A stretch of 64,000 nt of DNA. Origin: a virus (taxonomy: Duplodnaviria; Caudoviricetes). The notes below the pieces were generated by a model. It worked only from the letters and a program-made list of their open reading frames with translations. It searched no databases and was not told where the DNA came from. Where the stretch lies: IMG/VR virus record IMGVR_UViG_3300037067_021710; one strand, 5' to 3'. Shown here piece by piece: positions 1 to 64,000 of the stretch. Position numbers and translations under genes: made by a program. Numbering within the stretch: the stretch's first letter is position 1; every line of letters starts with the position of its first letter.

Positions 1-206
1 GCATATCAATAATATGCTGTTTAAATTTTGAGTACTCTTCTCTATCTTTATGATCTTGCAGATGTTGAAGCTTGAGATTTTCTTGTTTTCTTTTTTCAAG
101 ACGTTCTTTTTCAAGTTGTTCTTGTTTTTCAGTTTCAATAACTTTATCTACAACTTCTTTGAATAAAGCTTTTTCTTCAAAAGCTTTTCGAAAAGGGCTA
201 ATAGGT

Positions 207-1325
207 TTATCCATTAGTGTTTTCTCCTTCTTTAATAATTTCCCAATGATGTATATTTTCTGGTGTCCAATAAGAATGAAACATTGGTTTATGATCTGGA
301 AGAGGGTATGCAATATTACAATCGAATTTCAATATAATATTTCTTCCAGTATGTTTACACCAATTTTTTGCAGAATTAATATTATTCCAACCTCTAACAG
401 GCAATAAAATACATCCAGTAGAGATATACTTTTTTAATTTTTTATTTGTTGTACAATGATATAAAATCATAATTATTTATCTTTTGAAAGTTCATCACAA
501 AAAAGTTTTTCAATTTGCTCTTCAAATGAAGTACTTTGATAATTGAAAACACTTCGTAAATCTGCATTTTTATCTAATTTTGCTAAAATCTCTGTCAGAT
601 CTTTAACTGTAAATGAAACAGAAATCAATTTATTTTTATTTTGAATTTGTGAAAGTTTATTAAGGGCTTCTTGTATAATCATAAAAAAATCCTCTTATAT
701 TAAATTATATCGTTTTAAAATTGAATTTACTTCTATTTCAATATAAGTATTGAGCAACTCTTTTATTTCATTTTTACTTCTCTCAACGGCCCGCGTTTCG
801 TCATGAAGAAAATAATCTCTATCATATTCACAATTTTCTGCAGCTTTATTGTATTTAATTTTCTTTTCAAAATAATTATTACACGCTTCAAGCAAATCTT
901 CAAGTGGATCCATAAGTTAACTCCTTTTAATTTTTTATAAACTCTTCAAATGTTTTTCTTTTAGTGTACCATTTAATATACTTTTTTTTATATTTAAACC
1001 AAAAATAAAAAGAGAACTCAGACCCAATAATCATACTTTTTAATGCAATAAGACAAAATAAAATTTGAAGTATTAATATTAATTTTTCAACAATATTCCA
1101 TAAAATTTCAATCATATTTTTTCTCCTTTAAATTAATCCAGCTTTTTTAAAACAAGCTTTACAATCTTGCCCGTTTTTCCAATGTTCTGTTCCTTTAAAT
1201 TCATCACATTGAGATTCATCAATTCGAAGCATTGCTACTTTTCCACATAATGATATATTATCTTTAGAATCAAAAATGTGAAATAATTGGCCATAAGACA
1301 GATTAGTTATGTATTTTCCTTTCAT
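207..1325 (-). CDS. Run of five small hypothetical genes (207-470, 473-682, 695-913, 927-1115, 1128-1325)
   Basis: Closely packed - strand ORFs, most with AGGAG/GAGG-type RBS; no family recognised. Confidence 0.7.
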
Positions 1326-1505
1326 AAATTTTTCTCCTATTTATTTCCTAATTTTATATCTTCTAAAGTGCATCGAACATAGTCATCAATAGCCTCATTT
1401 TCTTTAAGAGACTTTTGAAGTTCTTCATTGTCGCATATTGGACATTTTCCATTTATAGTATAACTTTTTTCACAGCCGCAAATTTCACATTTCATTTTAA
1501 AACCC

Positions 1506-2006
1506 CTATTTAGGTAATCTCATAAATACTTCATCTCTCGGTAAAGGGCAATCTTTAATCCATTCTATATCATTCTTTACTTTCCATAGTGAGAGATTTC
1601 CATAGCTAATATTAATTCCTTTAAAAACATTAAGACGTAATGATTTATTTATAATTCCTTGACCAAGAAGTAGATCATTAAGTTTAACAAAGTCGAATAC
1701 ATCTTGTTGTTCATGAAGAGTAACAGTTACCCCATCAAGTATTGCTAAGAAAGCAAAAATAAGATCTGCTCTAGCAACATTTGCTGTGTATAGATAGATT
1801 TTAGCAGATGGGTTCTCTTCTTGTATACTCTCGATTGTAAGAAATAACAAAGAAGGAGTAAGTAGAGGTTCTCCTCCTGTAATAAGAATCTTTTCATATC
1901 CTTTGTAAGAAGTTACAATAGGAAGATTTTTCAAATCCCAATCTTTATTGCAACATCCTTCACAAGATCTATTACATTGTGAATGAAGCAAAAGCCTTAA
2001 CTTCAT
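1506..2006 (-). CDS. Small radical SAM-family protein
   Basis: CNRSCEGC (CxxxCxxC) and ITGGEPLL motifs. Confidence 0.8.
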   Translation of the reverse strand: MKLRLLLHSQCNRSCEGCCNKDWDLKNLPIVTSYKGYEKILITGGEPLLTPSLLFLTIESIQEENPSAKIYLYTANVARADLIFAFLAILDGVTVTLHEQQDVFDFVKLNDLLLGQGIINKSLRLNVFKGINISYGNLSLWKVKNDIEWIKDCPLPRDEVFMRLPK

Positions 2007-2007
2007 T

Positions 2008-4274
2008 TTATTCTTCCTTTTTTAAAAGTTCTTGAACGGCTTCTTCTTCAGTAGCCTGTGAAATTAAACACTTTGAATTTTTCGCATAGGGTTTACGCTC
2101 CATAACCATAAACCCATCAGAAGTATAAAACATCCATCGATGATTATATGTAATACGAATATCAAGATCATCAACATGAGTTTTTAAAGCTTCAATTATA
2201 GTCATTTATTTTTTCCTAATTAAAATTTAAATTTTTCTGTAATTCATCAAGAGTTTTATAAGTAGTATGACCTCGAGTTTGGTTTTTAGGAATATATTGC
2301 CAACCTTCGGGAGCAGGCATAATAACTCCTATATACATATCATCACAACTAACTGGTATTGAAGTATCTCTATCTCCAATTTTACCTTCAGTATACAAAT
2401 ATTTAATGATTGGCATTAAATTCTCCTTTAAAGCTGATGATTAGCAATTTTAGTCAATTGCTTTGCATATTTCAGAGTCTTATTTCGTGCTGAATTTAAG
2501 TGTTTACCATTAAGATGTTTCCCACTAAGAATCCACTTAGCATAATAAGAAAGAAGCTTAGCATCTGGTTTTGAAAATCCACGATGATTGGTAGTAAGAA
2601 CAGATTCATTTTTTTGTTCATCAAGCGTTTGTTGTTTGTATAAAGCTACGATTGCTCGTTCTAACCAGGCTTGATTTTGGATGAGATGTTCTTTAATTAT
2701 TTCGGGAGTGTAAGTTATCATATAGCCTCCTCTATAATATTATTACTTTTCTTTAAATTAATTATTAGCAAATTCATAATCCCAAGCTTTTTGATACGAA
2801 TTAGAATTACCCTCTCTTTTTATCCACTCATCGTAACAAGCATCACATTGCCAATGATAATCAGATCGTATATTATTATGAGCATAGGCAGAAAGCCAAA
2901 TCATTGATTTTGTTTCTTCAAAAAGTTTTTTGTTATCCATAGCAGTTAATTTAGCAAGATAATCTGCTTTTGGCCTTTTATAATTATCATTACCAGAATA
3001 TTTAGTATCCATAGCTATCTCCAATAAAATGTTCTAAGTTGATTTTTAAGACCTTGCTGAAATGCGATATAAAGATCTTTGAACTCTGTTTTAATATCTT
3101 TAATTAAAGAAGCAACTTCAGAGTCTGATAAACCACCGGTAATACTTGGATATAATTTACGAAAACTGTCAATAGCTTGTTGCATAATTATCCCCTAATT
3201 TTGTTTTTTAAGCCATAAATCTTTTTTCTCTCTTGCATGTTCTAAATTGCGAGCTAGGCATGAAAAAAGTTTACCCTTAAGTGAACAGTATTCATATTGA
3301 AGTAAATCTTTATTAAGAATTTCACTATAGTAAGGATTATAAAGTTCTTGACCAGGTTTACAATTTGATTTTATCATTAATCCCCTAGTTTATATAATTT
3401 TAATTCTTGTGTTATAGACTCAAAGTTTGTATTTAAAAAATCTTTAGCTTCTTGTAAAGTCTCTGATTGTTTCTTTAATGTAGCCCATTTCCAAACGCAA
3501 TTAGGATTACCATTTTCATTAATATTTTCTTTAATAACCTGAAGTCGAATTTTATATGGTTTTTCATCAGATATATATCCAACATCTTTTTTGTTTAATT
3601 TAATATGATGATAATCAGGTTCAAAAGATTTATATTTGCCTGTGGGATGGTCTGTTTTAAATGTAAACTTCATTTTGATTCTCCAATCTAGATTCACCTA
3701 ATCTATAATTATAAATATCAGTAGTAATTTTCTCCAAAGAAACTCCTGAAGCTTCAGACAAAGTAAGCACAGATAAAGTAACATGTGATAAATAGCATTC
3801 GCTAGAGGGTCTATTAATAAAACTATCATCACATAATGCAATAAATTTAATTGCTTTTTTATAATTCCACTTCATTGTACTCTCTCCCCTGCAGCTTTTA
3901 ATTTTTCAATGGCTTGAGTATACTCAGCTTCAGTATCATAAGGAAGCATATAATTATCTCCATAGCCAGGTTTTTCATATCTCTTAGCTTCTGCTTTTGA
4001 TATTTGGCCCATTAGTACATAATAAACTCCAAGTTGAGGATTATGGCGTTCTTTAATATAATATTTTTTCATTTGGTTTCTCCTAGTCTCTCATTAAATT
4101 TTCAAGAGCTTCTTCAAAGGAATTATATGAAGCTAATTTAATTGACGGCCGATTTAATTGTTTTTTATAAATCACATATTCTCCACCAAGATATTGATTA
4201 TAAACATAAACTAAATATTCATGCTCATTTACTATTTTGAGATTTTTATTTTTAAGAGCTTCAGCTATATGCAT
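2008..4274 (-). CDS. Run of small hypothetical early-type genes (2008-2205, 2216-2416, 2428-2721, 2758-3024, 3195-3377, 3377-3697, 3657-3875, 3872-4072, 4083-4274)
   Basis: Tandem short ORFs downstream of the sigma70-like promoter at ~4304-4333. Confidence 0.65.
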
Positions 4275-4303
4275 TTTGTTTCTTCTTATTACTTAATAAT
4301 GAA

Positions 4304-4363
4304 AGTGTATCATAATATCAATAAAATGTACACCACTTTTTTCATAAAAATAGAAAAAAGTGG
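4304..4363 (-). promoter_or_regulatory. Early sigma70-like promoter abutting an inverted repeat
   Basis: - strand TGTACA-N17-TACACT; CCACTTTTTTC/GAAAAAAGTGG hairpin; near-identical arrangement at 61497-61557. Confidence 0.6.
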
Positions 4364-4414
4364 TAATATTTTTTATGTATAAATCTAGCGTTTTTGTTAA
4401 TATTTAAACGTGTT

Positions 4415-4858
4415 TTATTTAGTTTCTTCATTTATATTGGTTTTTGATAATTCTGCCCTATAGTTTTCCATATATAAATCAATAAATTTTTGTTTAGCTT
4501 CTTTCCTCGAAATACCTTGATGTTCAGAAATAGTAATAACAGTATCTATAAAACCACATTCTATACATTTTCCATTATCATCAAAAATAGGAAATGAGCC
4601 ATCAGAAAACTCAAGATACACTTTTTTAGAAAGTTCATGAATCAATTTAAAATAAAATGAAATATAATAAATTTGTTCTGTGTCTTCAAAAACAGATATA
4701 TCTGGGTCATAAACCCATTCATTATCTACTAAAAGAATAGTTCCACATGGAAATACTATTAGTTCTGCTTTGTTGTCATATTCAACATATTCATCTTCAA
4801 AAAATCTTTTCAATACTCGTATGATCTTATCTCGTTGACTTCGTTGTTCTTTATTCAT
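4415..4858 (-). CDS. Hypothetical protein
   Basis: 147 aa ORF with AGGAG RBS and its own bipartite promoter motif. Confidence 0.7.
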   Translation of the reverse strand: MNKEQRSQRDKIIRVLKRFFEDEYVEYDNKAELIVFPCGTILLVDNEWVYDPDISVFEDTEQIYYISFYFKLIHELSKKVYLEFSDGSFPIFDDNGKCIECGFIDTVITISEHQGISRKEAKQKFIDLYMENYRAELSKTNINEETK

Positions 4859-4894
4859 TGTGTTAACTCCTATTATTTTCTTCTATTAAAATAT

Positions 4895-4920
4895 ATACAA
4901 AAATGGAATTAAAATTTAAC
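4895..4920 (-). promoter_or_regulatory. Bipartite promoter motif variant GTTAA-N15-TTGTAT
   Basis: Same spacing as four other copies. Confidence 0.5.
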
Positions 4921-4951
4921 CAATTTATTATGGTTTTGTATATGTATTTAT

Positions 4952-6172
4952 ATGGAAACAAAAAAAGAATATATTTGCCAAATTTGTGGTTTTAAAACTG
5001 TAACTAATGGTTTAGGAATGCATTTGAGTCGTTCTCATAAAAAAGATATTACTCTTAAAGAATACTATGATAAATATATAAATACTTCTGACCATCTATG
5101 CGTTTGTGGTAAAGAACGTAAATGGTGGGGTTTAATGGGCGGATATGCTAAAACTTGTGGAAATTCAATGTGTATATATGAAGAACAAAAGAAAAGTAGA
5201 GTCATAACTACAGGTTACGAAAATTCTTGGCAAGATCCAAAAGTAATCGAAGAAATGAGAAAACGATGTAAAGAAAAAACGGGTTATGACCATCCTTGGA
5301 AAAATCCAAAAGTATTAAAAGAAAGAGAAGACAATTGGGAAAAGACTCTTGGGGTGAGGAATCCTGCAAAATGCCCACAAATAATTAAAAAAATGAAAGA
5401 GACTTTAGCTTGTAAAACTAAAGAGGAAATAACTGTAAGTAACAAAAAACGGGAGTGTACATGTTTAAAAATTTGTGGAGAAACTAATATTAGAAAAAGT
5501 AAAGAGTATAAAATATATACTAAAAAAATTAAATTAGAAAGATATGGTGATGAAAATTATGTTAATCCAAGAAAAGCAAGAGAAACTAATATAATAAAAT
5601 ACGGAGCCCCTATACGACCTTGGACAGAAGAAGAAAAACGAAAAGCAGTAATCGAAAGAGCAAAAAATAAACCCAAAAGAAGTGCGGGATACATAAATAC
5701 TAAAGCCACGAAATTTTTTCAAGCTTTAGAGCTTTTATTAAATTATATGGGGGCAGAATTTTCTATCGATTATGGAATAAAAGAAAATAAAAAAGTAATA
5801 CGCCATGAAAAGAAAATTAGAGTAAAACCTATAGAAGCATTAAAGAATACTGAATTTGAAAATATTTCTCTTAAAAAAGTTACAGTTAGATTTCTAGATT
5901 GCTATTTAGAAATAAATCATAGAAAAATTGCAATTGAATTTGATGAGCGTTCACATAAAAATCCAAAAATTAGAAAAAAGGATCTTCAAAGAGAACTAGA
6001 ACTTTTATATAGCATTTCTATTTTAGAAATTTTTCGAATTGATCAAGACGAAATAAAAAAGAATTATTTTAAAATCTTATTTGACTTATTAAATATCATA
6101 CTTACAACTTCTTCTAATCCAATTATTTATAACAGCTATTTACCACTTCATTTACAAAAACAAAAACCTTAG
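4952..6172 (+). mobile_element. Free-standing homing endonuclease-like gene (Zn fingers, repeated DNA-binding units, C-terminal PD-(D/E)XK Vsr/DUF559-like nuclease)
   Basis: CQICG...HLSRSH and CVCG..C..C; repeats TGYENSWQDPKV / TGYDHPWKNPKV / LGVRNP / YGDENY; FLDCYL...IAIEFDERSH; opposite strand, next to the capsid gene. Confidence 0.7.
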
Positions 6173-6195
6173 TAATTTCTTACTAAGGTTTTTTA
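6162..6195. terminator. Bidirectional intrinsic terminator
   Basis: AAAAACCTTAGTAA-TTTC-TTACTAAGGTTTTT between convergent genes. Confidence 0.8.
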
Positions 6196-6226
6196 TTTTC
6201 TTAACTAATTTTTAATTAATCTCTAA

Positions 6227-7699
6227 TTAAACTGCCCAGTTAGGAAGTGACGCTAGGGTGAGAAGACGAATGAACCCTTTATTTAGAATAAGGTAGTCCT
6301 CCACGGAGGCAGTATTTCCATCTATATAAAATTGGGGATATGCAAGAGACGCGCTGATTTCACATAGAGTTCCAAAACATAAGGAAGTATCAAGGCCCTC
6401 TAAAGGATTTTTGTAGGTGAGTAGCATCTCAGTAGGCTGAACTAATGCAGTATCACCATCTTCAGCGGGGACTTGATATACTTCGATTCCATCAAGTGTT
6501 CCAGCTAAATATAATCCAGTTTTATTTGCGCTTTCATTACTCTTCCAAAGGTCATGGTATGTTAAATACGTTACGGCTTTATAACCAGCAACGATCTTAT
6601 TAACTTCACCGCGTTTTATGCTCTGGTAAATTGCTCCACCAATGTCTCTGATGACTGCAAGAATTTTCTGTGCGTGTGACTTATAGCTAAGTTCACCAGC
6701 AGCAGCGAAGTCAGTGTCAAACGAGTATTGGGTATTTACTTTTGCAATGCTCTTTGCAATTCGAATAGCTTTATAGTCTTTCGACTTGGCATGCTCATCA
6801 CCTACAGCCCCAAGAAGAAGAGCTTCAGCATCATCAAGACCAGTCGTTCCTAGTAACAACTCAGTCATAGTAGTATATGAATACCCTAACATTTGAGGAG
6901 TTGCTTGAAAACGTTTCTTAGAAATACTTAAGCTTACTTTTGGATATGAAGAGTCAGTAAAACGAGCTGATTGCTCAGAGTCCCATTCAAAGTGAACAGT
7001 TACAGTGCTAGTAGCAGGAACAGCAACTGAAGTAACGATAGTCACAACGCCAGTAGCAAGAACACAAGTTCCACTCGATACAGTCCAAGTAGTATTCGCA
7101 ACAGCAGTTAAAGTACCATCACCAACGGTATCCATAGCAACAAGAATACCATCAATTAAAACTAAGGTTTTAAAAGGAAGAATTGGGTAATAACCACAAG
7201 TAATAGCATTCGAAGTAGAAGCATTACCAGCAGCAGACTTATCACCAGCAGTACCAGCTGAGTTGTAATATGCTTTTTCATAAATCTTATCAGCAGCTGT
7301 CTGACCTTTATCAGTAACAGTATTTTCATAAGTCATATCAATGAAGAACAATGCATCATCAGTCGTTGATAGGGGAACTTCAGTGAAAATATCTCCACGA
7401 TGAGAGTTAGCAGTACCGATTCGAACTATCTTTAGAACATTTTCAGGAGTTGTAGAAAAGTTCTGAGAGATAATAGTTTCATTAAGTTGTTTTAAATGGT
7501 TCTCTACGTTTTGAAGTGCACAAGCTACTCGACGAGCTTTATTTGCATTTTCATTATAAAGATCTTTAAGACCAATACCAATATCAGTCTTGACCCATTT
7601 TTCTAAAAGTCTTTGGCCACGTAATTGCTGGTTCTTCAAATGCTGTTTAGCTTGTTCATGAAGAACATCCTTACGGCCATGTTTTTGTATAGTTTTCAT
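6227..7699 (-). CDS. Major capsid protein (T4 gp23-like)
   Basis: 490 aa; LLEKW near the N-terminus, probable prodomain cleavage LNE/T, LAGTLDGIEVY; distinct high-expression codon usage; next to the protease/scaffold gene. Confidence 0.85.
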   Translation of the reverse strand: MKTIQKHGRKDVLHEQAKQHLKNQQLRGQRLLEKWVKTDIGIGLKDLYNENANKARRVACALQNVENHLKQLNETIISQNFSTTPENVLKIVRIGTANSHRGDIFTEVPLSTTDDALFFIDMTYENTVTDKGQTAADKIYEKAYYNSAGTAGDKSAAGNASTSNAITCGYYPILPFKTLVLIDGILVAMDTVGDGTLTAVANTTWTVSSGTCVLATGVVTIVTSVAVPATSTVTVHFEWDSEQSARFTDSSYPKVSLSISKKRFQATPQMLGYSYTTMTELLLGTTGLDDAEALLLGAVGDEHAKSKDYKAIRIAKSIAKVNTQYSFDTDFAAAGELSYKSHAQKILAVIRDIGGAIYQSIKRGEVNKIVAGYKAVTYLTYHDLWKSNESANKTGLYLAGTLDGIEVYQVPAEDGDTALVQPTEMLLTYKNPLEGLDTSLCFGTLCEISASLAYPQFYIDGNTASVEDYLILNKGFIRLLTLASLPNWAV

Positions 7700-7826
7700 A
7701 TAGTTTTCGTTTCCTCGATAAATTTCAAAATATTAAATTGTTTACGCTTGAGAGATTTCTCACGCTAAAGGAAGGTCTTCTTGACTTAAATCCTGTATAA
7801 TTGCAAAAGCAATAAACTTATTTTAT

Positions 7827-7834
7827 TATTAGTA
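7827..7834 (-). promoter_or_regulatory. Late promoter-like box TACTAATA (capsid gene)
   Basis: Exact motif upstream of several structural genes. Confidence 0.7.
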
Positions 7835-7888
7835 ATGTGAAAAAATAAATTTATTTTATTTTTGATAATAAAAAATTTTTAAAATAAG

Positions 7889-8476
7889 TTATTTTAATAG
7901 ATTTTTTATAAAATTACCTTTATGGTCTTTTCCTTGTTTAACTTTAGCGGGCCAACTATGTAGAATATCTTTTAATAAAGCTCTTTGTTTTTCATACGCT
8001 TCATCTTCGTCTGGGCCCATCCAAAAAGATAAATACAATTGGTCTTCATCTATAACAATTTGTTCAACATATTTTTTTAAATTTGTTATGCGTTTAGGGA
8101 CATGTAATTCATTTTCAATTTTACCGTAATATTGTGCACCATGATCAATTATTTTATAATTATTGCTTAGAGTATCTCCATCCAAAATAAATAATACTCC
8201 CGAGTCTTGATAAACTTTATTATTTGGATGTCTGGAAAAGAATACTAAATCAGCTTCGTGCGGAGGAATTGGCTGAGTTGCAATAGTACTAAACGTACCT
8301 GGAGGGCTATCATTGTGAGCCATATATTCAAAATAAGCTAACTCTAATTCTTTTTGTTGCTCTTTATTAAGCCCTAAGGTATTTGTTTTACAAATATTAA
8401 AAAAACTATCAACAGTAGTATAATGGTAAATATTCCCAACTTGTTTAGCTTCTTTTAATGAAATATATCTTTTCAT
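7889..8476 (-). CDS. Leader-bearing head protein, possible ADP-ribosyltransferase-like fold
   Basis: Better start is the ATG at 8476 (MKRYISLKE/A); IYHYT...VFFSR...ENE pattern. Confidence 0.55.
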   Translation of the reverse strand: MKRYISLKEAKQVGNIYHYTTVDSFFNICKTNTLGLNKEQQKELELAYFEYMAHNDSPPGTFSTIATQPIPPHEADLVFFSRHPNNKVYQDSGVLFILDGDTLSNNYKIIDHGAQYYGKIENELHVPKRITNLKKYVEQIVIDEDQLYLSFWMGPDEDEAYEKQRALLKDILHSWPAKVKQGKDHKGNFIKNLLK

Positions 8477-8479
8477 AAT

Positions 8480-8487
8480 TATTAGTA
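8480..8487 (-). promoter_or_regulatory. Late promoter-like box TACTAATA
   Basis: 3 nt upstream of the ATG at 8476. Confidence 0.6.
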
Positions 8488-8502
8488 ACTTTAGCAAAAA
8501 AA

Positions 8503-8531
8503 AAAGCTACTGTGTTTTAAACAGTAGCTTT
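8503..8531 (-). terminator. Intrinsic terminator after protease/scaffold gene
   Basis: AAAGCTACTGT/ACAGTAGCTTT stem followed by a U-run on the - strand. Confidence 0.75.
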
Positions 8532-8561
8532 AAATATATTTACAATTTTAAGGAGTCTTTG

Positions 8562-10766
8562 TTATTTACGGCCTTGTAACCAAGCGGGTTTTTCGGATTT
8601 TTTAGATTCAGAGAATTTTTTAATCTTCATACCATCTTGTGTCTTTACTTTACTTTTACTTTCAAATCTCATTAACTTCGCAACAGCTTCTTTAAGAGTT
8701 TTTGACTCAAGCAGATATTTTTTAATATCTTTTATTGCAGGGTTCTTTTTCATTTCCCGAGCAACAAAAGCATTAACATATGTTTTTTCTGCTAAAGGCT
8801 GTTTCTTAGAAGGACGAGGGTCTGAATTTCTTATAATTCTCTTTTCGCCATGATTGTAAGAAAACTGATAACGGCGTACTGATTCAGCTTTACGACCAGG
8901 TTCAGCAATCATTTCTTCATCATTTACTACTTCATCATCTTCATTAAGAGTTTCAGAATCCGCTACAACTGCATCAGGGTCTTCATTTACTTGGTCAAAG
9001 TCTTCTTCGATAATTTCTTCATCAGGATTGATAGCGTCGATATCTTCATCTTCATCAAGCCCATTAGGAACTTTATCTTCTATTTGACCATCATCAGTAA
9101 TTGTTTGCCCATTTTCATCTTCGTCTTCAGTTATTTCATCGGGTAGTTCATCAGTCATTTCATCATCTTCAGTAATAGGCTCTTCATCACCATCACCATC
9201 AATACCCATAACTTCTTCGTCTTCTTCCGCAATTTTTTCGTCTGAGTCCATATTACCGAGTTCTTCTTCAATCACTTCTTCTTCAGGAGTCATAGCATCA
9301 ATATCTTCGTCTTCAGCAAGTGAATTAGACCCAGAAGCTATAGTAGCTGCCGCTTTATTTTCTTTAGGATAGTCTTGGCGTTTTTCTTCTGAAGAATCCA
9401 TTTCTTCTTCAAATTTAAAACCACGTTTAATAAGCATCTGTTCATAAATCTTAATTCGTTTCTCTGCTTTAGCAAGAGACTCTTTGAATTTTTTAGATTT
9501 TTCTTTAAGATAATTAATATCAGAATCACGTTTGAGAGTGTCTTCCATAAGGTCAGTCATCTCACTTAATTTAGTGATTTCTAATTTTTTTGCAAGCTTA
9601 TGTTCAAAAAGCTTTTCAACTGCAGTAATGTCTTTTAACATCTCAGTTTCATTTTCTTTAAGACTAGAAACTTCTTCAGACATCTTCTTAACGTTTTCTT
9701 TAAGTTCGTCTACATTAACAGATTCATCAAGACCCACTTTTTCGATAATAGCTTTCGCTTTAGAATATTTTTCGTTAAGAGTTTTAAGTGCATTTTCATT
9801 TTCAATAACTTTAGCAGAAAGTTCTACAACTTTTCCCTCTGCAGTTTTCTTTTGTTCTTCAAGTTTTCCTTGAAGTTCAACAACAGTGCTATCTACACGT
9901 TCAGAAAGATCTTTAAGTTCTACAGGAACTTCAATATCTCTTAAAGTTTCAATAGCTTCTTTTAGATTTTCATTTTTACGTGCCATACGAATAGCTTCTT
10001 TAATACTATTTCGTAGTGTAGATTCTTGAAATTTTTCCATATGTTTCTTACCCTCATTTTCGTTTATATTAGAATCTTCAATTGCTTCTTTCAAAGATTG
10101 AATATTTTTTTCTTTATTATTAGTAATAGTTGCTTCTTTTGTTTCACTTAATTCATCATTTTTTTTATCAGTTTCACTATTGGGAGCCTGTTCTAAATTT
10201 TCATACGTGGCAAACACTTGTTGGGAGGGATTAATTACCGCGTCTCCCCAACGTTGTAAATCGTACGAATCTGGGTCAACAGTTTTTTCATCTTGTAAAA
10301 ACTCACCAAATCCCACACGACTTACTCCAATGGACCCACCAGCTTCAATAGTTTCTTTTATTAAGTCTCCATTATCTCCAACTAAATACCAATCACCATA
10401 ACTACAATGTTCCCCTAATTTAGGATTATGCCATACTCCACAAATGTTAAGGATAGAGCCATCTTCATCATCACCTGGATGATCAGCTAATGAAAGTGTG
10501 CCTTCAGCTATTCCTTCTTTTATAATCTTTTCATCTAAAGCTCTAGGGTATATACGGCCATTGAGATTTTCTGTATATTTGCTAACAGGAACATTTCTAA
10601 TTATATGTCTTGCTTTATATTGTTTTCCATCAACAGATTCAGTGAGAACTTCTTTTAAAGTTTCAATTTGGTTTGGCAATATATTTAATTGGCAATTCTC
10701 AATAAGAAGAATTTTACCTTTTGATTTAGCTTTTTCTTCTAAGGCTTGTCTTCGCTTTATATTCAT
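8562..10766 (-). CDS. Prohead protease (T4 gp21-like) fused to coiled-coil/acidic scaffold
   Basis: NLNGRIYP, LADHP, GVSRVGFG, DAVINPS protease motifs; coiled coil then D/E-rich tract with many [LIV]xE sites. Confidence 0.85.
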   Translation of the reverse strand: MNIKRRQALEEKAKSKGKILLIENCQLNILPNQIETLKEVLTESVDGKQYKARHIIRNVPVSKYTENLNGRIYPRALDEKIIKEGIAEGTLSLADHPGDDEDGSILNICGVWHNPKLGEHCSYGDWYLVGDNGDLIKETIEAGGSIGVSRVGFGEFLQDEKTVDPDSYDLQRWGDAVINPSQQVFATYENLEQAPNSETDKKNDELSETKEATITNNKEKNIQSLKEAIEDSNINENEGKKHMEKFQESTLRNSIKEAIRMARKNENLKEAIETLRDIEVPVELKDLSERVDSTVVELQGKLEEQKKTAEGKVVELSAKVIENENALKTLNEKYSKAKAIIEKVGLDESVNVDELKENVKKMSEEVSSLKENETEMLKDITAVEKLFEHKLAKKLEITKLSEMTDLMEDTLKRDSDINYLKEKSKKFKESLAKAEKRIKIYEQMLIKRGFKFEEEMDSSEEKRQDYPKENKAAATIASGSNSLAEDEDIDAMTPEEEVIEEELGNMDSDEKIAEEDEEVMGIDGDGDEEPITEDDEMTDELPDEITEDEDENGQTITDDGQIEDKVPNGLDEDEDIDAINPDEEIIEEDFDQVNEDPDAVVADSETLNEDDEVVNDEEMIAEPGRKAESVRRYQFSYNHGEKRIIRNSDPRPSKKQPLAEKTYVNAFVAREMKKNPAIKDIKKYLLESKTLKEAVAKLMRFESKSKVKTQDGMKIKKFSESKKSEKPAWLQGRK

Positions 10767-10792
10767 GTTTTTACCTTATTCATAATAGTATT

Positions 10793-10800
10793 TATTAGTA
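10793..10800 (-). promoter_or_regulatory. Late promoter-like box TACTAATA
   Basis: Upstream of the protease/scaffold start. Confidence 0.7.
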
Positions 10801-10825
10801 TAAATTTTTAAATTTACAAACTAAA

Positions 10826-10853
10826 AAAGCTTAGGTTTTAATACCTAAGCTTT
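10826..10853 (-). terminator. Intrinsic terminator ending the small-gene array
   Basis: AAAGCTTAGGT/ACCTAAGCTTT stem plus U-run. Confidence 0.75.
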
Positions 10854-10878
10854 ATTCTTTAATTATTGTTTATATTTT

Positions 10879-11175
10879 TTATTGATATACTATACCAGAA
10901 TCATCTAAAATAGAAATGTCTTTAGAATCTAATTTCTGTTTATGTAGTAATTTACCCCGGATTCTTATAAGTTGGCGTATATTATAAGCTTCATCTTCTA
11001 AGTGTTTATTATCTTTAACATATTGATCAATAGCCCCAATTATATTTATGCCTTCTTTTAAATGAACACTATAAGGTGATTTCCATTTCTTATGACCTTG
11101 ATTATACCCATCAAGATGATTTTCTGCAAATTTGAATTTGTATTCTTTTGATTGATTTTTCATAGTACCTTTCAT
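10879..11175 (-). CDS. Hypothetical protein with variant leader (KEYKFKFAE)
   Basis: Last gene of the leader-bearing array. Confidence 0.55.
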   Translation of the reverse strand: MKGTMKNQSKEYKFKFAENHLDGYNQGHKKWKSPYSVHLKEGINIIGAIDQYVKDNKHLEDEAYNIRQLIRIRGKLLHKQKLDSKDISILDDSGIVYQ

Positions 11176-11190
11176 ATGTTATATTTGTTT

Positions 11191-11457
11191 TTACGCTTGT
11201 CTAATAAAGTCAATTTCAATTTTATTGCTAACTTGTTCTACATTTCCACAAGCGAATCCACCGCCAAATTTAGCTCTTATTTCGTCTGTAATTTTGTCTA
11301 CTGTTTTAGAGTCAGTGCCATCTCCAGTACCTAAAGCAGTCTTAATATCTCCGAAGTCTTGAGGATAAGCAATTGTTATACTATTTTTACTGTGTGATAA
11401 TATTCTTCCTTTCGAAAGAATACTACTTTCTTTTAACTGTGACTTATATCGTTTCAT
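11191..11457 (-). CDS. Putative capsid-targeted internal protein
   Basis: Leader MKRYKSQLKE/S. Confidence 0.7.
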   Translation of the reverse strand: MKRYKSQLKESSILSKGRILSHSKNSITIAYPQDFGDIKTALGTGDGTDSKTVDKITDEIRAKFGGGFACGNVEQVSNKIEIDFIRQA

Positions 11458-11639
11458 TTTTTCTTTCCCCCAAATAATAATTTACCAGCTCCAAATAGAT
11501 ATCCTATTTGTTTTAATCTCTTAATATCAACAGCCATACTTTTTAGTACTGAGATAATAGTGTCTTCTTTATTTTCAAACGTCTCTTTATCAAGTGCTGA
11601 AAAGTCTGCTTTTTCTGTGTATTTGCTTTTGTATTTCAT
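11454..11639 (-). CDS. Putative capsid-targeted internal protein
   Basis: Leader MKYKSKYTE/K. Confidence 0.65.
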   Translation of the reverse strand: MKYKSKYTEKADFSALDKETFENKEDTIISVLKSMAVDIKRLKQIGYLFGAGKLLFGGKKK

Positions 11640-11645
11640 ACTAAC

Positions 11646-11858
11646 TTATTGTGTAATTTCAATTTTTTGTTTTTGTAAAGCTTCTAATGCATTTTGATAA
11701 TCATTTTTATTATTAAAAACAATTCTATTTGAATAGTCTTGTTTAAAAGGAATTCTTATATCATGCAATATATCCAAAGTTTTTTGTACATTGCCTCTAT
11801 ATAAAGAAACTTCTATAATAAACTTTGCTTCTTTTAAAATTGATTTATATCTTTTCAT
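11646..11858 (-). CDS. Putative capsid-targeted internal protein
   Basis: Leader MKRYKSILKE/A. Confidence 0.7.
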   Translation of the reverse strand: MKRYKSILKEAKFIIEVSLYRGNVQKTLDILHDIRIPFKQDYSNRIVFNNKNDYQNALEALQKQKIEITQ

Positions 11859-11889
11859 TATTTACCTCAAAAAGTTTTCTAATAATTTT

Positions 11890-12261
11890 TTAATCATAAA
11901 CGGGCCCTCTATAATTATCAGCTTTTAATGTGCTAATTGAAATATAGATATAGGGCGTATTTTTATTATCACTTAAATTATCTTCATTCATATGAACCTG
12001 AATTTTATCTTTTAAATTTTCATATGATGTAACATCACTTTGTTTATATGAGTCATCATAAATATGAAAATCATTCTTTTCTAACCAATGTTCAATAGCT
12101 TTAAAAGCAGAATCTTTTGCCTTCACTCGGTAAAAATCTTTTCTGTCAGGTACTTTAAATGGCTTTAAACTATCTTTATCTAACCCAAAATTCTTAGCTA
12201 ACTCATTAGCTACTTTTTGTGGTGAAGTTGATTCTTTCAAAACTGATTTATATCTTTTCAT
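11890..12261 (-). CDS. Putative capsid-targeted internal protein
   Basis: Leader MKRYKSVLKE/S. Confidence 0.7.
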   Translation of the reverse strand: MKRYKSVLKESTSPQKVANELAKNFGLDKDSLKPFKVPDRKDFYRVKAKDSAFKAIEHWLEKNDFHIYDDSYKQSDVTSYENLKDKIQVHMNEDNLSDNKNTPYIYISISTLKADNYRGPVYD

Positions 12262-12270
12262 AGTTCTCTT

Positions 12271-12543
12271 TTATATTGCTTTAATATTGTTAAGACCATA
12301 TTCTATTGAGACTCCTTTAAGTTCTGGTAAGTTAAATTTTACATTTGCTTTATGAGCAATCCTATCAACAAAAGTAACAATACCTTTAGTACCTTTCTTA
12401 ATTTTAACATTTGTAAGAGTATTTTTTCTAAAAGGCTGTTCTATAATTTTATCTATTAAAGTTTTAACTTCTTTACCTTCAAGAGTATCGTTGTCCAAAG
12501 AGGTATTTTCTTTCAAAACTGATTTATATCTTTTCATCATCAA
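12271..12543 (-). CDS. Putative capsid-targeted internal protein (SH3-like beta body)
   Basis: Leader MKRYKSVLKE/N; KKGTKGIV...VKF. Confidence 0.7.
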   Translation of the reverse strand: MMMKRYKSVLKENTSLDNDTLEGKEVKTLIDKIIEQPFRKNTLTNVKIKKGTKGIVTFVDRIAHKANVKFNLPELKGVSIEYGLNNIKAI

Positions 12544-12778
12544 TCACCCTCCGAGGTTCTTCTAATAATTCTTCACCAAGCTCTGTACAATAATTCCCTA
12601 ATCGCTTAAAGAATAATCGAGCTTCTTTAGAATTTATATGGAATAAATTTATAATAAGCTTAACGAATTTTCTTCGTTGAGCATCATTTCCAAAATTCTC
12701 ATCACGTAGCATACGGACTATTTCTGCTACTTCTGAATCTTCTAGTTGTTCATTGTATTTTGATTTGTATTGGGTCAT
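12524..12778 (-). CDS. Putative capsid-targeted internal protein
   Basis: Leader MTQYKSKYNE/Q. Confidence 0.65.
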   Translation of the reverse strand: MTQYKSKYNEQLEDSEVAEIVRMLRDENFGNDAQRRKFVKLIINLFHINSKEARLFFKRLGNYCTELGEELLEEPRRVIDDEKI

Positions 12779-12952
12779 TTATTTTAAATAGTGCTTTTTA
12801 AAATATTCAACAAGATTTTTAAATACAAATTCTTCATCATCATTAGGAAAATAGTCTGCTATATTACTGTGTAAAAGCTCACAAACTGACTTAATATCAC
12901 CTATATTTAGCTGAGCAGATACTTCACTAAGTTTACTTTTGTACTTTTTCAT
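12779..12952 (-). CDS. Putative capsid-targeted internal protein
   Basis: Better start 12952: MKKYKSKLSE/V. Confidence 0.65.
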   Translation of the reverse strand: MKKYKSKLSEVSAQLNIGDIKSVCELLHSNIADYFPNDDEEFVFKNLVEYFKKHYLK

Positions 12953-12957
12953 TATTA

Positions 12958-13299
12958 TCACCTATTTGAATAAGCTTTATTTACTATTTTATTTAAAAAT
13001 CCTATATTTCTCCAGGACCCTAGATATTTGTTATTAATATTTTCGATGTCTCTACCATATTCTTTTGCTATCTGAGCTAAAATTATGCTATTAAGCTGTC
13101 CCTCAATGAAATCATCATCATAGTCTAGCTCAATTACTTTGTCAGGCAATTCTTCTTTAGTATGAGCATCAATATACTTTGATAACTTAGCAGAACCTTT
13201 TACATTTATTTGAATTTTAAAATTAAATTCTCCCAAGTCTTCAGATCCGTTGTAAGAAGCATTTTTTGTTTCTGTTAATCTACTTTTGTACTTTTCCAT
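12958..13299 (-). CDS. Putative capsid-targeted internal protein
   Basis: Leader MEKYKSRLTE/T. Confidence 0.7.
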   Translation of the reverse strand: MEKYKSRLTETKNASYNGSEDLGEFNFKIQINVKGSAKLSKYIDAHTKEELPDKVIELDYDDDFIEGQLNSIILAQIAKEYGRDIENINNKYLGSWRNIGFLNKIVNKAYSNR

Positions 13300-13662
13300 T
13301 TATATTACCTCTTGTTGTATTATTGCTTTACCACTTACAGTAAAAGCTGTTTTTGCATCATTATACATTATATTAGTAAGACCATACTTGGCCAATGTTT
13401 CATTCACTATTTGAAAGGCTTCATCAGTTGGGTATACAATCGTTTCACCAGAATAAATTGCATCTTTCACAAATTTATCATCTTTGACTGAATACTTAAA
13501 TGTAAACGTAAACTTTACATTGTCTTTATCAGAAGTGCTATCCTTCTCTGGTACAATAAATAGTACTGAGGTTTTGAATGCTTTGTTGAAGTCATTCATT
13601 ATTTCAGTAAGAATTGAATGAGACTCTGGAACAGCTTCTGAAAATCTTGATTTATATTTCAT
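13300..13662 (-). CDS. Putative capsid-targeted internal protein
   Basis: Leader MKYKSRFSE/A. Confidence 0.7.
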   Translation of the reverse strand: MKYKSRFSEAVPESHSILTEIMNDFNKAFKTSVLFIVPEKDSTSDKDNVKFTFTFKYSVKDDKFVKDAIYSGETIVYPTDEAFQIVNETLAKYGLTNIMYNDAKTAFTVSGKAIIQQEVI

Positions 13663-13669
13663 AATTCCT

Positions 13670-13855
13670 TTATTTATAAGTCTTCATTTTATCTAAAATT
13701 TCAACAAATTTATCTCTTGCATATCCTGGGGTTACAACAAACACATGAGCAATTTTTTTAATGTCTGGCATAAGGGATTTGGCTAAATCTTCAAGTTCAC
13801 TTTCTAATGTTGCATCTTTAGTTGCTTCTGAAAATCTTGATTTATACTTCATCAT
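13670..13855 (-). CDS. Putative capsid-targeted internal protein
   Basis: Leader MKYKSRFSE/A. Confidence 0.7.
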   Translation of the reverse strand: MMKYKSRFSEATKDATLESELEDLAKSLMPDIKKIAHVFVVTPGYARDKFVEILDKMKTYK

Positions 13856-14076
13856 TTTTCCTCTATAATTTTCTTTAAATCATTAATACATTTAGTAATA
13901 ATAGCTTGATATTTACTACCATCATCTTCGTCTATAAGCCCTTGAATAGTTTTTTGTCTTCCTAAAGTTACCCATACTTGCCATAACCCTGACCCCTGAT
14001 CTTTATTGCCAAAAGACACTTCAAAATTTATTAAATGAAGACTATTTTCTGTCAATTTACTTTTGTATTTTTCCAT
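13852..14076 (-). CDS. Putative capsid-targeted internal protein
   Basis: Leader MEKYKSKLTE/N. Confidence 0.7.
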   Translation of the reverse strand: MEKYKSKLTENSLHLINFEVSFGNKDQGSGLWQVWVTLGRQKTIQGLIDEDDGSKYQAIITKCINDLKKIIEEK

Positions 14077-14077
14077 A

Positions 14078-14431
14078 TTATAACGCTCCAGCCATTTTTT
14101 GAAGATCTTTTAATGATACATTGATATAATTTGTTTCGGAATTGTCTCCATTTAATTTAATTCGTGGATAAAATTCTCCCGCCTTATTTTCTTTTATAAA
14201 ATCTAGTATTGCTTTTTTTAAATATTTTGTATCTGAAGAATCACTAAATTCAGTTAATTTACTTTTATACTTTTCCATTTTAAACTCCTCTGATAATTTA
14301 TCGTAATCTACATTGTTAGTCCAATCACTATCAAAAACCCATTTGTCTTTTTCTGAAGCTTTATCTTTAGAGCCATGCTTAGAACGCAGAGACTGTATCA
14401 TTTTAAATTGAGATTTTGATTTTGCTGGCAT
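14078..14431 (-). CDS. In-frame fusion of a small MPAKSK-type protein and a leader-bearing protein (internal start 14278)
   Basis: Internal MEKYKSKLTE/F at residue 52, preceded by GAGGAG RBS. Confidence 0.6.
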   Translation of the reverse strand: MPAKSKSQFKMIQSLRSKHGSKDKASEKDKWVFDSDWTNNVDYDKLSEEFKMEKYKSKLTEFSDSSDTKYLKKAILDFIKENKAGEFYPRIKLNGDNSETNYINVSLKDLQKMAGAL

Positions 14432-14437
14432 TATCTT

Positions 14438-14746
14438 CTACATTTCTGGAGTGATATATACAGTCCCAGAGTCATACCATTCTAATTCAAATTTGTATTT
14501 TTTAAGTAAAGATGCAAACTCTTTTAAAACACCAAATTCATCGTATAGTGCAGGATATTCATCATAGCCGTATGCGTCAAAAATGTTTATATCATCTTTA
14601 TTTAAAGACACATCTCCACCAAGTATAACTTTAGTATCATTGACTGTAGCTAATTTAAAATGTCCTTTTGGGTATTTTGACTTTAACACAGATAAAAAAG
14701 ACTCGAACGATGTTGATTCTAGCAATTGTGGTTTATAACGTTTCAT
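14438..14746 (-). CDS. Putative capsid-targeted internal protein
   Basis: Leader MKRYKPQLLE/S. Confidence 0.7.
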   Translation of the reverse strand: MKRYKPQLLESTSFESFLSVLKSKYPKGHFKLATVNDTKVILGGDVSLNKDDINIFDAYGYDEYPALYDEFGVLKEFASLLKKYKFELEWYDSGTVYITPEM

Positions 14747-14767
14747 TTTACCCTCAAATAGTTTAAT

Positions 14768-14775
14768 TATTAGTA
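14768..14775 (-). promoter_or_regulatory. Late promoter-like box TACTAATA
   Basis: Intergenic, heads the 10.9-14.7 kb array. Confidence 0.65.
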
Positions 14776-14781
14776 CAAATT

Positions 14782-15063
14782 CTATTCTTTTTCACTCTCT
14801 TGTTCATCTTGAATTTTAGCAATTTCAAGTTCTTTTTGCTTAACTACAATGTCTTGTTGAGCTTTACGCTGCTGGTCTTTTAATGAACGTATTGTGTCAG
14901 GATCAGTATCTTCTTTGTCATTTTCTCTTTTTATTTTATACTGAAGGTCTTTTAATTTTTGTTGCAAATCTTGAATAGCCAACTTAGTAGTTTCAGATTT
15001 GTCTGGCTTATCTGAACTAGTTGTGTCTTCAGCTTCGTTTAATATTGGTTTATATCGTATCAT
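14782..15063 (-). CDS. Putative capsid-targeted coiled-coil protein
   Basis: Leader MIRYKPILNE/A. Confidence 0.7.
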   Translation of the reverse strand: MIRYKPILNEAEDTTSSDKPDKSETTKLAIQDLQQKLKDLQYKIKRENDKEDTDPDTIRSLKDQQRKAQQDIVVKQKELEIAKIQDEQESEKE

Positions 15064-15074
15064 TATTTTACCTT

Positions 15075-15284
15075 TTATAATTTTTCAACGGCTAAACTAT
15101 CTCCAGAAGCATAAGTAGCAAAGCCTTTCTTTTCTATCTTTTTAATAAAATCTTGCAATTTACTTCCTGAAGTTTTACTTATATCAAACCAAGCTTTATC
15201 ACCTTTCTTAAGTTTTAAAATTTCTTTGTAAAAATCTTGAAGAGATTGTTAAGTTTCTTTTAGTTGTGGTTTGTATCGTTTCAT
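15075..15284 (-). pseudogene. Leader-bearing gene with in-frame TAA at codon 12
   Basis: MKRYKPQLKET*QSLQDFYKEILK...LAVEKL*, translated by hand. Confidence 0.7.
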
Positions 15285-15288
15285 TTAT

Positions 15289-15612
15289 TTACCTTTGATT
15301 TATAGAACCTATATGTCTTCCACCCTTAGATGGTATAAAGTCTTTTTCGATCACTGGGTATACTTCAAATTTATCTGTAGCTTTATTAATATGAACGAAC
15401 CATTTTTCGTTAGTACTTTTATCAAGCTCTTCTTGTAAAGTTTTAAAATCATCTAAATCAAAACAAATAATTTTTGAGCTCGTTATTTTATAGTCAATAC
15501 TAAATTTTTTCAATATTTGTTCAACAATCGTTGTTTTAAATACTCTAGTATTACCACCAGGTGTTTTAATCTTAAGCTCAGTTTCTTTTAATTGTGGTTT
15601 GTATCGTTTCAT
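15289..15612 (-). CDS. Putative capsid-targeted internal protein
   Basis: Leader MKRYKPQLKE/T. Confidence 0.7.
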   Translation of the reverse strand: MKRYKPQLKETELKIKTPGGNTRVFKTTIVEQILKKFSIDYKITSSKIICFDLDDFKTLQEELDKSTNEKWFVHINKATDKFEVYPVIEKDFIPSKGGRHIGSINQR

Positions 15613-16238
15613 TTAGAATTCCTATCTAAATATTTTTTAATCATTTGTCTCATCATTGGTATAAAAAACTTTATACCGTTTACAATTCCAGCAGCATGTT
15701 TGTCTAATAGTTGATTTCCCCCATGATATTTATTCCAATGATTAGGGGGTCGATGCTCAGGATAAATAGCTGCATCAAATTGAGTCATATTAAAATTCAT
15801 CCCTTGAAACTGAAACGCAGGGACATCCGACCAAACTTTTATATCACAATTTAAAAATACTTCTTCAATATCTTTGTCTGTTACATTTGGGTACCCAGGA
15901 GTTGTCTCAAGAAGTTTAAAAAAATCTAATACACGAATTTCAATAGTATATAAATTTCCATTTTCCAAACTCATTGAAGTTGGCTCAACAACTTTTGCAT
16001 TGAAATTATCAGGGTATTTCGGAGTGCGTTCAGTGAGCCAAATAAATGTCACATAATCTTCTGCTTTATTTATTCGTAATTGAGTAAGCTTTGCTCTATT
16101 CGTTGGATTACCCATAAGCTTATTAGTTTCTTTGGCAAATTTTCTTGTGAAAGCAGACATTGAGGCATTTTTCATTAGATCTGTGAATCTAAGATTTTCG
16201 AGAAGAAGCCATTTATTTATTTGTTTATAACGTATCAT
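15609..16238 (-). CDS. Leader-bearing protein, degenerate SWIM-like phage family
   Basis: MIRYKQ...LLE/N; DIKVWSDVPAF...RPP...LDKH. Confidence 0.45.
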   Translation of the reverse strand: MIRYKQINKWLLLENLRFTDLMKNASMSAFTRKFAKETNKLMGNPTNRAKLTQLRINKAEDYVTFIWLTERTPKYPDNFNAKVVEPTSMSLENGNLYTIEIRVLDFFKLLETTPGYPNVTDKDIEEVFLNCDIKVWSDVPAFQFQGMNFNMTQFDAAIYPEHRPPNHWNKYHGGNQLLDKHAAGIVNGIKFFIPMMRQMIKKYLDRNSK

Positions 16239-16975
16239 TAATTTTCTTCTAAATACATATACATATATTTGTAAAGAAGTTTCAAAGGGTCTTCATTAAT
16301 TTCAAAATTTTTATGGTATTCTTTCAACATACCATTAAACTTAAATTTTACAATATTATCAGCTTTAAGAATATTCGCAATAGTAGAACTAGATTTTCCA
16401 GTTAATTTAAAAGAATATATTATTTGCCAAGCATAAGCCATTATTTCTTGTTTAGAACCCAAATATTTTTTATTATCAGCTTTACTTTTTGTAAGCATTT
16501 TATTTCTAATTTCTTCATTTTCAATTCTCAAACTTTGTTCTCTATGTATTAATTCATGCCCTAAAATTTCTTTAAATTGAAGTATAAAATTATTAAAATT
16601 TTCTTCTGAATTTGCTATAGTTAAAAGATTAGAAAAATAAAAAATAAAAATTAATTGAGATTTTATATTTATACCACCAGTAGTAATAAATCTTTCATTA
16701 TTTACTGGAGAATACTTAAAAAGTATTTTATCAAATTCAAGAACTTTATTTAATGATCTTTGAATTTCATTTAAGTCTAATCGAGACCCAAACGTCTTAA
16801 AATGTTTTTTTAGCTGCCTTACTTTTTCTATAATTTCAGTAATGTGATTTTCAGGGCTAATAACAGCTTCTTGAAATAATTCTAAAGAATTAACTTCATA
16901 CCCATTATCTAACAATACTGCTAATTGTTCATCAAAGTCTTCAATGTTTTCTATACAAGAAAGATAACGTTTCAT
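16238..16975 (-). CDS. Leader-bearing HExxH zincin-like protein, paralog 1
   Basis: MKRYLSCIE/N; LGHELIHREQ...QEIMAYA; LYKYMYMYL end. Confidence 0.65.
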   Translation of the reverse strand: MKRYLSCIENIEDFDEQLAVLLDNGYEVNSLELFQEAVISPENHITEIIEKVRQLKKHFKTFGSRLDLNEIQRSLNKVLEFDKILFKYSPVNNERFITTGGINIKSQLIFIFYFSNLLTIANSEENFNNFILQFKEILGHELIHREQSLRIENEEIRNKMLTKSKADNKKYLGSKQEIMAYAWQIIYSFKLTGKSSSTIANILKADNIVKFKFNGMLKEYHKNFEINEDPLKLLYKYMYMYLEEN

Positions 16976-17409
16976 ACAGATATTACATCACCGATTTCAT
17001 TAATAAAAATTGCAGTATCAATTAGGTCTTGTAAAATATTATTTTTAACTTTTATTGCTCTTAAAATATTTGGGTATGCTCTTCTTAAAAGAGCAAGTTG
17101 CCTATTATTTATTTCTACTTGGCCTTCTCCGTAAATTACAATATAAATAATGTCCCCAATTAAGGCAGCTCTACCACGTAAATTGCCTTTATGAGTTTTG
17201 TGAGAAAGAATACTTTTATCTCCATTTGGTGGATTATCATGATGAGCTTCTTTAGCATCAATTATTTTACCTTCAGGAGAAACCCAGAAAACTAGAAGAG
17301 GTTTTGTGTGAGTAATAGCTCTTATAGCTTTGTCTGTATCAGCTTCTTTAAGAATTTTAAGAAATTCTTTTGAATGTTGTATAATAGATATTTGTTTATA
17401 TCGTTTCAT
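16972..17409 (-). CDS. Putative capsid-targeted protein (extended leader)
   Basis: MKRYKQ...ILKE/A; FWVSPEG..HH. Confidence 0.6.
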   Translation of the reverse strand: MKRYKQISIIQHSKEFLKILKEADTDKAIRAITHTKPLLVFWVSPEGKIIDAKEAHHDNPPNGDKSILSHKTHKGNLRGRAALIGDIIYIVIYGEGQVEINNRQLALLRRAYPNILRAIKVKNNILQDLIDTAIFINEIGDVISV

Positions 17410-17638
17410 TTATTTTATTTTTTAAATTTTGTATAATACTTTCTATTGAAGGTATTTGCTTTATAGAATAATACAATAATGATTCATCCTTTAACTGCGG
17501 AGTATTTGGATTTTTAAAATCTAATGGCCAAAAATAAAAGTACCCTTTACCTTTTATTAATTCATACCCTAAAGGAAGTAGGGCTTTATTTATTTTAATA
17601 AGAGTTATACTTTCAATTAATGAATTATAGCGTCGCAT
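17396..17638 (-). CDS. Putative capsid-targeted internal protein
   Basis: Leader MRRYNSLIE/S. Confidence 0.65.
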   Translation of the reverse strand: MRRYNSLIESITLIKINKALLPLGYELIKGKGYFYFWPLDFKNPNTPQLKDESLLYYSIKQIPSIESIIQNLKNKINETI

Positions 17639-17661
17639 AATTCTCTTTTTGCTTTATAAAT

Positions 17662-17700
17662 AAATAGCTCTATTAATTTATTAACTAATAGAGCTATTTT
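17662..17700. terminator. Inverted repeat, probable terminator
   Basis: AAATAGCTCTATTA/TAATAGAGCTATTT. Confidence 0.6.
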
Positions 17701-17720
17701 AAAATACAGTCTCTATCGTA

Positions 17721-17873
17721 TTATTTATTAGTAATACGACTTTGCTTCTTAACTTGACGCGCAGCTTCCATGATTTTGTTCATAGTAGCTCTTCCAGCTC
17801 GATTAAGCTTACGAAGCTCTCTAACTGCATGCTCAAGCTCCTGCGCCTTTTTTAGTACAATCGCTTTTGCCAT
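17721..17873 (-). CDS. 50 aa basic helical protein (not in ORF track)
   Basis: AGGAGG RBS; MAKAIVLKKAQELEHAVRELRKLNRAGRATMNKIMEAARQVKKQSRITNK. Confidence 0.7.
   Translation of the reverse strand: MAKAIVLKKAQELEHAVRELRKLNRAGRATMNKIMEAARQVKKQSRITNK
17726..17733 (-). promoter_or_regulatory. Late promoter-like box TACTAATA
   Basis: Upstream of the 14.8-17.6 kb leader-bearing genes. Confidence 0.5.
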
Positions 17874-17902
17874 GTCTATACCTCCTATAGTATAAAGTGC
17901 AT

Positions 17903-18115
17903 TTAGGTAGTCTTCTCCACTTCACCATTTATATGTAGAATGTAGTTACCATCAAGATCTTTTAATAGAACCTTTTGTATATTTTGAGGCTTCATAACAT
18001 GCTCAACGATTTCAGAAATACATCCAACAGGGCCTTGACCATTACAACGATATTCACGTTGATCCATTGGCCAATCCTTTTTACCATAAGAAACTCGTTT
18101 AAATATTATAGCCAT
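17903..18115 (-). CDS. Hypothetical protein (probable start MAIIF at ~18115)
   Basis: AAGGAG RBS; early-like promoter TTTACT-N17-TATATT just upstream. Confidence 0.65.
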   Translation of the reverse strand: MAIIFKRVSYGKKDWPMDQREYRCNGQGPVGCISEIVEHVMKPQNIQKVLLKDLDGNYILHINGEVEKTT

Positions 18116-18210
18116 ATAAAGTTTTTCTCCTTAAAATATATATCCTAAAAACAATATATATTATATTGTTTAAAAAGTAAACAAAAAAATGTAAATTTAT
18201 TGAAATTTTT

Positions 18211-18858
18211 TTATGCTTTTTTAGGTTCTGGAACCTTATCTATATAGGCCTGAGCTTCTTTTTCAGTCTCAAATTCTCGCCATTTAGAGTCTTTATTATT
18301 TGGTTTTGCATAATAGATTGTATCATCAAACATATCTTTTCCTTTTATTAGGCCAAACTCTTTTCCTTTTAATTCATCTACTTCTTCAGGTTTTCGAACT
18401 ACATTCATATCAGCTGATCCTTTGCCTTTGCTTGGTTTTTCTGCGCCAGAAGAATAGTCTTTTGCATCGTCTTCATCATCAAATTTTAACCATTTTTTGT
18501 GACCACCATCTTTTGGATCAGGTCTTCCAAACCATTCACCAGTTTCTTCATTTTGAAACATTCCAAACCCTTTACCATATTTAACTATAGAAGCTTTGTC
18601 CTCTTCTTCAACTTCATCACTTGAATAGGCCCAAGGATCTCTTCCTTTGCCTTTCTTTTTTGGTTTTTCATCTTCATCTTCTGCTTCTTCACCAGTCATA
18701 GTATGCCCATTTTTAGCATAATAAATAGCTTCCTCAGAAGTATCAAAATAGTCTATTTTATCTCCAGACTTACCAGCATACATGCCTTTACCTAAGCTCC
18801 AGTGTTCACCGTTGTCTCTCCGTTCTCCGCCCTCTTTAATTGAAATATATCTTTTCAT
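18211..18858 (-). CDS. Leader-bearing protein with three internal repeat modules
   Basis: MKRYISIKE/G; F[DE]xx[ED][ED]AxxY three times. Confidence 0.65.
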   Translation of the reverse strand: MKRYISIKEGGERRDNGEHWSLGKGMYAGKSGDKIDYFDTSEEAIYYAKNGHTMTGEEAEDEDEKPKKKGKGRDPWAYSSDEVEEEDKASIVKYGKGFGMFQNEETGEWFGRPDPKDGGHKKWLKFDDEDDAKDYSSGAEKPSKGKGSADMNVVRKPEEVDELKGKEFGLIKGKDMFDDTIYYAKPNNKDSKWREFETEKEAQAYIDKVPEPKKA

Positions 18859-18865
18859 ACTTTAC

Positions 18866-19228
18866 CTATCGATATAATGTCTGAACTTTAATTGTCTTTG
18901 GTAAAAAAACATTCACAATACTATTATATAATTTCTGTATAGTCTCAATACTTTTCACTTGAGCTTCTGGAATATAAATATCTACTTGCACAAGTAATTT
19001 GTTAGGCCATGTTCTTAAATTTACAAAAAAAGTATTACAAATATTTATTAATAAAAAACCTTCTTCACCAAAAATAGTTACAATTGGCTTTAGCATTTTA
19101 AAACAAATATCGTCATTAACTAAAGATGAAAAATATAATTCAGCAAATTCTTTATTTTTCAAACATTCGAGATCACATTGGCAATCTTTAAGATCAGCAA
19201 TAAAATGAATGCTTTCTAAAGTTTTCAT
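18866..19228 (-). CDS. Degenerate S-adenosylmethionine decarboxylase-like protein
   Basis: HFIADLKDC and RTWP...VDIY match the SpeD/SpeH layout, but the E-S-H autocleavage site is absent. Confidence 0.55.
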   Translation of the reverse strand: MKTLESIHFIADLKDCQCDLECLKNKEFAELYFSSLVNDDICFKMLKPIVTIFGEEGFLLINICNTFFVNLRTWPNKLLVQVDIYIPEAQVKSIETIQKLYNSIVNVFLPKTIKVQTLYR

Positions 19229-19905
19229 AATTCTATTTTTATAGGTTCTTTCAAATACATATAAATATATTTATATAGTAACTTTAATATTTGAGGTTCA
19301 TCTTCAAATGTTTCTTGATAAAAAATTAAAAACCCAGAACCATATTTATTTAAAGAATTATTTTGAAGCCCTTTTAATATCATTTCATTCGTATAGCCAT
19401 TAAAACGTAGTTCTTCAATTATCATATTTGCAAAAGCCATAAGCTCATGTTTGTTTCTATAATATTTTAAATCTTCAGGAATTAAACTTACGTTTTTGTT
19501 TAAATGAACTCGTTCAACATTTTGTAAGTATTGGCCTCTATGGACTAATTCATGAGCAAATACTAACCCGCAAGTGTTTAAAAATCTAGCAAAAAATTTT
19601 CTATCTTTAAAATATTTATTAAAATCTTCAGTAACAAAAATAATTATACTATGCTCAATAGATTTTCCACGTACAATACCATTTCGGCCTTCTTCATTAA
19701 CTATTTTAAAAAGTATATTATATGAAGAAAACACAGAGTTTAATTTTTTAATAATTTCATCTGATGATTTATTAATCAAAGGGTAGTCAAATACAGAAAA
19801 TAAAGCTTCTTCTAAAACTTCTTGGTATTTTTCAGTGTGTATAACTGCTTCATTAAGATTAGAAAAATAATGTAAAGCTTCAAAAATTCTTCTATATTTT
19901 CTCAC
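19225..19905 (-). CDS. Leader-bearing HExxH zincin-like protein, paralog 2
   Basis: MRKYRRIFE/A; FAHELVHRGQ...HELMAFA; LYKYIYMYL. Confidence 0.65.
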   Translation of the reverse strand: MRKYRRIFEALHYFSNLNEAVIHTEKYQEVLEEALFSVFDYPLINKSSDEIIKKLNSVFSSYNILFKIVNEEGRNGIVRGKSIEHSIIIFVTEDFNKYFKDRKFFARFLNTCGLVFAHELVHRGQYLQNVERVHLNKNVSLIPEDLKYYRNKHELMAFANMIIEELRFNGYTNEMILKGLQNNSLNKYGSGFLIFYQETFEDEPQILKLLYKYIYMYLKEPIKIEL

Positions 19906-19914
19906 ATAGATCTC

Positions 19915-20616
19915 CTATAAATTAATATAAACTTTCCACAATTGAGTGTACAAAAACTTTTCTATTTCACCAGGACTTGGGTCTTTATGTGGAGCAATTA
20001 GTATTCCCGCTAGTCTACAGGCAGCATCGACTTCTTCACTACAATAATAAGTATATTTATCATCTCCACTTTTTGATAACCACCCAAGTAATCCAGTGAA
20101 ATCATAAGCTTTTCCAATAATGTTAGTTAGAAATTTTAAAATAAGCTTATTTTGAAATTCATTTGCTGGTATTTTACGGAGAGTCATCTTACGAAGTTGG
20201 TAATGAGAAAAATTAAAACATGTCATCCCTATAGCATCAGCGCTTGAGACAACTAAAGTTTTCATATCACCAGTAAATACTATATTCTTACCATAGCACT
20301 CATAAAGACTTTTTTCTATTTTGAGCCAATCAAGTTCAGAAAACCATTTCTTTAAATCTTCAGAGTATAGAAAAATAACACAATGAGAATATCCACTACT
20401 AAAATATCCAATGATTTTAGAAAGGATATCTTTTGAATCAGCTTTTAAACAACAAAGGTAAAGTCCTTCACCATGTTTTTTAAGAAGATCTTCAAATGGG
20501 GTTAAAAGAGGTATATAGGATTTTGGCTTATGATTCTTTTTATAAGATTCAGATATTTTTTTATTTAACCACGTTAACAACATTATTAACCTCTTCTTTA
20601 AAATATATTTTACCAC
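19915..20616 (-). CDS. Permuted papain-like NlpC/P60 (YiiX/YebB-type) protein; start possibly 20583
   Basis: YSHCVI precedes GKAYDF...YYCSE (His before Cys). Confidence 0.7.
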   Translation of the reverse strand: MVKYILKKRLIMLLTWLNKKISESYKKNHKPKSYIPLLTPFEDLLKKHGEGLYLCCLKADSKDILSKIIGYFSSGYSHCVIFLYSEDLKKWFSELDWLKIEKSLYECYGKNIVFTGDMKTLVVSSADAIGMTCFNFSHYQLRKMTLRKIPANEFQNKLILKFLTNIIGKAYDFTGLLGWLSKSGDDKYTYYCSEEVDAACRLAGILIAPHKDPSPGEIEKFLYTQLWKVYINL

Positions 20617-20695
20617 ATAATTGACAAATACAACTTAATTCAGAATCTTGATATTGGTATGTAAAACATTTACAATATGGGCATTCTTTGACCAT
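20561..20695 (-). CDS. 44 aa zinc-ribbon protein (not in ORF track)
   Basis: MVKECPYCK...CQLCGKIY, hand-translated. Confidence 0.5.
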   Translation of the reverse strand: MVKECPYCKCFTYQYQDSELSCICQLCGKIYFKEEVNNVVNVVK

Positions 20696-20700
20696 GATAA

Positions 20701-21081
20701 TTATTTTAGTTCGTCAAATATACCACAACTTTTTCCAAATGAGTAATAGTCTTCTCTTTCGCTTAAATGGTCCATACTGATTCGCTTTGCAAGTATTGAA
20801 CAAGTAGTATGTTCTTTTTCGACTTCAAGACCCATTTCAATTTCTTTAGGATCAAAATCAGACTCTTTCTTACCACTTTTAACAAACTTACCAGTTCCTA
20901 AAAAGTCACCAAGAAAAGCATAAATTTCAGTTTCAAGTTCACTAGGCTCCATACCTTTTTCTTGAGCTAAAGCATGAATCATATCGTCAGTAGGGTGTGG
21001 AGTTTTTACAAAAAAATCTACAAGCTCTTTTCGAAGAGTTTGAGTATCTGACTGTTCTGAGAATTTGCTTTTGTAGTTCAT
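20701..21081 (-). CDS. Leader-bearing DUF5661-like protein
   Basis: MNYKSKFSE/Q; MGLEVEKEHT...MDHLSEREDYYS. Confidence 0.7.
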   Translation of the reverse strand: MNYKSKFSEQSDTQTLRKELVDFFVKTPHPTDDMIHALAQEKGMEPSELETEIYAFLGDFLGTGKFVKSGKKESDFDPKEIEMGLEVEKEHTTCSILAKRISMDHLSEREDYYSFGKSCGIFDELK

Positions 21082-21082
21082 A

Positions 21083-21367
21083 TTATTTTTTATAATCTAT
21101 TGTTCCAAGAGATTTATAAGAATGTGAATTCCAATCAATAATTGAAACTTTATAAAAATCTCCAAAATCATAAACCTCAAAGTCTCCACCACTCAACTCA
21201 CTTTTTGGAAATTTCTTATGCGCATTTTTATCTGTTTGTAATTTATCATAAATTAAATTGTAAATATTTCTACCTTTAGAATCCTTTTGATCTACAGTTA
21301 TTATTTTGTCTGTAAATTTTGGTAATGTACTGAGACCGCCTTCTTTTAATGATTTGTATCGTTTCAT
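21083..21367 (-). CDS. Putative capsid-targeted internal protein
   Basis: Better start 21367: MKRYKSLKE/G. Confidence 0.7.
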   Translation of the reverse strand: MKRYKSLKEGGLSTLPKFTDKIITVDQKDSKGRNIYNLIYDKLQTDKNAHKKFPKSELSGGDFEVYDFGDFYKVSIIDWNSHSYKSLGTIDYKK

Positions 21368-21369
21368 AT

Positions 21370-21639
21370 TTACCTCGTGTAAGTTGCCCATCCTTGCGAA
21401 TGAGATAATTCTTTTATAATAAACTGAAATACTTTTATATTGTTATCACTACCACATTTTTCAACAATTTTTTGACCATCAAGTTGAAGAAGTTCTACAA
21501 GACCAATACCATCACGAGCATCAACTAAGTCATCAATTTCTTGTTCAAGATTTCCAGCTTTACGACCTAGCCATCGGTATGCTTGCTTTTTAAAATCTTC
21601 GATTTTGTCTGACTCTTTAAGTGAATTATATCTTTTCAT
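21370..21639 (-). CDS. Putative capsid-targeted internal protein
   Basis: Leader MKRYNSLKE/S. Confidence 0.7.
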   Translation of the reverse strand: MKRYNSLKESDKIEDFKKQAYRWLGRKAGNLEQEIDDLVDARDGIGLVELLQLDGQKIVEKCGSDNNIKVFQFIIKELSHSQGWATYTR

Positions 21640-21654
21640 TTGTAAACTTCCTTT

Positions 21655-22020
21655 TTATAAATGGCCAAACATATTTTGTTTAAATTCTTTTAATCGAATT
21701 TTTAAATATTTCATTACATCACCATAATTATGAAAATCTTTATCTGTCATTCCCTCATTTACATAAACAATAAATTCATAACTATCTTCTTCGGGTACAA
21801 TCAAAATTTCTATTGCAAAATCAGCATAATGGCCTTGTTTAGAAGTTCTAATAGTTGTATAAATAGTATCATGATCAGTCAACTCTATTATCTTCTTTTG
21901 AGCGGGTTGATATTTGAAATAGACTAATTTACCAAACTTAGAAATATCTAGTTTAAATTGTTTAACTATCGATACAATTTTATTATCTTCTTTTTCTTGT
22001 AATGTAAGGTATCTATTCAT
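21655..22020 (-). CDS. Putative capsid-targeted internal protein
   Basis: Leader MNRYLTLQE/K. Confidence 0.65.
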   Translation of the reverse strand: MNRYLTLQEKEDNKIVSIVKQFKLDISKFGKLVYFKYQPAQKKIIELTDHDTIYTTIRTSKQGHYADFAIEILIVPEEDSYEFIVYVNEGMTDKDFHNYGDVMKYLKIRLKEFKQNMFGHL

Positions 22021-22450
22021 AAGCTTTCTTTATTTCTTCTCCCCAATTATAATCAAGTAACGGTTTGATATCTATAGCGGGCATTGATTTTTTTCCTAAT
22101 TCATAATAAGCTTGTACTCTATGCCCCCCGTCTAAGAACTTAATTCCTGATACTATAATGGGATCGAACTCTGTACCTGATTGAATCATCTTTTTATACT
22201 TGTCTATAACTTTTTTAGATATAGTCCTGTTCTTAAATTGTTTGAACATTGCTTCAGGGCTTACCTTTTTTATTTTAAGCTCTGGTAGGTCTGGAGTATC
22301 TTTAACGAAATCAATGATATCACTATCATTCCAAAATTTGGAAGTGTCTTTAAATCCTGAGTACTTCAACTTTAATTCTTCTACGATGTCTTCTTGAACA
22401 TCTGATTGTAGGTCATCAAAAGATTCTGTTAATGAATAATAACGTTTCAT
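22013..22450 (-). CDS. Leader-bearing ParB/Srx-like domain protein
   Basis: MKRYYSLTE/S; FDPIIV...FLDGGHRVQA. Confidence 0.7.
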   Translation of the reverse strand: MKRYYSLTESFDDLQSDVQEDIVEELKLKYSGFKDTSKFWNDSDIIDFVKDTPDLPELKIKKVSPEAMFKQFKNRTISKKVIDKYKKMIQSGTEFDPIIVSGIKFLDGGHRVQAYYELGKKSMPAIDIKPLLDYNWGEEIKKAYE

Positions 22451-22452
22451 TT

Positions 22453-22812
22453 TTATTCACCATAAATAGTTTTATAATATTCATCAACAAAAGAAGCTCT
22501 TACAGGGACTCCATTGCCAATAGACTTCATCATACGAGCAAGACCAGCAACAAAAGTTTTTTCATCAGCAGATTGTGCTTTATACCCAAGAGCAAATGCT
22601 TTGTGTTGTATAAGTTTAAATCGTTTGGTTATATTGGGCTCAGAGAGAATTTCTTTAACCCCAGTGCTATGAGGATCTATTTCAAATCTGCGATCACCTT
22701 TGGGCCCTTTCATTGTGTCTACTCGTAAAGGATTGTTTATAGACCCTGCAGTAGAACCCGAAGTATTTATTTTAAGGTCTAAGGGCTCTTGTATTGATTT
22801 ATATCGTTTCAT
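22453..22812 (-). CDS. Putative capsid-targeted internal protein
   Basis: Leader MKRYKSIQE/P. Confidence 0.65.
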   Translation of the reverse strand: MKRYKSIQEPLDLKINTSGSTAGSINNPLRVDTMKGPKGDRRFEIDPHSTGVKEILSEPNITKRFKLIQHKAFALGYKAQSADEKTFVAGLARMMKSIGNGVPVRASFVDEYYKTIYGE

Positions 22813-22827
22813 TTTAATTTTTACCTA

Positions 22828-23088
22828 TTATATATAACTTTTTAAAGTATCTGTAAGATCATCAATTATATAAAGTGTAATAAGTCTTGCTGGAATATTG
22901 TAATTTTTTGTTATAAAACTTGATAATTCAGAATATGATTTTAATAAATCATGAGCATATAAACTATATACTTTAGACTCTGGGTATTTTCCATATTTCA
23001 TTCTTATTATTTTAGCAGTTTTGTCTAAAAGTTTTAAATATTGTTTTTCATCTAATGCTTCTTTTAATATTGTTTTATATCGTTTCAT
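22828..23088 (-). CDS. Putative capsid-targeted internal protein (paralog of 23674-23928)
   Basis: MKRYKTILKE/A; DEKQYLKLLDKTAKII. Confidence 0.7.
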   Translation of the reverse strand: MKRYKTILKEALDEKQYLKLLDKTAKIIRMKYGKYPESKVYSLYAHDLLKSYSELSSFITKNYNIPARLITLYIIDDLTDTLKSYI

Positions 23089-23109
23089 TTATTTACTCAT
23101 AATTAAAAT

Positions 23110-23367
23110 CTATAAATGTAAGTCTTTGTTTAACTCTATCATACTATTGATATATTCATCTATTTCTGAAATTTTAAATACATAGTTTTCTCTTGGAACT
23201 TCTCCTAAATAGATTGCATAAGCTATATCATTAAGACCGCCATAATTATTTTTTCCAAATAATTTACGAGCATAGTTTTTACTTGCTTGAATATCATTAA
23301 TTATCTTATTTAATTTTAAATAGCTCCATGGGTGAAAAGATTCTTGTATTGATTTATATCGTTTCAT
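23110..23367 (-). CDS. Putative capsid-targeted internal protein
   Basis: Leader MKRYKSIQE/S. Confidence 0.7.
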   Translation of the reverse strand: MKRYKSIQESFHPWSYLKLNKIINDIQASKNYARKLFGKNNYGGLNDIAYAIYLGEVPRENYVFKISEIDEYINSMIELNKDLHL

Positions 23368-23369
23368 AT

Positions 23370-23660
23370 TTAATCTTCTCCAAAAGTTTTGTCCAATAAT
23401 TTTAAGGTTTTTGTATATGCTAAGTTATTCGGTAAACTTAATTCTGCATTCATATCTTTATAATTAGACTTTGTATTAAGCTTACCATGAGGTATATTAT
23501 TTTTTGTCAAGAGTTTTTCTACTATTTTAGCATCATCTAAAAGTTCAAAGCTCATTATAAAGAATTGCTTAGTTTTTCCATTTGAGTCAACCCCGTTAAC
23601 AGGGTCAATATTATAATAGCCAATCTTAGCTTCTTTTAATAATGATTTATATCTTTTCAT
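23370..23660 (-). CDS. Putative capsid-targeted internal protein
   Basis: Leader MKRYKSLLKE/A. Confidence 0.7.
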   Translation of the reverse strand: MKRYKSLLKEAKIGYYNIDPVNGVDSNGKTKQFFIMSFELLDDAKIVEKLLTKNNIPHGKLNTKSNYKDMNAELSLPNNLAYTKTLKLLDKTFGED

Positions 23661-23673
23661 TATTTTTCTTCTC

Positions 23674-23928
23674 TTATTTAATATTATTGTGCTCTATTAT
23701 ATCTTCTATAAAATGACCTGCAACAAGCCTACTAGGACTGTCATATCTATCTCTAACATACTTAAATAAGTCATGAGAGCTAAACATTAAAGTAGATGCT
23801 ATATTTTCAATGTCTTTAGAAGAAGGGTGATTTGCAAATCTTTGATGAATAATTTTTCCAGCTTTGTCAAGAATTTCTAGATATTTCTTTTCGTCAAAAG
23901 ACTCTTTTAATGATTTATATCTTTTCAT
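23674..23928 (-). CDS. Putative capsid-targeted internal protein
   Basis: MKRYKSLKE/S; DEKKYLEILDKAGKII. Confidence 0.7.
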   Translation of the reverse strand: MKRYKSLKESFDEKKYLEILDKAGKIIHQRFANHPSSKDIENIASTLMFSSHDLFKYVRDRYDSPSRLVAGHFIEDIIEHNNIK

Positions 23929-24095
23929 AAAGAAGCACCCAGCACTTTAATAATTTTATCTAATTTTTTTCGTTCTGAAGTAGTTGCAGCTCCCATTGCT
24001 TTCTGATCAACAAAGTTTATTAAAAATTCTAAGTCATCATAACCAATAGTAACAGACACAGAGGACTCAGTTAACTTACTTTTGTATTTTTGCAT
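23925..24095 (-). CDS. Putative capsid-targeted internal protein
   Basis: Better start 24095: MQKYKSKLTE/S. Confidence 0.65.
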   Translation of the reverse strand: MQKYKSKLTESSVSVTIGYDDLEFLINFVDQKAMGAATTSERKKLDKIIKVLGASL

Positions 24096-24144
24096 AATTA
24101 TACCTATGTTAATATATAATACAAATTTGAACACTATTTTGTAT

Positions 24145-24899
24145 TTATTTATTAGTAAAAGAAAGGAATTTTTTAATTATTGGGAGTAATTCGTCAGACA
24201 AGACTTTTGATAAAATACAAGAACCACCTTCTTCACTATAAAGTACATGAGAACCATCAGGTTGCTTTATTAAGTCTCGTTCTGAGCGGATAGGGTAGTA
24301 ATTATCTTCAGTCATAATATATACATCTTCTCCTAAGACTAATTCACCATTTGGAAGTCCTAAAGAAGTTAAATTGTATACATGCTCATCTGGATGTATT
24401 TCTAATTGTTCAATTGGTAGGTCATTAAAGAGGGTATCGGGAAAATCATTCATATTTTTATATTTCCACTTGCCCATGGGCTAGAAAGTGAGTTTCTATA
24501 TCCATGTCGTGACTGTTGCATCTGTTTTGCATCTTTTGGAGCAATTGGTAAACCCGCATAGGTTTTTATTTTACTATGTTTAAAAATTGCCGTTTTTATT
24601 TTATCAAGCTTTGTATTTTCTTCTGGTTTATTTTCATTTAAAGACAATAAATCTTCAAACGTAGCTTCCTGTTTTTCTATATCAGCTTTATATTCTTCCC
24701 ATATATGATCATCAATGTTAATAAATAAAACTTTAAATTTATTAAGTTCTTCTTTAAATGACCCAAAATCTATTAAGGAGAATGTGCTAATAAACTCTAT
24801 AAATCTGTAATATCCTAAATAAGAAGCATCTTCAGGTGCTTCAGAACTTATAAATCTTACTGAATCATGCAATGTTTGTTTACAAAGAATCCATCTCAT
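24145..24899 (-). CDS. Two hypothetical genes (24145-24477, 24450-24899)
   Basis: ORF track, operon packing. Confidence 0.6.
24150..24157 (-). promoter_or_regulatory. Late promoter-like box TACTAATA
   Basis: Heads the 18.2-24.1 kb array. Confidence 0.6.
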
Positions 24900-25285
24900 G
24901 CATTACACTCGAGAGTTACTTCAATATCTTCAAGATTCAAGTTATTCTGAATATTTTTTACTATTTGATTTTTAATATATTTTTCAACAGGAGAAATATC
25001 TCCCTCTGAAATACATTTAATCTCTTCACATAGCCCATCAAGCGGCTCTGCTTCTAATTCAGTTACTACTTTCATACCGCTGGTAGTATCTTTATCATAA
25101 AATTTAAGTTTTAATCTACAAAGGTATGGAATAATCAATTCGCATTCATTTGAGTCTTGAGTATAGATTTCTAAAGTTGTAGCTATCAAAAAAGCTTTTA
25201 AAACTTCTTGAACTATTTTATACTCTTTACCCGATATTGCACTAATTTTTTCTATAAACTGTTTTTCTTGATGTGAAAGTCTCAA
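24896..25285 (-). CDS. Possible divergent HU/IHF-like DNA-binding protein
   Basis: FIEKISAISG...VQEVLKAFL...LIIPYL resembles HU helices 1-2 and the first strand. Confidence 0.35.
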   Translation of the reverse strand: MRLSHQEKQFIEKISAISGKEYKIVQEVLKAFLIATTLEIYTQDSNECELIIPYLCRLKLKFYDKDTTSGMKVVTELEAEPLDGLCEEIKCISEGDISPVEKYIKNQIVKNIQNNLNLEDIEVTLECNA

Positions 25286-25307
25286 TAGAGAACTCCTTAA
25301 TATTTTT

Positions 25308-25550
25308 TTAATAACTCATTTTAACATTTGAACTTGAAGAATACCACACAGTAGTCGGGATAGCATTTGGATAAAAGGGGCTTTGGAAATACGGAACAAC
25401 TTCTCTTACTGGAACAGGATAACCTATTGTAACATAAGACTTTTCATAAACTTCTTTGAGTTTCAGATATAACTCATAGGCTTCGCAATCATTTAAAATA
25501 ATTTCTTTACAATTATCTAATTTAATTTTAATTTGTACTTCTGCTCTCAT
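25308..25550 (-). CDS. Hypothetical protein
   Basis: GGAGG RBS. Confidence 0.6.
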   Translation of the reverse strand: MRAEVQIKIKLDNCKEIILNDCEAYELYLKLKEVYEKSYVTIGYPVPVREVVPYFQSPFYPNAIPTTVWYSSSSNVKMSY

Positions 25551-25559
25551 ACTTCCTCC

Positions 25560-26132
25560 TTAGAATCTATATTCAAATTTTAAATTTGTTGCAACTGAGA
25601 ACATTGACTTATCAATTGTGCTATATACTCCTACTTCAGGCCCAAGAGATACATTTCCCCAATGTCGTTGAAATCCAATAAGACCGCCAACTTGAGGATA
25701 AAACTTTTTACCAATAGAGTCATAACTAATAAGGGCTCCTAATCCTAATGCAACTGACCATTTTGGATTTGGGCATGTCCAATTAACATCGAAATATGAA
25801 GTATATTCTTTACACTTATCTTGCCCAAATATTTTCAATGTAAGCTTATTTGCTTTATATTTATCAATAGAAGCAGTCATATTTATTTTTGTACCACAAA
25901 TGCTATTTTTGTCTACTGGAGGGTACACTTTTCCCTTATCTTTACTTTCATCTTTTTCTACAGAAGGCGGGGTTGTACGAGCACAAGAATTTGCCCCCAA
26001 TATATACATTCCAAATCCGTATCCAACTAATAATACAACTACAGCACTTGAAATAATTAAAACTTTTTTCCATTTAGCTATAGAGGTTAACTTTTGCATA
26101 AAAGATGTTGAAGCAATAATTTCAGTAGCCAT
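25560..26132 (-). CDS. Envelope protein: N-terminal TM helix, C-terminal amphipathic beta-strands ending YRF (spanin-like candidate)
   Basis: Hydrophobic segment at ~25-46; outer-membrane beta-signal-like end; lies in the lysis cluster. Confidence 0.5.
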   Translation of the reverse strand: MATEIIASTSFMQKLTSIAKWKKVLIISSAVVVLLVGYGFGMYILGANSCARTTPPSVEKDESKDKGKVYPPVDKNSICGTKINMTASIDKYKANKLTLKIFGQDKCKEYTSYFDVNWTCPNPKWSVALGLGALISYDSIGKKFYPQVGGLIGFQRHWGNVSLGPEVGVYSTIDKSMFSVATNLKFEYRF

Positions 26133-26141
26133 AAAATATTC

Positions 26142-26357
26142 CTATTGTTTTTTCAAGTAGAACTCTGAAAGAATTTTCCAATTTTCATATGTCATTTTTT
26201 CTACTTTTCCTTTAACAATAATAGTAACCATGCCATCATTAGTAGACTTTGATTTAATTGGAGTTTCTATTTTGTTAACAGAACTACAAGCACAAAGGCA
26301 AGTAAATGCTAGACTTATAAACACACTAATTAATTTTTTCATATAAAGTTTCTCCAT
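26142..26357 (-). CDS. Small lipoprotein (o-spanin-like position)
   Basis: MKKLISVFISLAFTCLCAC-S signal peptide/lipobox. Confidence 0.5.
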   Translation of the reverse strand: MEKLYMKKLISVFISLAFTCLCACSSVNKIETPIKSKSTNDGMVTIIVKGKVEKMTYENWKILSEFYLKKQ

Positions 26358-26887
26358 TATTCGTTGATTATCTTATTAATATTCTCTAAAGTTTTTACTA
26401 AACTTTTATGTTGCTTTAACTCTTTAGTTTTTAATTCAATTTGTTGTTTTTGATATTTAACAATAGCTGCATTAGCAATCTTTTTGTTTATAAAATAACA
26501 TACGACGCTTAAACTCACTATAACTATAATGCTAGCAACTCCAATAGCCACAACTTTAATAATTGCTTTTGCATCCATAGCTTTTAATTTTACAAGCAAC
26601 TCTTTAAGTTTAGCAATTAAAGAAGTAAATAACTTTTTAATTGTTGATATTTTAGAAAAAAGATCTACAAAAAAAGTTTTTATTTTACTCAAAATACTTA
26701 TTGAAGAAGTAGCAACTTCTGTAGTACTCTCTGTAGTACCTTGAGGAATTCCCTTTTGAAGAGCAGCTTCTACTGCCATTCGTACTGCATCAGCTTGTGA
26801 AACAGTAGATGAAGTAACCTGCTCACCCGTAACTGTAGATGATAAACTAGAACTTTCTGTAAGTGACCCTTGCTCATTTTCTGCCAT
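26357..26887 (-). CDS. Single-TM membrane protein in lysis cluster
   Basis: TM VVAIGVASIIVIVSLSVVCYFI followed by a coiled coil. Confidence 0.55.
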   Translation of the reverse strand: MAENEQGSLTESSSLSSTVTGEQVTSSTVSQADAVRMAVEAALQKGIPQGTTESTTEVATSSISILSKIKTFFVDLFSKISTIKKLFTSLIAKLKELLVKLKAMDAKAIIKVVAIGVASIIVIVSLSVVCYFINKKIANAAIVKYQKQQIELKTKELKQHKSLVKTLENINKIINE

Positions 26888-26902
26888 GATATATCTCTCC
26901 GT

Positions 26903-27340
26903 TTATTTTGTTTTTATTTTATTAATAATCTCAATAGCTTTCGTAAGTACCGTATTTGTATCAAGATCTCCAGTATCTACTGAAGATTTATTTTCTTGTC
27001 TTACTTTAAAGACATACATTACAGCGCCAAATATAGTAATTAAAAAATACCAAAATTCAGAAGGATATCCTTGTAATGACTCCATGATAAGTTTCCCAGT
27101 AGTTGGGTCATACTTTCTAAGTGGGGTCGTAGCAATTTTAGAGGCAATAGCTACAACATACATAGAAGCTGCTGTAATAATACTTGCTATAGTTATTGTA
27201 ATAGAGGGATTCCCCGTAGAATCAGGTAATAAAAATTGCCGAATAATAAACTGCCATAAGCTCTCATTAGGGTTTGGCGGGACGAGCAAAAAGCCTTTTA
27301 TTCTTTTAAGTATCGTTTCTTTAGTTGAAGAAAATGTCAT
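26903..27340 (-). CDS. Holin-like two-TM protein
   Basis: Two hydrophobic helices, charged C-terminus, coupled to the endolysin-like gene. Confidence 0.55.
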   Translation of the reverse strand: MTFSSTKETILKRIKGFLLVPPNPNESLWQFIIRQFLLPDSTGNPSITITIASIITAASMYVVAIASKIATTPLRKYDPTTGKLIMESLQGYPSEFWYFLITIFGAVMYVFKVRQENKSSVDTGDLDTNTVLTKAIEIINKIKTK

Positions 27341-27975
27341 ACCATATCCTCATTAAAAAGCATATAACTAAATTTACAAGCTTTATTAGTTTTGTACATT
27401 TCACTATTTTTTATCATTGCCATAAATTCTAAAAATTCATTATGAAAACGAAATACTTGACAACCAGCTGAATATTTATTAACTTCTTTTGGATCATTTA
27501 ACCCAGCTCTATGACAATTTATACCAACATATCCAGTTTGTATTGGGTCATTATCATCTTTTATATTGTCTTTATTTACATCACGCCAAAAAGTAATTAC
27601 ATTCCCAGTCTGTACTAAAGCTTCATGAGCAAAACTAGTTCCAGAAGCATGAATACCAACTTGCCAAATATTTTTATGAAACCCCTCAACTACATGAGCA
27701 GCTCCTTTAACTCCTTTATAAGTAACTGGGTTTAGAACCCACCATTTACCGGGATCAGTAGTTGCAGTGTATACCTTAAGTTTAAAGTCTGAAGCAAGAA
27801 TAATTTTATCATCAAAAAAGTCTTCTTCTAAAAGAACTTTATCTACTGAAGCAAGTACAGCATCAAGAGCGGTACCCGAATTATACAGTTTAGTATTTCT
27901 AATTCCAATAATATTTATTTCTTGCCAATCAACATTATTAGAAGCATACAAGTCTTTTAGTTGTGAAATTTCCAT
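27337..27975 (-). CDS. Endolysin candidate with L,D-transpeptidase-like (YkuD) catalytic motif
   Basis: GINCHRAG...YSAGCQV (His-x11-SxGC); TTDPG; adjacent holin-like gene. Confidence 0.6.
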   Translation of the reverse strand: MEISQLKDLYASNNVDWQEINIIGIRNTKLYNSGTALDAVLASVDKVLLEEDFFDDKIILASDFKLKVYTATTDPGKWWVLNPVTYKGVKGAAHVVEGFHKNIWQVGIHASGTSFAHEALVQTGNVITFWRDVNKDNIKDDNDPIQTGYVGINCHRAGLNDPKEVNKYSAGCQVFRFHNEFLEFMAMIKNSEMYKTNKACKFSYMLFNEDMV

Positions 27976-28124
27976 TAACCAAACATGCGCTTAAGAGTTT
28001 TAAAAGTGTTTTCACCTAGCTTCTTTAATCTAATACCAGGATTTTTAGTCATCTCGTTAAGCTCTTCTTCGTTAACTTCTTGGTCGTCAACTTTATACAA
28101 AGGTTCAATTTTGGATTTATCCAT
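27975..28124 (-). CDS. 49 aa protein directly after the portal gene (not in ORF track)
   Basis: GAGGAG RBS; MDKSKIEPLYKVDDQEV...KRMFG; stop overlaps next ATG. Confidence 0.65.
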   Translation of the reverse strand: MDKSKIEPLYKVDDQEVNEEELNEMTKNPGIRLKKLGENTFKTLKRMFG

Positions 28125-28128
28125 TCTT

Positions 28129-30165
28129 TTACTCCTCATTTTTTATTTTTGTTCGCCGAGGTCTTTTCATTTGATCTTTTGATTCTGACCCATAACTAAA
28201 CTTATACTTTTTAACTTCAAATTTTTCTTCTGCTTCTTTTAATGTTTTTCTCTTGGCTGTAACTCCAGGCTTTTTTGAATCGTCACAAGCTAATTTAATA
28301 TCTATTTCTCTTAAAATTTTTGGATCAAAATATGGGTCTTGATTACATGAAGAATAATAATGCTTTCCAAGCAATACTCCTTCGCGAAGTTTTAATTGTT
28401 TATGATCATAGATATGATTTTGAATAGTTTCATTAAGCTTAGTTTTAGTCTCATGTTCAGCTTCAACACTTTCCCATAGTTCTCTCAAAATAAGTTTCTT
28501 AGCTTTTTTAGTTTCAGCATCTACTTTTGCATCTTCATCTTCTTCTTGCCCAGCTTCAGGGGGAGTGTCAGTATTTTTTTGTTTCTGGTCTAATATATCT
28601 TTCATCCATTTATAAATTGTCTTATCATCATAAGGCAAGAATTTTGTATAAATCGTTTTGATAACTTCTGGAGGAATAGCTGCAATTTCTCCGCCAGTTA
28701 ACTTGTCTGCTAATGATTGAATAACATCATTTGCTAATCCAAGTAAATCTTTTTGATTATTAATCATATCAGAATTAGTCATAGTTTCGGGGTATGGCAT
28801 ACTTAAAATAAAATCAAGGTCATCTAATGCAAATTCATTAGAATGAATCATATGAATTTTAACTAATTGTGAAACTTGTTGTAATACAAGTTGTTGTATT
28901 CTATATACTAATCTCGCTAATGGCTTCCATTCTTGAATTGCAGAAACTCCACTTGTACCAAAACCACTATCTTTAGGGTCTAATAAGAAACGCGGCAATA
29001 ATGTAGATAATATTAAATCATCACGCAATAAATCAATGTCATCTATTTTACCAAGATCAATATTTGAAACTTTTTGCTCAAATTCAAATAAGTCTTCGAT
29101 TGTAATAACAGTAGACCCAACACCGTTCTCTTCTTTATTAACAGCATTTATTCCTGAGTTTTGCCATTCATTCATAAACTCAAGAGCACGATTAAGCTTT
29201 TCAGTAGGATGTAAAGTATTAGGAAATTTTAACTTGTACATATCTATTGGCAGTCGAGCCCCACGAGCAGCTATTTGCATAGTCATCGCAGAGTCAAACT
29301 GCCGATAAGGAGCTATTGAATGAATAAATACTGGAACTCCAAAAGGTTTAAATGGAGATTCAGTAGTAAAATTTCTAAAATGTAAAAATCTCCAAGGTGG
29401 TATTGCATAATCTCCTACCACAAAGCCAAATAAATACTCTTTAAAATATGATACTATATTATCATTGTTTTGTATCATATCTACGAGTTGGTCAATTCGA
29501 AGAATTTTAGATTTATAAGCAGTAAAGAATTTGTCATTTCGTTCAACTAATTGCTTTACTCTATATGCGGAAAACTCTAGCCTATCTTTTAAATCAAAAA
29601 TACTTATAGGGATAATCCCATCAATTCCATTCTCTGCTAAAGCTAAAATCCAACCAGCATTCCCATATTTTATAATGTTTAATGCAGTAGGCCTTAAAAA
29701 ACTATATATATTTAATGTATCAAAAAGCTTTTGTATAAATTGTTTTTGTTTTGGCTTTGCTTCAATAGTAATAGGCTGCTCATGAGTATCCGCTTGAATA
29801 ACTTCGTCAGCAATAAGTTCCATTGCTTTAGCTATTAATGGTGAATTATAATATAATAAATCACAATCATACCAAAGATCATTGCGATTTTTCCACGATT
29901 GAGCATCATCATGAGAAGAAAATAACCACTTATCATAGTATTTTCTAACTTCAGGGGGAAAAACTTCCCTGACTCTGTGAGATTCTCCAGTTTGCTTATC
30001 TTTAACAAGGTCAGTAGGAAAAACTTTAGCTGATACTACATTTTGTTTTCCTTGTACTCCTATATTAAAGAAGCGAAGAAACTTTCGAGTAACAGACTTG
30101 TCTTCTTTATTAAAACCAAAGTCCTTATCAGCAGTTATATTTTTATTTGAAATTAAGTCAGCCAT
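28129..30165 (-). CDS. Portal protein (T4 gp20-like) with C-terminal extension
   Basis: IAKAMELIADEV, IIKYGN, WRFLHFR, PFGVP, LGKIDDID motifs. Confidence 0.85.
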   Translation of the reverse strand: MADLISNKNITADKDFGFNKEDKSVTRKFLRFFNIGVQGKQNVVSAKVFPTDLVKDKQTGESHRVREVFPPEVRKYYDKWLFSSHDDAQSWKNRNDLWYDCDLLYYNSPLIAKAMELIADEVIQADTHEQPITIEAKPKQKQFIQKLFDTLNIYSFLRPTALNIIKYGNAGWILALAENGIDGIIPISIFDLKDRLEFSAYRVKQLVERNDKFFTAYKSKILRIDQLVDMIQNNDNIVSYFKEYLFGFVVGDYAIPPWRFLHFRNFTTESPFKPFGVPVFIHSIAPYRQFDSAMTMQIAARGARLPIDMYKLKFPNTLHPTEKLNRALEFMNEWQNSGINAVNKEENGVGSTVITIEDLFEFEQKVSNIDLGKIDDIDLLRDDLILSTLLPRFLLDPKDSGFGTSGVSAIQEWKPLARLVYRIQQLVLQQVSQLVKIHMIHSNEFALDDLDFILSMPYPETMTNSDMINNQKDLLGLANDVIQSLADKLTGGEIAAIPPEVIKTIYTKFLPYDDKTIYKWMKDILDQKQKNTDTPPEAGQEEDEDAKVDAETKKAKKLILRELWESVEAEHETKTKLNETIQNHIYDHKQLKLREGVLLGKHYYSSCNQDPYFDPKILREIDIKLACDDSKKPGVTAKRKTLKEAEEKFEVKKYKFSYGSESKDQMKRPRRTKIKNEE

Positions 30166-30195
30166 TTAATACCTGTTTAGCCACATTTATATAAT

Positions 30196-30203
30196 TATTA
30201 GTA
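30196..30203 (-). promoter_or_regulatory. Late promoter-like box TACTAATA
   Basis: Upstream of the portal gene. Confidence 0.7.
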
Positions 30204-30213
30204 CTTTTTTAAA

Positions 30214-31410
30214 TTACTTAGAGACAAAATCTTTTATAGGATGTTTACTGTCTACTTGAATTCCTGATTTAGCTAAAGTCAATTTAGTAGATATTTTACC
30301 ATTTTCATTCACAAGAATATGATCCCGAACAATTAACCATTTGCCTGACCATTCAGTAGATACTTCTTTATTTGGTAAATTGCTGTATACTTTCAAATCG
30401 ATACAATATCCAGCTACAGCTTTTGGATTAAACTGTATAACCATCGGCATTCTATAAGATAATGCTGAGTTTTTATACATTGCATTTAATTTACCTTGCC
30501 GTATTTGTTTATCATCTGTTCCTATTAACCCAAGGTCAACTACATCTGTCACTTGTTGATAACTAGAGCGAATAAGTAGTTTCTCATTCTTAAGTTTTGT
30601 ATAATAGTCTTTTATGTCTTCATCAGAGGTTACATATGCTCCTGACTTATCAATTGAATAGGCTTTCTTCTTATAATTTTTATAGTTAACTGGTACTCCC
30701 CCTAATAATAAAGTAAATTTTTTCATTGCAAAAGGGTCTAATGAGGTTTCCTTATTAAATGTAAATTCATATGTGCCTATTGGCTGCTGATTAAAAAATT
30801 CAGTTACTGATTGAAAATAAAATTCTCCAATAGTATTAATAAAAGTAAAGAAAGGACTCTTTTGATTGTTTTGATCTACAGCTAAATTTGCTAATCGTAA
30901 TAAAAACTCTCGATTAGTTTCATTTAATTGCATAAAGTCATTTGACCCAATTGTAGGAGTTATATAAATTTTATCTGCAGATAACTTAAACTGTGAAGTA
31001 GCAATCTCTTGAACTATATCGCTAATCTTATAATTTTTCCACATTTTTGAAATAGGCTTATCATACATCCGTTCTCGTGAAAGAAACATAAAGGTGTTAT
31101 TTCCAGATAATGTAGCTTGAACATTAGTGTCTAATAATTGGTTCTCAGCCCAAACCATTGTAGTTTCTAAATAACCATCATCTTTACAACCTAGTTTAAA
31201 ATCAAAGGGAAGTCCTTCTACAAAATTAATTGAATCAGTTACAATTCCATAATTATCTACAAATATAACTTCACCATAAGCATAAAATTTAAACAGATCA
31301 CTTCTTAATTCAATTTTTGGAAAAAGTTTAAAGGTGCTATCATCAAAAGTTAAAATTTTTGGATTTGAAATAAAAGAAAATTCATATGGTGAGCCAAAAC
31401 TTGTAATCAA
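30214..31410 (-). CDS. Baseplate hub-like protein (gp27/GpD family)
   Basis: QLNETNREFLLRLA; C-terminal GKWLIV...TKLTLAK. Confidence 0.65.
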   Translation of the reverse strand: MITSFGSPYEFSFISNPKILTFDDSTFKLFPKIELRSDLFKFYAYGEVIFVDNYGIVTDSINFVEGLPFDFKLGCKDDGYLETTMVWAENQLLDTNVQATLSGNNTFMFLSRERMYDKPISKMWKNYKISDIVQEIATSQFKLSADKIYITPTIGSNDFMQLNETNREFLLRLANLAVDQNNQKSPFFTFINTIGEFYFQSVTEFFNQQPIGTYEFTFNKETSLDPFAMKKFTLLLGGVPVNYKNYKKKAYSIDKSGAYVTSDEDIKDYYTKLKNEKLLIRSSYQQVTDVVDLGLIGTDDKQIRQGKLNAMYKNSALSYRMPMVIQFNPKAVAGYCIDLKVYSNLPNKEVSTEWSGKWLIVRDHILVNENGKISTKLTLAKSGIQVDSKHPIKDFVSK

Positions 31411-31430
31411 ATTATTAAAGCCTCTTAAAA

Positions 31431-32684
31431 TTATTTTAATCTAAGACAAATCTCTCCGTCAATTCCTTCATCATCAATAATAAGTACAAGCTGTTCTTTC
31501 TTTGCAACTGACTTTATCTTATATAGACTAAATTCATTTGTGCCAATCACTGATCCTCCAACAAAACAAAATCCCCCATTGAACAATGGAATTTTAGCTG
31601 AAGTATGTAAATGCCCGCAAAGTACATGATTAAATTGAGTAGTCTCTTCTACTCCAATTTGTTGAAGTACTCCATAAAATTTAGCTGAACTCATACATAT
31701 AGAGTAAAATGGAATTCCAGCAAATCCTCCATTTCCTTCGCCAGTAAGAATATCCCCATGGGTTATAAGGAACTTTGTATTCTTAATTTTCTTTACTATG
31801 AAAGCAGACTCAGGGACATTAATAAAAATCTTTGTATTCTTCTTTTGCTCTCGTAATAAGTCATAATACATTTGAAGTTGACGTCCAAGAATATACTCAA
31901 AGTTCATTTGTACTTTTTCTTTAAAGTAGGGTTTTCCTTGCAAAATTCTAGGATGATTTCCTACTATGACGTCAATATAAATATTATCAAAATGTTTTGA
32001 TAACTCAGAAAGTTTAGATACAAAATATTTTTGAAAATAAAACAAAGACTCAACTTCATTCAAATCATTGTTACGAGCTAATTCTTGATGTATTCCTCCA
32101 CAAAGTATATCTCCATTCATTTCTATATGTAAGTCTTTAACGATAATCTTTTTAGCATATTTTATAAGTTGGCTAAAAAGTTGATTTAATCTGTCAATAG
32201 CAACTTCTTTATTATATTCATTAGTATAATTTACTTGCTCTGGAATAACTCGTTCACCTAAATGGATATCGGATAAATTTAAAACAAAGTCTTTATTACT
32301 CTTTGTATTTTTACGAATAGCATCAATAGGATATGTAAACTCATGAGGCAAATATTCTTTATATAATTTAAGAAGTTTTTCTTCTGAAATACTTCGTCTA
32401 ATCAGTTTATCTTTACTACTCTTAAGCTCTTGGTTTTCTTCTCGCAATAAACTAAGCTCCTTCTCAACTCTAAATTCATCAGAGTCAACATTAGCTTCTA
32501 ATTTAAAATCCCCAAAATCAGTAAAATATTTTTCAAAGTCTGAACTACGTTTACTTTTTTGTCTATACCATTTTCTTGTAATTGATGTTTTTGCTTTTGG
32601 GTTCTGTAATTGATATTGTTTTGAGAGAATCTGAAGTTCTTGAATTAATTCGCTTTTATCTGCTACTTTTGCTGATTTTGGCAT
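31431..32684 (-). CDS. Calcineurin-like metallophosphoesterase with N-terminal coiled coil
   Basis: SDIH, NGD, GNH, THGD, GHLH motifs. Confidence 0.85.
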   Translation of the reverse strand: MPKSAKVADKSELIQELQILSKQYQLQNPKAKTSITRKWYRQKSKRSSDFEKYFTDFGDFKLEANVDSDEFRVEKELSLLREENQELKSSKDKLIRRSISEEKLLKLYKEYLPHEFTYPIDAIRKNTKSNKDFVLNLSDIHLGERVIPEQVNYTNEYNKEVAIDRLNQLFSQLIKYAKKIIVKDLHIEMNGDILCGGIHQELARNNDLNEVESLFYFQKYFVSKLSELSKHFDNIYIDVIVGNHPRILQGKPYFKEKVQMNFEYILGRQLQMYYDLLREQKKNTKIFINVPESAFIVKKIKNTKFLITHGDILTGEGNGGFAGIPFYSICMSSAKFYGVLQQIGVEETTQFNHVLCGHLHTSAKIPLFNGGFCFVGGSVIGTNEFSLYKIKSVAKKEQLVLIIDDEGIDGEICLRLK

Positions 32685-32713
32685 AAAGATAAAACTCCTC
32701 TTACTGGCATTAG

Positions 32714-32733
32714 TTACTAATAATTATTAGTAA
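32714..32733. promoter_or_regulatory. Palindromic bidirectional late promoter-like site
   Basis: Perfect palindrome TTACTAATAATTATTAGTAA between divergent genes. Confidence 0.75.
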
Positions 32734-32803
32734 TTACGTATAATACATATATACAAAAGAGCCCAATAATTAGAAATTAAAAGTGCAATATTAGGAGTTT
32801 GAC

Positions 32804-33538
32804 TTGAAAAGGTACTCTGAGATAACTAAAAGTGAAGAAATCTATAAATTAGCAAAATTGGATGAAGAATGCTATTGTTTAATAACTCCTACTGGAAGAT
32901 TTCTTTATGAAGCAATAATAGATGTTGACCCTGAGGTAGAAACAATAATTCAAAAAGTTAAAGAAGTTAAAAATAAAATTTTCCAATGCACAAGTATAGA
33001 TAGTATTATTTCTATGCTTAATAAACTTTTAGCTTCACGAAAAATAAAATTTGGATTTACTAGAGGACTTTTAAACGAATATATAGCTTATGGCGGATTT
33101 ATTCCATCTACTCAAGAATTAACTTTTATTTTTACTTCAAAAATTCAAGACTTTATAGATAAAGATATTGACAAAAACGTAGAGTTTAAACAATTTTTAA
33201 ATTCTTTACAAAGACCATTAGGGCACGAACTAATACATAGAGAACAGTTTTTAAAGGTAGCTTATGAAGAAAAAAGAAAAGAAATATTTAAAAAAAGTTC
33301 ATCAATTAAAGATAAATATTATTCAAACAAGCATGAAATGATGAGTTATGCTTGGCAAATTATAAATGAATTTAGAATGAATGGAATAGAAGATTCAAGC
33401 ATAAAAAAGATTTTAGCTACTAAAAGTGAAGTTAAACTAGAAATAGGTGGTCCAATATTAAAAGACTACCATAAATATTTCCCTGGTCAAGAAGTTCTTA
33501 AAGGACTATACAAATATATGTATATGTACTTAGACTAA
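32804..33538 (+). CDS. Leader-bearing HExxH zincin-like protein, paralog 3
   Basis: MKRYSEI; LGHELIHREQ...HEMMSYA; LYKYMYMYL. Confidence 0.65.
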   Translation: MKRYSEITKSEEIYKLAKLDEECYCLITPTGRFLYEAIIDVDPEVETIIQKVKEVKNKIFQCTSIDSIISMLNKLLASRKIKFGFTRGLLNEYIAYGGFIPSTQELTFIFTSKIQDFIDKDIDKNVEFKQFLNSLQRPLGHELIHREQFLKVAYEEKRKEIFKKSSSIKDKYYSNKHEMMSYAWQIINEFRMNGIEDSSIKKILATKSEVKLEIGGPILKDYHKYFPGQEVLKGLYKYMYMYLD

Positions 33539-33543
33539 ATATT

Positions 33544-34020
33544 ATGAAACGATATATACCCTTAACAGAAGAAATGCTTGATGGAGTAGTTCGTCCTATT
33601 TTTGACTCAAAGAAAGCTATTCAAGTATATCGAATTGAATCTCTTGCTGAAGTTAAAAAATTAGGGCCAGAACCTAGAGGGGCTATCACAATTGGCCAAT
33701 TATATATGACAAAGACTAATTCTATGGTTCTTCATATGGATATTGTAGCTTTTTTAAGAAAATTTGAAGGCCTTAATCTACAAACTAACTTAAACCCAAA
33801 AGTCTCTATTCAATCTCTCAAAGATGTCCTATATATTCAAATGTATAAAGGTAAAGCTCTATTAGCAGAATCTTATGGAGCAGAAATAAGAATTATGTTA
33901 GAAGCATGGAATAATAAGAAGCAAATGACTAAGAAACAATTATATATGAAAAAATGTATTGAAAAACATTTAGAAGTTCTTAAGCAATTAAATATACCAT
34001 TCGAATTAAGAGCAATATGA
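33544..34020 (+). CDS. Putative capsid-targeted internal protein
   Basis: Leader MKRYIPLTE/E. Confidence 0.7.
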   Translation: MKRYIPLTEEMLDGVVRPIFDSKKAIQVYRIESLAEVKKLGPEPRGAITIGQLYMTKTNSMVLHMDIVAFLRKFEGLNLQTNLNPKVSIQSLKDVLYIQMYKGKALLAESYGAEIRIMLEAWNNKKQMTKKQLYMKKCIEKHLEVLKQLNIPFELRAI

Positions 34021-34334
34021 AGCGATATCAACAACTTAAAGAATCTTTTACTTCTGAATTATATAAAGAAATGTTAAAAGAAGTATTAAAATATCTCCCT
34101 AAAGAAGCTTTCAAAGGTATTTCTACATATAACTCAAAATTAGGTAGTCGAAATAACTTTGAAGTTACTATTCCAAAAAATAACATTTTTACTAAGGGCT
34201 TATATGTGCATGTAGGGTCTGCAGAAGACAAATATGAAGCAATGAGTAAAGCTCTTGAAAGTATAAGTAGAAGATTTGAAGAACCTGAAGAGTATGGTAC
34301 AATTGAAGATTTAATAAAGTCAGGAAGTATATGA
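34017..34334 (+). CDS. Putative capsid-targeted internal protein
   Basis: Leader MKRYQQLKE/S. Confidence 0.7.
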   Translation: MKRYQQLKESFTSELYKEMLKEVLKYLPKEAFKGISTYNSKLGSRNNFEVTIPKNNIFTKGLYVHVGSAEDKYEAMSKALESISRRFEEPEEYGTIEDLIKSGSI

Positions 34335-34612
34335 TGAAACTATTTAAAGAACGATTTGCTGCTTATGCCCAAATATATGTTTATGACCTTTATTATAAAG
34401 ATAGTCTGCTATGTACATTCTATACAAAAGATTCTCTTCTAATGTTTAAACGACAATTTGAAAAAACTCCATTGTACTATTATGGCACTATAGAAGATAC
34501 TCATATGTCAGATCATCTTAGAGCTAAAAAACGAACAGCTTTTATAGAAACAGAAATTGATTTTGCTAAATTGTCAAAAATGACTAATGGAACTATTGAA
34601 ACTATAAAATGA
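34331..34612 (+). CDS. Hypothetical protein with shortened leader (MMKLFKE)
   Basis: Inside the leader operon. Confidence 0.55.
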   Translation: MMKLFKERFAAYAQIYVYDLYYKDSLLCTFYTKDSLLMFKRQFEKTPLYYYGTIEDTHMSDHLRAKKRTAFIETEIDFAKLSKMTNGTIETIK

Positions 34613-35094
34613 AACGATACAAAGAAATAAAAAAACCTGCAGAAACGAATGCTCTTAATAAACTAGAAATAATAAAGTTCTATCAAAAACTATCAACTAA
34701 GTCTATGCGGAAATTTAAAGGAGACTTTGATCGAAAAGAATTCGGAAGTCTTGATAAAATGTATATTATGCCCAGCAATGAGTTTTATGATATTGCACAA
34801 AATAACCAAACATTAGCTTTTTTTAGAGTAAGAGATTTTAGTATATATGTTAATGCTGACACAGTAAAAAATCCAGACTTTTCTGCTATTATGTTACATG
34901 AATTAGCTCATACAAGAAACTATCGATTATCAATAGAGGAGCTAATAAAAGAAATTGATGAAATGAAAGTAATTCTTGAAGAAGATAACTTTTGGGGTGG
35001 AGATGCTTATAGTCAAAAAGATAGTAGGTATGAACTACAAGAAACTCATTCTAATGTGTATGTGCGATTTAAAATGATGGGGCATACTTTATGA
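34609..35094 (+). CDS. Leader-bearing HExxH metallopeptidase-like protein
   Basis: MKRYKEI; IYVN...MLHELAH...H. Confidence 0.6.
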   Translation: MKRYKEIKKPAETNALNKLEIIKFYQKLSTKSMRKFKGDFDRKEFGSLDKMYIMPSNEFYDIAQNNQTLAFFRVRDFSIYVNADTVKNPDFSAIMLHELAHTRNYRLSIEELIKEIDEMKVILEEDNFWGGDAYSQKDSRYELQETHSNVYVRFKMMGHTL

Positions 35095-35411
35095 AACGAT
35101 ATATTCCTTTAAAAGAAGATGTCCAAAAAGATAATCTTACTTTCTTTAAAAATAAAGAAGACGATAAGCTTATTAGACTTTATCCAGAAGATGGTCTTAC
35201 TGGCTTAGATAATACTCTACTTGCTACAGAGATTATAATAAAACTTTATAGTTCTTCTGAAAAAGAATTTAAAAAATTTACCTTTCCAATTCTTAAAGCA
35301 AAAATTTCTAATTATTGTATAAAATATAAGAAAAAAATTTACCCTGTATTATTTAATAAACGATATAAGTATTTATACATTGTTATTGAAAACGACTATG
35401 AAACGATATAA
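35091..35411 (+). CDS. Putative capsid-targeted internal protein
   Basis: Leader MKRYIPLKE/D. Confidence 0.7.
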   Translation: MKRYIPLKEDVQKDNLTFFKNKEDDKLIRLYPEDGLTGLDNTLLATEIIIKLYSSSEKEFKKFTFPILKAKISNYCIKYKKKIYPVLFNKRYKYLYIVIENDYETI

Positions 35412-35598
35412 ATCTCTACAAGAAGAGCAAGATGATATTAAAGTAGGTGACACCCTACTTACCGGCAAGTGGAAGAATAAGAAAGTAGTAGTGGCTGGTT
35501 TTGGAACTGATAAAAATAATCAGCCAACTGTTTTAACAGATAAAGGTGAAATTCCACTTTATAAATTCAGAATTCAGAAACTTATGGTAGAAAAATGA
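35398..35598 (+). CDS. Putative capsid-targeted SH3/KOW-like protein
   Basis: Better start 35398: MKRYKSLQE/E; IKVGDTLLTGKWKNKK. Confidence 0.7.
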   Translation: MKRYKSLQEEQDDIKVGDTLLTGKWKNKKVVVAGFGTDKNNQPTVLTDKGEIPLYKFRIQKLMVEK

Positions 35599-35954
35599 AA
35601 AGATATAAACCCTTAAACGAAAGTACTTATATACAGCCTAATAAAAAATTTAGGGGTTGGATAACTACAGAAGATAAGGTTATAGAAATTCCTAGAGGAG
35701 AAGAACATTGGGAATATATGAAGCCTTTTCGAAAGGAAAGAGATGCTCTTGATGCTGACTGGATTAGATTTTATACAATCAATGGAGATAATATTGCCCC
35801 TATAGGCTACTTAGAATTTGAAGTAAATGACTGGGATAACAAAACTTTTAGACGTGTTTACGACTTTTATATGAAACATTTAAAAGGAGATGAAAGACCA
35901 ATAACAGTAAGTTGGCATGCTAAAACTAAATATTATAAACCAAATTTTAAATAA
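35595..35954 (+). CDS. Putative capsid-targeted internal protein
   Basis: Leader MKRYKPLNE/S. Confidence 0.7.
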   Translation: MKRYKPLNESTYIQPNKKFRGWITTEDKVIEIPRGEEHWEYMKPFRKERDALDADWIRFYTINGDNIAPIGYLEFEVNDWDNKTFRRVYDFYMKHLKGDERPITVSWHAKTKYYKPNFK

Positions 35955-35965
35955 AGGAGCCCTAA

Positions 35966-36769
35966 ATGCCAGAACGACCACGATTAAAAAAAGGAGATAT
36001 TACATTACGAGAAATTTTAGACCTTTCATTAAAAGTATATAAAAATGATATAGATAATAAATTAATCCGTTCCAAACTAGATGTATCCTCTGCTAAAATA
36101 GTATATCGACGGAACATGTCATTTAACCAACAAACAAAACAATGGGAACAAACTGGTAGAGAAGCTAAAATTCAATTCCTTATTAAAACAATACCTGAGT
36201 CATATGTAGACAATAGTGGTATAAGAATCCATCAATACCCTGTTACTTTCCTTTTTAAATCGTTTGAACAAGGTCTTGATAGTCCTTTTCGTAGCCGGGT
36301 CGGTAGTCTTAAAAAACCTTTGTTTGGAAAAGCTAAAAAACACTTTATTAAAGATGCTAAGGATGAAAAAGAAGCAGATAAATTTCGGCAAGAAAATGCA
36401 AGGCTTACTGAAGAAAATAAAAAGTTGGGAAAACGAAATATTCTTAATGGAATACAACTTCAATTCTTTTATGATATGGAATTCGTATGGGAAATGTATG
36501 GGTTATTATGGGGCCCGAATTATGCTAAATGGGCTCCTAAGATTAAGAACCCAGAATTAATCCCTTATTTTTCAAAACATGAAATATTTATAATACTAAA
36601 AGTACTTGAACCTTTATTCCAAAAAATGCAAGGATTTATTAAAAATAGAGTCTTCCAAAATCTTGAGAAACCAGAAACAATTTTACGACAAGCTCAACAA
36701 TTGAAAGACTCTATGCAACAAGAAGGTCAACCAATTAATCTACCTGGGGCTGGTGATTTAGGATTCTAA
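35966..36769 (+). CDS. Hypothetical late protein, possibly degenerate SWIM-like family
   Basis: AAGGAG RBS; APKIKNPELIPYFSKH. Confidence 0.55.
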   Translation: MPERPRLKKGDITLREILDLSLKVYKNDIDNKLIRSKLDVSSAKIVYRRNMSFNQQTKQWEQTGREAKIQFLIKTIPESYVDNSGIRIHQYPVTFLFKSFEQGLDSPFRSRVGSLKKPLFGKAKKHFIKDAKDEKEADKFRQENARLTEENKKLGKRNILNGIQLQFFYDMEFVWEMYGLLWGPNYAKWAPKIKNPELIPYFSKHEIFIILKVLEPLFQKMQGFIKNRVFQNLEKPETILRQAQQLKDSMQQEGQPINLPGAGDLGF

Positions 36770-37268
36770 TTTCCTATAAAATATATAAAACTACTTATAT
36801 AATATAAAGCTAAACTGGCCAGACCCACAATTAAAAATAATAGTCCAATAGCTGTAAGTAATACAATTCCTTTCCACCACAAAATAGGGGCCCTTTTTAA
36901 TTTTTCCCATCCATAACTACTCTCAACGCAGTCATCATATAGATATTCCTTTAACATCCCTAACCCTATAGGCAAAAAGATCAGGGCTATCCAAAACCCT
37001 ATAACTCGTAAAATTCCATAATCCACAATAGTTCTCCTTAAGCTACTAATTTTGAAAATTGTTTTTTAAATGTTTGAAAATCAAGAAGTTCATACTTATC
37101 CCATACTACAAAAGCATGAGAATGAAATAGAATAGGAAGATTATTAGTCATTAAAACATTAGTTGGATATATAATTTCATCATACTTGTGATTAGTATTA
37201 AAAACACTATCAAGCAATTGTAAGTCTTTTCTGTATACATTTAAAATAATAAAGTCTTTTGTGTTCAT
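36766..37268 (-). CDS. Two small hypothetical genes (36766-37026 two-TM membrane protein; 37038-37268)
   Basis: ORF track, hydrophobic segments. Confidence 0.6.
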
Positions 37269-37591
37269 TGCTTCTCCTTTGAGATACTATATACTTTAAT
37301 ATTGAGTTTATCAATTACTTCTTGGCAGTTTTTACAAGGATGAATATTCATCAACTCACCACTTTTATTTATTCTGCAAATAAAAATACTTTTAAGTTGT
37401 TTGCCATACTTTTTTATTAAAGCTATCTCGGCATGGACCCCGCCTCCTTTATGTAAAAATCGAAGTCTATTAGACGTACATCCAACAATTCTTCCCCTTT
37501 TATCAAGGCCAACAGCAGACACTCTAAATCGGCATATAGATTGTTTTGCTTTAGATTGTGCCAAGGTTATTATAGATTGTAAAGGGGCCAT
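37265..37591 (-). CDS. Cytidine/deoxycytidylate deaminase-family protein
   Basis: HAE...PCKNC zinc motif. Confidence 0.8.
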   Translation of the reverse strand: MAPLQSIITLAQSKAKQSICRFRVSAVGLDKRGRIVGCTSNRLRFLHKGGGVHAEIALIKKYGKQLKSIFICRINKSGELMNIHPCKNCQEVIDKLNIKVYSISKEKQ

Positions 37592-37593
37592 AG

Positions 37594-38220
37594 TTAATTT
37601 ATATCAGAAAATAGAGTCGGTAGTTCTTCTTTAAATTCAGCAAGTAGTGGCTTCATAACTCTACACATGTCAGGATGAGCGGCCTCAGAAGTTCGTAATT
37701 GTAATAGATGTCTCCACTCACGGACATTTGCTTTCATAACAATTTCAGTCTTTATGTCATTTGGTAAAATTCCTCGAATAGCTTGTGCTGGATATGTAGA
37801 TACTAATGTTAAATATACTTCCTCAATTTTATCCATTAGTTCAACCCATTGAATAACTGCTATAGAGTCTTCTACTGAAGCTGAGAACCAGTAGGGTTCG
37901 ATAAATGTAAGTTCACCACCAAATTTTCCTTTTGAGTAATCACAGTACCGCGTACTTTCTTGTGCAAAAGAAGCAAGTCGATGACGAACAAGTTCATGAG
38001 TAAACCCACGATTATGAATAAATTTTACTGTTATATCAGCAAACTCAATCATGGCTTCATGACCACGCTTAATAAGATTTTGAGTAAAAATTATTGCAGA
38101 AAGATCTGTAATTTTATCTTCAGATTTATAACATGTTCTTCCAGCACTTTCAATTTGTGTTAATAAAGCTTTTTCAGTTATGTCTGTTAAAATTTCATAT
38201 GAAGGTTTTATAACTCGCAT
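37594..38220 (-). CDS. thyX: FAD-dependent thymidylate synthase
   Basis: HELVRHRLASFAQESTRY signature. Confidence 0.95.
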   Translation of the reverse strand: MRVIKPSYEILTDITEKALLTQIESAGRTCYKSEDKITDLSAIIFTQNLIKRGHEAMIEFADITVKFIHNRGFTHELVRHRLASFAQESTRYCDYSKGKFGGELTFIEPYWFSASVEDSIAVIQWVELMDKIEEVYLTLVSTYPAQAIRGILPNDIKTEIVMKANVREWRHLLQLRTSEAAHPDMCRVMKPLLAEFKEELPTLFSDIN

Positions 38221-38778
38221 AATAAACTCCTATTAGTCTTTTAATAAATGAGTATCAACTATAACACAATCATAATGCTTACAATTAAAACAATCATCAT
38301 CGCAAACTTTAAGTAAAGCATGTATGCATACTCTGTTTTTACAAACAGTTGCACTATACTTATTTTCTTCAGTAAGTTCAATACCACAGAATTTGCATTT
38401 TGAAGTTTCCATATTAGTTAACCGATTTAATTTTTTCTTCCTTTATAAATTTTTCATTTATAGTTATTAGACCATTTTTATCAAGAGTAACTCCATCTTG
38501 AATTTCACCTCTAAAGCTATCTAATAAATAATAAACTACCCTACGCTTATTTGTTTGATCCAATATTTTTTGATTTCCTTTCATATTGAAGTCACCGTAA
38601 TACCTCCTCTAAATTAGTAACTATATTATCTATTTCTTCTTTAGTATACTTCATTAGATTTTAATATAGCATATACATAAATGTAAATACTTACAAAAGA
38701 AATAACATATTTCGTCTGAAAATAAAATCCCAATAGCAATAGCAGAACCATAAAATAAAAAATTTTTCAACATAATTC

Positions 38779-40131
38779 TTACTCCATTGTCATAAAGTTT
38801 TTAACTCGTTCGCTTTTATAAATCCACGGATTATACCATAGCTCAGTTTTTCCTATTAATGAATGAACCATCTTTTCCCAAACAATAGCCATATATAAAA
38901 TTTCAACATCTTCTTTTGGCCAACCATAAACCCATTCATCATCAATAGTAATAGTAGCTATCTTTTGGCCATTGTGATTTACATTAACTTGTTTTAAACT
39001 CATAATATTTTAGTGAATTGACTTATAATAATTTTCACATTTTGGTTGAATACAACCAAGTTTTTTCAAACCAAACCAAGAAGTTTTAATACTTGAATGG
39101 CATTTATCACATCGATAAAATTCACCATCTTGAATTATTACAGTTAATGGTGGTTTAGGTGGCAATGGTAGCGGTTTCTTTGTCATAGTTTAATCTTCTT
39201 TTTTATAGGATATTTTCGTGTTTCAAATTTAAATTCACATAAATCTTTAATTTCTTTAGTGTTTATTCGAATATTGTTCTCTTAGATTTTTTTTCAAAAG
39301 TTAAACAAATAGAAAGCTGCCAAAAAGATATAGCTATAAGTAAACTATAAATAATATCATACTTATGAAATGCTATACCAAGAAAAGTATTACTATAATG
39401 TAACCAAATAGTAAGTATTCCCAATTTTAATAATCTTTTTCCAGATTTAAAATTACTCATACACACTCCTTACAATAAGAAATACCTTTACCTACATTTT
39501 TTAATTCAGTAAGAGGAACAAGTTTACCACACTTAGAACAAATACCAGTATATTCTTCTAACTTAGGTCTTTCTTGTCCTTGTCTCCATAAAGAGCAATT
39601 CAAACCTTCTTCATCAGAAAAAGATTTCTTTTTACCATAATCTCCATTAGGATGGAAACAATGATAGATACCTATAAAAGTACAATTATTACAATGCTTT
39701 ATTTGTTCCATCTAGTTAATTCTTCTACTTAATGTAGAACCCAATTCTCGTAATTTAATGAATATATGATCAGTAAGAATATTATTACAAGTTTTACATA
39801 ACATCAATTCTTGTTTATTAACTTTAAGCTCATAATATCCCATATCATCAATAAGATCTTTTCCGCAACCATCACAAGTATATGTTATTATTCTTGCCAT
39901 TTATAACTCCTAATCACAAAAACTTCTATGGCAATAAGGGCAACCAGTTATAAGCTCTTTATCCAGGAGCTCTTGACATTGTATAAGAATATCTTTTTTG
40001 CAATTATAACAATACCCATCTGGCGGCATAAAGAAAGGCAAATTCTTTGTTTTACAATAATCTACTTGTTTTTGAATTAGTTCTTTACGGTCCATTTTAA
40101 TTACTCCTTTGATATAATAATACAAAAACAA
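38779..40131 (-). CDS. Small hypothetical genes, several Cys-rich (38779-39003, 39263-39466, 39457-39711, 39712-39900, 39910-40095)
   Basis: CxxC pairs; operon packing. Confidence 0.6.
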
Positions 40132-40145
40132 CCTGAAAAAATAAC
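40120..40145 (-). promoter_or_regulatory. Bipartite promoter motif GTTAT-N15-TTGTAT
   Basis: Exact spacing shared with 51128, 55814 and 60450. Confidence 0.65.
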
Positions 40146-40153
40146 ATCTTTTT

Positions 40154-40161
40154 TACTAATA
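40154..40161 (+). promoter_or_regulatory. Late promoter-like box TACTAATA
   Basis: 15 nt upstream of the ATG at 40177. Confidence 0.7.
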
Positions 40162-40176
40162 TATAAAGGTAATTAT

Positions 40177-41025
40177 ATGGGTGGGTTTATAAACAGTTCA
40201 GGAATACAGCTTTTAGACGAATTTGGAAATCCATATGGTCTAAAACAAGTTGATGGAAAAATTAGAGTGTCAGCTATGCCATATCTATATGATATTGCTG
40301 AAGGCAATGTAGCAAACCACACTCCATGGGCTAAAATTGGCTATAGTGTATCTACAACTGGTCAAACTACAATGTGGAATCCCGGCACTGAATATGTATG
40401 GCCTACTATTGGACAACAATTAGATGTAGTAAGTACAGATAATACAAATGATATTGCTGGAGGTGCTGGAGCTTTAACTGTCCGTATCGGATATCTTACA
40501 ATTGCAGGGCTTGAGAAAACTGAAGTAGTAACGTTAACAGGGACTACTGTTGCTCATACAGTAGCTACAGATATTTATCGAATAAATTCATTTAGAGTAG
40601 CTTCAACAGGAGCAAGTGGAAAAGCTGCTGGAACAATATCATTACAACGAATATCTCCAAATGGAGCAACTAAATTTGCTCAAATAGCTCTTGGGTACAC
40701 TAGAGCACGGGGATGTTTTTATACAGTACCAGCAGGAAAAAATTTATACATATCATCTATAGCATTTTCGGCAGGATATACTACTGCAGGTAAATATGTT
40801 AGATTTACTACTCAGGCCACATATGATAATATTACATTAACAGCGCTAACACCTGGAGTATTTTTTATGGCATATAATGAAGTAGTCTTGATTGATGGTG
40901 CATACACTAGAGCATTAGAAATACCAACAAAATTGCCTGCAGGAACTGACCTTAAAGTTTCTGTTATTGGTGAAGCTAGTATTTTTTGTACTTGTTCATT
41001 ACGAGGCTGGTTAGAAACAGCTTAA
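40177..41025 (+). CDS. Isolated late gene, probable virion structural (beta-rich) protein
   Basis: G/T/A-rich composition; own late box; opposite strand to neighbours. Confidence 0.55.
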   Translation: MGGFINSSGIQLLDEFGNPYGLKQVDGKIRVSAMPYLYDIAEGNVANHTPWAKIGYSVSTTGQTTMWNPGTEYVWPTIGQQLDVVSTDNTNDIAGGAGALTVRIGYLTIAGLEKTEVVTLTGTTVAHTVATDIYRINSFRVASTGASGKAAGTISLQRISPNGATKFAQIALGYTRARGCFYTVPAGKNLYISSIAFSAGYTTAGKYVRFTTQATYDNITLTALTPGVFFMAYNEVVLIDGAYTRALEIPTKLPAGTDLKVSVIGEASIFCTCSLRGWLETA

Positions 41026-41522
41026 CTTGCTTTCTTTAATATACAAAGAATTCCGTTATCGCCTTCTACATAATACTTAGGTAATTTTTCTATAGCAACT
41101 AATTTATATTCTAAACTATGAAGAGAAGCTATTAATTTCTTAAAAGAATTATTAGAAGTTCGAGCATGAAATACAACCCATTGTGGTAACTCAGACAGAG
41201 CAGTAAGCATTGAAACAGTTCCACCATTTACTAAAGAAACGATGTCTTCAATATACCACCTATCTTCACTGATACTAAACTTATCAAAATCAGCTTCAGT
41301 AAAGTCTTCATATGGGGTTAATAATTCTTTTTGAATACCTAAGTCTTTATTACAATATTTATTTAATATCATAAAAGCTTTACATTTGTTTCCCTCATAT
41401 ATAGAGCACACTTTTGTATCGTTTTTAAAACAATCACAAAAATCTGTATAGGTCATTTGAAAATCACAAATTTTTTCAAGTTGATATAAGCTCTTTATTT
41501 GAGTTCTTCGCCTACTAGTCAT
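41022..41522 (-). CDS. GNAT/RimI-like acetyltransferase
   Basis: WYIEDIV, FHARTSN, LPKYYVEGDNGILC pattern. Confidence 0.5.
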   Translation of the reverse strand: MTSRRRTQIKSLYQLEKICDFQMTYTDFCDCFKNDTKVCSIYEGNKCKAFMILNKYCNKDLGIQKELLTPYEDFTEADFDKFSISEDRWYIEDIVSLVNGGTVSMLTALSELPQWVVFHARTSNNSFKKLIASLHSLEYKLVAIEKLPKYYVEGDNGILCILKKAS

Positions 41523-41523
41523 G

Positions 41524-43274
41524 CTATTTCGTTTTCTTTAATGAATTTAGATAATCAGAATTAAGGTGTCTATAATTAATCAACTCATTTGGAATTGAGA
41601 AAAATTTATTATCTTTTTTAACACTAACTGAAGTTTCATAATCTAAACTAGAAAAATCCCAAGTTTCGTCATATTCTTCTAAAAGCTTTGCCATTTTATA
41701 TTGCCACTTATCAGGCATTTTATGCATTAAACTACGAGGAATTGTTAGCCAACTAGCTCGAGTAAATCCAAACCAGAGCCAAAGCCTTTGATATCCTTTA
41801 TCATGCTTACTATGCCATCGAAGTCGAAGAAAATGATACAACTTTATAAGTCCTATAAAGAAACTTACTACTAAAATTCCAAACACAAGACTTTCAAGTG
41901 CTATCATTTAATTGCCTCAACAGGAATTATTTCTGAGCCATCTTTTAGTATAATTTTCTTTAATAAACATTTCTTTGAAAAATATCCTTTATTCCAAACC
42001 TTCATATTTAATTCTACTTCTGACCCCAAAACACAAAACCCAAACCCCTCTTCAAAATCAGTAGATAGGCAAGGGCATCTATCACATAAAGTTTTTTTAT
42101 TTTTAAAACCAAATAATTGTAGTAGTCTCTTCCATTTCATTAAGTATTCAACCATCGATAAAAAGTCCATATTAAAAATACTACAATACAGAATATAAGA
42201 AAACTTATTCCTAAAATACTGTATAATACAATTGTTAATATCATTTTTTAACCTTTATAATTAACTATTTAAAGATTTAACAAAATTCTCTGAGCTTACC
42301 AGTAATAAACAAATTCCACATATAAATCCAGCACAACTTAAAATTAAAGAAGGCCAATAAACCCAGTCATTACTAATATGTATTATATAAGCTGAAAGAA
42401 ATGGAGTTCCTACTGTTAACATAAATCCAAGTAAAGCCAAAACTCCCCATAATATTATTTTATTTTTCATTATCATATTCCTTTATAATAGAATGATCAG
42501 TGATTATTTCACCACATTCAACACAACTTACTTCTGCTGTCCTACGAATAGAAATAATATGATTTGTATCCCTACCACATCTTAAACAATATCTCATCTG
42601 CTCATATAAAGACATGTTTTTGCTCCTCTGTACTTAAATGACGGCTAAGACATTTAGGGCAATGATTAAATTTTTGTAAAGAAGTCCAATGATGACCACA
42701 TTGTTTACAATAATATCTAATATAATTCATATGTTTTTCCTAAACTAAAAATAATATTATAATAATTGCTATTAATAAACCCAACATAAACATACCTATA
42801 TGATTTGCAGGATCTATTTTCATTTACAAGTAAGCCATATCAATAACAAAATAACTATAAGCCAAAACCCTTTATCATATAAAAGCATACTCCATGCTTG
42901 AGTTATTGTTATATTTGAGTTAAAAATTCGTTTAAATGAACTAAAAGGTTTTGATAGTTTCATTTGTTGTCATCAATTTCCTTTAACTTCTTATCTTGAA
43001 GTCTTTCAGCTCGCATACGGTCTAATGATTTTTGACTTAATAACTGAGTCTCTTCAGTGGCATCTGTACCCCATTCAGCTACCCTACCACCACGAAGATA
43101 TTGAAACGATTTTCTAATTGTCATTGCTTTTTCCTTTAATAATATATACAAATCTATTAAAAAATAAATACTAATTTTTAGGGTATTTAGATGTTTCGTC
43201 AATAACTTCTTTTTTAATTTTTTGAAATTTTGGTTTATAATATTTGAAATTATTATCCATGCATTGTAACTCAT
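41524..43274 (-). CDS. Small hypothetical genes (41524-41907, 41904-42170, 42261-42476, 42960-~43124 and shorter ones)
   Basis: ORF track. Confidence 0.5.
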
Positions 43275-43343
43275 GAGGAAATCTCATACAGCCATTATAA
43301 GCAATTCTTAGAAACTTTTCACAATCAGTTTTTCTGCAAATCA

Positions 43344-43934
43344 TTATTCTTCACCTGCTAAACTTTCTCGTAGTTGTTTAAGCCACTTATTACGAGAAGC
43401 TACACGATCAACTTCTTCTTGATATTCAGCTTTATGATAGTCTAGATCTCGCAAAATCTGTTTTAATTCTTTATTAGCCCATTCAGTTCCTGTTGTAGGT
43501 ACAGGCTTTTCAGGAGAATAGCAATCATATTTTATAGAATCTGTAATTTGTTGAATCATAAAATTTTTTAATTTTACATGATCTGCTGAAGGTACATTCC
43601 ATTTTTTTACTTTATCGAGCATTACAAGATATTGATCTTCTAAAAGAACTTTCTTTTTAACAGCTTCTTGATAAGAAGCTAATTTATCTTTAAACTCTTC
43701 TTCAGCTTTTTTATTATAATCTTCAGAAGTTAACTTTTTAAATTCTAGTAACTTTTTAGAAGCTTCTTCAAGTCGTTCAAGATGATATGTAGAAACTGGA
43801 AACTCTTCTGGTATTTCTTGGTCAGAAGAATCATCTCTCATAGTTACACAAGACCCAAAAGCTCTTGCACAACCCATAACAAATTTTTTAAAACTTATAC
43901 CATCTTTAATAGCATATGTATACCCTGTAGGCAT
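43344..43934 (-). CDS. Conserved-looking phage hypothetical protein (MPTGYT...)
   Basis: AAGGAG RBS; helical/coiled coil. Confidence 0.7.
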   Translation of the reverse strand: MPTGYTYAIKDGISFKKFVMGCARAFGSCVTMRDDSSDQEIPEEFPVSTYHLERLEEASKKLLEFKKLTSEDYNKKAEEEFKDKLASYQEAVKKKVLLEDQYLVMLDKVKKWNVPSADHVKLKNFMIQQITDSIKYDCYSPEKPVPTTGTEWANKELKQILRDLDYHKAEYQEEVDRVASRNKWLKQLRESLAGEE

Positions 43935-43945
43935 AATAACTCTCC

Positions 43946-44317
43946 TTATTTAAGAAATAATTTTGAACAAATTTGTGAAGTTATATACCCCTGTAAATAA
44001 GCATAAATTTCTTCACTATCAGGACAAAATCTAAACTCAGCAAATCTAGCAATTTCAAAAACTACATGTAAAGACTCATGAGCAATAAGATCATATGATA
44101 GTCTATTGTGAGGTAGTTCAGTCCTAAAATCAATAATACATTCTTGAAATCGTTCGTCTTTTACTATATGAGTAGTAGCAAAATTAATTAAATCACGTTC
44201 TACTTTTATATTAAAGACTTTCATTGCATAACTTAAAAATCTCTTATCACTTACACAATGTAAAATATGCAATTTGTACCCAAATGGCTCAATATTAATA
44301 ATAAATGTTTTTGACAT
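43946..44317 (-). CDS. Small HExxH protein under a late box
   Basis: IAHESLH...SEEIYAY; TACTAATA at 44339-44346. Confidence 0.6.
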   Translation of the reverse strand: MSKTFIINIEPFGYKLHILHCVSDKRFLSYAMKVFNIKVERDLINFATTHIVKDERFQECIIDFRTELPHNRLSYDLIAHESLHVVFEIARFAEFRFCPDSEEIYAYLQGYITSQICSKLFLK

Positions 44318-44338
44318 TTGGGTACACTATCTCTTAAT

Positions 44339-44346
44339 TATTAGTA
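44339..44346 (-). promoter_or_regulatory. Late promoter-like box TACTAATA
   Basis: Intergenic, upstream of 44317. Confidence 0.55.
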
Positions 44347-44353
44347 TTTTTAA

Positions 44354-44971
44354 TTAAGGGATGATTACAATATCAACTCGACGATTTAGTTGTTTATTAA
44401 CTTCAGAGTCATTTGGCTTAATAGGCCTATATTTAGAATGCCCTATAGCTGATAATCGTTTTGGTTCTATATATTGTTCTAAATATCTAACTACAGACAC
44501 AGCCCGTTGTACTGAAAGCTCCCAATTATCTCTAACCCATGAATTAGCTATAATATTAACATCATCCGTATTGCCTTCTACAAATATTGAATTATTACTA
44601 AATTCAGCTAAATTCTTAGCTAACTTTGAAAGTAGGTCAATAGCCTCTTTACTTAATGTAGCTGACCCAGACTCAAAGCAAATTTTATCATCAATATTAA
44701 GCACAATTCGATTATCATACTGCTTAATGATTATTTTACCAGCTTGAATTTCTTTTTTAAACTTCTCTTCTAAATCTACAAACTGCACTGATAACTTACT
44801 TAACTCGATAATAGTAGTATTCAATTCTTGCTTTAATTGCATTTTTTGAGACTTAAGCCTTTGACATTCAAGCTCTAAAGCAGTCGTATCATTAGTATAC
44901 TTCTCTATTGATACACACCCAATTGAAGCAAGCAAACCAGTAAGCACACAACAAATAAACAGTTTTCTCAT
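44354..44971 (-). CDS. OmpA/MotB-family peptidoglycan-binding lipoprotein
   Basis: Lipobox SIGC; coiled coil; FESGSA, EGNTDD, NWELSVQRA, NRRVDI. Confidence 0.9.
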   Translation of the reverse strand: MRKLFICCVLTGLLASIGCVSIEKYTNDTTALELECQRLKSQKMQLKQELNTTIIELSKLSVQFVDLEEKFKKEIQAGKIIIKQYDNRIVLNIDDKICFESGSATLSKEAIDLLSKLAKNLAEFSNNSIFVEGNTDDVNIIANSWVRDNWELSVQRAVSVVRYLEQYIEPKRLSAIGHSKYRPIKPNDSEVNKQLNRRVDIVIIP

Positions 44972-45261
44972 TTTTTACTCCTTTTACATTCTTTCCAATT
45001 AAATTTTTCTTCATATTCATGTTCATAATAAGCTAAATACTTTTGTAATTTTAAAGCTTCCTTAGCAAAACTTTCTTGACAATTCTCAATGGGATCTTTA
45101 CTTCTAAAGCAATTAGCTTCAAGTTTTTGATATCGTTTATGTGAAGTACAAATTAGTGTAGTTATATAATCATGATCTCTTTTAATCTGCTCTTTATGAG
45201 CTTGTATAAGTGAGCACCCACTAAACAAAGTTATAAAGATAAAAAAGCTTAGTTTTTTCAT
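44968..45261 (-). CDS. Small lipoprotein
   Basis: MKKLSFFIFITLFSGC. Confidence 0.65.
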   Translation of the reverse strand: MKKLSFFIFITLFSGCSLIQAHKEQIKRDHDYITTLICTSHKRYQKLEANCFRSKDPIENCQESFAKEALKLQKYLAYYEHEYEEKFNWKECKRSKK

Positions 45262-46013
45262 TTAACAAATTCCACTAATTTTCCAGCTTGCAGAGTACCA
45301 GGTACAGGAATCATTTCATTATGGTTAAAATCAATTTCCTTTATTTGATAATCTTTTTTACATTTGCTAATAAAGGCATATAAGGTAGAAGGAACAGTAT
45401 CTTTTTTAATCATAAAATGATACCCAGACTTTGTTTGTATTTTATAGTATTCAGCTTTATAATTATTAAGAAAATTGGCCAAATAAGAAATATCAAACTG
45501 CCCTGAAATATCTAAAAGTAACTCTGTAGCAAATAAGTCAATGTCAATATCAATAAAAACTTTTCTAGCTCTTGATTTCTGAATACAATTCATCAAAACC
45601 CTATTTACCCGTTTAATACCTTCAAAATTAGGGTCTTTACCACTCATATATGCAGAAGTAATAAACCCAATTTCTTTATTCATTTCATTTGTAAACATTT
45701 GATATGCTTTAATCATAGAAGAAGGATTAATATTAATATATACTACAAGGCATTTTTCAGGAACATCTTTTCCATTATTAGTCTTTCTATATTGCAAAGA
45801 AGCTCGTAATTTTCTCATAGCATAATAAAGACCTTCTTTGTCTCTTGCTATTTCCCTAGAAAACATTTCCGTTCTACCTAAAGAAAATTCTATTCTTTCT
45901 TCTGCAGTTAAATATTTGTTTCTGGCTGATAATGAGGTAAAATATACTTCATCTTTTTCAAGATCCGGTAGTATTTCTATAAATTTATCAAATTGAGTTT
46001 TATCTACTATCAT
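45258..46013 (-). CDS. Possible archaeo-eukaryotic primase (prim-pol)-like protein
   Basis: VFIDIDID and TKSGYH motifs. Confidence 0.45.
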   Translation of the reverse strand: MIVDKTQFDKFIEILPDLEKDEVYFTSLSARNKYLTAEERIEFSLGRTEMFSREIARDKEGLYYAMRKLRASLQYRKTNNGKDVPEKCLVVYININPSSMIKAYQMFTNEMNKEIGFITSAYMSGKDPNFEGIKRVNRVLMNCIQKSRARKVFIDIDIDLFATELLLDISGQFDISYLANFLNNYKAEYYKIQTKSGYHFMIKKDTVPSTLYAFISKCKKDYQIKEIDFNHNEMIPVPGTLQAGKLVEFVK

Positions 46014-46173
46014 TTTACAGGCCCTGGTATAATATTACCGCATTTAGAACAATAAAGATAAAATGTTTCATACTCTTCAGAGGCCATATTTAAATCAGAT
46101 CTTATTATTTTATTCTTTAAAATTACTGGAACATAATTATGCTTACAAACTAACATTACAACCCTCCAATAGT

Positions 46174-48963
46174 TTATTCAGGCCAAGGATGAAATCCACG
46201 TCTTTTATTTGCAGGAGATCCTAAAGCTGAACCGCCTCCTAGCTTTCTATGAATAGAAGGTTGTAAAGACTGAGTAAGATTTTTTATATCTTGTTCAACT
46301 TTAGCCAATCTGTCTTCTAACTCTTTAATTTTATCAGCTGTTATAATGTCCATAATTACTAATAATTCCAAAGCCTATTCGCAAACTTTATAGTATCTCT
46401 TCTAACTTTATCAGCTTTCTTCCATTGTAATAGTCTATTTACAATTTTACCAGCATATTTAGCTCGTTCCTCACATCCAAAAGCGTTACCCCACTTTTCA
46501 TATAAGCCAACATGATTATGGGTTACATAGCATTTATATAAAGGGCATTTAACTCCAACTTTATTTTTACAAATTCTAATTCCATGCCTATTAAAATTAG
46601 AAAAGATTTCGCATAAAGGACATTCAGCTTCTAAGTTTCTTATTGTAGAATATAAGTAATCAGGAAGTTCATCTTTAGTATTTATTTCAGGATGATCCCT
46701 TAAATACGTCCAGACCTTTAATGTATGATTTACAGCAGTTAGTAAAGATTGTTTTCTCATATTATTTCTCCTTAGTTACTATAACAAAATAATTATCACT
46801 ATTAAACTCATTGGGAACAACTTCATGCTTTACAGTGTACCCAGCTGTAAGAAGAATACGGCTTAATTTAGCGCGATCTTCAAAATCGTTAATAAGAAGT
46901 TTTATAACTGTAGCTTCAATTTTTAATCCATTACTTTTTGTGTTAGCTAAATAATATCCTTCAGCTTCAGTATTATCTAACCATTTAAGAGCTTCTTCAA
47001 CGATAATTTGAGCTGCAGTTCCAGAAAGCCAACTTTGATTTAAATACCGTTTAATCTGTTTTAGATCAGTAAAAAAATTAGAATTCATATCGACTTGAAC
47101 CATAAACTTAACTCCTTATTAATTTAATCTCGGGGTTCTTTTGAATATATATCTTGTAAATGTTTCGGGAAGAACCATTCTAGTTCTTGTTCAATATAAG
47201 GAAGTTTTATATCAATCGAATTTTTAACATAGTCAGTAATTAAAACACTACCGCAAAGTGAACAATAATAAGCATACCCAGTATCATCAATACCAGATAT
47301 TATCAAATTCATTAGTTTTCCACACTTACATAACATTTAAGCCTTCTTATATAGATATTATCATCCTATAGTTTAATGTGCAACTGGGATGATCTGGTAA
47401 CTTACAGAATGCCTTGTAGAAATATATATACAAATCTACACTGAAAAATAATCTATTATTCTGAGATTTGGCACCATTTATAATAGATATATACTACAAT
47501 AAGACCTACAATTACTAAAGTCCCAGCTCCAATTGTCCAATATAATATCCCAATGGGAGAATAAAGCATTAGAGTAGCAGAATTAGAAATTTTAACTATA
47601 CCTTTGCCAACAAAATACGGGGTAAAAATATATCCAAGCACTATTAAAAGGTCATAAAAAATTACTTTAAATAACGTTAATACTCTTATTTCACTTCTCC
47701 TCATTACTATCTCATAAAAGCTTGTACTTGCCGTTCTAACCATTCAACATATTCTTTAGTATAATTACCAAATTTATTTCTAGTCTTCTTTTTAGTTTTT
47801 TCAGTAAACCATTCTTCTAGATTGCTCATGCAATTTGCTCTCCAGTTTTCCATATAAATAATTTTAAGAGCTTTGACACTTTAACTCTTTCTAATTATTA
47901 TAGGATTCTCATGCGTATATCTAATAAACTTAAATGCTCTTTCTAAAGCTTTTTTAAATTGTTCAGCTTCTTGTTTAGTATTAAAAGCTTTTGCTTCTTT
48001 TTGTAAATCTGTGTGAAAATTGCCGTTTCTTCCATACCATTCCACAATAAATACAGAACCGCCTTTAAAAAGTTGATCTTCAAATTTGTTGATATGCCGG
48101 ATAAATAACATGAGATTTCTCCTTTCCTTTGCGTTTTTTATCTTTCTTTATTGTTCTTAATGCTCGCATTTGTTGAATTGAACGAAAAGTAATTTCTTCA
48201 ATATTCTTAGTTTTTACATCGTCAAATCCATGGTACTTACCAAAACCTATAATCATTTCTTTTTCTCCTTTGGCCTTGTTCTAAAACCGTATTTAAGATC
48301 AAATCCTTGTTTAATAATTTTATCTTTATCTTTAAGTTCGATCATTTCATTAGAGTTTATACCAAGTACACCACTTATGTATTGATAGATTTCTTGATAA
48401 GCAGTGTATGAATCTTTAATCTTATAAAAATTTATATGAGACAAATTACTATTTAATATAACAACAGGTTCATTAGAGACTTTTGAAATTTCTCCTGCAA
48501 CAAAAATTGGCACTTTATATGTAGTAAACAGACTCTGATACTTTGAATAGTCTGAATTTAAAAAATTAACTACTCTTTCTTCTTCAGCATGATCCCATGT
48601 ATATTTGCTAGGAACTATGCCTAATAATTTTTGTATATCGCCTTTTTTAAAATTATTTTTATAAAATAGATGTATTACTGGTTTTAAATCACTTGTTTCA
48701 TATACTACTATAGGGTATAATTTTCCACAAAATCCTACAAGTAAATATGATGCACTAAGTAAAACTTCATTGAAAAGGCTTTGTCTTATTCTCCAAGAAT
48801 AATGTCTATTACCAATATCATGGCCTTCATCATAAAATCTATAATTTTTAGGAGTAAGAACTAAAGGTATTTCTTGGGTTTTTCGAATATAGACACATTC
48901 TTTGTCTATACCCATTCCCTGGATAACATCATAGTAATCATGGAAGTTAGATATTATTCTCAT
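46174..48963 (-). CDS. Hypothetical genes (46174-46371, 46359-46760, 46762-47103, 47124-47336, 47456-47743, 47881-48111, 48253-48963)
   Basis: ORF track, operon packing. Confidence 0.6.
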
Positions 48964-49318
48964 AAATATTCCCTATAACTTCAATTTTATAATTATAAAT
49001 ATCTTCTGAGCATAAGTTATAACTACCATTTTCAAATTCAACTACTTCAGGCCGCTCGGGTTCCCAATAATCCCCCTCATAATGAGCACCAATTTTTATA
49101 ATATCTCCCTCATAAATCTCTTTACCCTTACTATCTTGCAGTCCAGTATATTGAGTAATCTCAATATCATTAAAGTTTTCAAGTCTATATTGCCCCAACA
49201 TGTTAAAGACGGTGACTTCGCCTATGATGTGAAATGGGTTTTCATTTGTATGAAAAATCCATTGCTTTTTACTTTTATCCCAAGCCCTAAACTTTAATAC
49301 TCTCATTACTAACTCCAA
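48947..49318 (-). CDS. YopX-family protein
   Basis: KFRAWDK...QYTGLQDSKGKEIYEGDI...EVIGNIYEN. Confidence 0.9.
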   Translation of the reverse strand: MELVMRVLKFRAWDKSKKQWIFHTNENPFHIIGEVTVFNMLGQYRLENFNDIEITQYTGLQDSKGKEIYEGDIIKIGAHYEGDYWEPERPEVVEFENGSYNLCSEDIYNYKIEVIGNIYENNI

Positions 49319-49833
49319 GGGTTAACTTTATATTGCTTTACAATCTTTAAAAAAGCTTCTGCATTACCTTTAGCATCGTCAACAGGGTTATGAGTATGTT
49401 TAGTATCACGAAGATGCTTAAAATTCTTATACATATCTTGAACAATTCCTTTATAAAAACTACCTAAGTTAAATGAACTATGGCCAAATAGGTTTGATCC
49501 TAAAAACCTATGAAAATAATAACAAGTAAACATCCAATCAAAACCATTATTATCTGATAAAAACATGGGGCGACTTTCAAAGTTAACTTGCTGTATCCAT
49601 GTAGCAAAATTTTGCATCGCAATCATAGGGTCTGTATAAACCAACGTTTCTTCACGTGTACAATTAAAAGAATGTAAAGCATCTTCTTTATAATTATCAG
49701 AAATAGGATTTAAATTTGTATAAAAAGTAGAATCAAGTTTTCCTTCTTTATCAATAAGAACAGCCCCCAACTGTACCATAGAGTATTCGCCTGGTATTGG
49801 GCCATCTGCTTCTATATCAACTGAAAACCACAT
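49309..49833 (-). CDS. DEDDh 3'-5' exonuclease
   Basis: VDIEADGP, FDW, HNPVDDA. Confidence 0.85.
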   Translation of the reverse strand: MWFSVDIEADGPIPGEYSMVQLGAVLIDKEGKLDSTFYTNLNPISDNYKEDALHSFNCTREETLVYTDPMIAMQNFATWIQQVNFESRPMFLSDNNGFDWMFTCYYFHRFLGSNLFGHSSFNLGSFYKGIVQDMYKNFKHLRDTKHTHNPVDDAKGNAEAFLKIVKQYKVNPWS

Positions 49834-49834
49834 A

Positions 49835-51088
49835 TTAATACTCCTGCTTTAATCTAATTTTAGGTTTATTAGTTTTATAGATACTTTGTTGTATGATAGG
49901 TTGAGCAGCAATATTTTTTATATCAGGAATATATTTAAAATTAGAAACAATATCCAAACCCAAAATCATTGTTGGCCATCCAATACAGTCAAGTAGTTTA
50001 GACTCAGTTTTAATTGGCAATACTTTAGGAATTAAACTCTTTAAAAGATCATTAGCGAGCCTATATTCACGTTCAGTTATTTTTTCTATTTGATGGCTCA
50101 TACAATACCAATGCTTCTGATCTCCAAAAGAACTTATTTCTAAAGAATTACGGCTATGATCATCTACAATAATTCCAACAGTCCCAATACGACGACCAAC
50201 ACAAGAAATATTTTTTACATAATCTCCAGTTTTAAAAATTGGAGAACTATATAGTTGAATTGAAGTAATAGGAAAATTATGGTCAGGAAATTCTCCTAAA
50301 AATTCTTTAGCTTGAAATAAAGAGCTATGACAACCTGCGTATTTATGAAAAGTGCATACATCACCTTCCTTTACTAAAGGACCACCAATAACACTATGGC
50401 CCCAACTCGCTGTAAAAATAATTTTATCACCTTTTTTAAATATAGGTTGAGGGGTACATTTTTTAATTTTAGATATATGGATAGGATTATTAGGAAACTC
50501 TTTAAGATAAATAATACTAGAATTCATATCATAACGATCAAAAGTTAGTTTTTGGTCTTTTTCAACACTGATGGTTGGGTTAGTGTTAGGAGCGATAAAT
50601 TCAACTAAATCACCTTTTTCAAATATACCACATTCTGACAAATCTTCTTCAACTTTCTTTAAAGATTCTGGTGCATAATAAAACCAACGATTAATTTCTT
50701 TAAAATAAACTTTTAAATTAATAGCACTAGTACTAGTACTACTAGTTACGCACTGTTGTACTACTCCGATTTGCCCGATAGTTATATCCATATCAGAAAT
50801 CCATGGAAAAACGTTAACATCTAATATTTGAACTTTATCACCTATTTGAAATTCTGAAGTATGCCTTATTGTACCCGGTCTTGAAACTAATTTAACCGAA
50901 TACTCACCAAACCGATAAACTTTATCTAATTTTACAATAACTAGTCTTTCATTAGTTGTACTATTATTCCCTTTTTTAATTTCAAGTATGGGACCTTTAA
51001 GACCAACACATTCTTTATGCATTGCTCGAGGACGGATTTCAACTATATCTCCTACTTGAACAATTGCACTAGATTTTTTATTACTCAT
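49835..51088 (-). CDS. Protein with five SH3/KOW-like repeats and C-terminal PKIRLKQEY tag
   Basis: VQVGDIV, FQIGDKV, FEKGDLV, FKKGDKI, FKTGDYV. Confidence 0.65.
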   Translation of the reverse strand: MSNKKSSAIVQVGDIVEIRPRAMHKECVGLKGPILEIKKGNNSTTNERLVIVKLDKVYRFGEYSVKLVSRPGTIRHTSEFQIGDKVQILDVNVFPWISDMDITIGQIGVVQQCVTSSTSTSAINLKVYFKEINRWFYYAPESLKKVEEDLSECGIFEKGDLVEFIAPNTNPTISVEKDQKLTFDRYDMNSSIIYLKEFPNNPIHISKIKKCTPQPIFKKGDKIIFTASWGHSVIGGPLVKEGDVCTFHKYAGCHSSLFQAKEFLGEFPDHNFPITSIQLYSSPIFKTGDYVKNISCVGRRIGTVGIIVDDHSRNSLEISSFGDQKHWYCMSHQIEKITEREYRLANDLLKSLIPKVLPIKTESKLLDCIGWPTMILGLDIVSNFKYIPDIKNIAAQPIIQQSIYKTNKPKIRLKQEY

Positions 51089-51127
51089 AAATAACTTCTT
51101 CTCCTTAATTGATTAGTATCATATTAT

Positions 51128-51153
51128 ATACAAAACCAAAAGCTTTTTATAAC
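51128..51153 (-). promoter_or_regulatory. Bipartite promoter motif GTTAT-N15-TTGTAT
   Basis: Intergenic, upstream of 51088. Confidence 0.65.
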
Positions 51154-51302
51154 TATTTTTCTAAGTAACCTTACTACACACCCCATATGATATGTTTTCA
51201 TTTTTCCATTACCATTTCTATAAGGTAATTCAATAAGCCAGTCATTAGGATTTTCAGATAAAGAGTTTATTTCATTATAGCATATATTGCAAACTACTTG
51301 TT

Positions 51303-51854
51303 TTATAGTGGTTTAAGCTCCTTAGTAATTAAGTCTATTCTCTCTGATAAATCTGGCCCTATAGCTAAACAAGTTATAGTTGGTTTATTTACTTTGCCGG
51401 TTCCATTACAATTTTTACATTCAATAGGCATACCATAACCATTATGAAAAGACCCCTTACCTTCACAATCAAGGCATGTCTCTTTAAATTCTGTATTACC
51501 GTTATCAGTAATAATAGCATTAATTATACCAACTTCTTCAGCTTGTTTTTGTAAGGAAAGAAGACTCTCTAATGAATCAACTCCAACAACTATTTTAGCA
51601 AAAGAACCTTCCATCCATTCTAACATTGGATCATTTTTACCAAAAAGTAATTGCTTCTTAATTAAAGGAGTCATTATATACCCAGAACATTTTTTCTGTT
51701 GTTCGTCTAATTGAAACACAGGAAGTTCATTTTCTTCTGTACTCATTTTATCAAAAAACACTTTCATTGAAGCATGAGCACCTTGAGCAATCATTTTGCC
51801 CTTTCTCATGTTAAGATCAGTACGCATTATAATGACTTGCTTTGTAGTGTACAT
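51303..51854 (-). CDS. pth2: Peptidyl-tRNA hydrolase, Pth2 family, with inserted CxxCxGxG zinc finger
   Basis: RTDLNMRKGKMIAQGAHA, KIVV, ITDNGNTEF, TCLAIGP. Confidence 0.9.
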   Translation of the reverse strand: MYTTKQVIIMRTDLNMRKGKMIAQGAHASMKVFFDKMSTEENELPVFQLDEQQKKCSGYIMTPLIKKQLLFGKNDPMLEWMEGSFAKIVVGVDSLESLLSLQKQAEEVGIINAIITDNGNTEFKETCLDCEGKGSFHNGYGMPIECKNCNGTGKVNKPTITCLAIGPDLSERIDLITKELKPL

Positions 51855-52595
51855 TGTAGGTTACTCACCGAAATATTTGTATTTATATTATATCCTAAAT
51901 TATTCTCACCTTTAACAGAAACAAATTCAATAAAATGTGGGCCCTTTATGCCATAAATGTAAAGTACAGCATCATCTGGGATATCTTCTAATTCTTTAAT
52001 AAGTTCTCTTTTAGTTAAAAACATTAAATTATTCTCCTACAAAACCCAAACCAATTACCTCTGCTTTTTCTATTATATACAAAATGTAAGTTAAACTAAA
52101 CCATTTTAAAAACCAAAGAGGGAATTTCTTAAGTTTATTTCGGCCTACTACCTTAAATAGAATCTTATGACTTAAAGGTTGTTTAAACCTTTTTGTCTCA
52201 ATAAGTATTTTCGAGTTATTAGCCACTTAGAAACTTCCTAATTATCGTCTTGTAGACCAAGCAGTTACTATATTGCTTTTATTTATTTGAAATACAATAT
52301 GTTTGTACTTATAAGAGTTAAAGCAGAATTCCTTATCAACATCTAATGTATAACATTTTAAATCTTTCTCAAGCCCAAACATATAGATGTCAAAATCAAT
52401 ATATTTATAATAAGCATTACCTTCATTGGGGTCTATATATGATATGTTATAATTAGATCCAAAAGTCAGTATTACTCTATCTATAGATTCTCCAATAAAA
52501 CTATCCATAACTTGTTTAAATTGTTGGGGACTTGAATCAGAACAACAACCACAATAAAATAATGTAAAAACTAAAAGAAACAATACTTTTTTCAT
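51827..52595 (-). CDS. Small hypothetical genes (51827-52024, 52029-52226, lipoprotein 52242-52595)
   Basis: ORF track; signal peptide plus Cys in the last. Confidence 0.6.
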
Positions 52596-52611
52596 TATTC
52601 ATCTCCTGTTA

Positions 52612-52902
52612 TTAACCATTTTCAAATAACCATTTAGGATTATCATCAATCCATAAGTCGGGTTTTATACCAAATTTTAATAACCAAGGCAATTTGGCCT
52701 GCCTTCCAGTATAAAAAACTGAAATATTTTTCTTATAAAATGTTCTTAAACCAGCATCTTCTTCAGATTCACATCTCATAGTTGCTACAATAACTCTATA
52801 CCCTAAAGCTTGAGATTTTTCAATAATCATATCAAACAACTCAGGGAATTCAGTATAACTACCATCATAATCTAAGCATATTATTTTCATATTACCTCTC
52901 AT
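52612..52902 (-). CDS. Minimal HAD-like phosphatase
   Basis: LDYDGS, ATMR, K, WIDDNP. Confidence 0.75.
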   Translation of the reverse strand: MRGNMKIICLDYDGSYTEFPELFDMIIEKSQALGYRVIVATMRCESEEDAGLRTFYKKNISVFYTGRQAKLPWLLKFGIKPDLWIDDNPKWLFENG

Positions 52903-52927
52903 AAATTCACTGGGCTGATATTTTAAG

Positions 52928-53317
52928 TTAGTCTAAAGAAACACTTCCATGACACATTTCACTTTGCCAGCTTGACTTATACTCATCTTTATAATTGTAC
53001 CCAATTGTATTTTTTATGAAAAAAGTATATAGTCTCATAATAAAACTTTTAGGTTTTATTATAGCATAAATCTCTCTACCATAATCTATAAATTCTTTAT
53101 CTAATTTACGAAGTTCTTTTAAACTATTAATTAAAACTGTTTTTGGTTCAAACTCCAAACAGCCTCTATATTCTCTACCCGGTTTATCTGCTATAAGATC
53201 ATCACAAAGAGCTGAATTTGCACAGTAATCGTGGCATATATGTTTCTTCTGCTTTTCTAATTCAATAGACTCATATAATTCTTTCTCTTTGAGTTCTTTG
53301 ATCTGAAACTTATTCAT
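52928..53317 (-). CDS. Hypothetical protein
   Basis: AGGAG RBS. Confidence 0.65.
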   Translation of the reverse strand: MNKFQIKELKEKELYESIELEKQKKHICHDYCANSALCDDLIADKPGREYRGCLEFEPKTVLINSLKELRKLDKEFIDYGREIYAIIKPKSFIMRLYTFFIKNTIGYNYKDEYKSSWQSEMCHGSVSLD

Positions 53318-53347
53318 ATAAAATTTCTCCTAATAAGCTAATAAAAA

Positions 53348-53436
53348 AGACTATATAGGGTTAAGCACTCAACAGAGCCAATCAAGCACACTTCTAGGAA
53401 GCATTAACCCCAAGCGATTGGAACTTTATATAGTCT
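53348..53436 (-). ncRNA. Structured RNA element at the 3' end of the tRNA cluster
   Basis: Closing stem AGACTATATA/TATATAGTCT plus U-run; internal GGGTTAA/TTAACCC and CCAATC/GATTGG complementarity. Confidence 0.4.
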
Positions 53437-53440
53437 TATG

Positions 53441-53513
53441 CTCTGTGAGCTAGACTCGAACTAGCGACCCTTTGATTAACAGTCAAATGCTCTACCAACT
53501 GAGCTATCACAGA
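53441..53513 (-). tRNA. tRNA-Asn(GTT)
   Basis: Full cloverleaf; TTTGA-CTGTTAA-TCAAA anticodon arm; GTTCGA T-loop. Confidence 0.92.
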
Positions 53514-53518
53514 ATATT

Positions 53519-53590
53519 GGGGGTGACTGGGATTCGAACCCAGAACTTTGCCTTTGTGAGGTAATGTTTTATCCAATAAACTATCTCCCC
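53519..53590 (-). tRNA. Atypical tRNA (loop TCACAAA; ACA or CAC anticodon ambiguous)
   Basis: Normal D and T arms; one mismatch each in acceptor and anticodon stems; C at position 33. Confidence 0.55.
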
Positions 53591-53642
53591 CGAAATAATT
53601 ACTGGGTCACTCTCCCAGCAGATTCTTTATTGACGTTGGACT

Positions 53643-53736
53643 TGAATGGGGCACGATTCGAACGTGCGTTTTAATAGCAGGTGGTGATTTAATAATTTTC
53701 CCCACTATATGCGATTGACCTCTCCGCCACCCATTC
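53643..53736 (-). ncRNA. tRNA-like RNA with extended non-canonical anticodon arm
   Basis: Acceptor GAATGGG/CCCATTC; T arm GCACG-TTCGAAT-CGTGC. Confidence 0.65.
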
Positions 53737-53860
53737 TAATGCCAGTACTTTCCTGGCTGTCAGATTTTATGAGGGTTTAATCAGTTATCTCTGAAAATAC
53801 CAGCCCTACATTCTGTCAAGGTCTTTTGCTATCCTTGAGCTTCGGTACCTAAAGAGCATT

Positions 53861-53986
53861 GAAATTAGGCAGGATTCGAACCTGCTTACACCGTCGTGTA
53901 TGGGTTTTGATCTTTTCGGGTCCTTTGATCGTCATCGTTGGATTGCCCGTTTCCCATTGTGTCTGCCAAATTCCACCACTAATTTC
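53861..53986 (-). ncRNA. tRNA-Leu-like RNA with a 48 nt insert replacing the anticodon loop
   Basis: GAAATTAG/CTAATTTC; D arm GTGGAATTTGGCAGACAC; ATGGG/CCCAT stem; long variable arm; GCAGG-TTCGAAT-CCTGC. Confidence 0.7.
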
Positions 53987-53990
53987 ACTT

Positions 53991-54045
53991 TGGATTGTAT
54001 GAGAGTCGAACTCATCTGTACTTCTATCCCTCGATAAAACAACCC
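53991..54045 (-). ncRNA. Minimal tRNA-like RNA (acceptor, one hairpin, T arm)
   Basis: GGGTTGT/ACAATCC; ATGAG-TTCGACT-CTCAT. Confidence 0.55.
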
Positions 54046-54052
54046 TTTAATA

Positions 54053-54092
54053 AATAACCTAGACATTTTCTATAATAAATGTCTAGGTTATT
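54053..54092 (-). terminator. Strong hairpin, probable terminator
   Basis: AATAACCTAGACATTT/AAATGTCTAGGTTATT 16 bp stem. Confidence 0.7.
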
Positions 54093-54115
54093 GTTTTAAA
54101 ATTTTAAAACTTTCC

Positions 54116-54652
54116 TCAGTCCTCAGTATCAACAATCTTCATTTCTTTTCCAAACATAATAGCATACTCAGTTTTAATTATGTCTTGAATAGATTTGCAC
54201 TGGTCAATATACTGAGCCTGTTCAATAAGATTATTAATATCAAACTTGTCAAAATTTGAACGAAGTTCTGTAAGAGACTTTTCTTTATCAAGAATCTTAC
54301 TTGCAGCGTCATCATATGCAGCTTGATATTTAGTCTTAAGTCCCCGTTTCACCATTGGCCTCTTAGCAGCATCAAGAACTGCTTGACCCATTCCATATAC
54401 TTTGTCGAAAAAACCTTCACTCATACTATCATCTCCTTTATTAGATTTATTTTTTATGCTTTTAGAAGTTTGTAAAAACCCTATATCATCGTCATTTGAT
54501 AAAAATAAAGCTGCATAATGCATTCTAATATCTGGCCCTTGTTTACAAAGTTTTAAAGATATAGGGCAGTTAATGTCACACATTAAACTTACACAAGTTT
54601 TACCATTAGAATTTAGTATATCTTCAAGACCAGCTTTTATTTTTTCATTCAT
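54116..54652 (-). CDS. Cys-rich module fused in frame to a helical protein with a likely own start at 54424
   Basis: N-terminus paralogous to 54662-55123; internal AAGGAG RBS before MSEGFF. Confidence 0.6.
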   Translation of the reverse strand: MNEKIKAGLEDILNSNGKTCVSLMCDINCPISLKLCKQGPDIRMHYAALFLSNDDDIGFLQTSKSIKNKSNKGDDSMSEGFFDKVYGMGQAVLDAAKRPMVKRGLKTKYQAAYDDAASKILDKEKSLTELRSNFDKFDINNLIEQAQYIDQCKSIQDIIKTEYAIMFGKEMKIVDTED

Positions 54653-54661
54653 ACTATACTT

Positions 54662-55123
54662 TTAATATGTTTGTTTTAATTTAATTTTCGGCAATATAAA
54701 TAAACTGCTTTTAAGTAATATAACCTTTGAAGGTTCTAAAACTGCTTGTATATCAAAACCTGTAGTTGATAATAACGGCAAACCAAGTTGTTCACTATAT
54801 ATTCGTCGAGCTTCTCTTAAACGAAGTATTGGGCCTTCAATGCAAAAACTTTTTAAAGGGCAAGTTTCAATTGTACAAAATCTCCCTGGAGCTTTACAAT
54901 TTATACCTTTACTATCAATAATACTTTTAAGAATTTCTACAGGAAAGGCTTTTTCAATTTTCTTTTGATTAGCTAATAATTCTTTAGCTTTTTGTATTCT
55001 AGCTTTAGGCCCATATCTACAATTATCTGGAGTTATAGGGCACTTATGGCAAATTAATTTTTCACAAGTTGTGCCATTAGAAGCTATAATGTCTTCAAGA
55101 CCTTTTATTATTTCTTCATTCAT
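54662..55123 (-). CDS. Protein with two Cys-rich modules and C-terminal PKIKLKQTY tag
   Basis: [IL]..II.S.G..C...C..CP...C..GP..R twice. Confidence 0.65.
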   Translation of the reverse strand: MNEEIIKGLEDIIASNGTTCEKLICHKCPITPDNCRYGPKARIQKAKELLANQKKIEKAFPVEILKSIIDSKGINCKAPGRFCTIETCPLKSFCIEGPILRLREARRIYSEQLGLPLLSTTGFDIQAVLEPSKVILLKSSLFILPKIKLKQTY

Positions 55124-55132
55124 AAGTAGCTC

Positions 55133-55819
55133 CTAATAAACTTGTTTTAGTTTTATTTTTGGCTTATTTATATTATACAAATCTGATCGTAAAAATGAAC
55201 TTTTTTCTATACAACCACTTTTAAATGTCGGTCCACTTACTAGTTCCTGATATCCAGAATTCTTCCAATCATTAGATAGTTTCATATCATAGAAAGGTAC
55301 AGAATCCTCTGGTATAGTAAGAATCATATTTGGATATATAATCCATTTATCAATTCCTTGTTTCTCATTGGGACTTAGCTCTCGGCCAAAAAGATAATCC
55401 ATACTATTAAAAGTAGTCCAGTCAATTTCTATTCTCCAATTGGGTCCAAATTCTTTTTCAAATTCTTCTTTAGTTTTAATTCGATATCGTTTAGTTTTGG
55501 GGGCATATTGAGAAAAATTATTACAGTGTTGACAACCCTCATTTAAACTCTGCTGCCATTTACAATCTGTTTTTATGCACCCTCTTTGTTCAAAGCCCTT
55601 GTAATTATTTTCAAGGCAAAAGGCAGCATATCCTTTATCTTTATTGCAGAAGTTTTCAGTTTTTTCATTATAATATTTACAAAAAACTCTATCACAAAGA
55701 TTTTCATTATATAGTCTTTTAAAGCTTACAATGTCTTTATTCAAAGTGGCTATTTTATCATTAAATTTTTGATACCCAAACATCGTATTCTCCTCAAAAT
55801 TAGTATAAATATAATACAA
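55133..55819 (-). CDS. Cys-rich protein with C-terminal PKIKLKQVY tag (start probably 55783)
   Basis: GAGGAG RBS before MFGYQ. Confidence 0.65.
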   Translation of the reverse strand: MYYIYTNFEENTMFGYQKFNDKIATLNKDIVSFKRLYNENLCDRVFCKYYNEKTENFCNKDKGYAAFCLENNYKGFEQRGCIKTDCKWQQSLNEGCQHCNNFSQYAPKTKRYRIKTKEEFEKEFGPNWRIEIDWTTFNSMDYLFGRELSPNEKQGIDKWIIYPNMILTIPEDSVPFYDMKLSNDWKNSGYQELVSGPTFKSGCIEKSSFLRSDLYNINKPKIKLKQVY

Positions 55820-55839
55820 AACTAATAAGAATAAATAAC
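55814..55839 (-). promoter_or_regulatory. Bipartite promoter motif GTTAT-N15-TTGTAT
   Basis: Exact spacing. Confidence 0.65.
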
Positions 55840-55852
55840 TATTTTATTGAAA

Positions 55853-57455
55853 CTAAAGATCAATAATAAAAGCATGCCCACAATAAGGGCATTCTACCAT
55901 ATTCCAAGACACTCTTTGCCCTAGTGCATTATAAAATACTGGTTCATAAGAAAACTCTTTATGGCATGAATGACAATGTGTATTATTAATTATAGAGTCT
56001 TTCTTATGAAACCAATTAAAAAATTTCATTATATTATTTCTCAAAAATCGATATAGCATCCTCAAGATTTGCTATTCCAGATTTAACCTCTTGAAGGTCT
56101 TTCTTAATATCTCTACCACGTTTAGCATTTTTTGTTTCTTTATACTTCAGCATTACAGCCTTTGTAAAATAAGGTTTTAGTATTTCACATTCAGTCTCTA
56201 CTACTTTAGCCCCATCAATTTTAATAGAATCAGCTAAATCGCAAATGTCTTTTTGAAGATCATAACTTCTTTCAAGACATTCATTCATAACATCAAAAAC
56301 TGTTCCAAATTTATTTGACGGTTCTTGTTCAGGGTATAGTTGAGTCCAGGCATGTATAAATTTCTTATAGTCTTTTTTATCATGTTTGTAATCTTCATGA
56401 ATTTCTTCATTTATAATAGGTTCAGCAATTGTAATAGTAATACCAGCTTTTTTAAGATATGAATCAATTCGATCAAACCAACCTAAAAACTGAAACCACT
56501 TAATAATAGCAATAAACTTATCAAGAAATACATGCAACTTAGGTGGAGAATCTTCATTAGGGTACCCACCTTTATAATAATTCATATCATGAATTTGTTT
56601 GTACTCTCGGGGTGATATACCACAAAGATAAAACGCTATCTTTTGAAGCGGATTCATACCTTTCTTATATAAATCATCATTAATTTCACGACGTACTTTT
56701 GAACACTCATCCACTTTGTCTACATATAAAGCTCTTTGTTGCATACTATTACTCCTAAAATTTAATATAATTCCACATTAATCATTTTCCAAGTCTCATG
56801 AAATACTGTAAAACACTTATCACATTTTGTTAGTTTAATTGTTGTTGAAATAAGAGGGTCCCAAAGCTTACCACCACATAAAGGACATGTATAAGGATCT
56901 TTTAAATATGCTTGCTTTTGCTTAGGTGATAATTTAGCCAATTATACGCCACCATATAAAACCAGCAACCACCATCATAATACTTAATACTAATGCTTCT
57001 GGCCAATTCATAATAATTCTCCTTTATAGGGTAATAATACAAATCTACAATTAAAAAGAAACCAATTTTATGATATGTTTAAGAAAATCATACCCTATTA
57101 CAAAAGTAAGATAAATCATAAAGATACATATTACAGTTAAAACAACGTCAATTGTGGTGAATCTGGGTGCTTTTGATGATGATATACGCTCTTCCCATAT
57201 AGCTTTTATAGTAGACTTTTCAAAATATTCCCTAATTCTATCAAAAATTTCAAGGGCCCATAATAAACAATCTTTTAAAAACAACTTACTTCTATATTTA
57301 TAATAGCTGATTTTTGTTGAAGATATAGAAGCCGATTCTAAGGTATATTTACCACATCGAAGACAAACACGATTTGCAATTTTATAATCTTGATATAGAC
57401 TATAGAAAGGAACGCCCCATTCATGGCCTTTTATAAAACATAGTATTCGTTTCAT
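55853..57455 (-). CDS. Hypothetical genes (55853-56065 Zn ribbon; 56034-56744; 57051-57455 membrane)
   Basis: ORF track. Confidence 0.6.
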
Positions 57456-57599
57456 ACTATTGCCTCCACTTCGAATGTCTCAAACCACCCTTGATAATAT
57501 ACACCATTGCTAAAATATGATATCTCAAGAGTCATATATTGACCTCTATAGCAAATTGCAGTTATATATCCATCAAGTTCCAATAATTTAATTTTAACT

Positions 57600-59280
57600 T
57601 TGTCACCAAATTTCATTCATTTCACCTCCTCGATGCGGGATATGGCGGCATTTATTTTCTTACAAAACTCCAATTCTGTTTGCCCCGGCTTTTTGATTAT
57701 AGATATCAGTTCATCCCTCTCCCCTGTGACGCGGGCGAGGGTGGATTGCAATTCACTTATCGGAACATATTCTATGTCATCACAATCTGAACCATAATTT
57801 GAAAGGTGATTGCATTTTCCGTCCCCGTAATAATTCACACATTCTTTTTTGCCTGTTTCTGAAAACTCACTCGACAAACAACACATATAAAGATGGCCCG
57901 TCATGTCTCATCCCTCCCTGCCGGTTGCGGCGGTAATTTCGTCTATGGTCTGGCCCGGCGTATGCTTATTCATGGGCGGCCTCCGATAGAATTGTTTCTT
58001 TTATGACTTTGACGCTATACGGATTTTCCATCTTCCGTAATGCCTCATGTCTATCTTCCGCCTCAACCTCAAATAACTGCTCAACTATTCTTTTTATCGT
58101 GTAGGTGTTCATTCCCCTGCCTCCTTAATGATGGATTGCCACGCGCTCCAATCTATACACGCTCTACATTTGTGCAACAATTCCTCCGCCGCCACCCTGC
58201 GCCGATGCTCGAGGTCGTAGAGGCGCTTGTAATCGATGGCCTCGACGTATTCCTTGCACGCATCACATCCATTAACATAGTCAGCCATATTACAATCATC
58301 ACCTTCGGCGAGATTATGGATGCATTTTAAATTGGGGTATTCAGTCATGTTTTTTACACTCCGAACTTACAACTTTTCCATACGGTTTCCAGTAACCACA
58401 CCTGCAAAACCAATACCTGAGATCTATAATATTCATAACTAAGCAATATAAAGCAGAACGATTTTTACCCATATCACCCCTCCTTGATCTTATTGAGGGC
58501 GGCGATATCATCTATCGTGTTTCCATCCGGGTCAATCCCAAGTTCCCGACATAATTTATACGATGCACCAGAACCGCAACCGAATAGTTCTTGAATCATC
58601 CAAGTATTGCGCGTGCGTTTATTCCACGCCTTACTCATTAAACGCCGCATATTAGATAATACAATTATACGCTCTGCCTTATACCGGTCGCGCTCGGCGG
58701 TGAATAGAATAATTTCAGCTATTAGGGATTCCGCTTGTTCCCTATCGTGTTCATACCACCGAGTACAATGACAGGTAGATAATTCCTGGAGCCATTCAAT
58801 TGGTGTTTTACTATCCATCCCCTTCCTCCTTACGCCCGTGGGCGGGTGTTAATCTTTTTATCTATCAAGTAATTTTTATAATGCCAGTCTACATCAGCAC
58901 GTTCGGAAATCGATAAATCTCCATACGGTTTCCCGCCGTGTCTGCTATACCATATTTCAAAATCAGTCCTTTCGTCATAATTGTAATCATAATCTTCGTA
59001 TGTTCCTTCCCCCATATCGCTACTCCCCCTTCCCCTCGGGCGGGGCGGGTAACAATGTTTTTATTTTTGAAATTAGCATATTATAGTCTATCTCTATAAT
59101 GTGCCCCGAAAAACCCTGCCCCTCTTTGGTGTAATTATTTGCGTCAATAAAATTGATCAATTCCTCCCGCACGTCACGCCAGCCGGGGGCGGGGATGTTT
59201 CCAACCCGATCAACACAACATTTTTTAACAGTACAGCAGTCTACTTTTGTTTTATCGTAATACTTACACTTCATATAATC
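57600..59280 (-). other. Higher-GC cassette of small genes (57617-57904, 58109-58348, 58474-58818, 58830-59015, 59020-59274)
   Basis: Abrupt abundance of CCG/CGG/GCG and G/C-ending codons relative to both flanks. Confidence 0.7.
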
Positions 59281-59785
59281 CCTGCCTTTGTTCCCTTACT
59301 TATAACATCAAGTGCTTTTTCCATTAAATCGTCTTCTACAAAAAATATATCAACACCATTCCCAACAGCATCATGAGCGATATTATGTATAAGTTGACCC
59401 AATCTTAAATCAGGGTTTGTTTTCCAAACAGCCCTTAACTTATTTATAATTTTATCTATTCTTTTTGGGTCTCTCATAAAGGTCTCCTTATAAATAACAA
59501 ATTTTATATTGAATTTTTTAAATCTTCTAAAGAACCAAAAGCATCAACTTCATTGAATTCTCCATGGCAAGTAGCATAATGTTTTCTAGTTGCTCCAAAT
59601 CTATTCTCAAAATTTGCTTTACTATTACTAGGGTTCGCCTTAACATTATCAACATAACATCTTGATAACACTGAAGCTGAATGCACTTTATTATTTTTTA
59701 AATAATAAATTACTTGCCCTAAATTAAATTTAAACATAGGGTTCTCCTTTGAAATTTTTACTATAAAATAAAGTCCATCCACCAA
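59271..59785 (-). CDS. Two hypothetical genes (59271-59477 MRDPKRID...PDLRLGQL type; 59504-59737)
   Basis: AGGAG RBSs. Confidence 0.65.
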
Positions 59786-60420
59786 TTACCATCAATAGCT
59801 TTATTTAAACCATACCAATTTGTATTGTCAATTCGCCCTTGAAGAAATTCATGCCAATGACCAAATATCCATAAGTCAGGTTTTAATTTTTCTAATACTA
59901 TATCAAGTACTTTTCTTGTTGGGTCTGCAACCATGTCAGTAAATGAGTATTTAGGTACTTCAAACACTGAAGGGCATGTATGACTTATAATTATATCAAC
60001 CTTATTTTGTGATAATACAAAGTCAAGGTCTTTTTGATCTAAAATTTCTTGAGGGAAATAATCATACCCAAAAGTTCTATATCGTTTATCAATTGAATCA
60101 GCTCCTCCAAGAAACATCACTCGCTTACCATTTAATTCAATGATAGACCCTATTGGGCAATAGAATACATTGCTCTCTACTTCAACTGGGTGCTTACTAT
60201 GTCGACCTACAATAGACTCATACATATTCCAGTCTTCATGATTGCCAGGTATTAAATACACTTTGCTATTACCAGGTTTTATTAAACCTTTAGCTTGCTT
60301 ACCTACCCAAAAATAACCATTATCACCACATTGGAAAACAATATCAGGTTGCTTTACTTCAATCAAAGTATTGAAAGCATTAAAATTACTATGTATATCA
60401 CCAACAGCAAGAATTTTCAT
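59761..60420 (-). CDS. Calcineurin-like metallophosphoesterase
   Basis: GDIH, GD, GNHE, SH, FGHWH motifs. Confidence 0.9.
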   Translation of the reverse strand: MKILAVGDIHSNFNAFNTLIEVKQPDIVFQCGDNGYFWVGKQAKGLIKPGNSKVYLIPGNHEDWNMYESIVGRHSKHPVEVESNVFYCPIGSIIELNGKRVMFLGGADSIDKRYRTFGYDYFPQEILDQKDLDFVLSQNKVDIIISHTCPSVFEVPKYSFTDMVADPTRKVLDIVLEKLKPDLWIFGHWHEFLQGRIDNTNWYGLNKAIDGNWWMDFIL

Positions 60421-60449
60421 TTTTAAAAACTATTCTCCTTTAATATATA

Positions 60450-60475
60450 ATACAACTTTAAAATTAAAAAATAAC
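60450..60475 (-). promoter_or_regulatory. Bipartite promoter motif GTTAT-N15-TTGTAT
   Basis: Exact spacing, upstream of 60420. Confidence 0.65.
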
Positions 60476-60561
60476 CTTAATTTTATGGATTAAGGTCAAT
60501 AGAGGTTGTAATGAAAAAATACTTGTAAATTAAGCGGAGGCCCATTTTTCCATTTAACAAT

Positions 60562-60569
60562 TATTAGTA
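60562..60569 (-). promoter_or_regulatory. Late promoter-like box TACTAATA with no sizeable ORF downstream
   Basis: Followed ~65 nt later by a terminator-like hairpin. Confidence 0.45.
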
Positions 60570-60651
60570 TAAATAGTTCTATTAAGTTAACAATTTTGCA
60601 AAAAATACTTATTATATAAATTTTTATATAAATAATTTTATATAAATATTT

Positions 60652-61466
60652 TTACTTATCCATTTCAATAACAGAAGCTTTAAGAGTTTCTCCAAAGAAT
60701 ATTCGGTCAAATTCAGCTTGAGGTACTTCAAATTCCATAATTTTAATAAATTCAAATGTACCTTTTAGTTCTAATTCTTTAATTTGGCCTAATTCCTGTC
60801 GTAGATAAGTCGGGTTAATTTCATTTGTATATTCATCTACTGCAACTAGCAGTTCAGGAGCATATTCACCTTCATATTGTTCTTTTCTTTGGCCAAAAAT
60901 TGTTATTATTTTCATATAACCTCCAAGATAACTTTTGTGCCTTTCGGCAAGATTCGTACTATGAACGCAGTGCTTCCAGACCAACAGCTTTTTCTTGTAA
61001 GATTTGATAAATCTATAATACACAATTTATTAGAATGAGGCGATCTCATCACAATTGAACCATTATATTGTTCAACTTTATGGTCAATAATAACACCAAT
61101 TTCACCATAGTCCATTTTATTCATCGGTTTTATAACATCAATACTTTTTTCTTCTACTGTTGCCTTTATCATAAGGGTTTCTCCTTAGTTAATCAAATCT
61201 ACAAGACGAGTAAAATGGCATTCTACTTCTGATAATCCACAAGCATGACCATCTTGCCAAGCTATATCAAAACACAGTTCAGCTTTAGGGTTTAATTCAA
61301 CTTCGAATTCTTTAAAAAGAGCATACTTAAAGTCTACTCTTTCAATTTTTTGTATTTGCCGTGCATGATTTCTCAAAGCTTCAAGAAATTCTTCTTTTGT
61401 TTCAAAGTCTCTATTATCTGGAGGAATTAAATTTCTTACTTGATCTTCAAATTTTTCATAAATCAT
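60652..61466 (-). CDS. Three hypothetical early-type genes (60652-~60915, 60912-61172, 61185-61466)
   Basis: AGGAG/GGAGG RBSs. Confidence 0.65.
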
Positions 61467-61496
61467 TTTGGGTCTCCTTTACTATTTAATAGTCAT

Positions 61497-61557
61497 AATG
61501 TATTATATTACTATCAAAAAGTACACCACTTTTTTCTATATTTTAAGAAAAAAGTGG
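61497..61557 (-). promoter_or_regulatory. Early sigma70-like promoter abutting an inverted repeat
   Basis: TGTACT-N17-TACATT; same CCACTTTTTTC/GAAAAAAGTGG repeat as 4304-4363. Confidence 0.6.
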
Positions 61558-61797
61558 CATTTATATAAGAAGGATTTTGATAATTTTAAAGAACTACAAC
61601 ATCTTCAGATTGCATAAAAACTTCAGTAATATTAGGCAATTGAACAAATTCTATAGAATTTATTACCTCTGAAAAATTAAGTGCTACTATAAATAAATCT
61701 TTACAGCGATTACCTTCTTCTGTAATTATCTCATACCCAACTCGAAACAACTTTTTCTTTTCCATTTCTACACCCCATTAAATTTTTATAATTTTAC

Positions 61798-62370
61798 TTA
61801 CCAGCTAAGATGTGCTTTTACTTCATAAGGGCCTGTATATAAACTATCATTTTTATCTATAACTCCTAATGTAATGGTCCAATACTTTGTTAGACACAAA
61901 AATTCAAGAATAGGCAAATGATCAATTACTACATAAACCTCTTTTTCATTTTCGCCATATCCTAATGTCATATACTTCGGGTCTGTGTAAGAAATATCAT
62001 GGCATGTATATAACTCACCATTAGGATCTTCAATTACTATTGATTCATAGTCTAAAGCAAGAGCTTCATTTGCTGTTAACCTAAAAATAACTGGCTGAAA
62101 TAACAAACAAAACTTGCTAACTGGATCTGTAATAATCTGAAATCCTTTACTAGTAGATATCTCAACTTTTTCTATAATTGGAGCTACTTTCTCTCGTGGT
62201 ATAATTGGAACAATAGGGTCTGGTTTACAATTACCACAATTTTGACTCATAGACCATGCTACTAACCAATCAGACATTTGCGCTTCTGTGTCAGTTACAC
62301 CATCAATTCCATCACAAGCAATAAAACTAAGAGACATTACCATAACCAATTGACTCAATAATTTTTTCAT
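61798..62370 (-). CDS. Lipoprotein with beta-sandwich-like domain
   Basis: MKKLLSQLVMVMSLSFIAC. Confidence 0.65.
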   Translation of the reverse strand: MKKLLSQLVMVMSLSFIACDGIDGVTDTEAQMSDWLVAWSMSQNCGNCKPDPIVPIIPREKVAPIIEKVEISTSKGFQIITDPVSKFCLLFQPVIFRLTANEALALDYESIVIEDPNGELYTCHDISYTDPKYMTLGYGENEKEVYVVIDHLPILEFLCLTKYWTITLGVIDKNDSLYTGPYEVKAHLSW

Positions 62371-62387
62371 TATCTTAAAACTCCTTA

Positions 62388-62825
62388 TTAAAATTTATAA
62401 CCAAAAATAAAACTGCCGCCATTTATATTAAAACTTTTTTCATAAATAGCATGAGAATACATCCAACTAAAGCCAAATGTAAATGAAGGCGTAATTTCTC
62501 GCATATATCCTACTCCTACACCTGGCAAAAGAACAATATGCTTATATGTATTTGAATAAGCCATAAACATAAGAGGCTGTATAAAAAACATATTCTTTTT
62601 TTCTTTAGAAAACTTTACCTCGCATTTTTCTGCTATTGACTTTTTAATAGTTTTCTGTTTCTGCTGTATTTTACTTGGTTTTATTACAGGCTTTTGAATA
62701 GGTTTAACAGTTTCAACTTCTGTTTTGGCCCAGCTTTGACATTTCCAAGTTTCAGTAGTTTGGGTATATCCACTACTAATTATAGTAAATATGCATATAC
62801 ACATGATAATAAAAGCTTTTTTCAT
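62388..62825 (-). CDS. Exported protein with outer-membrane beta-strand signature
   Basis: Signal peptide; alternating strands ending FGYKF. Confidence 0.6.
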   Translation of the reverse strand: MKKAFIIMCICIFTIISSGYTQTTETWKCQSWAKTEVETVKPIQKPVIKPSKIQQKQKTIKKSIAEKCEVKFSKEKKNMFFIQPLMFMAYSNTYKHIVLLPGVGVGYMREITPSFTFGFSWMYSHAIYEKSFNINGGSFIFGYKF

Positions 62826-62839
62826 TTTCTCTAAACTCC

Positions 62840-63313
62840 TTAATTAAGTATAAGCTCAATTGTATTTTTAAATACCCTCACTAATTGTTCAGATATATTA
62901 AATCTAGTTGTATTTATTTCAAGACTTTTATAGATATTACCATCATTATGTCGTTTTGAAGCACAATACCAATCAATCACCATTTCAAGCAAATCAATTA
63001 ATGTCATATCATTAATACCGTTTTTAAAATGCTCAGGATGATGTCTGTTATTAGCATAATGATGATCAAGCGCTATTTTTAATTGGTCTAAAGTCTTTTT
63101 GTATTCTTCTGAACCATATGTTGTTTGTGCTAATCGAGGGGTTAACTCTGAAAATAACCCAAATTCGGGAACTTCTAATTTTGATTGATCATGAGAATCT
63201 GCGCGTTGTTTAATAACTTCAGCAAAATTATATAATAAATCTTTAACTAATATTTTATGCTCTGTAGTACTATTAACACATTCTAAGTCTTCTTTCGTCT
63301 CAATTTTAAACAT
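62840..63313 (-). CDS. DUF5662-like HD-type protein
   Basis: HDQSK, HHYANNRHHPEH, EMVIDW. Confidence 0.75.
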   Translation of the reverse strand: MFKIETKEDLECVNSTTEHKILVKDLLYNFAEVIKQRADSHDQSKLEVPEFGLFSELTPRLAQTTYGSEEYKKTLDQLKIALDHHYANNRHHPEHFKNGINDMTLIDLLEMVIDWYCASKRHNDGNIYKSLEINTTRFNISEQLVRVFKNTIELILN

Positions 63314-64000
63314 TTAATTTTTTGACCTCTTTAATATAATTCCATTCTACCATTATTTGATATACAGTTCTCATATCTTTCTTATCAAACCATTGAGATA
63401 ATTGTCTCATAATAAATCCTTTATCTCCATTAGTATTTATTATTTTAACACAATCTTCTACTTTATTTTTAAATATAATTTTATCGATGCCAAGAATAAC
63501 ATCTTTTTTAATACGTTCCCAAGACTTATCAATTTGAAGTTGAGAATATTCTTCTTTTAATAGTTCAACTACATGATTAAAAAATTCTTCAGATTTTATA
63601 TTATCGCCATTGTAGTCTTCTACAGCATTTAATGTAGTATTAATAATAGAATAATGGGGAATTGAATCATTTACCCAATGAATTGCTTCAATGTCTTCAC
63701 TTTTACATTTGAATTGTATATAATCATTATCTTCTGTTTTTACATATAATACAAATCCTTCAGACCCGGTTATTGAACCATCTTCATTTTTAATATTATT
63801 ATTTTTATTATCTTGTCTTAGTTGATCATAAAATTTAGTTATGTCTTCAGTAGTATCTAATTGTTGTAGACAAGGTAAAGAAATATCTATACCAAAAAAT
63901 CCTGGCATCATTACTTTATGATTTTGCTGTTTAATTCCAAATAAAAGTTTAGCATCTAAAGAAGTATTATATTTTATAAGTAAGGGATTTCGAGTACCAT
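63306..64000 (-). CDS. RNA ligase-like nucleotidyltransferase, C-terminal part (probably begins beyond the window)
   Basis: EGFVL (motif IV) and FKCK (motif V). Confidence 0.55.
   Translation of the reverse strand, partial: GTRNPLLIKYNTSLDAKLLFGIKQQNHKVMMPGFFGIDISLPCLQQLDTTEDITKFYDQLRQDNKNNNIKNEDGSITGSEGFVLYVKTEDNDYIQFKCKSEDIEAIHWVNDSIPHYSIINTTLNAVEDYNGDNIKSEEFFNHVVELLKEEYSQLQIDKSWERIKKDVILGIDKIIFKNKVEDCVKIINTNGDKGFIMRQLSQWFDKKDMRTVYQIMVEWNYIKEVKKLNV

Follow-up and report, generated by a model that had tools for sequence, protein, structure and literature searches.

What does a phage do with some forty small genes that begin alike and then have almost nothing in common? We analysed a window of 64,000 nucleotides (IMG/VR record IMGVR_UViG_3300037067_021710; Duplodnaviria, Caudoviricetes) in which a sequence-only reading had noticed such genes and had interpreted their common start as an address tag for the phage head. 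The phage is uncultivated and T4-related, and with a probability of roughly 70% we regard the leader as a T4-type propeptide for capsid targeting and the tagged genes as an expanded internal-protein system, a reading that is drawn from sequence comparison.

Two gene arrays carry a common leader

Curation yielded 40 leader ORFs, in agreement with the first estimate of about 40: 33 on the minus strand (7889–24095, starting between 8476 and 24095) and seven on the plus strand (32804–35954, starting between 32804 and 35595). The genes are arranged as follows:

7889..8476, minus strand: leader gene (MKRYISLKE, 195 aa), flanked by the protease-scaffold gene and the capsid gene
10879..24095, minus strand: main array of 32 leader genes and a few ORFs that lack the leader, closely spaced and in many cases ATGA-coupled
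Main-array leader genes, part 1, minus strand: 11457-11191, 11639-11454, 11858-11646, 12261-11890, 12537-12271, 12778-12524, 12952-12779, 13299-12958
Part 2, minus strand: 13662-13300, 13852-13670, 14076-13852, 14278-14078, 14746-14438, 15063-14782, 15612-15289, 16238-15609
Part 3, minus strand: 16975-16238, 17409-16972, 17638-17396, 18858-18211, 19905-19225, 21081-20701, 21367-21083, 21639-21370
Part 4, minus strand: 22020-21655, 22450-22013, 22812-22453, 23088-22828, 23367-23110, 23660-23370, 23928-23674, 24095-23925
14078..14431, minus strand: ORF in which an internal Met (14278) opens the full leader MEKYKSKLTE; 51 in-frame residues starting MPAKSKSQFKM come before it; start putative
15075..15284, minus strand: nonsense-disrupted leader gene (MKRYKPQLKET, TAA, then 57 further in-frame codons)
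32804..35954, plus strand: second array, in divergent orientation, with seven leader genes and one leaderless ORF (34331-34612)
Second-array leader starts, plus strand: 32804 (TTG), 33544, 34017, 34609, 35091, 35398, 35595

Several leaderless ORFs are interspersed within the main array. An ORF comparable to 14078–14431 (MPSKSEQQ...) occurs as a separate gene in the related locus L010.

The leader has a length of 9–10 aa and the consensus M-[KE]-[RK]-Y-K-S-x-L-x-E, or a form one residue shorter, with Tyr at position 3–4 in 40 of 40 ORFs. A first regular expression, applied in six frames, gave 37 matches, every one within the two blocks, compared to a mean of 1.3 and a maximum of 5 in 50 shuffles of the sequence. 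The strict pattern is found in 33 of 47 genes within the arrays and in none of 99 elsewhere (Fisher P = 5.6e-22, greedy gene set), where exclusivity refers to the ∼70 kb read from a contig at least 165 kb long. The seven remaining leaders keep M-x-[RK]-Y and either lack a nearby hydrophobic-x-Glu or have a GTG or TTG start. In a leave-one-out PSSM the leaders score at least +6.2 bits and all N-termini outside the arrays at most −0.3. The leader is thus confined to the arrays, as had been proposed, and this restriction to two blocks of the head region argues for capsid targeting.

At the level of the motif, [LIFYVM]-x-E is present at leader positions 7–10 in 33 of the 40 ORFs. If cleavage takes place after this Glu, the P1' residue is S, A, T, G or N in ∼28 of the 38 leaders having a Glu cut site (hand count); the leader of 22812–22453 carries Pro at P1', where cleavage may not be possible. 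The motif alone is not specific, as L-x-E is a common tripeptide in a proteome rich in Lys, Glu and Leu. The lack of specificity, the Pro at P1' and the seven leaders without a nearby Glu site are counted against the capsid-targeting reading.

The leader is conserved as a peptide

The leader codons are A-rich and vary widely at synonymous positions: Arg is encoded by AGA (10), CGA (13), CGT (4), CGC (1) and AGG (1), Ser by TCA (17), AGT (5), AGC (2) and TCT (2), and four codons are in use for Leu. Since this variation includes switches between AGN and TCN for Ser and between AGR and CGN for Arg, conservation acts on the peptide and not on the DNA; conservation confined to the DNA, a possibility that had been raised at the outset, is absent. 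We take selection on the peptide as a further argument for capsid targeting.

Identical leaders are nevertheless found on unrelated bodies in four adjacent gene pairs (P = 2.5e-4, permutation), leader subtypes cluster regionally, and the leader of the disrupted gene 15075–15284 is only one synonymous base apart from that of its neighbour 15612–15289. Together with the A-rich codons, these observations would fit a common start that acts at the nucleic-acid level only, as an enhancer of translation initiation or as a recombination handle in cassette shuffling, the peptide itself having no role. We consider this very improbable in view of the extensive synonymous variation, the invariant Tyr, the near-invariant Glu and the conservation of the peptide, but not the DNA, across relatives whose capsid proteins are 42–71% identical. 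The leader may serve recombination as well, but this would add to the function of the peptide and could not take its place.

The adjacent identical leaders on unrelated bodies and the decaying copy nevertheless suggest a further reading, which we consider tentatively and find possible though rather doubtful: the clade would have split an injected-effector strategy into cassettes, with more than 100 single-domain families, each carrying its own tag, and the ∼30-nt leader would double as a recombination handle. Copying of a leader would allow capture of a new body behind it, and the head-gene region would be integron-like for injected cargo.

The arrays lie among genes for a T4-type head

The capsid-targeting reading calls for a look at the neighbouring head genes:

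6227..7699, minus strand: major capsid protein, gp23-like (Pfam Gp23, 3.3e-9), with an N-terminal propeptide ending KQLNE|TIISQNF
8562..10766, minus strand: prohead protease of the T4 gp21/Peptidase S77 type (aa ∼1–195), fused to a coiled-coil and acidic part, a putative gp22-like scaffold (aa ∼200–734); assigned by BLASTP, profile and fold
28129..30165, minus strand: portal protein, gp20-like (Pfam Portal_T4, 7.8e-6)

The main array is located between the capsid and protease genes and the portal gene, as first described, with the qualification that ∼4 kb of leaderless genes (24.1–28.1 kb) separate it from the latter.

The N-terminal part of the 734-aa protease-scaffold product is a gp21-fold protease with a conserved His and Ser, as judged from alignment and a predicted structure. 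By BLASTP it matches gp21 of Aeromonas phage 65 (E 2e-15) with conservation of NGRIYP, HPGD and GVS.R.G. A profile of eight clade members matches PDB 5jbl (E 1.9e-4), and the AF2 model (pLDDT 82) finds the same structure with Foldseek (E 2.8e-8, probability 1.00; next match E 0.065). The Pfam model Peptidase_S77 (PF03420), on which gp21 of Aeromonas phage 65 itself scores 9e-70, does not match the protease directly, and this is counted against the capsid-targeting reading. The fold and the invariance of H96 and S149 in the clade alignment argue in its favor.

No family model matched the scaffold part, which is coiled-coil and acidic; a tblastn match to Aeromonas phage avDM6 runs on into the annotated scaffold gene of that phage. 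The scaffold part contains conserved [LIV]xE|[AG] sites, including NLKE|AIE near aa 268–273 and TLKE|AV near aa 691–696. The site at the end of the capsid propeptide, [LM]-x-E|[TA], is conserved in nine clade members. It was placed by its motif and not by alignment to the known T4 site because no significant capsid-protein match was available: tblastn against GenBank phages found nothing, and pairwise BLASTP to gp23 of Aeromonas phage 65 was not significant. The motif in which the leader ends, [LIV]-x-E|[AGST], thus recurs at conserved scaffold sites and at the propeptide boundary of the capsid protein, both of them known as substrates for proteases of this family, and the conservation of hydrophobic-x-Glu|small residue at these sites across the clade argues for capsid targeting. 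At P3 of the leader (Leu here, Phe in loci L009 and L011) no covariation with capsid or scaffold sites by lineage was seen. A complex prediction of protease and scaffold (aa 1–460) with one cargo family gave no answer (score 0.00) and speaks neither for nor against binding.

The arrays and the capsid, protease and portal genes also have TACTAATA boxes and hairpin terminators in common:

24150..24157, minus strand: TACTAATA box preceding the first gene of the main array
8487-8480, minus strand: TACTAATA box of leader gene 7889–8476
30203-30196, minus strand: TACTAATA box at the portal gene
32715-32722, plus strand: TACTAATA box of the second array
14775-14768, 10800-10793 and 7834-7827, minus strand: other TACTAATA copies
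10826..10853, minus strand: terminator-like hairpin separating the protease gene from the last gene of the array (11-bp stem, then T run)
8503-8531, minus strand: second terminator-like hairpin, 3′ of the protease-scaffold gene (11-bp stem, then T run)

The boxes had been noticed before, and they do lie ahead of the arrays and head genes: 9–10 copies occupy the rare intergenic gaps preceding them. Overall the box is not enriched (16 seen, ∼13 expected as estimated from base composition). Position alone makes TACTAATA a candidate late-promoter element; in T4, late promoters have the sequence TATAAATA. Boxes and terminators shared with head genes support the capsid-targeting reading.

Could the tag address another machinery, such as a modifying enzyme of the RiPP-like type, the neck, tail or baseplate, host export or degradation? 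We regard this as quite unlikely. The tag ends in a protease motif, and for Sec or lipoprotein export the leader lacks both the length and the hydrophobicity. A RiPP-like leader was discarded because Pfam detects no cognate modifying (radical-SAM) enzyme among ORFs without a leader within or next to the array, as covered by the window; AdoMet decarboxylase is the only match there. Furthermore, in every relative the arrays are located immediately upstream of the gene for protease and scaffold, and the retention of tag and array position in six relatives again favors capsid targeting.

Bodies behind the leader are diverse and turn over rapidly

Without the leader, the 40 bodies are mutually unrelated apart from one trio and one pair (35 singletons), as the sequence-only reading had largely anticipated. 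Their pI ranges from 4.7 to 9.6, so they are not uniformly basic, which is counted against a T4-type system. Pfam, PHROGs and NCBIfam name only two of the 40. The HExxH motif (in the trio) and DUF5661 among the domains first suggested were recovered, the ParB, ART and SH3 assignments were not reproduced: no such family was found by PHROGs or NCBIfam, or by Pfam at the reporting limits of E 0.01 (full set of 40) and E 0.1 (20 bodies scanned singly). Neither Pfam nor PHROGs matched leader gene 7889–8476. The protein of 33544–34020 (plus strand) has no relative among 5.8 billion proteins, and an Atlas search with 18211–18858 was uninformative. Structural look-alikes within T4-like portal proteins came up in the Atlas search and are a lead only. 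Three families deserve description:

20701..21081, minus strand: DUF5661 leader gene, MNYKSKFSE (PF18905, E 1.3e-6, 29.1 bits, cut-off 27)
16238..16975 (minus), 19225-19905 (minus) and 32804-33538 (plus): HExxHR family, three paralogues; candidate zincin-like metallopeptidase with a long propeptide
15609..16238, minus strand: family with the degenerate leader MIRYKQ..., present in 6/7 related loci

An alignment of 28 sequences of the HExxHR family at ∼35% identity retains only 10 invariant columns, including H140, E141, H144 and R145, E177 and Glu36. The latter is the putative P1 residue in the motif [LF]xE|A[VI]I.PE.Y, and its invariance, despite a spacer between MKRY and this site that varies from 0 to ∼35 residues, argues for capsid targeting. 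From its motif the family is a candidate zincin-like metallopeptidase. The AF2 model (pLDDT 92) gave no significant match to minimal zincins (best Foldseek matches PprI/IrrE, selecase and abylysin, E ≥ 0.14), VIA-align ranked no zincin first (Z ≤ 6.2), and all Pfam matches (BSP, M76, M91 and LPD1) are sub-threshold.

A profile search with the 15609–16238 family yields 553 representative clusters at E ≤ 1e-3. Many of its short forms begin MKRYK. Among the fused relatives, P0130 combines a leader with an ART-PolyVal domain (E 2.4e-26) and P0116 carries DUF5661. A further fused homologue, P0109, is leaderless. The class of ART-PolyVal has been proposed to be packaged and injected (PMC5512222), and its fusion behind the same leader in relatives supports the capsid-targeting reading.

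Similar arrays are present in six related metagenomic phages with capsid proteins of 42–71% identity; a relative at 36% identity has none. A locus search with a capsid-protein profile recovered nothing beyond the same three IMG/VR contigs and the JGI duplicates of these, and searches for related loci with the single sequences of portal and protease gave no match. In the comparison of array content that had been suggested, the leader is kept across the clade as a peptide and not as DNA, and the bodies are almost entirely different. The ∼118 tagged ORFs of this comparison group into ∼101 families, and most families are lineage-specific orphans with very fast turnover.

Such turnover is unusual for structural parts and bears on another explanation: the tagged proteins could enter the prohead and be cleaved, and yet form a structural or space-filling core, like T4 gp67 and gp68 or DNA-condensing internal proteins, in place of injected effectors. 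The tagged genes adjoining the protease and capsid genes occupy the T4 gp67/gp68 position, the 15609–16238 family behaves like a core gene in its presence among relatives, and the portal look-alikes are a lead in the same direction. We consider a structural core unlikely, as an enzyme-like HExxH motif occurs in one family at least and fused relatives carry the ART-PolyVal domain.

Comparison with known packaging signals

The T4 capsid-targeting sequence (CTS) is the closest precedent for the capsid-targeting reading. Within it, targeting is governed by positions 4 and 7 and processing by positions 8 and 10 (PMC9026906, PMC8442874). T4 has three internal proteins, each blocking a different GmrSD-type restriction enzyme, and the T-even phages together have at least 10 internal-protein families (PMC12373910). 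As in T4, a short N-terminal propeptide (10–19 aa in the T4 type, 9–10 aa here) is shared by otherwise unrelated proteins, the bodies are hypervariable among related phages, and a gp21-fold protease, a gp23-like capsid protein and a gp20-like portal are present. The leader and MKTYQEFIAE of T4 share an outline (M1, K2, Y4, a hydrophobic residue at 8 and E10, with Glu at 9–10 here), and Tyr4, hydrophobic 8 and Glu10 argue for the same function. The likeness does not go beyond this outline: on the leader PSSM, MKTYQEFIAE reaches −8.9 bits, a value equalled or exceeded by 13 of 328 10-mers that start with Met (top ∼4%), and the weak match is counted against the reading. Further differences are the basic leader MKRYKS.LKE, ∼40 tagged genes in one phage compared to three internal proteins in T4, their grouping into two large arrays among the head genes in contrast to scattered small loci, bodies ranging from acidic to basic whereas those of T4 are basic, the fusion of protease and scaffold, and the predicted nature of the system here.

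In the giant phages phiKZ, 201phi2-1 and SPN3US many proteins of the head interior undergo cleavage after Glu by a gp21-related protease, the scheme that is putative here; N-terminal propeptides are thought to target the prohead and paralogues may share N-termini (PMC5694885, PMC7411985). SPN3US has eight processed proteins, with no array bearing one short common leader described (PMC5694885). The giant-phage propeptides are mostly longer than 100 residues with the motif A/S/G-x-E (PMC5694885); leaders of 9–10 aa with a hydrophobic P3 do not match processed ejection proteins of this type.

Polyvalent proteins comprise diverse effectors, zincin-like peptidases and ARTs among them, for which packaging and delivery along with the DNA have been predicted (Iyer et al. 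2017; PMC5512222). The DUF5661 cargo, the HExxH trio with its sub-threshold LPD1 match and the fused ART-PolyVal relative resemble them. Polyvalent proteins, however, join 2–15 domains in one polypeptide (PMC5512222), whereas the candidate effectors here are separate small tagged genes. In phage P1 Dar proteins an N-terminal signal is likewise sufficient for head loading, and the cargo counters restriction. Unlike the leader, this signal has >9 and ≤30 residues and the six Dar proteins lack a common consensus; P1 has no separate scaffold of the T4 type. Our literature search found no paper that describes such an expansion of tagged genes.

A proposed path for the tagged proteins and its implications

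The modular address tag for head cargo first proposed is upheld in part: the tests made of it, on the protease, the motif, the gene position and conservation in the clade, all speak for an address tag with a protease site. Its likeness to the T4 signal is one of outline only. The tag probably marks an unusually large set of head-loaded proteins, whose packaging, cleavage and injection we infer from T4 biology. By this analogy the tagged proteins would be made late, alongside the head genes; the N-terminal Met-Lys-Arg-Tyr would dock them on the scaffold core within the assembling prohead; the protease would cleave [LIFY]-x-Glu on the C-terminal side of its Glu; and the mature bodies would remain in the head and exit with the DNA at infection. 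More speculatively, the bodies may act as effectors in host takeover or against defence, and the library may diversify by local copying of the leader and replacement of the body.

As the T4 internal proteins block GmrSD-type enzymes (PMC12373910), CTS-tagged proteins are a proven class of anti-defence proteins of the first minute of infection. If the tag works as in T4, this phage would devote ∼18 kb, about a tenth of a genome of at least 165 kb, to ∼40 such proteins, and its relatives would add ∼100 further families, almost all without a known domain. The arrays would then be a catalogue of candidate injected effectors that can be read from sequence; should the cassette arrangement hold as well, the injected proteome would be directly readable in this way. 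They would also provide a natural test bed for the load of foreign protein that a T4-type head can take, and possibly a second tag for the engineering of protein-delivery phages. The CTS principle of T4, if the tag works alike, would extend far outside the T-even phages.

A shared leader on 40 ORFs

The sequence-only reading had described one common leader on about 40 small ORFs, and this description holds: 40 curated ORFs open with M-[KE]-[RK]-Y-K-S-x-L-x-E or a version one residue shorter, 33 on the − strand (starts from 8476 to 24095) and seven on the + strand (starts from 32804 to 35595). The leader Tyr is invariant and is spaced from the Glu by five residues in 17 genes and by six in 21, the latter being the spacing of the T4 signal. 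An initial regular expression gave 37 six-frame matches, every one within the two blocks (− strand 10879-24095 with a lone tagged gene at 7889-8476; + strand 32804-35954), compared to a shuffled mean of 1.3. A strict pattern was found in 33 of 47 genes within the blocks and in 0 of 99 outside (P = 5.6e-22), and leave-one-out PSSM scores of the leaders showed no overlap with the remaining N-termini. The shared leader is genuine, and chance falls far short of explaining it. Conservation at the DNA level alone had been named beforehand as speaking against the reading, and this is not what is seen: synonymous codons alternate at the conserved leader positions (Arg, Ser, Leu, Tyr, Glu), with AGN/TCN and AGR/CGN switches among them, and selection therefore acts on the peptide.

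The remainders of the proteins, the bodies, had been called mostly unrelated, which BLASTP after leader removal bears out: only one trio and one pair are connected, leaving 35 singletons. Searches with Pfam, PHROGs and NCBIfam yielded only two assignments, a DUF5661 domain (20701-21081) and a PHROG whose function is unknown, and one body searched against 5.8 billion proteins had no relative. Mature body masses total ~500 kDa per set. The bodies span pI 4.7 to 9.6, whereas the internal proteins (IPs) of T4 are basic.

Head genes and a putative cleavage motif

The window is AT-rich (~29% G+C), has a high coding density and carries the following head genes:

6227-7699, − strand, gp23-like major capsid protein (Pfam Gp23, 3.3e-9)
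8562-10766, − strand, 734-aa protease-scaffold protein, N-terminus matching gp21 prohead proteases of Aeromonas T4-like phages
28129-30165, − strand, gp20-like portal (Portal_T4, 7.8e-6)

The capsid protein gave no tblastn match among 50,697 GenBank phage records, which makes this uncultivated phage a remote member of the T4 superfamily. An identical capsid protein is also present on a metagenome contig of ~165 kb.

Over its first ~195 residues, the 734-aa protein aligns to gp21 of Aeromonas phage 65 (E 2e-15), itself a Pfam Peptidase_S77 match (9e-70), with NGRIYP, HPGD and GVS.RG.G conserved between them. A profile from eight clade proteases matches the T4 gp21 structure 5jbl (E 1.9e-4), which was also the sole Foldseek match of the AlphaFold protease model (pLDDT 82; E 2.8e-8). 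His96 and Ser149 are invariant in the clade alignment and line up with the catalytic His and Ser of T4 gp21. The other ~540 residues comprise a coiled coil and a very acidic tract, and the protein is predicted to be a scaffold fused to a protease.

In the scaffold part, [LIV]-x-E followed by Ala/Gly is kept at several positions in four relatives (e.g. NLKE|AIE, TLKE|AV). The capsid protein has an [LM]-x-E|[TA] boundary ~74 residues in, directly before the conserved mature domain, which is kept in nine clade members. The leader ends in the same type of site. T4 gp21 cleaves after Glu, and residues 4 and 7 of the T4 capsid targeting sequence (CTS) direct targeting, residues 8 and 10 processing (PMC9026906). 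Leader and T4 CTS (MKTYQEFIAE, PMC8442874) have Met1, Lys2, Tyr4, a hydrophobic residue 8 and Glu10 in common, and the T4 CTS falls in the top 4% of Met-started 10-mers on the leader PSSM. This is a likeness of outline only, so it is the context that carries the case rather than similarity to T4. A capsid-targeting tag ending in a prohead-protease site appears to be the best explanation of the leader, with a probability of roughly 0.7; the gp21-type protease and the common motif in scaffold and capsid protein favor this part of the earlier interpretation, while the proposed resemblance to the T4 CTS does not extend beyond the outline.

The protease itself begins with MNIKRRQALE (8562-10766, −, aa 1-10), 10 residues closing in A-L-E. 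These residues may form the protease's own propeptide, recalling the LIE-9 site discussed near the N-terminus of T4 gp21 (PMC9026906).

Organisation of the arrays

The box TACTAATA occurs 16 times, compared to ~13 copies expected from base composition, so that it is not commoner than predicted; its placement ahead of the main array, as claimed, was nevertheless found, and 9 or 10 copies fall in the scarce intergenic gaps. Among the head genes it precedes those for capsid protein, protease and portal, and among the tagged genes 7889-8476, the first one of the array (24157) and one inside the array (14775); two further outward-facing copies lie in the divergent region opening the + strand array. 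Further features are:

10826-10853, strong hairpin terminator 3′ of the array
8503-8531, strong hairpin terminator 3′ of the protease-scaffold gene
18866-19228, − strand, leaderless S-adenosylmethionine decarboxylase ORF in the array (Pfam AdoMet_dc, E 3.6e-7)

With boxes in the gaps and hairpin terminators, the arrays are therefore built like, and sited among, head transcription units, and this layout suggests late expression. Since polyamines neutralise packaged DNA, the presence of a gene for their synthesis amid candidate head-cargo genes is intriguing.

Several ORFs depart from the general pattern. In 14078-14431 (−) a full leader stands at an internal Met behind 51 in-frame residues beginning MPAKSKSQFKM; the ORF may be a fusion or have a mis-called start. 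A similar ORF (MPSKSEQQ...) stands alone in a related phage locus (L010, 2313-2735). The leaderless ~223-aa ORF 19915-20616 (−), starting at GTG or an internal ATG, had no family match in a Pfam scan. The array is interrupted at 17640-18210 (−), possibly by an inserted element; this stretch contains two small leaderless ORFs (17721-17873, 17903-18115), an inverted repeat and a TACTAATA box (17733). Homing-endonuclease-like genes lie in or beside head module or arrays in the window (4952-6172, +; matching DUF7487 and PHROG 3339) and in two related loci, L007 (127-945; weak Pfam GIY-YIG match) and L009 (6833-7663; N-terminus MYGIIYKA, similar to that of the L007 gene).

Relatives keep the tag and exchange the bodies

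Relatives of the capsid protein (31-71% identity) were found in metagenomes only, and seven further loci, all partial, were read. Six of these (capsid identity 42-71%) encode a 553-746-aa protease-scaffold fusion directly upstream of the capsid gene and, upstream of the fusion, an array of ORFs opening with MKRYKS.., M.YKSKF.E, MK..[YW]KS[LI]F.E or M[KE]RY.[PR]LF... The seventh (36% capsid identity) has a compact portal-protease-capsid module with no tagged genes. With a loose pattern, these partial loci yield ~118 tagged ORFs in ~101 families, of which only one (15609-16238) spans six loci and one spans four. The tag is thus kept across the clade while cargo turnover is almost complete, and the comparison of array content proposed earlier shows almost wholly different bodies.

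Other genes adjoin the head genes in two loci: an IS605 OrfB/Cas12f-like TnpB gene and a resolvase directly downstream of the capsid gene in L011 (11709-13443, −), and NeuB, CMP-sugar transferase-like and glycosyltransferase genes, a predicted sialic-acid-type sugar pathway, in the leaderless outgroup L012 (14222-18893).

Two informative families of candidate cargo

The connected trio consists of mutual paralogues with an HExxH motif:

16238-16975, − strand, HExxH protein
19225-19905, − strand, HExxH protein
32804-33538, + strand, HExxH protein

It has 25 metagenomic homologues, nearly all beginning MK.Y. Invariant columns in the family (28 sequences, ~35% identity) are only HExxHR, a downstream Glu-x-Met, three C-terminal Tyr and one Glu, which belongs to [LF]-x-E|A-[VI]-I-x-P-E-x-Y, 0-35 residues past the MKRY start. 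The family looks like a candidate zincin-type metallopeptidase with a variable-length propeptide and a strictly conserved putative P1 Glu; the assignment as a zincin found no confirmation in fold searches. Two longer homologues have a ~150-residue N-terminal domain in place of the short leader, and at least one of them (P0099) retains the site as L-x-E|DVLNPDY.

The 15609-16238 family (−) comprises 553 representative clusters. Its short forms have the MKRYK leader; in fused forms, DUF5661 or ART-PolyVal (E 2.4e-26) separates this leader from the family domain. ART-PolyVal belongs to the polyvalent proteins, a class for which packaging and injection have been proposed (PMC5512222), and its fusion behind the leader lends indirect support to delivery. 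The tagged bodies may plausibly be injected effectors.

Possible growth of the library

In four pairs of neighbouring genes the two leader peptides are identical although the bodies are unrelated (permutation P = 2.5e-4), and long-form leaders are grouped at 11.4-15.6 kb, short-form ones at 17-24 kb. At 15284-15075 (−), TAA straight after the leader is followed by 57 more in-frame codons, and the leader DNA differs from that of the neighbour by one synonymous base; this ORF would be a cassette in decay or else a candidate for read-through. Because of the identical adjacent leaders, the regional leader forms and the stop-disrupted near-exact copy, these data suggest that the leader is copied locally, the body is replaced and copies decay.

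Comparison with known systems

P1 loads DarB through an N-terminal signal not common to the Dar proteins (PMC9024508), whereas the leader described here is common to 40 ORFs. Giant phages process several head proteins via long propeptides with an A/S/G-x-E motif (PMC5694885), in contrast to leaders of 9-10 residues with hydrophobic-x-Glu. T4 has three IPs, each blocking a distinct GmrSD enzyme, compared to 40 tagged ORFs here, and across the T-even phages 10 or more families of IPs are known, identified through the signal sequence (PMC12373910). Our literature search found no account of a single phage with dozens of CTS-type genes in arrays. The system would represent a large variant of the known T4-type capsid-targeting scheme.

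Follow-up and report, generated by a model that had tools for sequence, protein, structure and literature searches.

Do tRNA-shaped genes that lack a usable anticodon loop still serve a phage, or are they the wreckage of a tRNA cluster? The question is raised by a 0.77-kb noncoding tract (54100 to 53340, minus strand) in the 64,000-nt stretch of DNA analyzed here (the window), which belongs to an uncultured T4-related phage with T4-like capsid and portal genes. We read the tract as a T4-style tRNA operon in which four tRNA-shaped genes, designated E1 to E4 along the minus strand, are followed by a canonical tRNA-Asn(GUU), all within 54045-53441. The tRNA-Asn (53441..53513, minus), detected by both ARAGORN and the Rfam tRNA model (72.9 bits), is the last gene of the tract and the sole ordinary decoder among the five. 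All five elements lie on the minus strand at the places given in an earlier note on this DNA. An assembly artifact is excluded because two independent assemblies share an identical 801 nt. We scanned strictly for 7/7 acceptor stems that directly adjoin 5/5 T arms whose loop reads TTCRA. E1, E2, E3 and tRNA-Asn matched, all inside 605 nt of a single strand; in shuffled windows such matches numbered about 0.75 per 64 kb, and the observed clustering is far above chance.

What the four genes retain is the top half of a tRNA. The earlier note's description of tRNA-shaped RNAs with intact acceptor and T arms and remodelled anticodon regions was borne out, the preserved half also including U8 and the GG of the D loop, as was its report that acceptor and T stem pairing is kept, at 7/7 and 5/5 in each of E1, E2 and E3. 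All T loops are UUCGAAU or UUCGACU, U8 occurs in all and GG in every D loop. E1 forms 16/16 pairs, E2 24/24 and E3 16/16 outside its new arm; large changes in these three genes are confined to the anticodon arm, and the stem pairs elsewhere are unbroken (56 pairs, zero mismatches). A 7-nt anticodon loop with U33, a purine at 37 and a 5-bp stem is found in none of E1, E2, E3 and E4, and none encodes CCA. As encoded, E1-E4 thus appear to have no usable anticodon loop while keeping the recognition features of a tRNA body. Only tRNA-Asn and E4 (53.3 bits) pass the RF00005 gathering threshold of 29 bits, and the Rfam tRNA model left E1, E2 and E3 unreported even at E <= 10. Fold z-scores are modest, ranging from -2.3 to -1.7 for E1-E3 and 0.0 for E4. 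The genome has 30% G+C, whereas each element has 42-46%, tRNA-Asn 45% and the spacers 40-42%; therefore the tract has not drifted to genome base composition.

These observations bear directly on the view that the elements are decaying pseudogenes. Here the tract would be what is left of a tRNA cluster that was once larger, in a hyperplastic region, with tRNA-Asn in use and the rest functionless, E1 having suffered a deletion, E2 an insertion, E3 a rearrangement and E4 point changes. We consider decay doubtful, though a serious contender. Arguing against it, E1-E3 underwent three independent large changes, each of them in the anticodon arm, with every other stem pair free of mismatches; so does the G+C content of the elements and of the E2 insert described below (49% by hand count).

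E1 (53991..54045, minus) is a 55-nt gene with acceptor, D and T arms and no anticodon arm, called by neither ARAGORN in default mode nor Rfam. Its acceptor stem, GGGUUGU/ACAAUCC, forms 7/7 pairs with one G.U (G1-C72, G2-C71, G3.U70, U4-A69, U5-A68, G6-C67 and U7-A66) and is accompanied by U8 and A73. A 4-bp D hairpin (UAUC-GAGG-GAUA) is followed by a 9-nt linker and a T arm, AUGAG-UUCGACU-CUCAU, with 5/5 pairs (fold z = -2.0). E1 therefore contains the alanine identity set, G3:U70 in a 7-bp acceptor helix plus A73. AlaRS charges anticodon-less helices bearing G3:U70 and A73, and judged by its sequence E1 should be alanylated without an anticodon. G3:U70, A73, a T arm, a reduced D region and the absence of an anticodon arm are likewise seen in the tRNA-like domain of tmRNA and in alanine minihelices, where these features let AlaRS charge the RNA. 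Unlike tmRNA, E1 is a free-standing 55-nt gene that lacks an mRNA-like domain, pseudoknots and a tag reading frame; it was rejected as a tmRNA, with none found by ARAGORN -m and no tag ORF.

E3 (53643..53736, minus) encodes a 94-nt tRNA-like RNA with a class-II-type body. Its acceptor stem (GAAUGGG/CCCAUUC, 7/7), A73, class-II-type D arm (UGGCGGAGAGGUCAAUCGC, D stem of 4 bp) and T arm (GCACG-UUCGAAU-CGUGC, 5/5 pairs) surround an anticodon-arm site that in the MFE fold (z = -2.3) holds an 8-bp stem with a 19-nt AU-rich loop. We rejected E3 as a true tRNA-Ser, given that the ARAGORN call of Ser(GGA) needs G33 and that a paired extra arm is absent, and as an intron-bearing tRNA, given that no single excision restores the anticodon arm.

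E4 (53519..53590, minus) is a near-canonical 72-nt tRNA. Its loop, UCACAAA, has C33 and the anticodon A34-C35-A36, and ARAGORN calls it Cys(ACA); alignment singled out no one isotype, with Trp, Gly and Pro nearest. Mismatches occur in the acceptor stem (A5.A68) and the anticodon stem (A29.C41), and the discriminator is C73, with which the G at 53591 can form a G-1:C73 pair. Spread over two stems, loop and discriminator, these lesions are what random decay predicts and count against the reading of E1-E4 that we favor below. With its loop off the host consensus, E4 resembles phage tRNAs that evade host anticodon nucleases (van den Berg et al. 2023, PMC10264068). Those, however, are canonical decoders with single-base loop changes. 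In E4, by contrast, U33 is missing and A34 is unusual, and a decoding loop of any kind is absent from E1-E3. The proposal in the earlier note that the elements are decoys for anticodon nucleases is a poor fit for E1 and E3, which offer no anticodon loop.

E2 (53861..53986, minus) has a tRNA-Leu-type class II body with an interrupted anticodon loop. Position +1 is 53985, G-1 is 53986 and C73 is 53861; a G-1:C73 pair is possible, and the same end can alternatively be read as an 8-bp acceptor stem followed by A. The arms are complete (acceptor 7/7, D stem 3 bp, anticodon stem 5/5, extra arm 4 bp, T arm 5/5), and the anticodon-loop site holds 48 nt rather than 7. ARAGORN -i reads the gene as tRNA-Leu(CAA) with a 41-nt intron (53912..53952, minus). 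It enters the anticodon loop at its 5' edge, at 31/32 or, since the A at the boundary is ambiguous, at 32/33. The sequence of this insert is unique within the window. Its removal leaves AUCAAAA (53905..53911, minus; U33 at 53910, anticodon CAA at 53909-53907, A37 at 53906), a Leu-CAA loop of A32-U33-CAA-A37-A38 that matches the Leu body. Furthermore, the D-arm 21-mer of E2 is letter-identical to that of 78/78 cellular tRNA-Leu genes. All 78 genes sharing that D arm have A73 as discriminator, against C73 in E2.

E2 may accordingly be read as split but working. An endonuclease would cut out the insert, the anticodon stem would hold the halves, and Pnkp and an Rnl1-type ligase of the phage would heal and seal them to give a functional tRNA-Leu(CAA); this is compatible with our preferred explanation for E1 and E3. 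We judge such splicing of E2 unlikely. Consistent with it, one excision yields a canonical Leu loop, which is restorable in 3.6% of shuffled inserts, ARAGORN -i agrees, the D arm is that of cellular tRNA-Leu and the remaining stems are all intact. The ARAGORN -i call is weak by itself and was rejected as proof of an intron: it returned an intron tRNA for 97% of shuffled inserts, and Leu for 17%. The change from A73 to C73, which is expected to cut leucylation about 50-fold (PMC2377443 Table 1), speaks against a working tRNA-Leu. Charging by bacterial LeuRS does not need the anticodon arm (PMC2377443), a point in favor of the non-decoding reading of E1-E4 set out below. Under decay, the retained AUCAAAA is exactly what an insert newly acquired by a working tRNA-Leu(CAA) gene would leave behind, and the combination of insert and A73 loss fits that history, as does the status of UUG as a minor codon (7.2 per 1000).

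The insert itself gave mixed results. The earlier note had described 48 nt of structured sequence in E2, and the helix CGGG..UCC/GGA..CCCG inside the insert does appear in the MFE fold; however, the stretch tested (53900-53947, 48 nt comprising most of the insert and the retained loop without the first five bases of the insert) folds no better than shuffles (z = -0.6), as decay would have it. The suggestion of a small-intron tRNA survived in that E2 reads as tRNA-Leu(CAA) with a 41-nt insert, but the insert fits neither the BHB nor the group I type of intron. A BHB was defined as two 3-nt bulges on opposite strands with a 4-bp helix between them and both splice sites included. The E2 fold has an AAA bulge and a 4-bp CGGG/CCCG helix; by hand inspection both bulges are on one strand, the helix gives way to 12 unpaired nt, and the splice sites that would yield AUCAAAA are outside any BHB. 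The self-splicing core of a group I intron is about 200 nt or more. A group I intron or small ribozyme was rejected for an insert of 41 nt that had no Rfam intron or ribozyme match at E <= 10. Neither a cutting enzyme nor a recognizable splice signal was identified, which counts against splicing. A target-site duplication was likewise rejected, as the GAUCAAA repeat does not flank the insert, and so was E2/E3 paralogy as evidence of covariation, the 83% identity over 23 nt being mostly generic T-arm sequence.

Short inserts of this general kind have been reported in phage tRNAs, which favors splicing. E2, alone among the elements, resembles the "enigmatic" tRNA introns of Lak megaphages (Devoto et al. 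2019, PMC6784885) in having a non-group-I insert in the anticodon loop; the route by which Lak introns are removed is unknown (PMC6784885). The Lak example is 93 nt, follows position 37 and has its own T-arm-like element (PMC6784885), whereas the E2 insert is 41 nt, sits at 31/32 and is not tRNA-shaped. Lak introns are also conserved across genomes (PMC6784885), while the E2 insert has no known second copy. One further clean split gene, a tRNA-Asn on contig L045 with 33 nt between CUG and UUAA, adds to the case for splicing; a gapped search for further copies of it returned only its own contig.

Sealing activity would be at hand. Pnkp and ligase genes lie in tandem 9-11 kb upstream of the tract on the same strand, an arrangement in keeping with splicing of E2. 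The 3' part of the gene for the 395-aa Rnl1-type RNA ligase occupies 63306..64000 (minus) and the gene runs 493 nt beyond the window end; directly upstream of it is the gene for a 303-aa Pnkp (window-equivalent 64505-65416), which is full-length (AAA_33 plus HAD_PNKP, 5e-42; phrog_505, 1e-83). As a single sequence the ligase was silent in Pfam, PHROGs and PDB sequence searches and in tblastn against INPHARED. It has the motifs KxDGT, E..G, EG and KxK, corresponding to motifs I, III, IV and V. Residues K95, D97, G98, T99, E163, G166, E245, G246 and K262 are invariant in 45 homologues, and K264 nearly so; PF09414 is matched by 5/45 of these homologues. An alignment-based model (pLDDT 94) gave T4 Rnl1 (2C5U) as its top fold match (E = 1.5e-12). 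The phage RNA ligase mentioned in the earlier note is therefore a T4 Rnl1-type enzyme, by motifs and fold match, next to Pnkp, and by sequence and model the pair qualifies as a putative T4-type RNA repair system, with a bifunctional kinase-phosphatase (Pnkp) and an ATP-dependent RNA ligase carrying motifs I, III, IV and V.

The T4 pair of Pnkp and Rnl1 reseals tRNA that has been cut in the anticodon loop, and a full-length Pnkp and Rnl1-fold ligase are likewise in tandem here. In T4 the damage mended is that of a host nuclease, whereas maturation of a split phage tRNA by the present pair is our hypothesis. To our knowledge, protein-dependent tRNA splicing by such repair enzymes is undescribed for bacteria or their viruses. 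Moreover, the presence of Pnkp and Rnl1 does not discriminate between readings because the pair is common in T4-like phages without split tRNAs, a point that weakens splicing.

Searches for relatives returned little. No homologues of E1, E2 or E3 were found in INPHARED, IMG/VR or JGI metagenomes, and for that reason support from covariation or conservation is absent. Exact 20-25-mers from the 3' halves of E1, E2 and E3 had zero matches in IMG/VR, and the E2 3' 21-mer had zero in JGI metagenomes. A blastn search of the tract against INPHARED gave generic tRNA similarity only, over E4 and tRNA-Asn, and in five bacterial genomes BLAST matched the tract only at tRNA-Asn and at the D arm of E2. Matches to the 3' half of E4 were rejected as homologues: they are two unrelated tRNAs, a Pro(UGG) and an odd high-GC one, with a common T arm and acceptor stem. 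The upstream flanking genes (178 aa and 153 aa) have no homologue among 5.8 billion proteins, and the 178-aa gene has no relative in IMG/VR. The downstream 129-aa gene has a single homologue, which led to the sole related contig, L067, where a neighboring gene is 85% identical. At the same site L067 carries a different tRNA-like RNA with intact acceptor stem and T arm, in which a 5-bp stem with a CGAU tetraloop replaces the anticodon arm; E4 and tRNA-Asn are both missing there. A 21-mer from the L067 element matched only its own contig. The closest phage fragments (65% PTH2 or 51-71% capsid identity; 172 kb in full) have no similar tract and carry one ordinary tRNA each.

The tract region turns over quickly. 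The lack of conservation of E1-E3 in every collection searched, the near-orphan status of the genes on either side and the differing content of L067 all favor decay, and that a relative with or without the insert was not found detracts from splicing of E2. On the other hand, forms of a similar, anticodon-less kind are seen again in L067 and in phages unrelated to this one, contrary to simple decay. Unrelated phage tRNA clusters contain similar objects that ARAGORN does not call by default (L007:3358-3424, L037:11416-11477, L004:5371-5475 and L006:7357-7457), and the one at L004:5371-5475 carries G3.U70 and A73.

A precedent for such RNAs exists in T4. RNAC (species 1 RNA, rnaC) and RNAD are, like the elements described here, small noncoding genes in a T4-type phage tRNA operon. 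RNAC is a stable, expressed RNA that is still without a known role (PMC3014915, PMC9697503), and it shows, against decay, that stable expression of RNAs of this sort is possible. In its fold, RNAC ends in an acceptor-like stem stacked directly on a canonical T arm (CCGGG-UUCGAAU-CCCGG); its interior is large and unlike a tRNA, and no anticodon is apparent. The anatomy of the tract is RNAC-like in the same respects: position in a tRNA operon, an acceptor-like stem with a T arm, and no anticodon. RNAC differs in having two U.U mismatches in its acceptor-like stem and a 100-nt multi-hairpin interior, and E1-E3 are nearer to true tRNAs, having D arms and perfect acceptor stems. Compared by eye, rnaC and the tract have no sequence similarity, and Rfam contains no RNAC family.

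Possible signals for expression surround the genes. A sigma-70-like promoter match (TTTAAA-17-TATTAT; 54072..54100, minus; 9/12 consensus positions) is about 25 nt upstream of E1, being a consensus match only and one of 8 such sites in the region versus 5.3 expected. It overlaps a 16-bp hairpin with a U-rich run (54053..54092, minus; MFE -19.9 kcal/mol, z = -7.1) that is either the terminator of the upstream 178-aa gene or the 5' leader of the tract. The 124-nt spacer between E2 and E3 (53737..53860, minus; 40% G+C, no tRNA signal, z = -0.8) ends in a hairpin, GCCAG-GAAAGUA-CUGGC, and may represent either another small RNA or a tRNA decayed completely. A terminator-like 7-bp hairpin with a U-rich run (53600..53620, minus) separates E3 from E4, and a long branched hairpin with the outer stem AAGACUAUAUA/UAUAUAGUCUU followed by U6 (53340..53437, minus; z = -1.8) is the likely terminator of the tract. 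A gene for a PTH2-type peptidyl-tRNA hydrolase (51303..51854, minus; PF01981, 3.6e-27) lies 1.6 kb downstream on the same strand; in many other phages PTH2 genes are located within tRNA clusters.

This layout also invites the idea that the top halves are processing punctuation. As RNase P and RNase Z cut signals they would set the 3' end of the upstream mRNA and free tRNA-Asn, the RNAs themselves having no role. Plant mitochondrial t-elements are a precedent for tRNA-like cleavage signals. The hairpin at the end of the upstream gene is 7 nt from the start of E1, spacers of 4-5 nt at E1/E2 and E4/Asn bring elements into abutment, and only the parts recognized by RNase P and the CCA enzyme are kept. 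Nonetheless, we regard punctuation as very unlikely: four consecutive signals in a purely noncoding tract exceed the need, cleavage requires neither D arms with an elbow GG nor G3:U70, and tRNA-Asn has its own RNase P determinants.

We favor, tentatively and with confidence just short of even, the explanation that E1-E4 are processed, non-decoding tRNA-like small RNAs akin to T4 RNAC. Their anatomy, their isotype affinities and the neighboring tRNA-repair genes are directly observed; we infer their expression, processing, charging and a decoy or carrier role. The tract would be transcribed as one or two units, from which host RNase P and 3' trimming enzymes would release each element. Completion of E1-E4 by the host CCA-adding enzyme is invoked because CCA is encoded in none of them. 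The predicted products are stable RNAs of roughly 55, 126, 94 and 72 nt, unable to decode, that would act off the ribosome as mimics of the tRNA body. Among them, E1 would be alanylated through the AlaRS identity set, and E3 would offer a class-II-type body with A73. Against this explanation stand the modest fold z-scores, C73 in E2 and an ascertainment bias: an element can be recognized only if its top half is intact, and the spacers of 124 nt and 52 nt may be tRNAs that have decayed completely. A joint version, in which private, chargeable, non-decoding mimics serve as carriers or sponges alongside a tRNA-Leu(CAA) matured by phage Pnkp and Rnl1, strikes us as decidedly unlikely. In it, an alanine-identity 55-mer and Leu or class-II-type bodies would address synthetases that ignore the anticodon, and what is sponged would be host tRNA-directed defense or processing enzymes.

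Standard annotation of this tract mislabels two elements (Ser-GGA and Cys-ACA) and misses the other two. Provided that the RNAs are indeed produced and processed, four genes out of five in a phage "tRNA cluster" would not be tRNAs for decoding. The elements would then be relatives of T4 RNAC that are simple in sequence and open to testing, and RNAC has lacked a known role for about 50 years. Through the mini RNA with alanine identity, the part played by anticodon-less mimics in infection could be approached directly. Should E2 be spliced, it would represent cut-and-reseal tRNA maturation in a bacterial virus and a constructive role for Pnkp and Rnl1. If instead the elements are relics, the tract would document decay of a phage tRNA cluster with large changes confined to the anticodon arm.

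The noncoding tract spans 0.77 kb without a credible ORF, from a minus-strand 178-aa gene ending near 54116 to a minus-strand 129-aa gene starting at 53317. The window has a G+C content of 30% and codes for T4-like capsid (Gp23) and portal genes. It lies within a 165-kb contig, represented by two independent assemblies that are identical across the 801 nt examined. Read in order on the minus strand, the tract begins with a strong 16-bp hairpin (54092-54053; fold z = -7.1); a weak match to a sigma-70-like promoter overlaps it. There follow four tRNA-shaped elements, E1 (54045-53991), E2 (53986-53861), E3 (53736-53643) and E4 (53590-53519), then canonical tRNA-Asn(GUU) (53513-53441). Intervals are, in turn, 4 nt, a 124-nt spacer, a 52-nt spacer with a hairpin and U-rich run, and 5 nt; a long branched hairpin and U6 follow tRNA-Asn. 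This ordered reading therefore bears out the coordinates and descriptions of the elements in an earlier note made from sequence alone. All five genes lack an encoded CCA. Our best interpretation, held at somewhat under even odds, is that the tract acts as a tRNA operon in the style of T4, in which the first four genes would give processed, CCA-tailed tRNA-like RNAs that do not decode, of the same kind as T4 RNAC. A pure punctuation role for the elements is considered the least likely of all readings.

Standard gene finders recognized the cluster incompletely. Two elements, tRNA-Asn at 72.9 bits and E4 at 53.3 bits, were the only matches to the Rfam tRNA model, with E1-E3 unreported even at E <= 10. 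ARAGORN with default settings missed E1 and E2 and read E3 as 'Ser(GGA)' and E4 as 'Cys(ACA)'; its intron option returned E2 as tRNA-Leu(CAA) with a 41-nt intron. We also scanned for acceptor stems paired 7/7 that run directly into a T stem paired 5/5 and carrying a UUCRA loop; this recovered E1, E2, E3 and tRNA-Asn. Because shuffled windows yield only ~0.75 such matches per 64 kb, the cluster is not a product of chance.

E1 has no anticodon arm. It runs from acceptor stem GGGUUGU/ACAAUCC and U8 through a 4-bp hairpin (loop GAGG), which takes the place of the D arm, and 9 nt of linker to T arm AUGAG-UUCGACU-CUCAU. Acceptor pair 3 is G.U and the discriminator is A, together the alanine identity set. 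AlaRS recognizes G3:U70 helices, and these sequence features suggest that E1 is probably alanylated. In E3, the acceptor stem and the T arm are perfect, position 73 is A, the variable loop has 5 nt, and the D arm is closest to those of class II Tyr, Ser or Leu tRNAs. Its anticodon-arm site is taken by a stem of 8 bp whose 19-nt loop is AU-rich, and no single excision restores a canonical anticodon arm. E4 is an almost normal cloverleaf whose loop reads UCACAAA (C33, A34). One mismatch lies in its acceptor stem (A.A) and one in its anticodon stem (A.C), and its C73 may pair with G-1.

The main rival explanation, that these are decayed remains of an earlier tRNA cluster, is judged rather unlikely. 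Acceptor and T stem pairing, said in the earlier note to be almost fully kept, is indeed so: outside the altered arm, the stems of E1-E3 contain 0 mismatches in 56 pairs, counting two G.U wobbles as paired. A deletion, an insertion and a replacement make up the large changes, and each of these three affects the anticodon arm. The elements retain their T loops, U8 and D-loop GG, and their G+C content (42-46%, like tRNA-Asn; 49% for the E2 insert) exceeds that of the 30% genome. All of this argues for function. However, E4 lesions are scattered, as decay predicts, recognition is limited to intact top halves, and both spacers might be dead tRNAs. Decay is also favored by the lack of an E1-E3 homologue in any collection searched, which precluded a covariation test, and by the neighboring genes: both on the upstream side are orphans, and the gene downstream has just one homologue.

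The body of E2 is of class II. Exact copies of its 21-nt D-arm segment (53965-53985) occur in at least 100 bacterial genomes, and 78 of 78 ARAGORN-called cellular genes carrying it are tRNA-Leu. The sequence belongs to tRNA-Leu of many Cloacimonadota, Spirochaetota, Acidobacteriota and Deltaproteobacteria MAGs, an identity that is a weak clue to host or gene source. The anticodon stem AUGGG/CCCAU holds 48 nt in place of a loop, as the earlier note described. The structure claimed for this sequence is less secure: its helix appears in the MFE fold, but a 48-nt stretch at 53900-53947, covering most of the insert together with the loop that is kept, gave a fold no better than those of its shuffles. 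This result, along with modest fold z-scores of the elements, counts against function.

Removal of 41 nt (53952-53912) from E2 leaves loop AUCAAAA, with U33, anticodon CAA and A37. Among shuffled inserts, a canonical loop was restorable in 13%, and one with a Leu anticodon in 3.6%. The restorable loop is unlikely to be accidental; it is equally the remnant expected if a working gene had recently taken up an insertion. The ARAGORN intron call is weak by itself because 97% of shuffled inserts were also called. Excision followed by sealing with Pnkp and Rnl1, the T4 RNA repair pair, could convert E2 to a working tRNA-Leu(CAA), an improbable route that fits either reading of the other elements. 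A BHB intron was rejected by hand inspection, as bulges do not match the motif, and 41 nt falls far short of a group I intron. An Rfam search of the tract found no ribozyme. With register set by the D arm, the E2 discriminator is C versus A in 78/78 cellular tRNA-Leu genes; the preceding G can pair with it, giving His-like G-1:C73 or an 8-bp stem followed by A. Bacterial LeuRS can charge without an anticodon arm, and A73C costs about 50-fold (PMC2377443). Short 'enigmatic' introns have been reported in tRNAs of Lak megaphages; compared with the E2 insert, one Lak example is longer (93 nt), follows position 37 and is partly tRNA-shaped (PMC6784885).

The phage RNA ligase invoked in the earlier note was located and is Rnl1-type by motifs, homologues and alignment-based model. 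Pnkp and ligase genes lie in tandem just past the window end, on the same strand as the tract. On locus L076, which extends beyond that end, Pnkp (303 aa; 4192-5103) matches HAD_PNKP (5e-42) and phrog_505 (1e-83), and the ligase (395 aa) occupies 5115-6302, its 3' part being window 63306-64000 (minus strand of the window). Single-sequence ligase searches, including Pfam, PHROGs and tblastn of 50,697 phage genomes, were silent. The protein carries KLDGTN, FEMYG, EGFVLYV and FKCKS, and its family comprises 491 homologous clusters at 50% identity with most catalytic residues invariant. PF09414 RNA_ligase was matched by 5 of 45 homologues, and ESM Atlas neighbors are RNA_lig_T4_1 clusters. The model (pLDDT 94; top solved match T4 Rnl1, E = 1.5e-12) indicates a highly divergent Rnl1-fold RNA ligase with all ligase motifs kept. 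Therefore, the healing-and-sealing half of a cut-and-rejoin route for E2 exists. However, Pnkp/ligase genes are common among phages of the T4 kind, and neither a cutting activity nor a splice signal is apparent. Among 52 ORFs in window 36000-64000, one matches the domain of Rv2179c-like 3'-5' exoribonucleases (1e-5), and another matches that of cytidine/dCMP deaminases (1e-7).

A gene for PTH2, an archaeal/eukaryal type peptidyl-tRNA hydrolase, lies 1.6 kb downstream of the tract (51303-51854, minus). The 183-aa product matches the domain over residues 5-125, which cover just 88 profile positions and thus imply a ~30-residue insertion; ~55 residues extend past the domain, and weak PHROG matches occur at residues 96-157. 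Phage PTH2 genes, used to collect 63 IMG/VR loci (L003-L065), are often embedded in tRNA clusters, with ARAGORN tRNAs within 6 kb in ~24 of 60 scanned loci.

These clusters from unrelated phages contain further tRNA-like genes whose acceptor and T arms are perfect but whose anticodon arms are changed or absent, none of them called by ARAGORN at default settings: minis at L007:3358-3424 and L037:11416-11477, a rod-armed form encoding its own CCA (L006:7357-7457), a 105-nt form with G3.U70 and A73 situated 500 nt upstream of a PTH2 gene (L004:5371-5475), and L040:248-352. L045, another unrelated phage, has a clean tRNA-Asn with a 33-nt insert (3583-3690), split CUG / 33-nt hairpin / UUAA (whole RNA z = -4.7), and no second tRNA-Asn in the 12-kb locus. 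Contig L067 (JGI 3300014205), the only relative sharing a neighbor gene (85% identical protein), differs in content at the site, which counts against function. What it carries there is a different tRNA-like RNA, invisible to ARAGORN: the acceptor stem is paired 7/7, the T arm is canonical, and a tetraloop caps the 5-bp stem at the anticodon-arm site. This 100-nt RNA with a long extra arm (within L067:1-184) lies 5' of the 129-aa gene homologue, and a very GC-rich structured segment (L067:25-84) precedes it in an otherwise AT-rich phage. Because L067 bears another tRNA-like RNA and unrelated phage clusters hold further examples, we lean slightly toward function.

The T4 tRNA cluster encodes RNAC and RNAD. 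RNAC is expressed and stable with a role that is unknown (PMC3014915, PMC9697503), and Rfam has no RNAC family. Like the window elements, RNAC folds so that an acceptor-like stem stacks on a T arm of canonical form; unlike them, it has a large non-tRNA interior, the window elements being nearer true tRNAs. The elements of this phage are the same kind of object as T4 RNAC.
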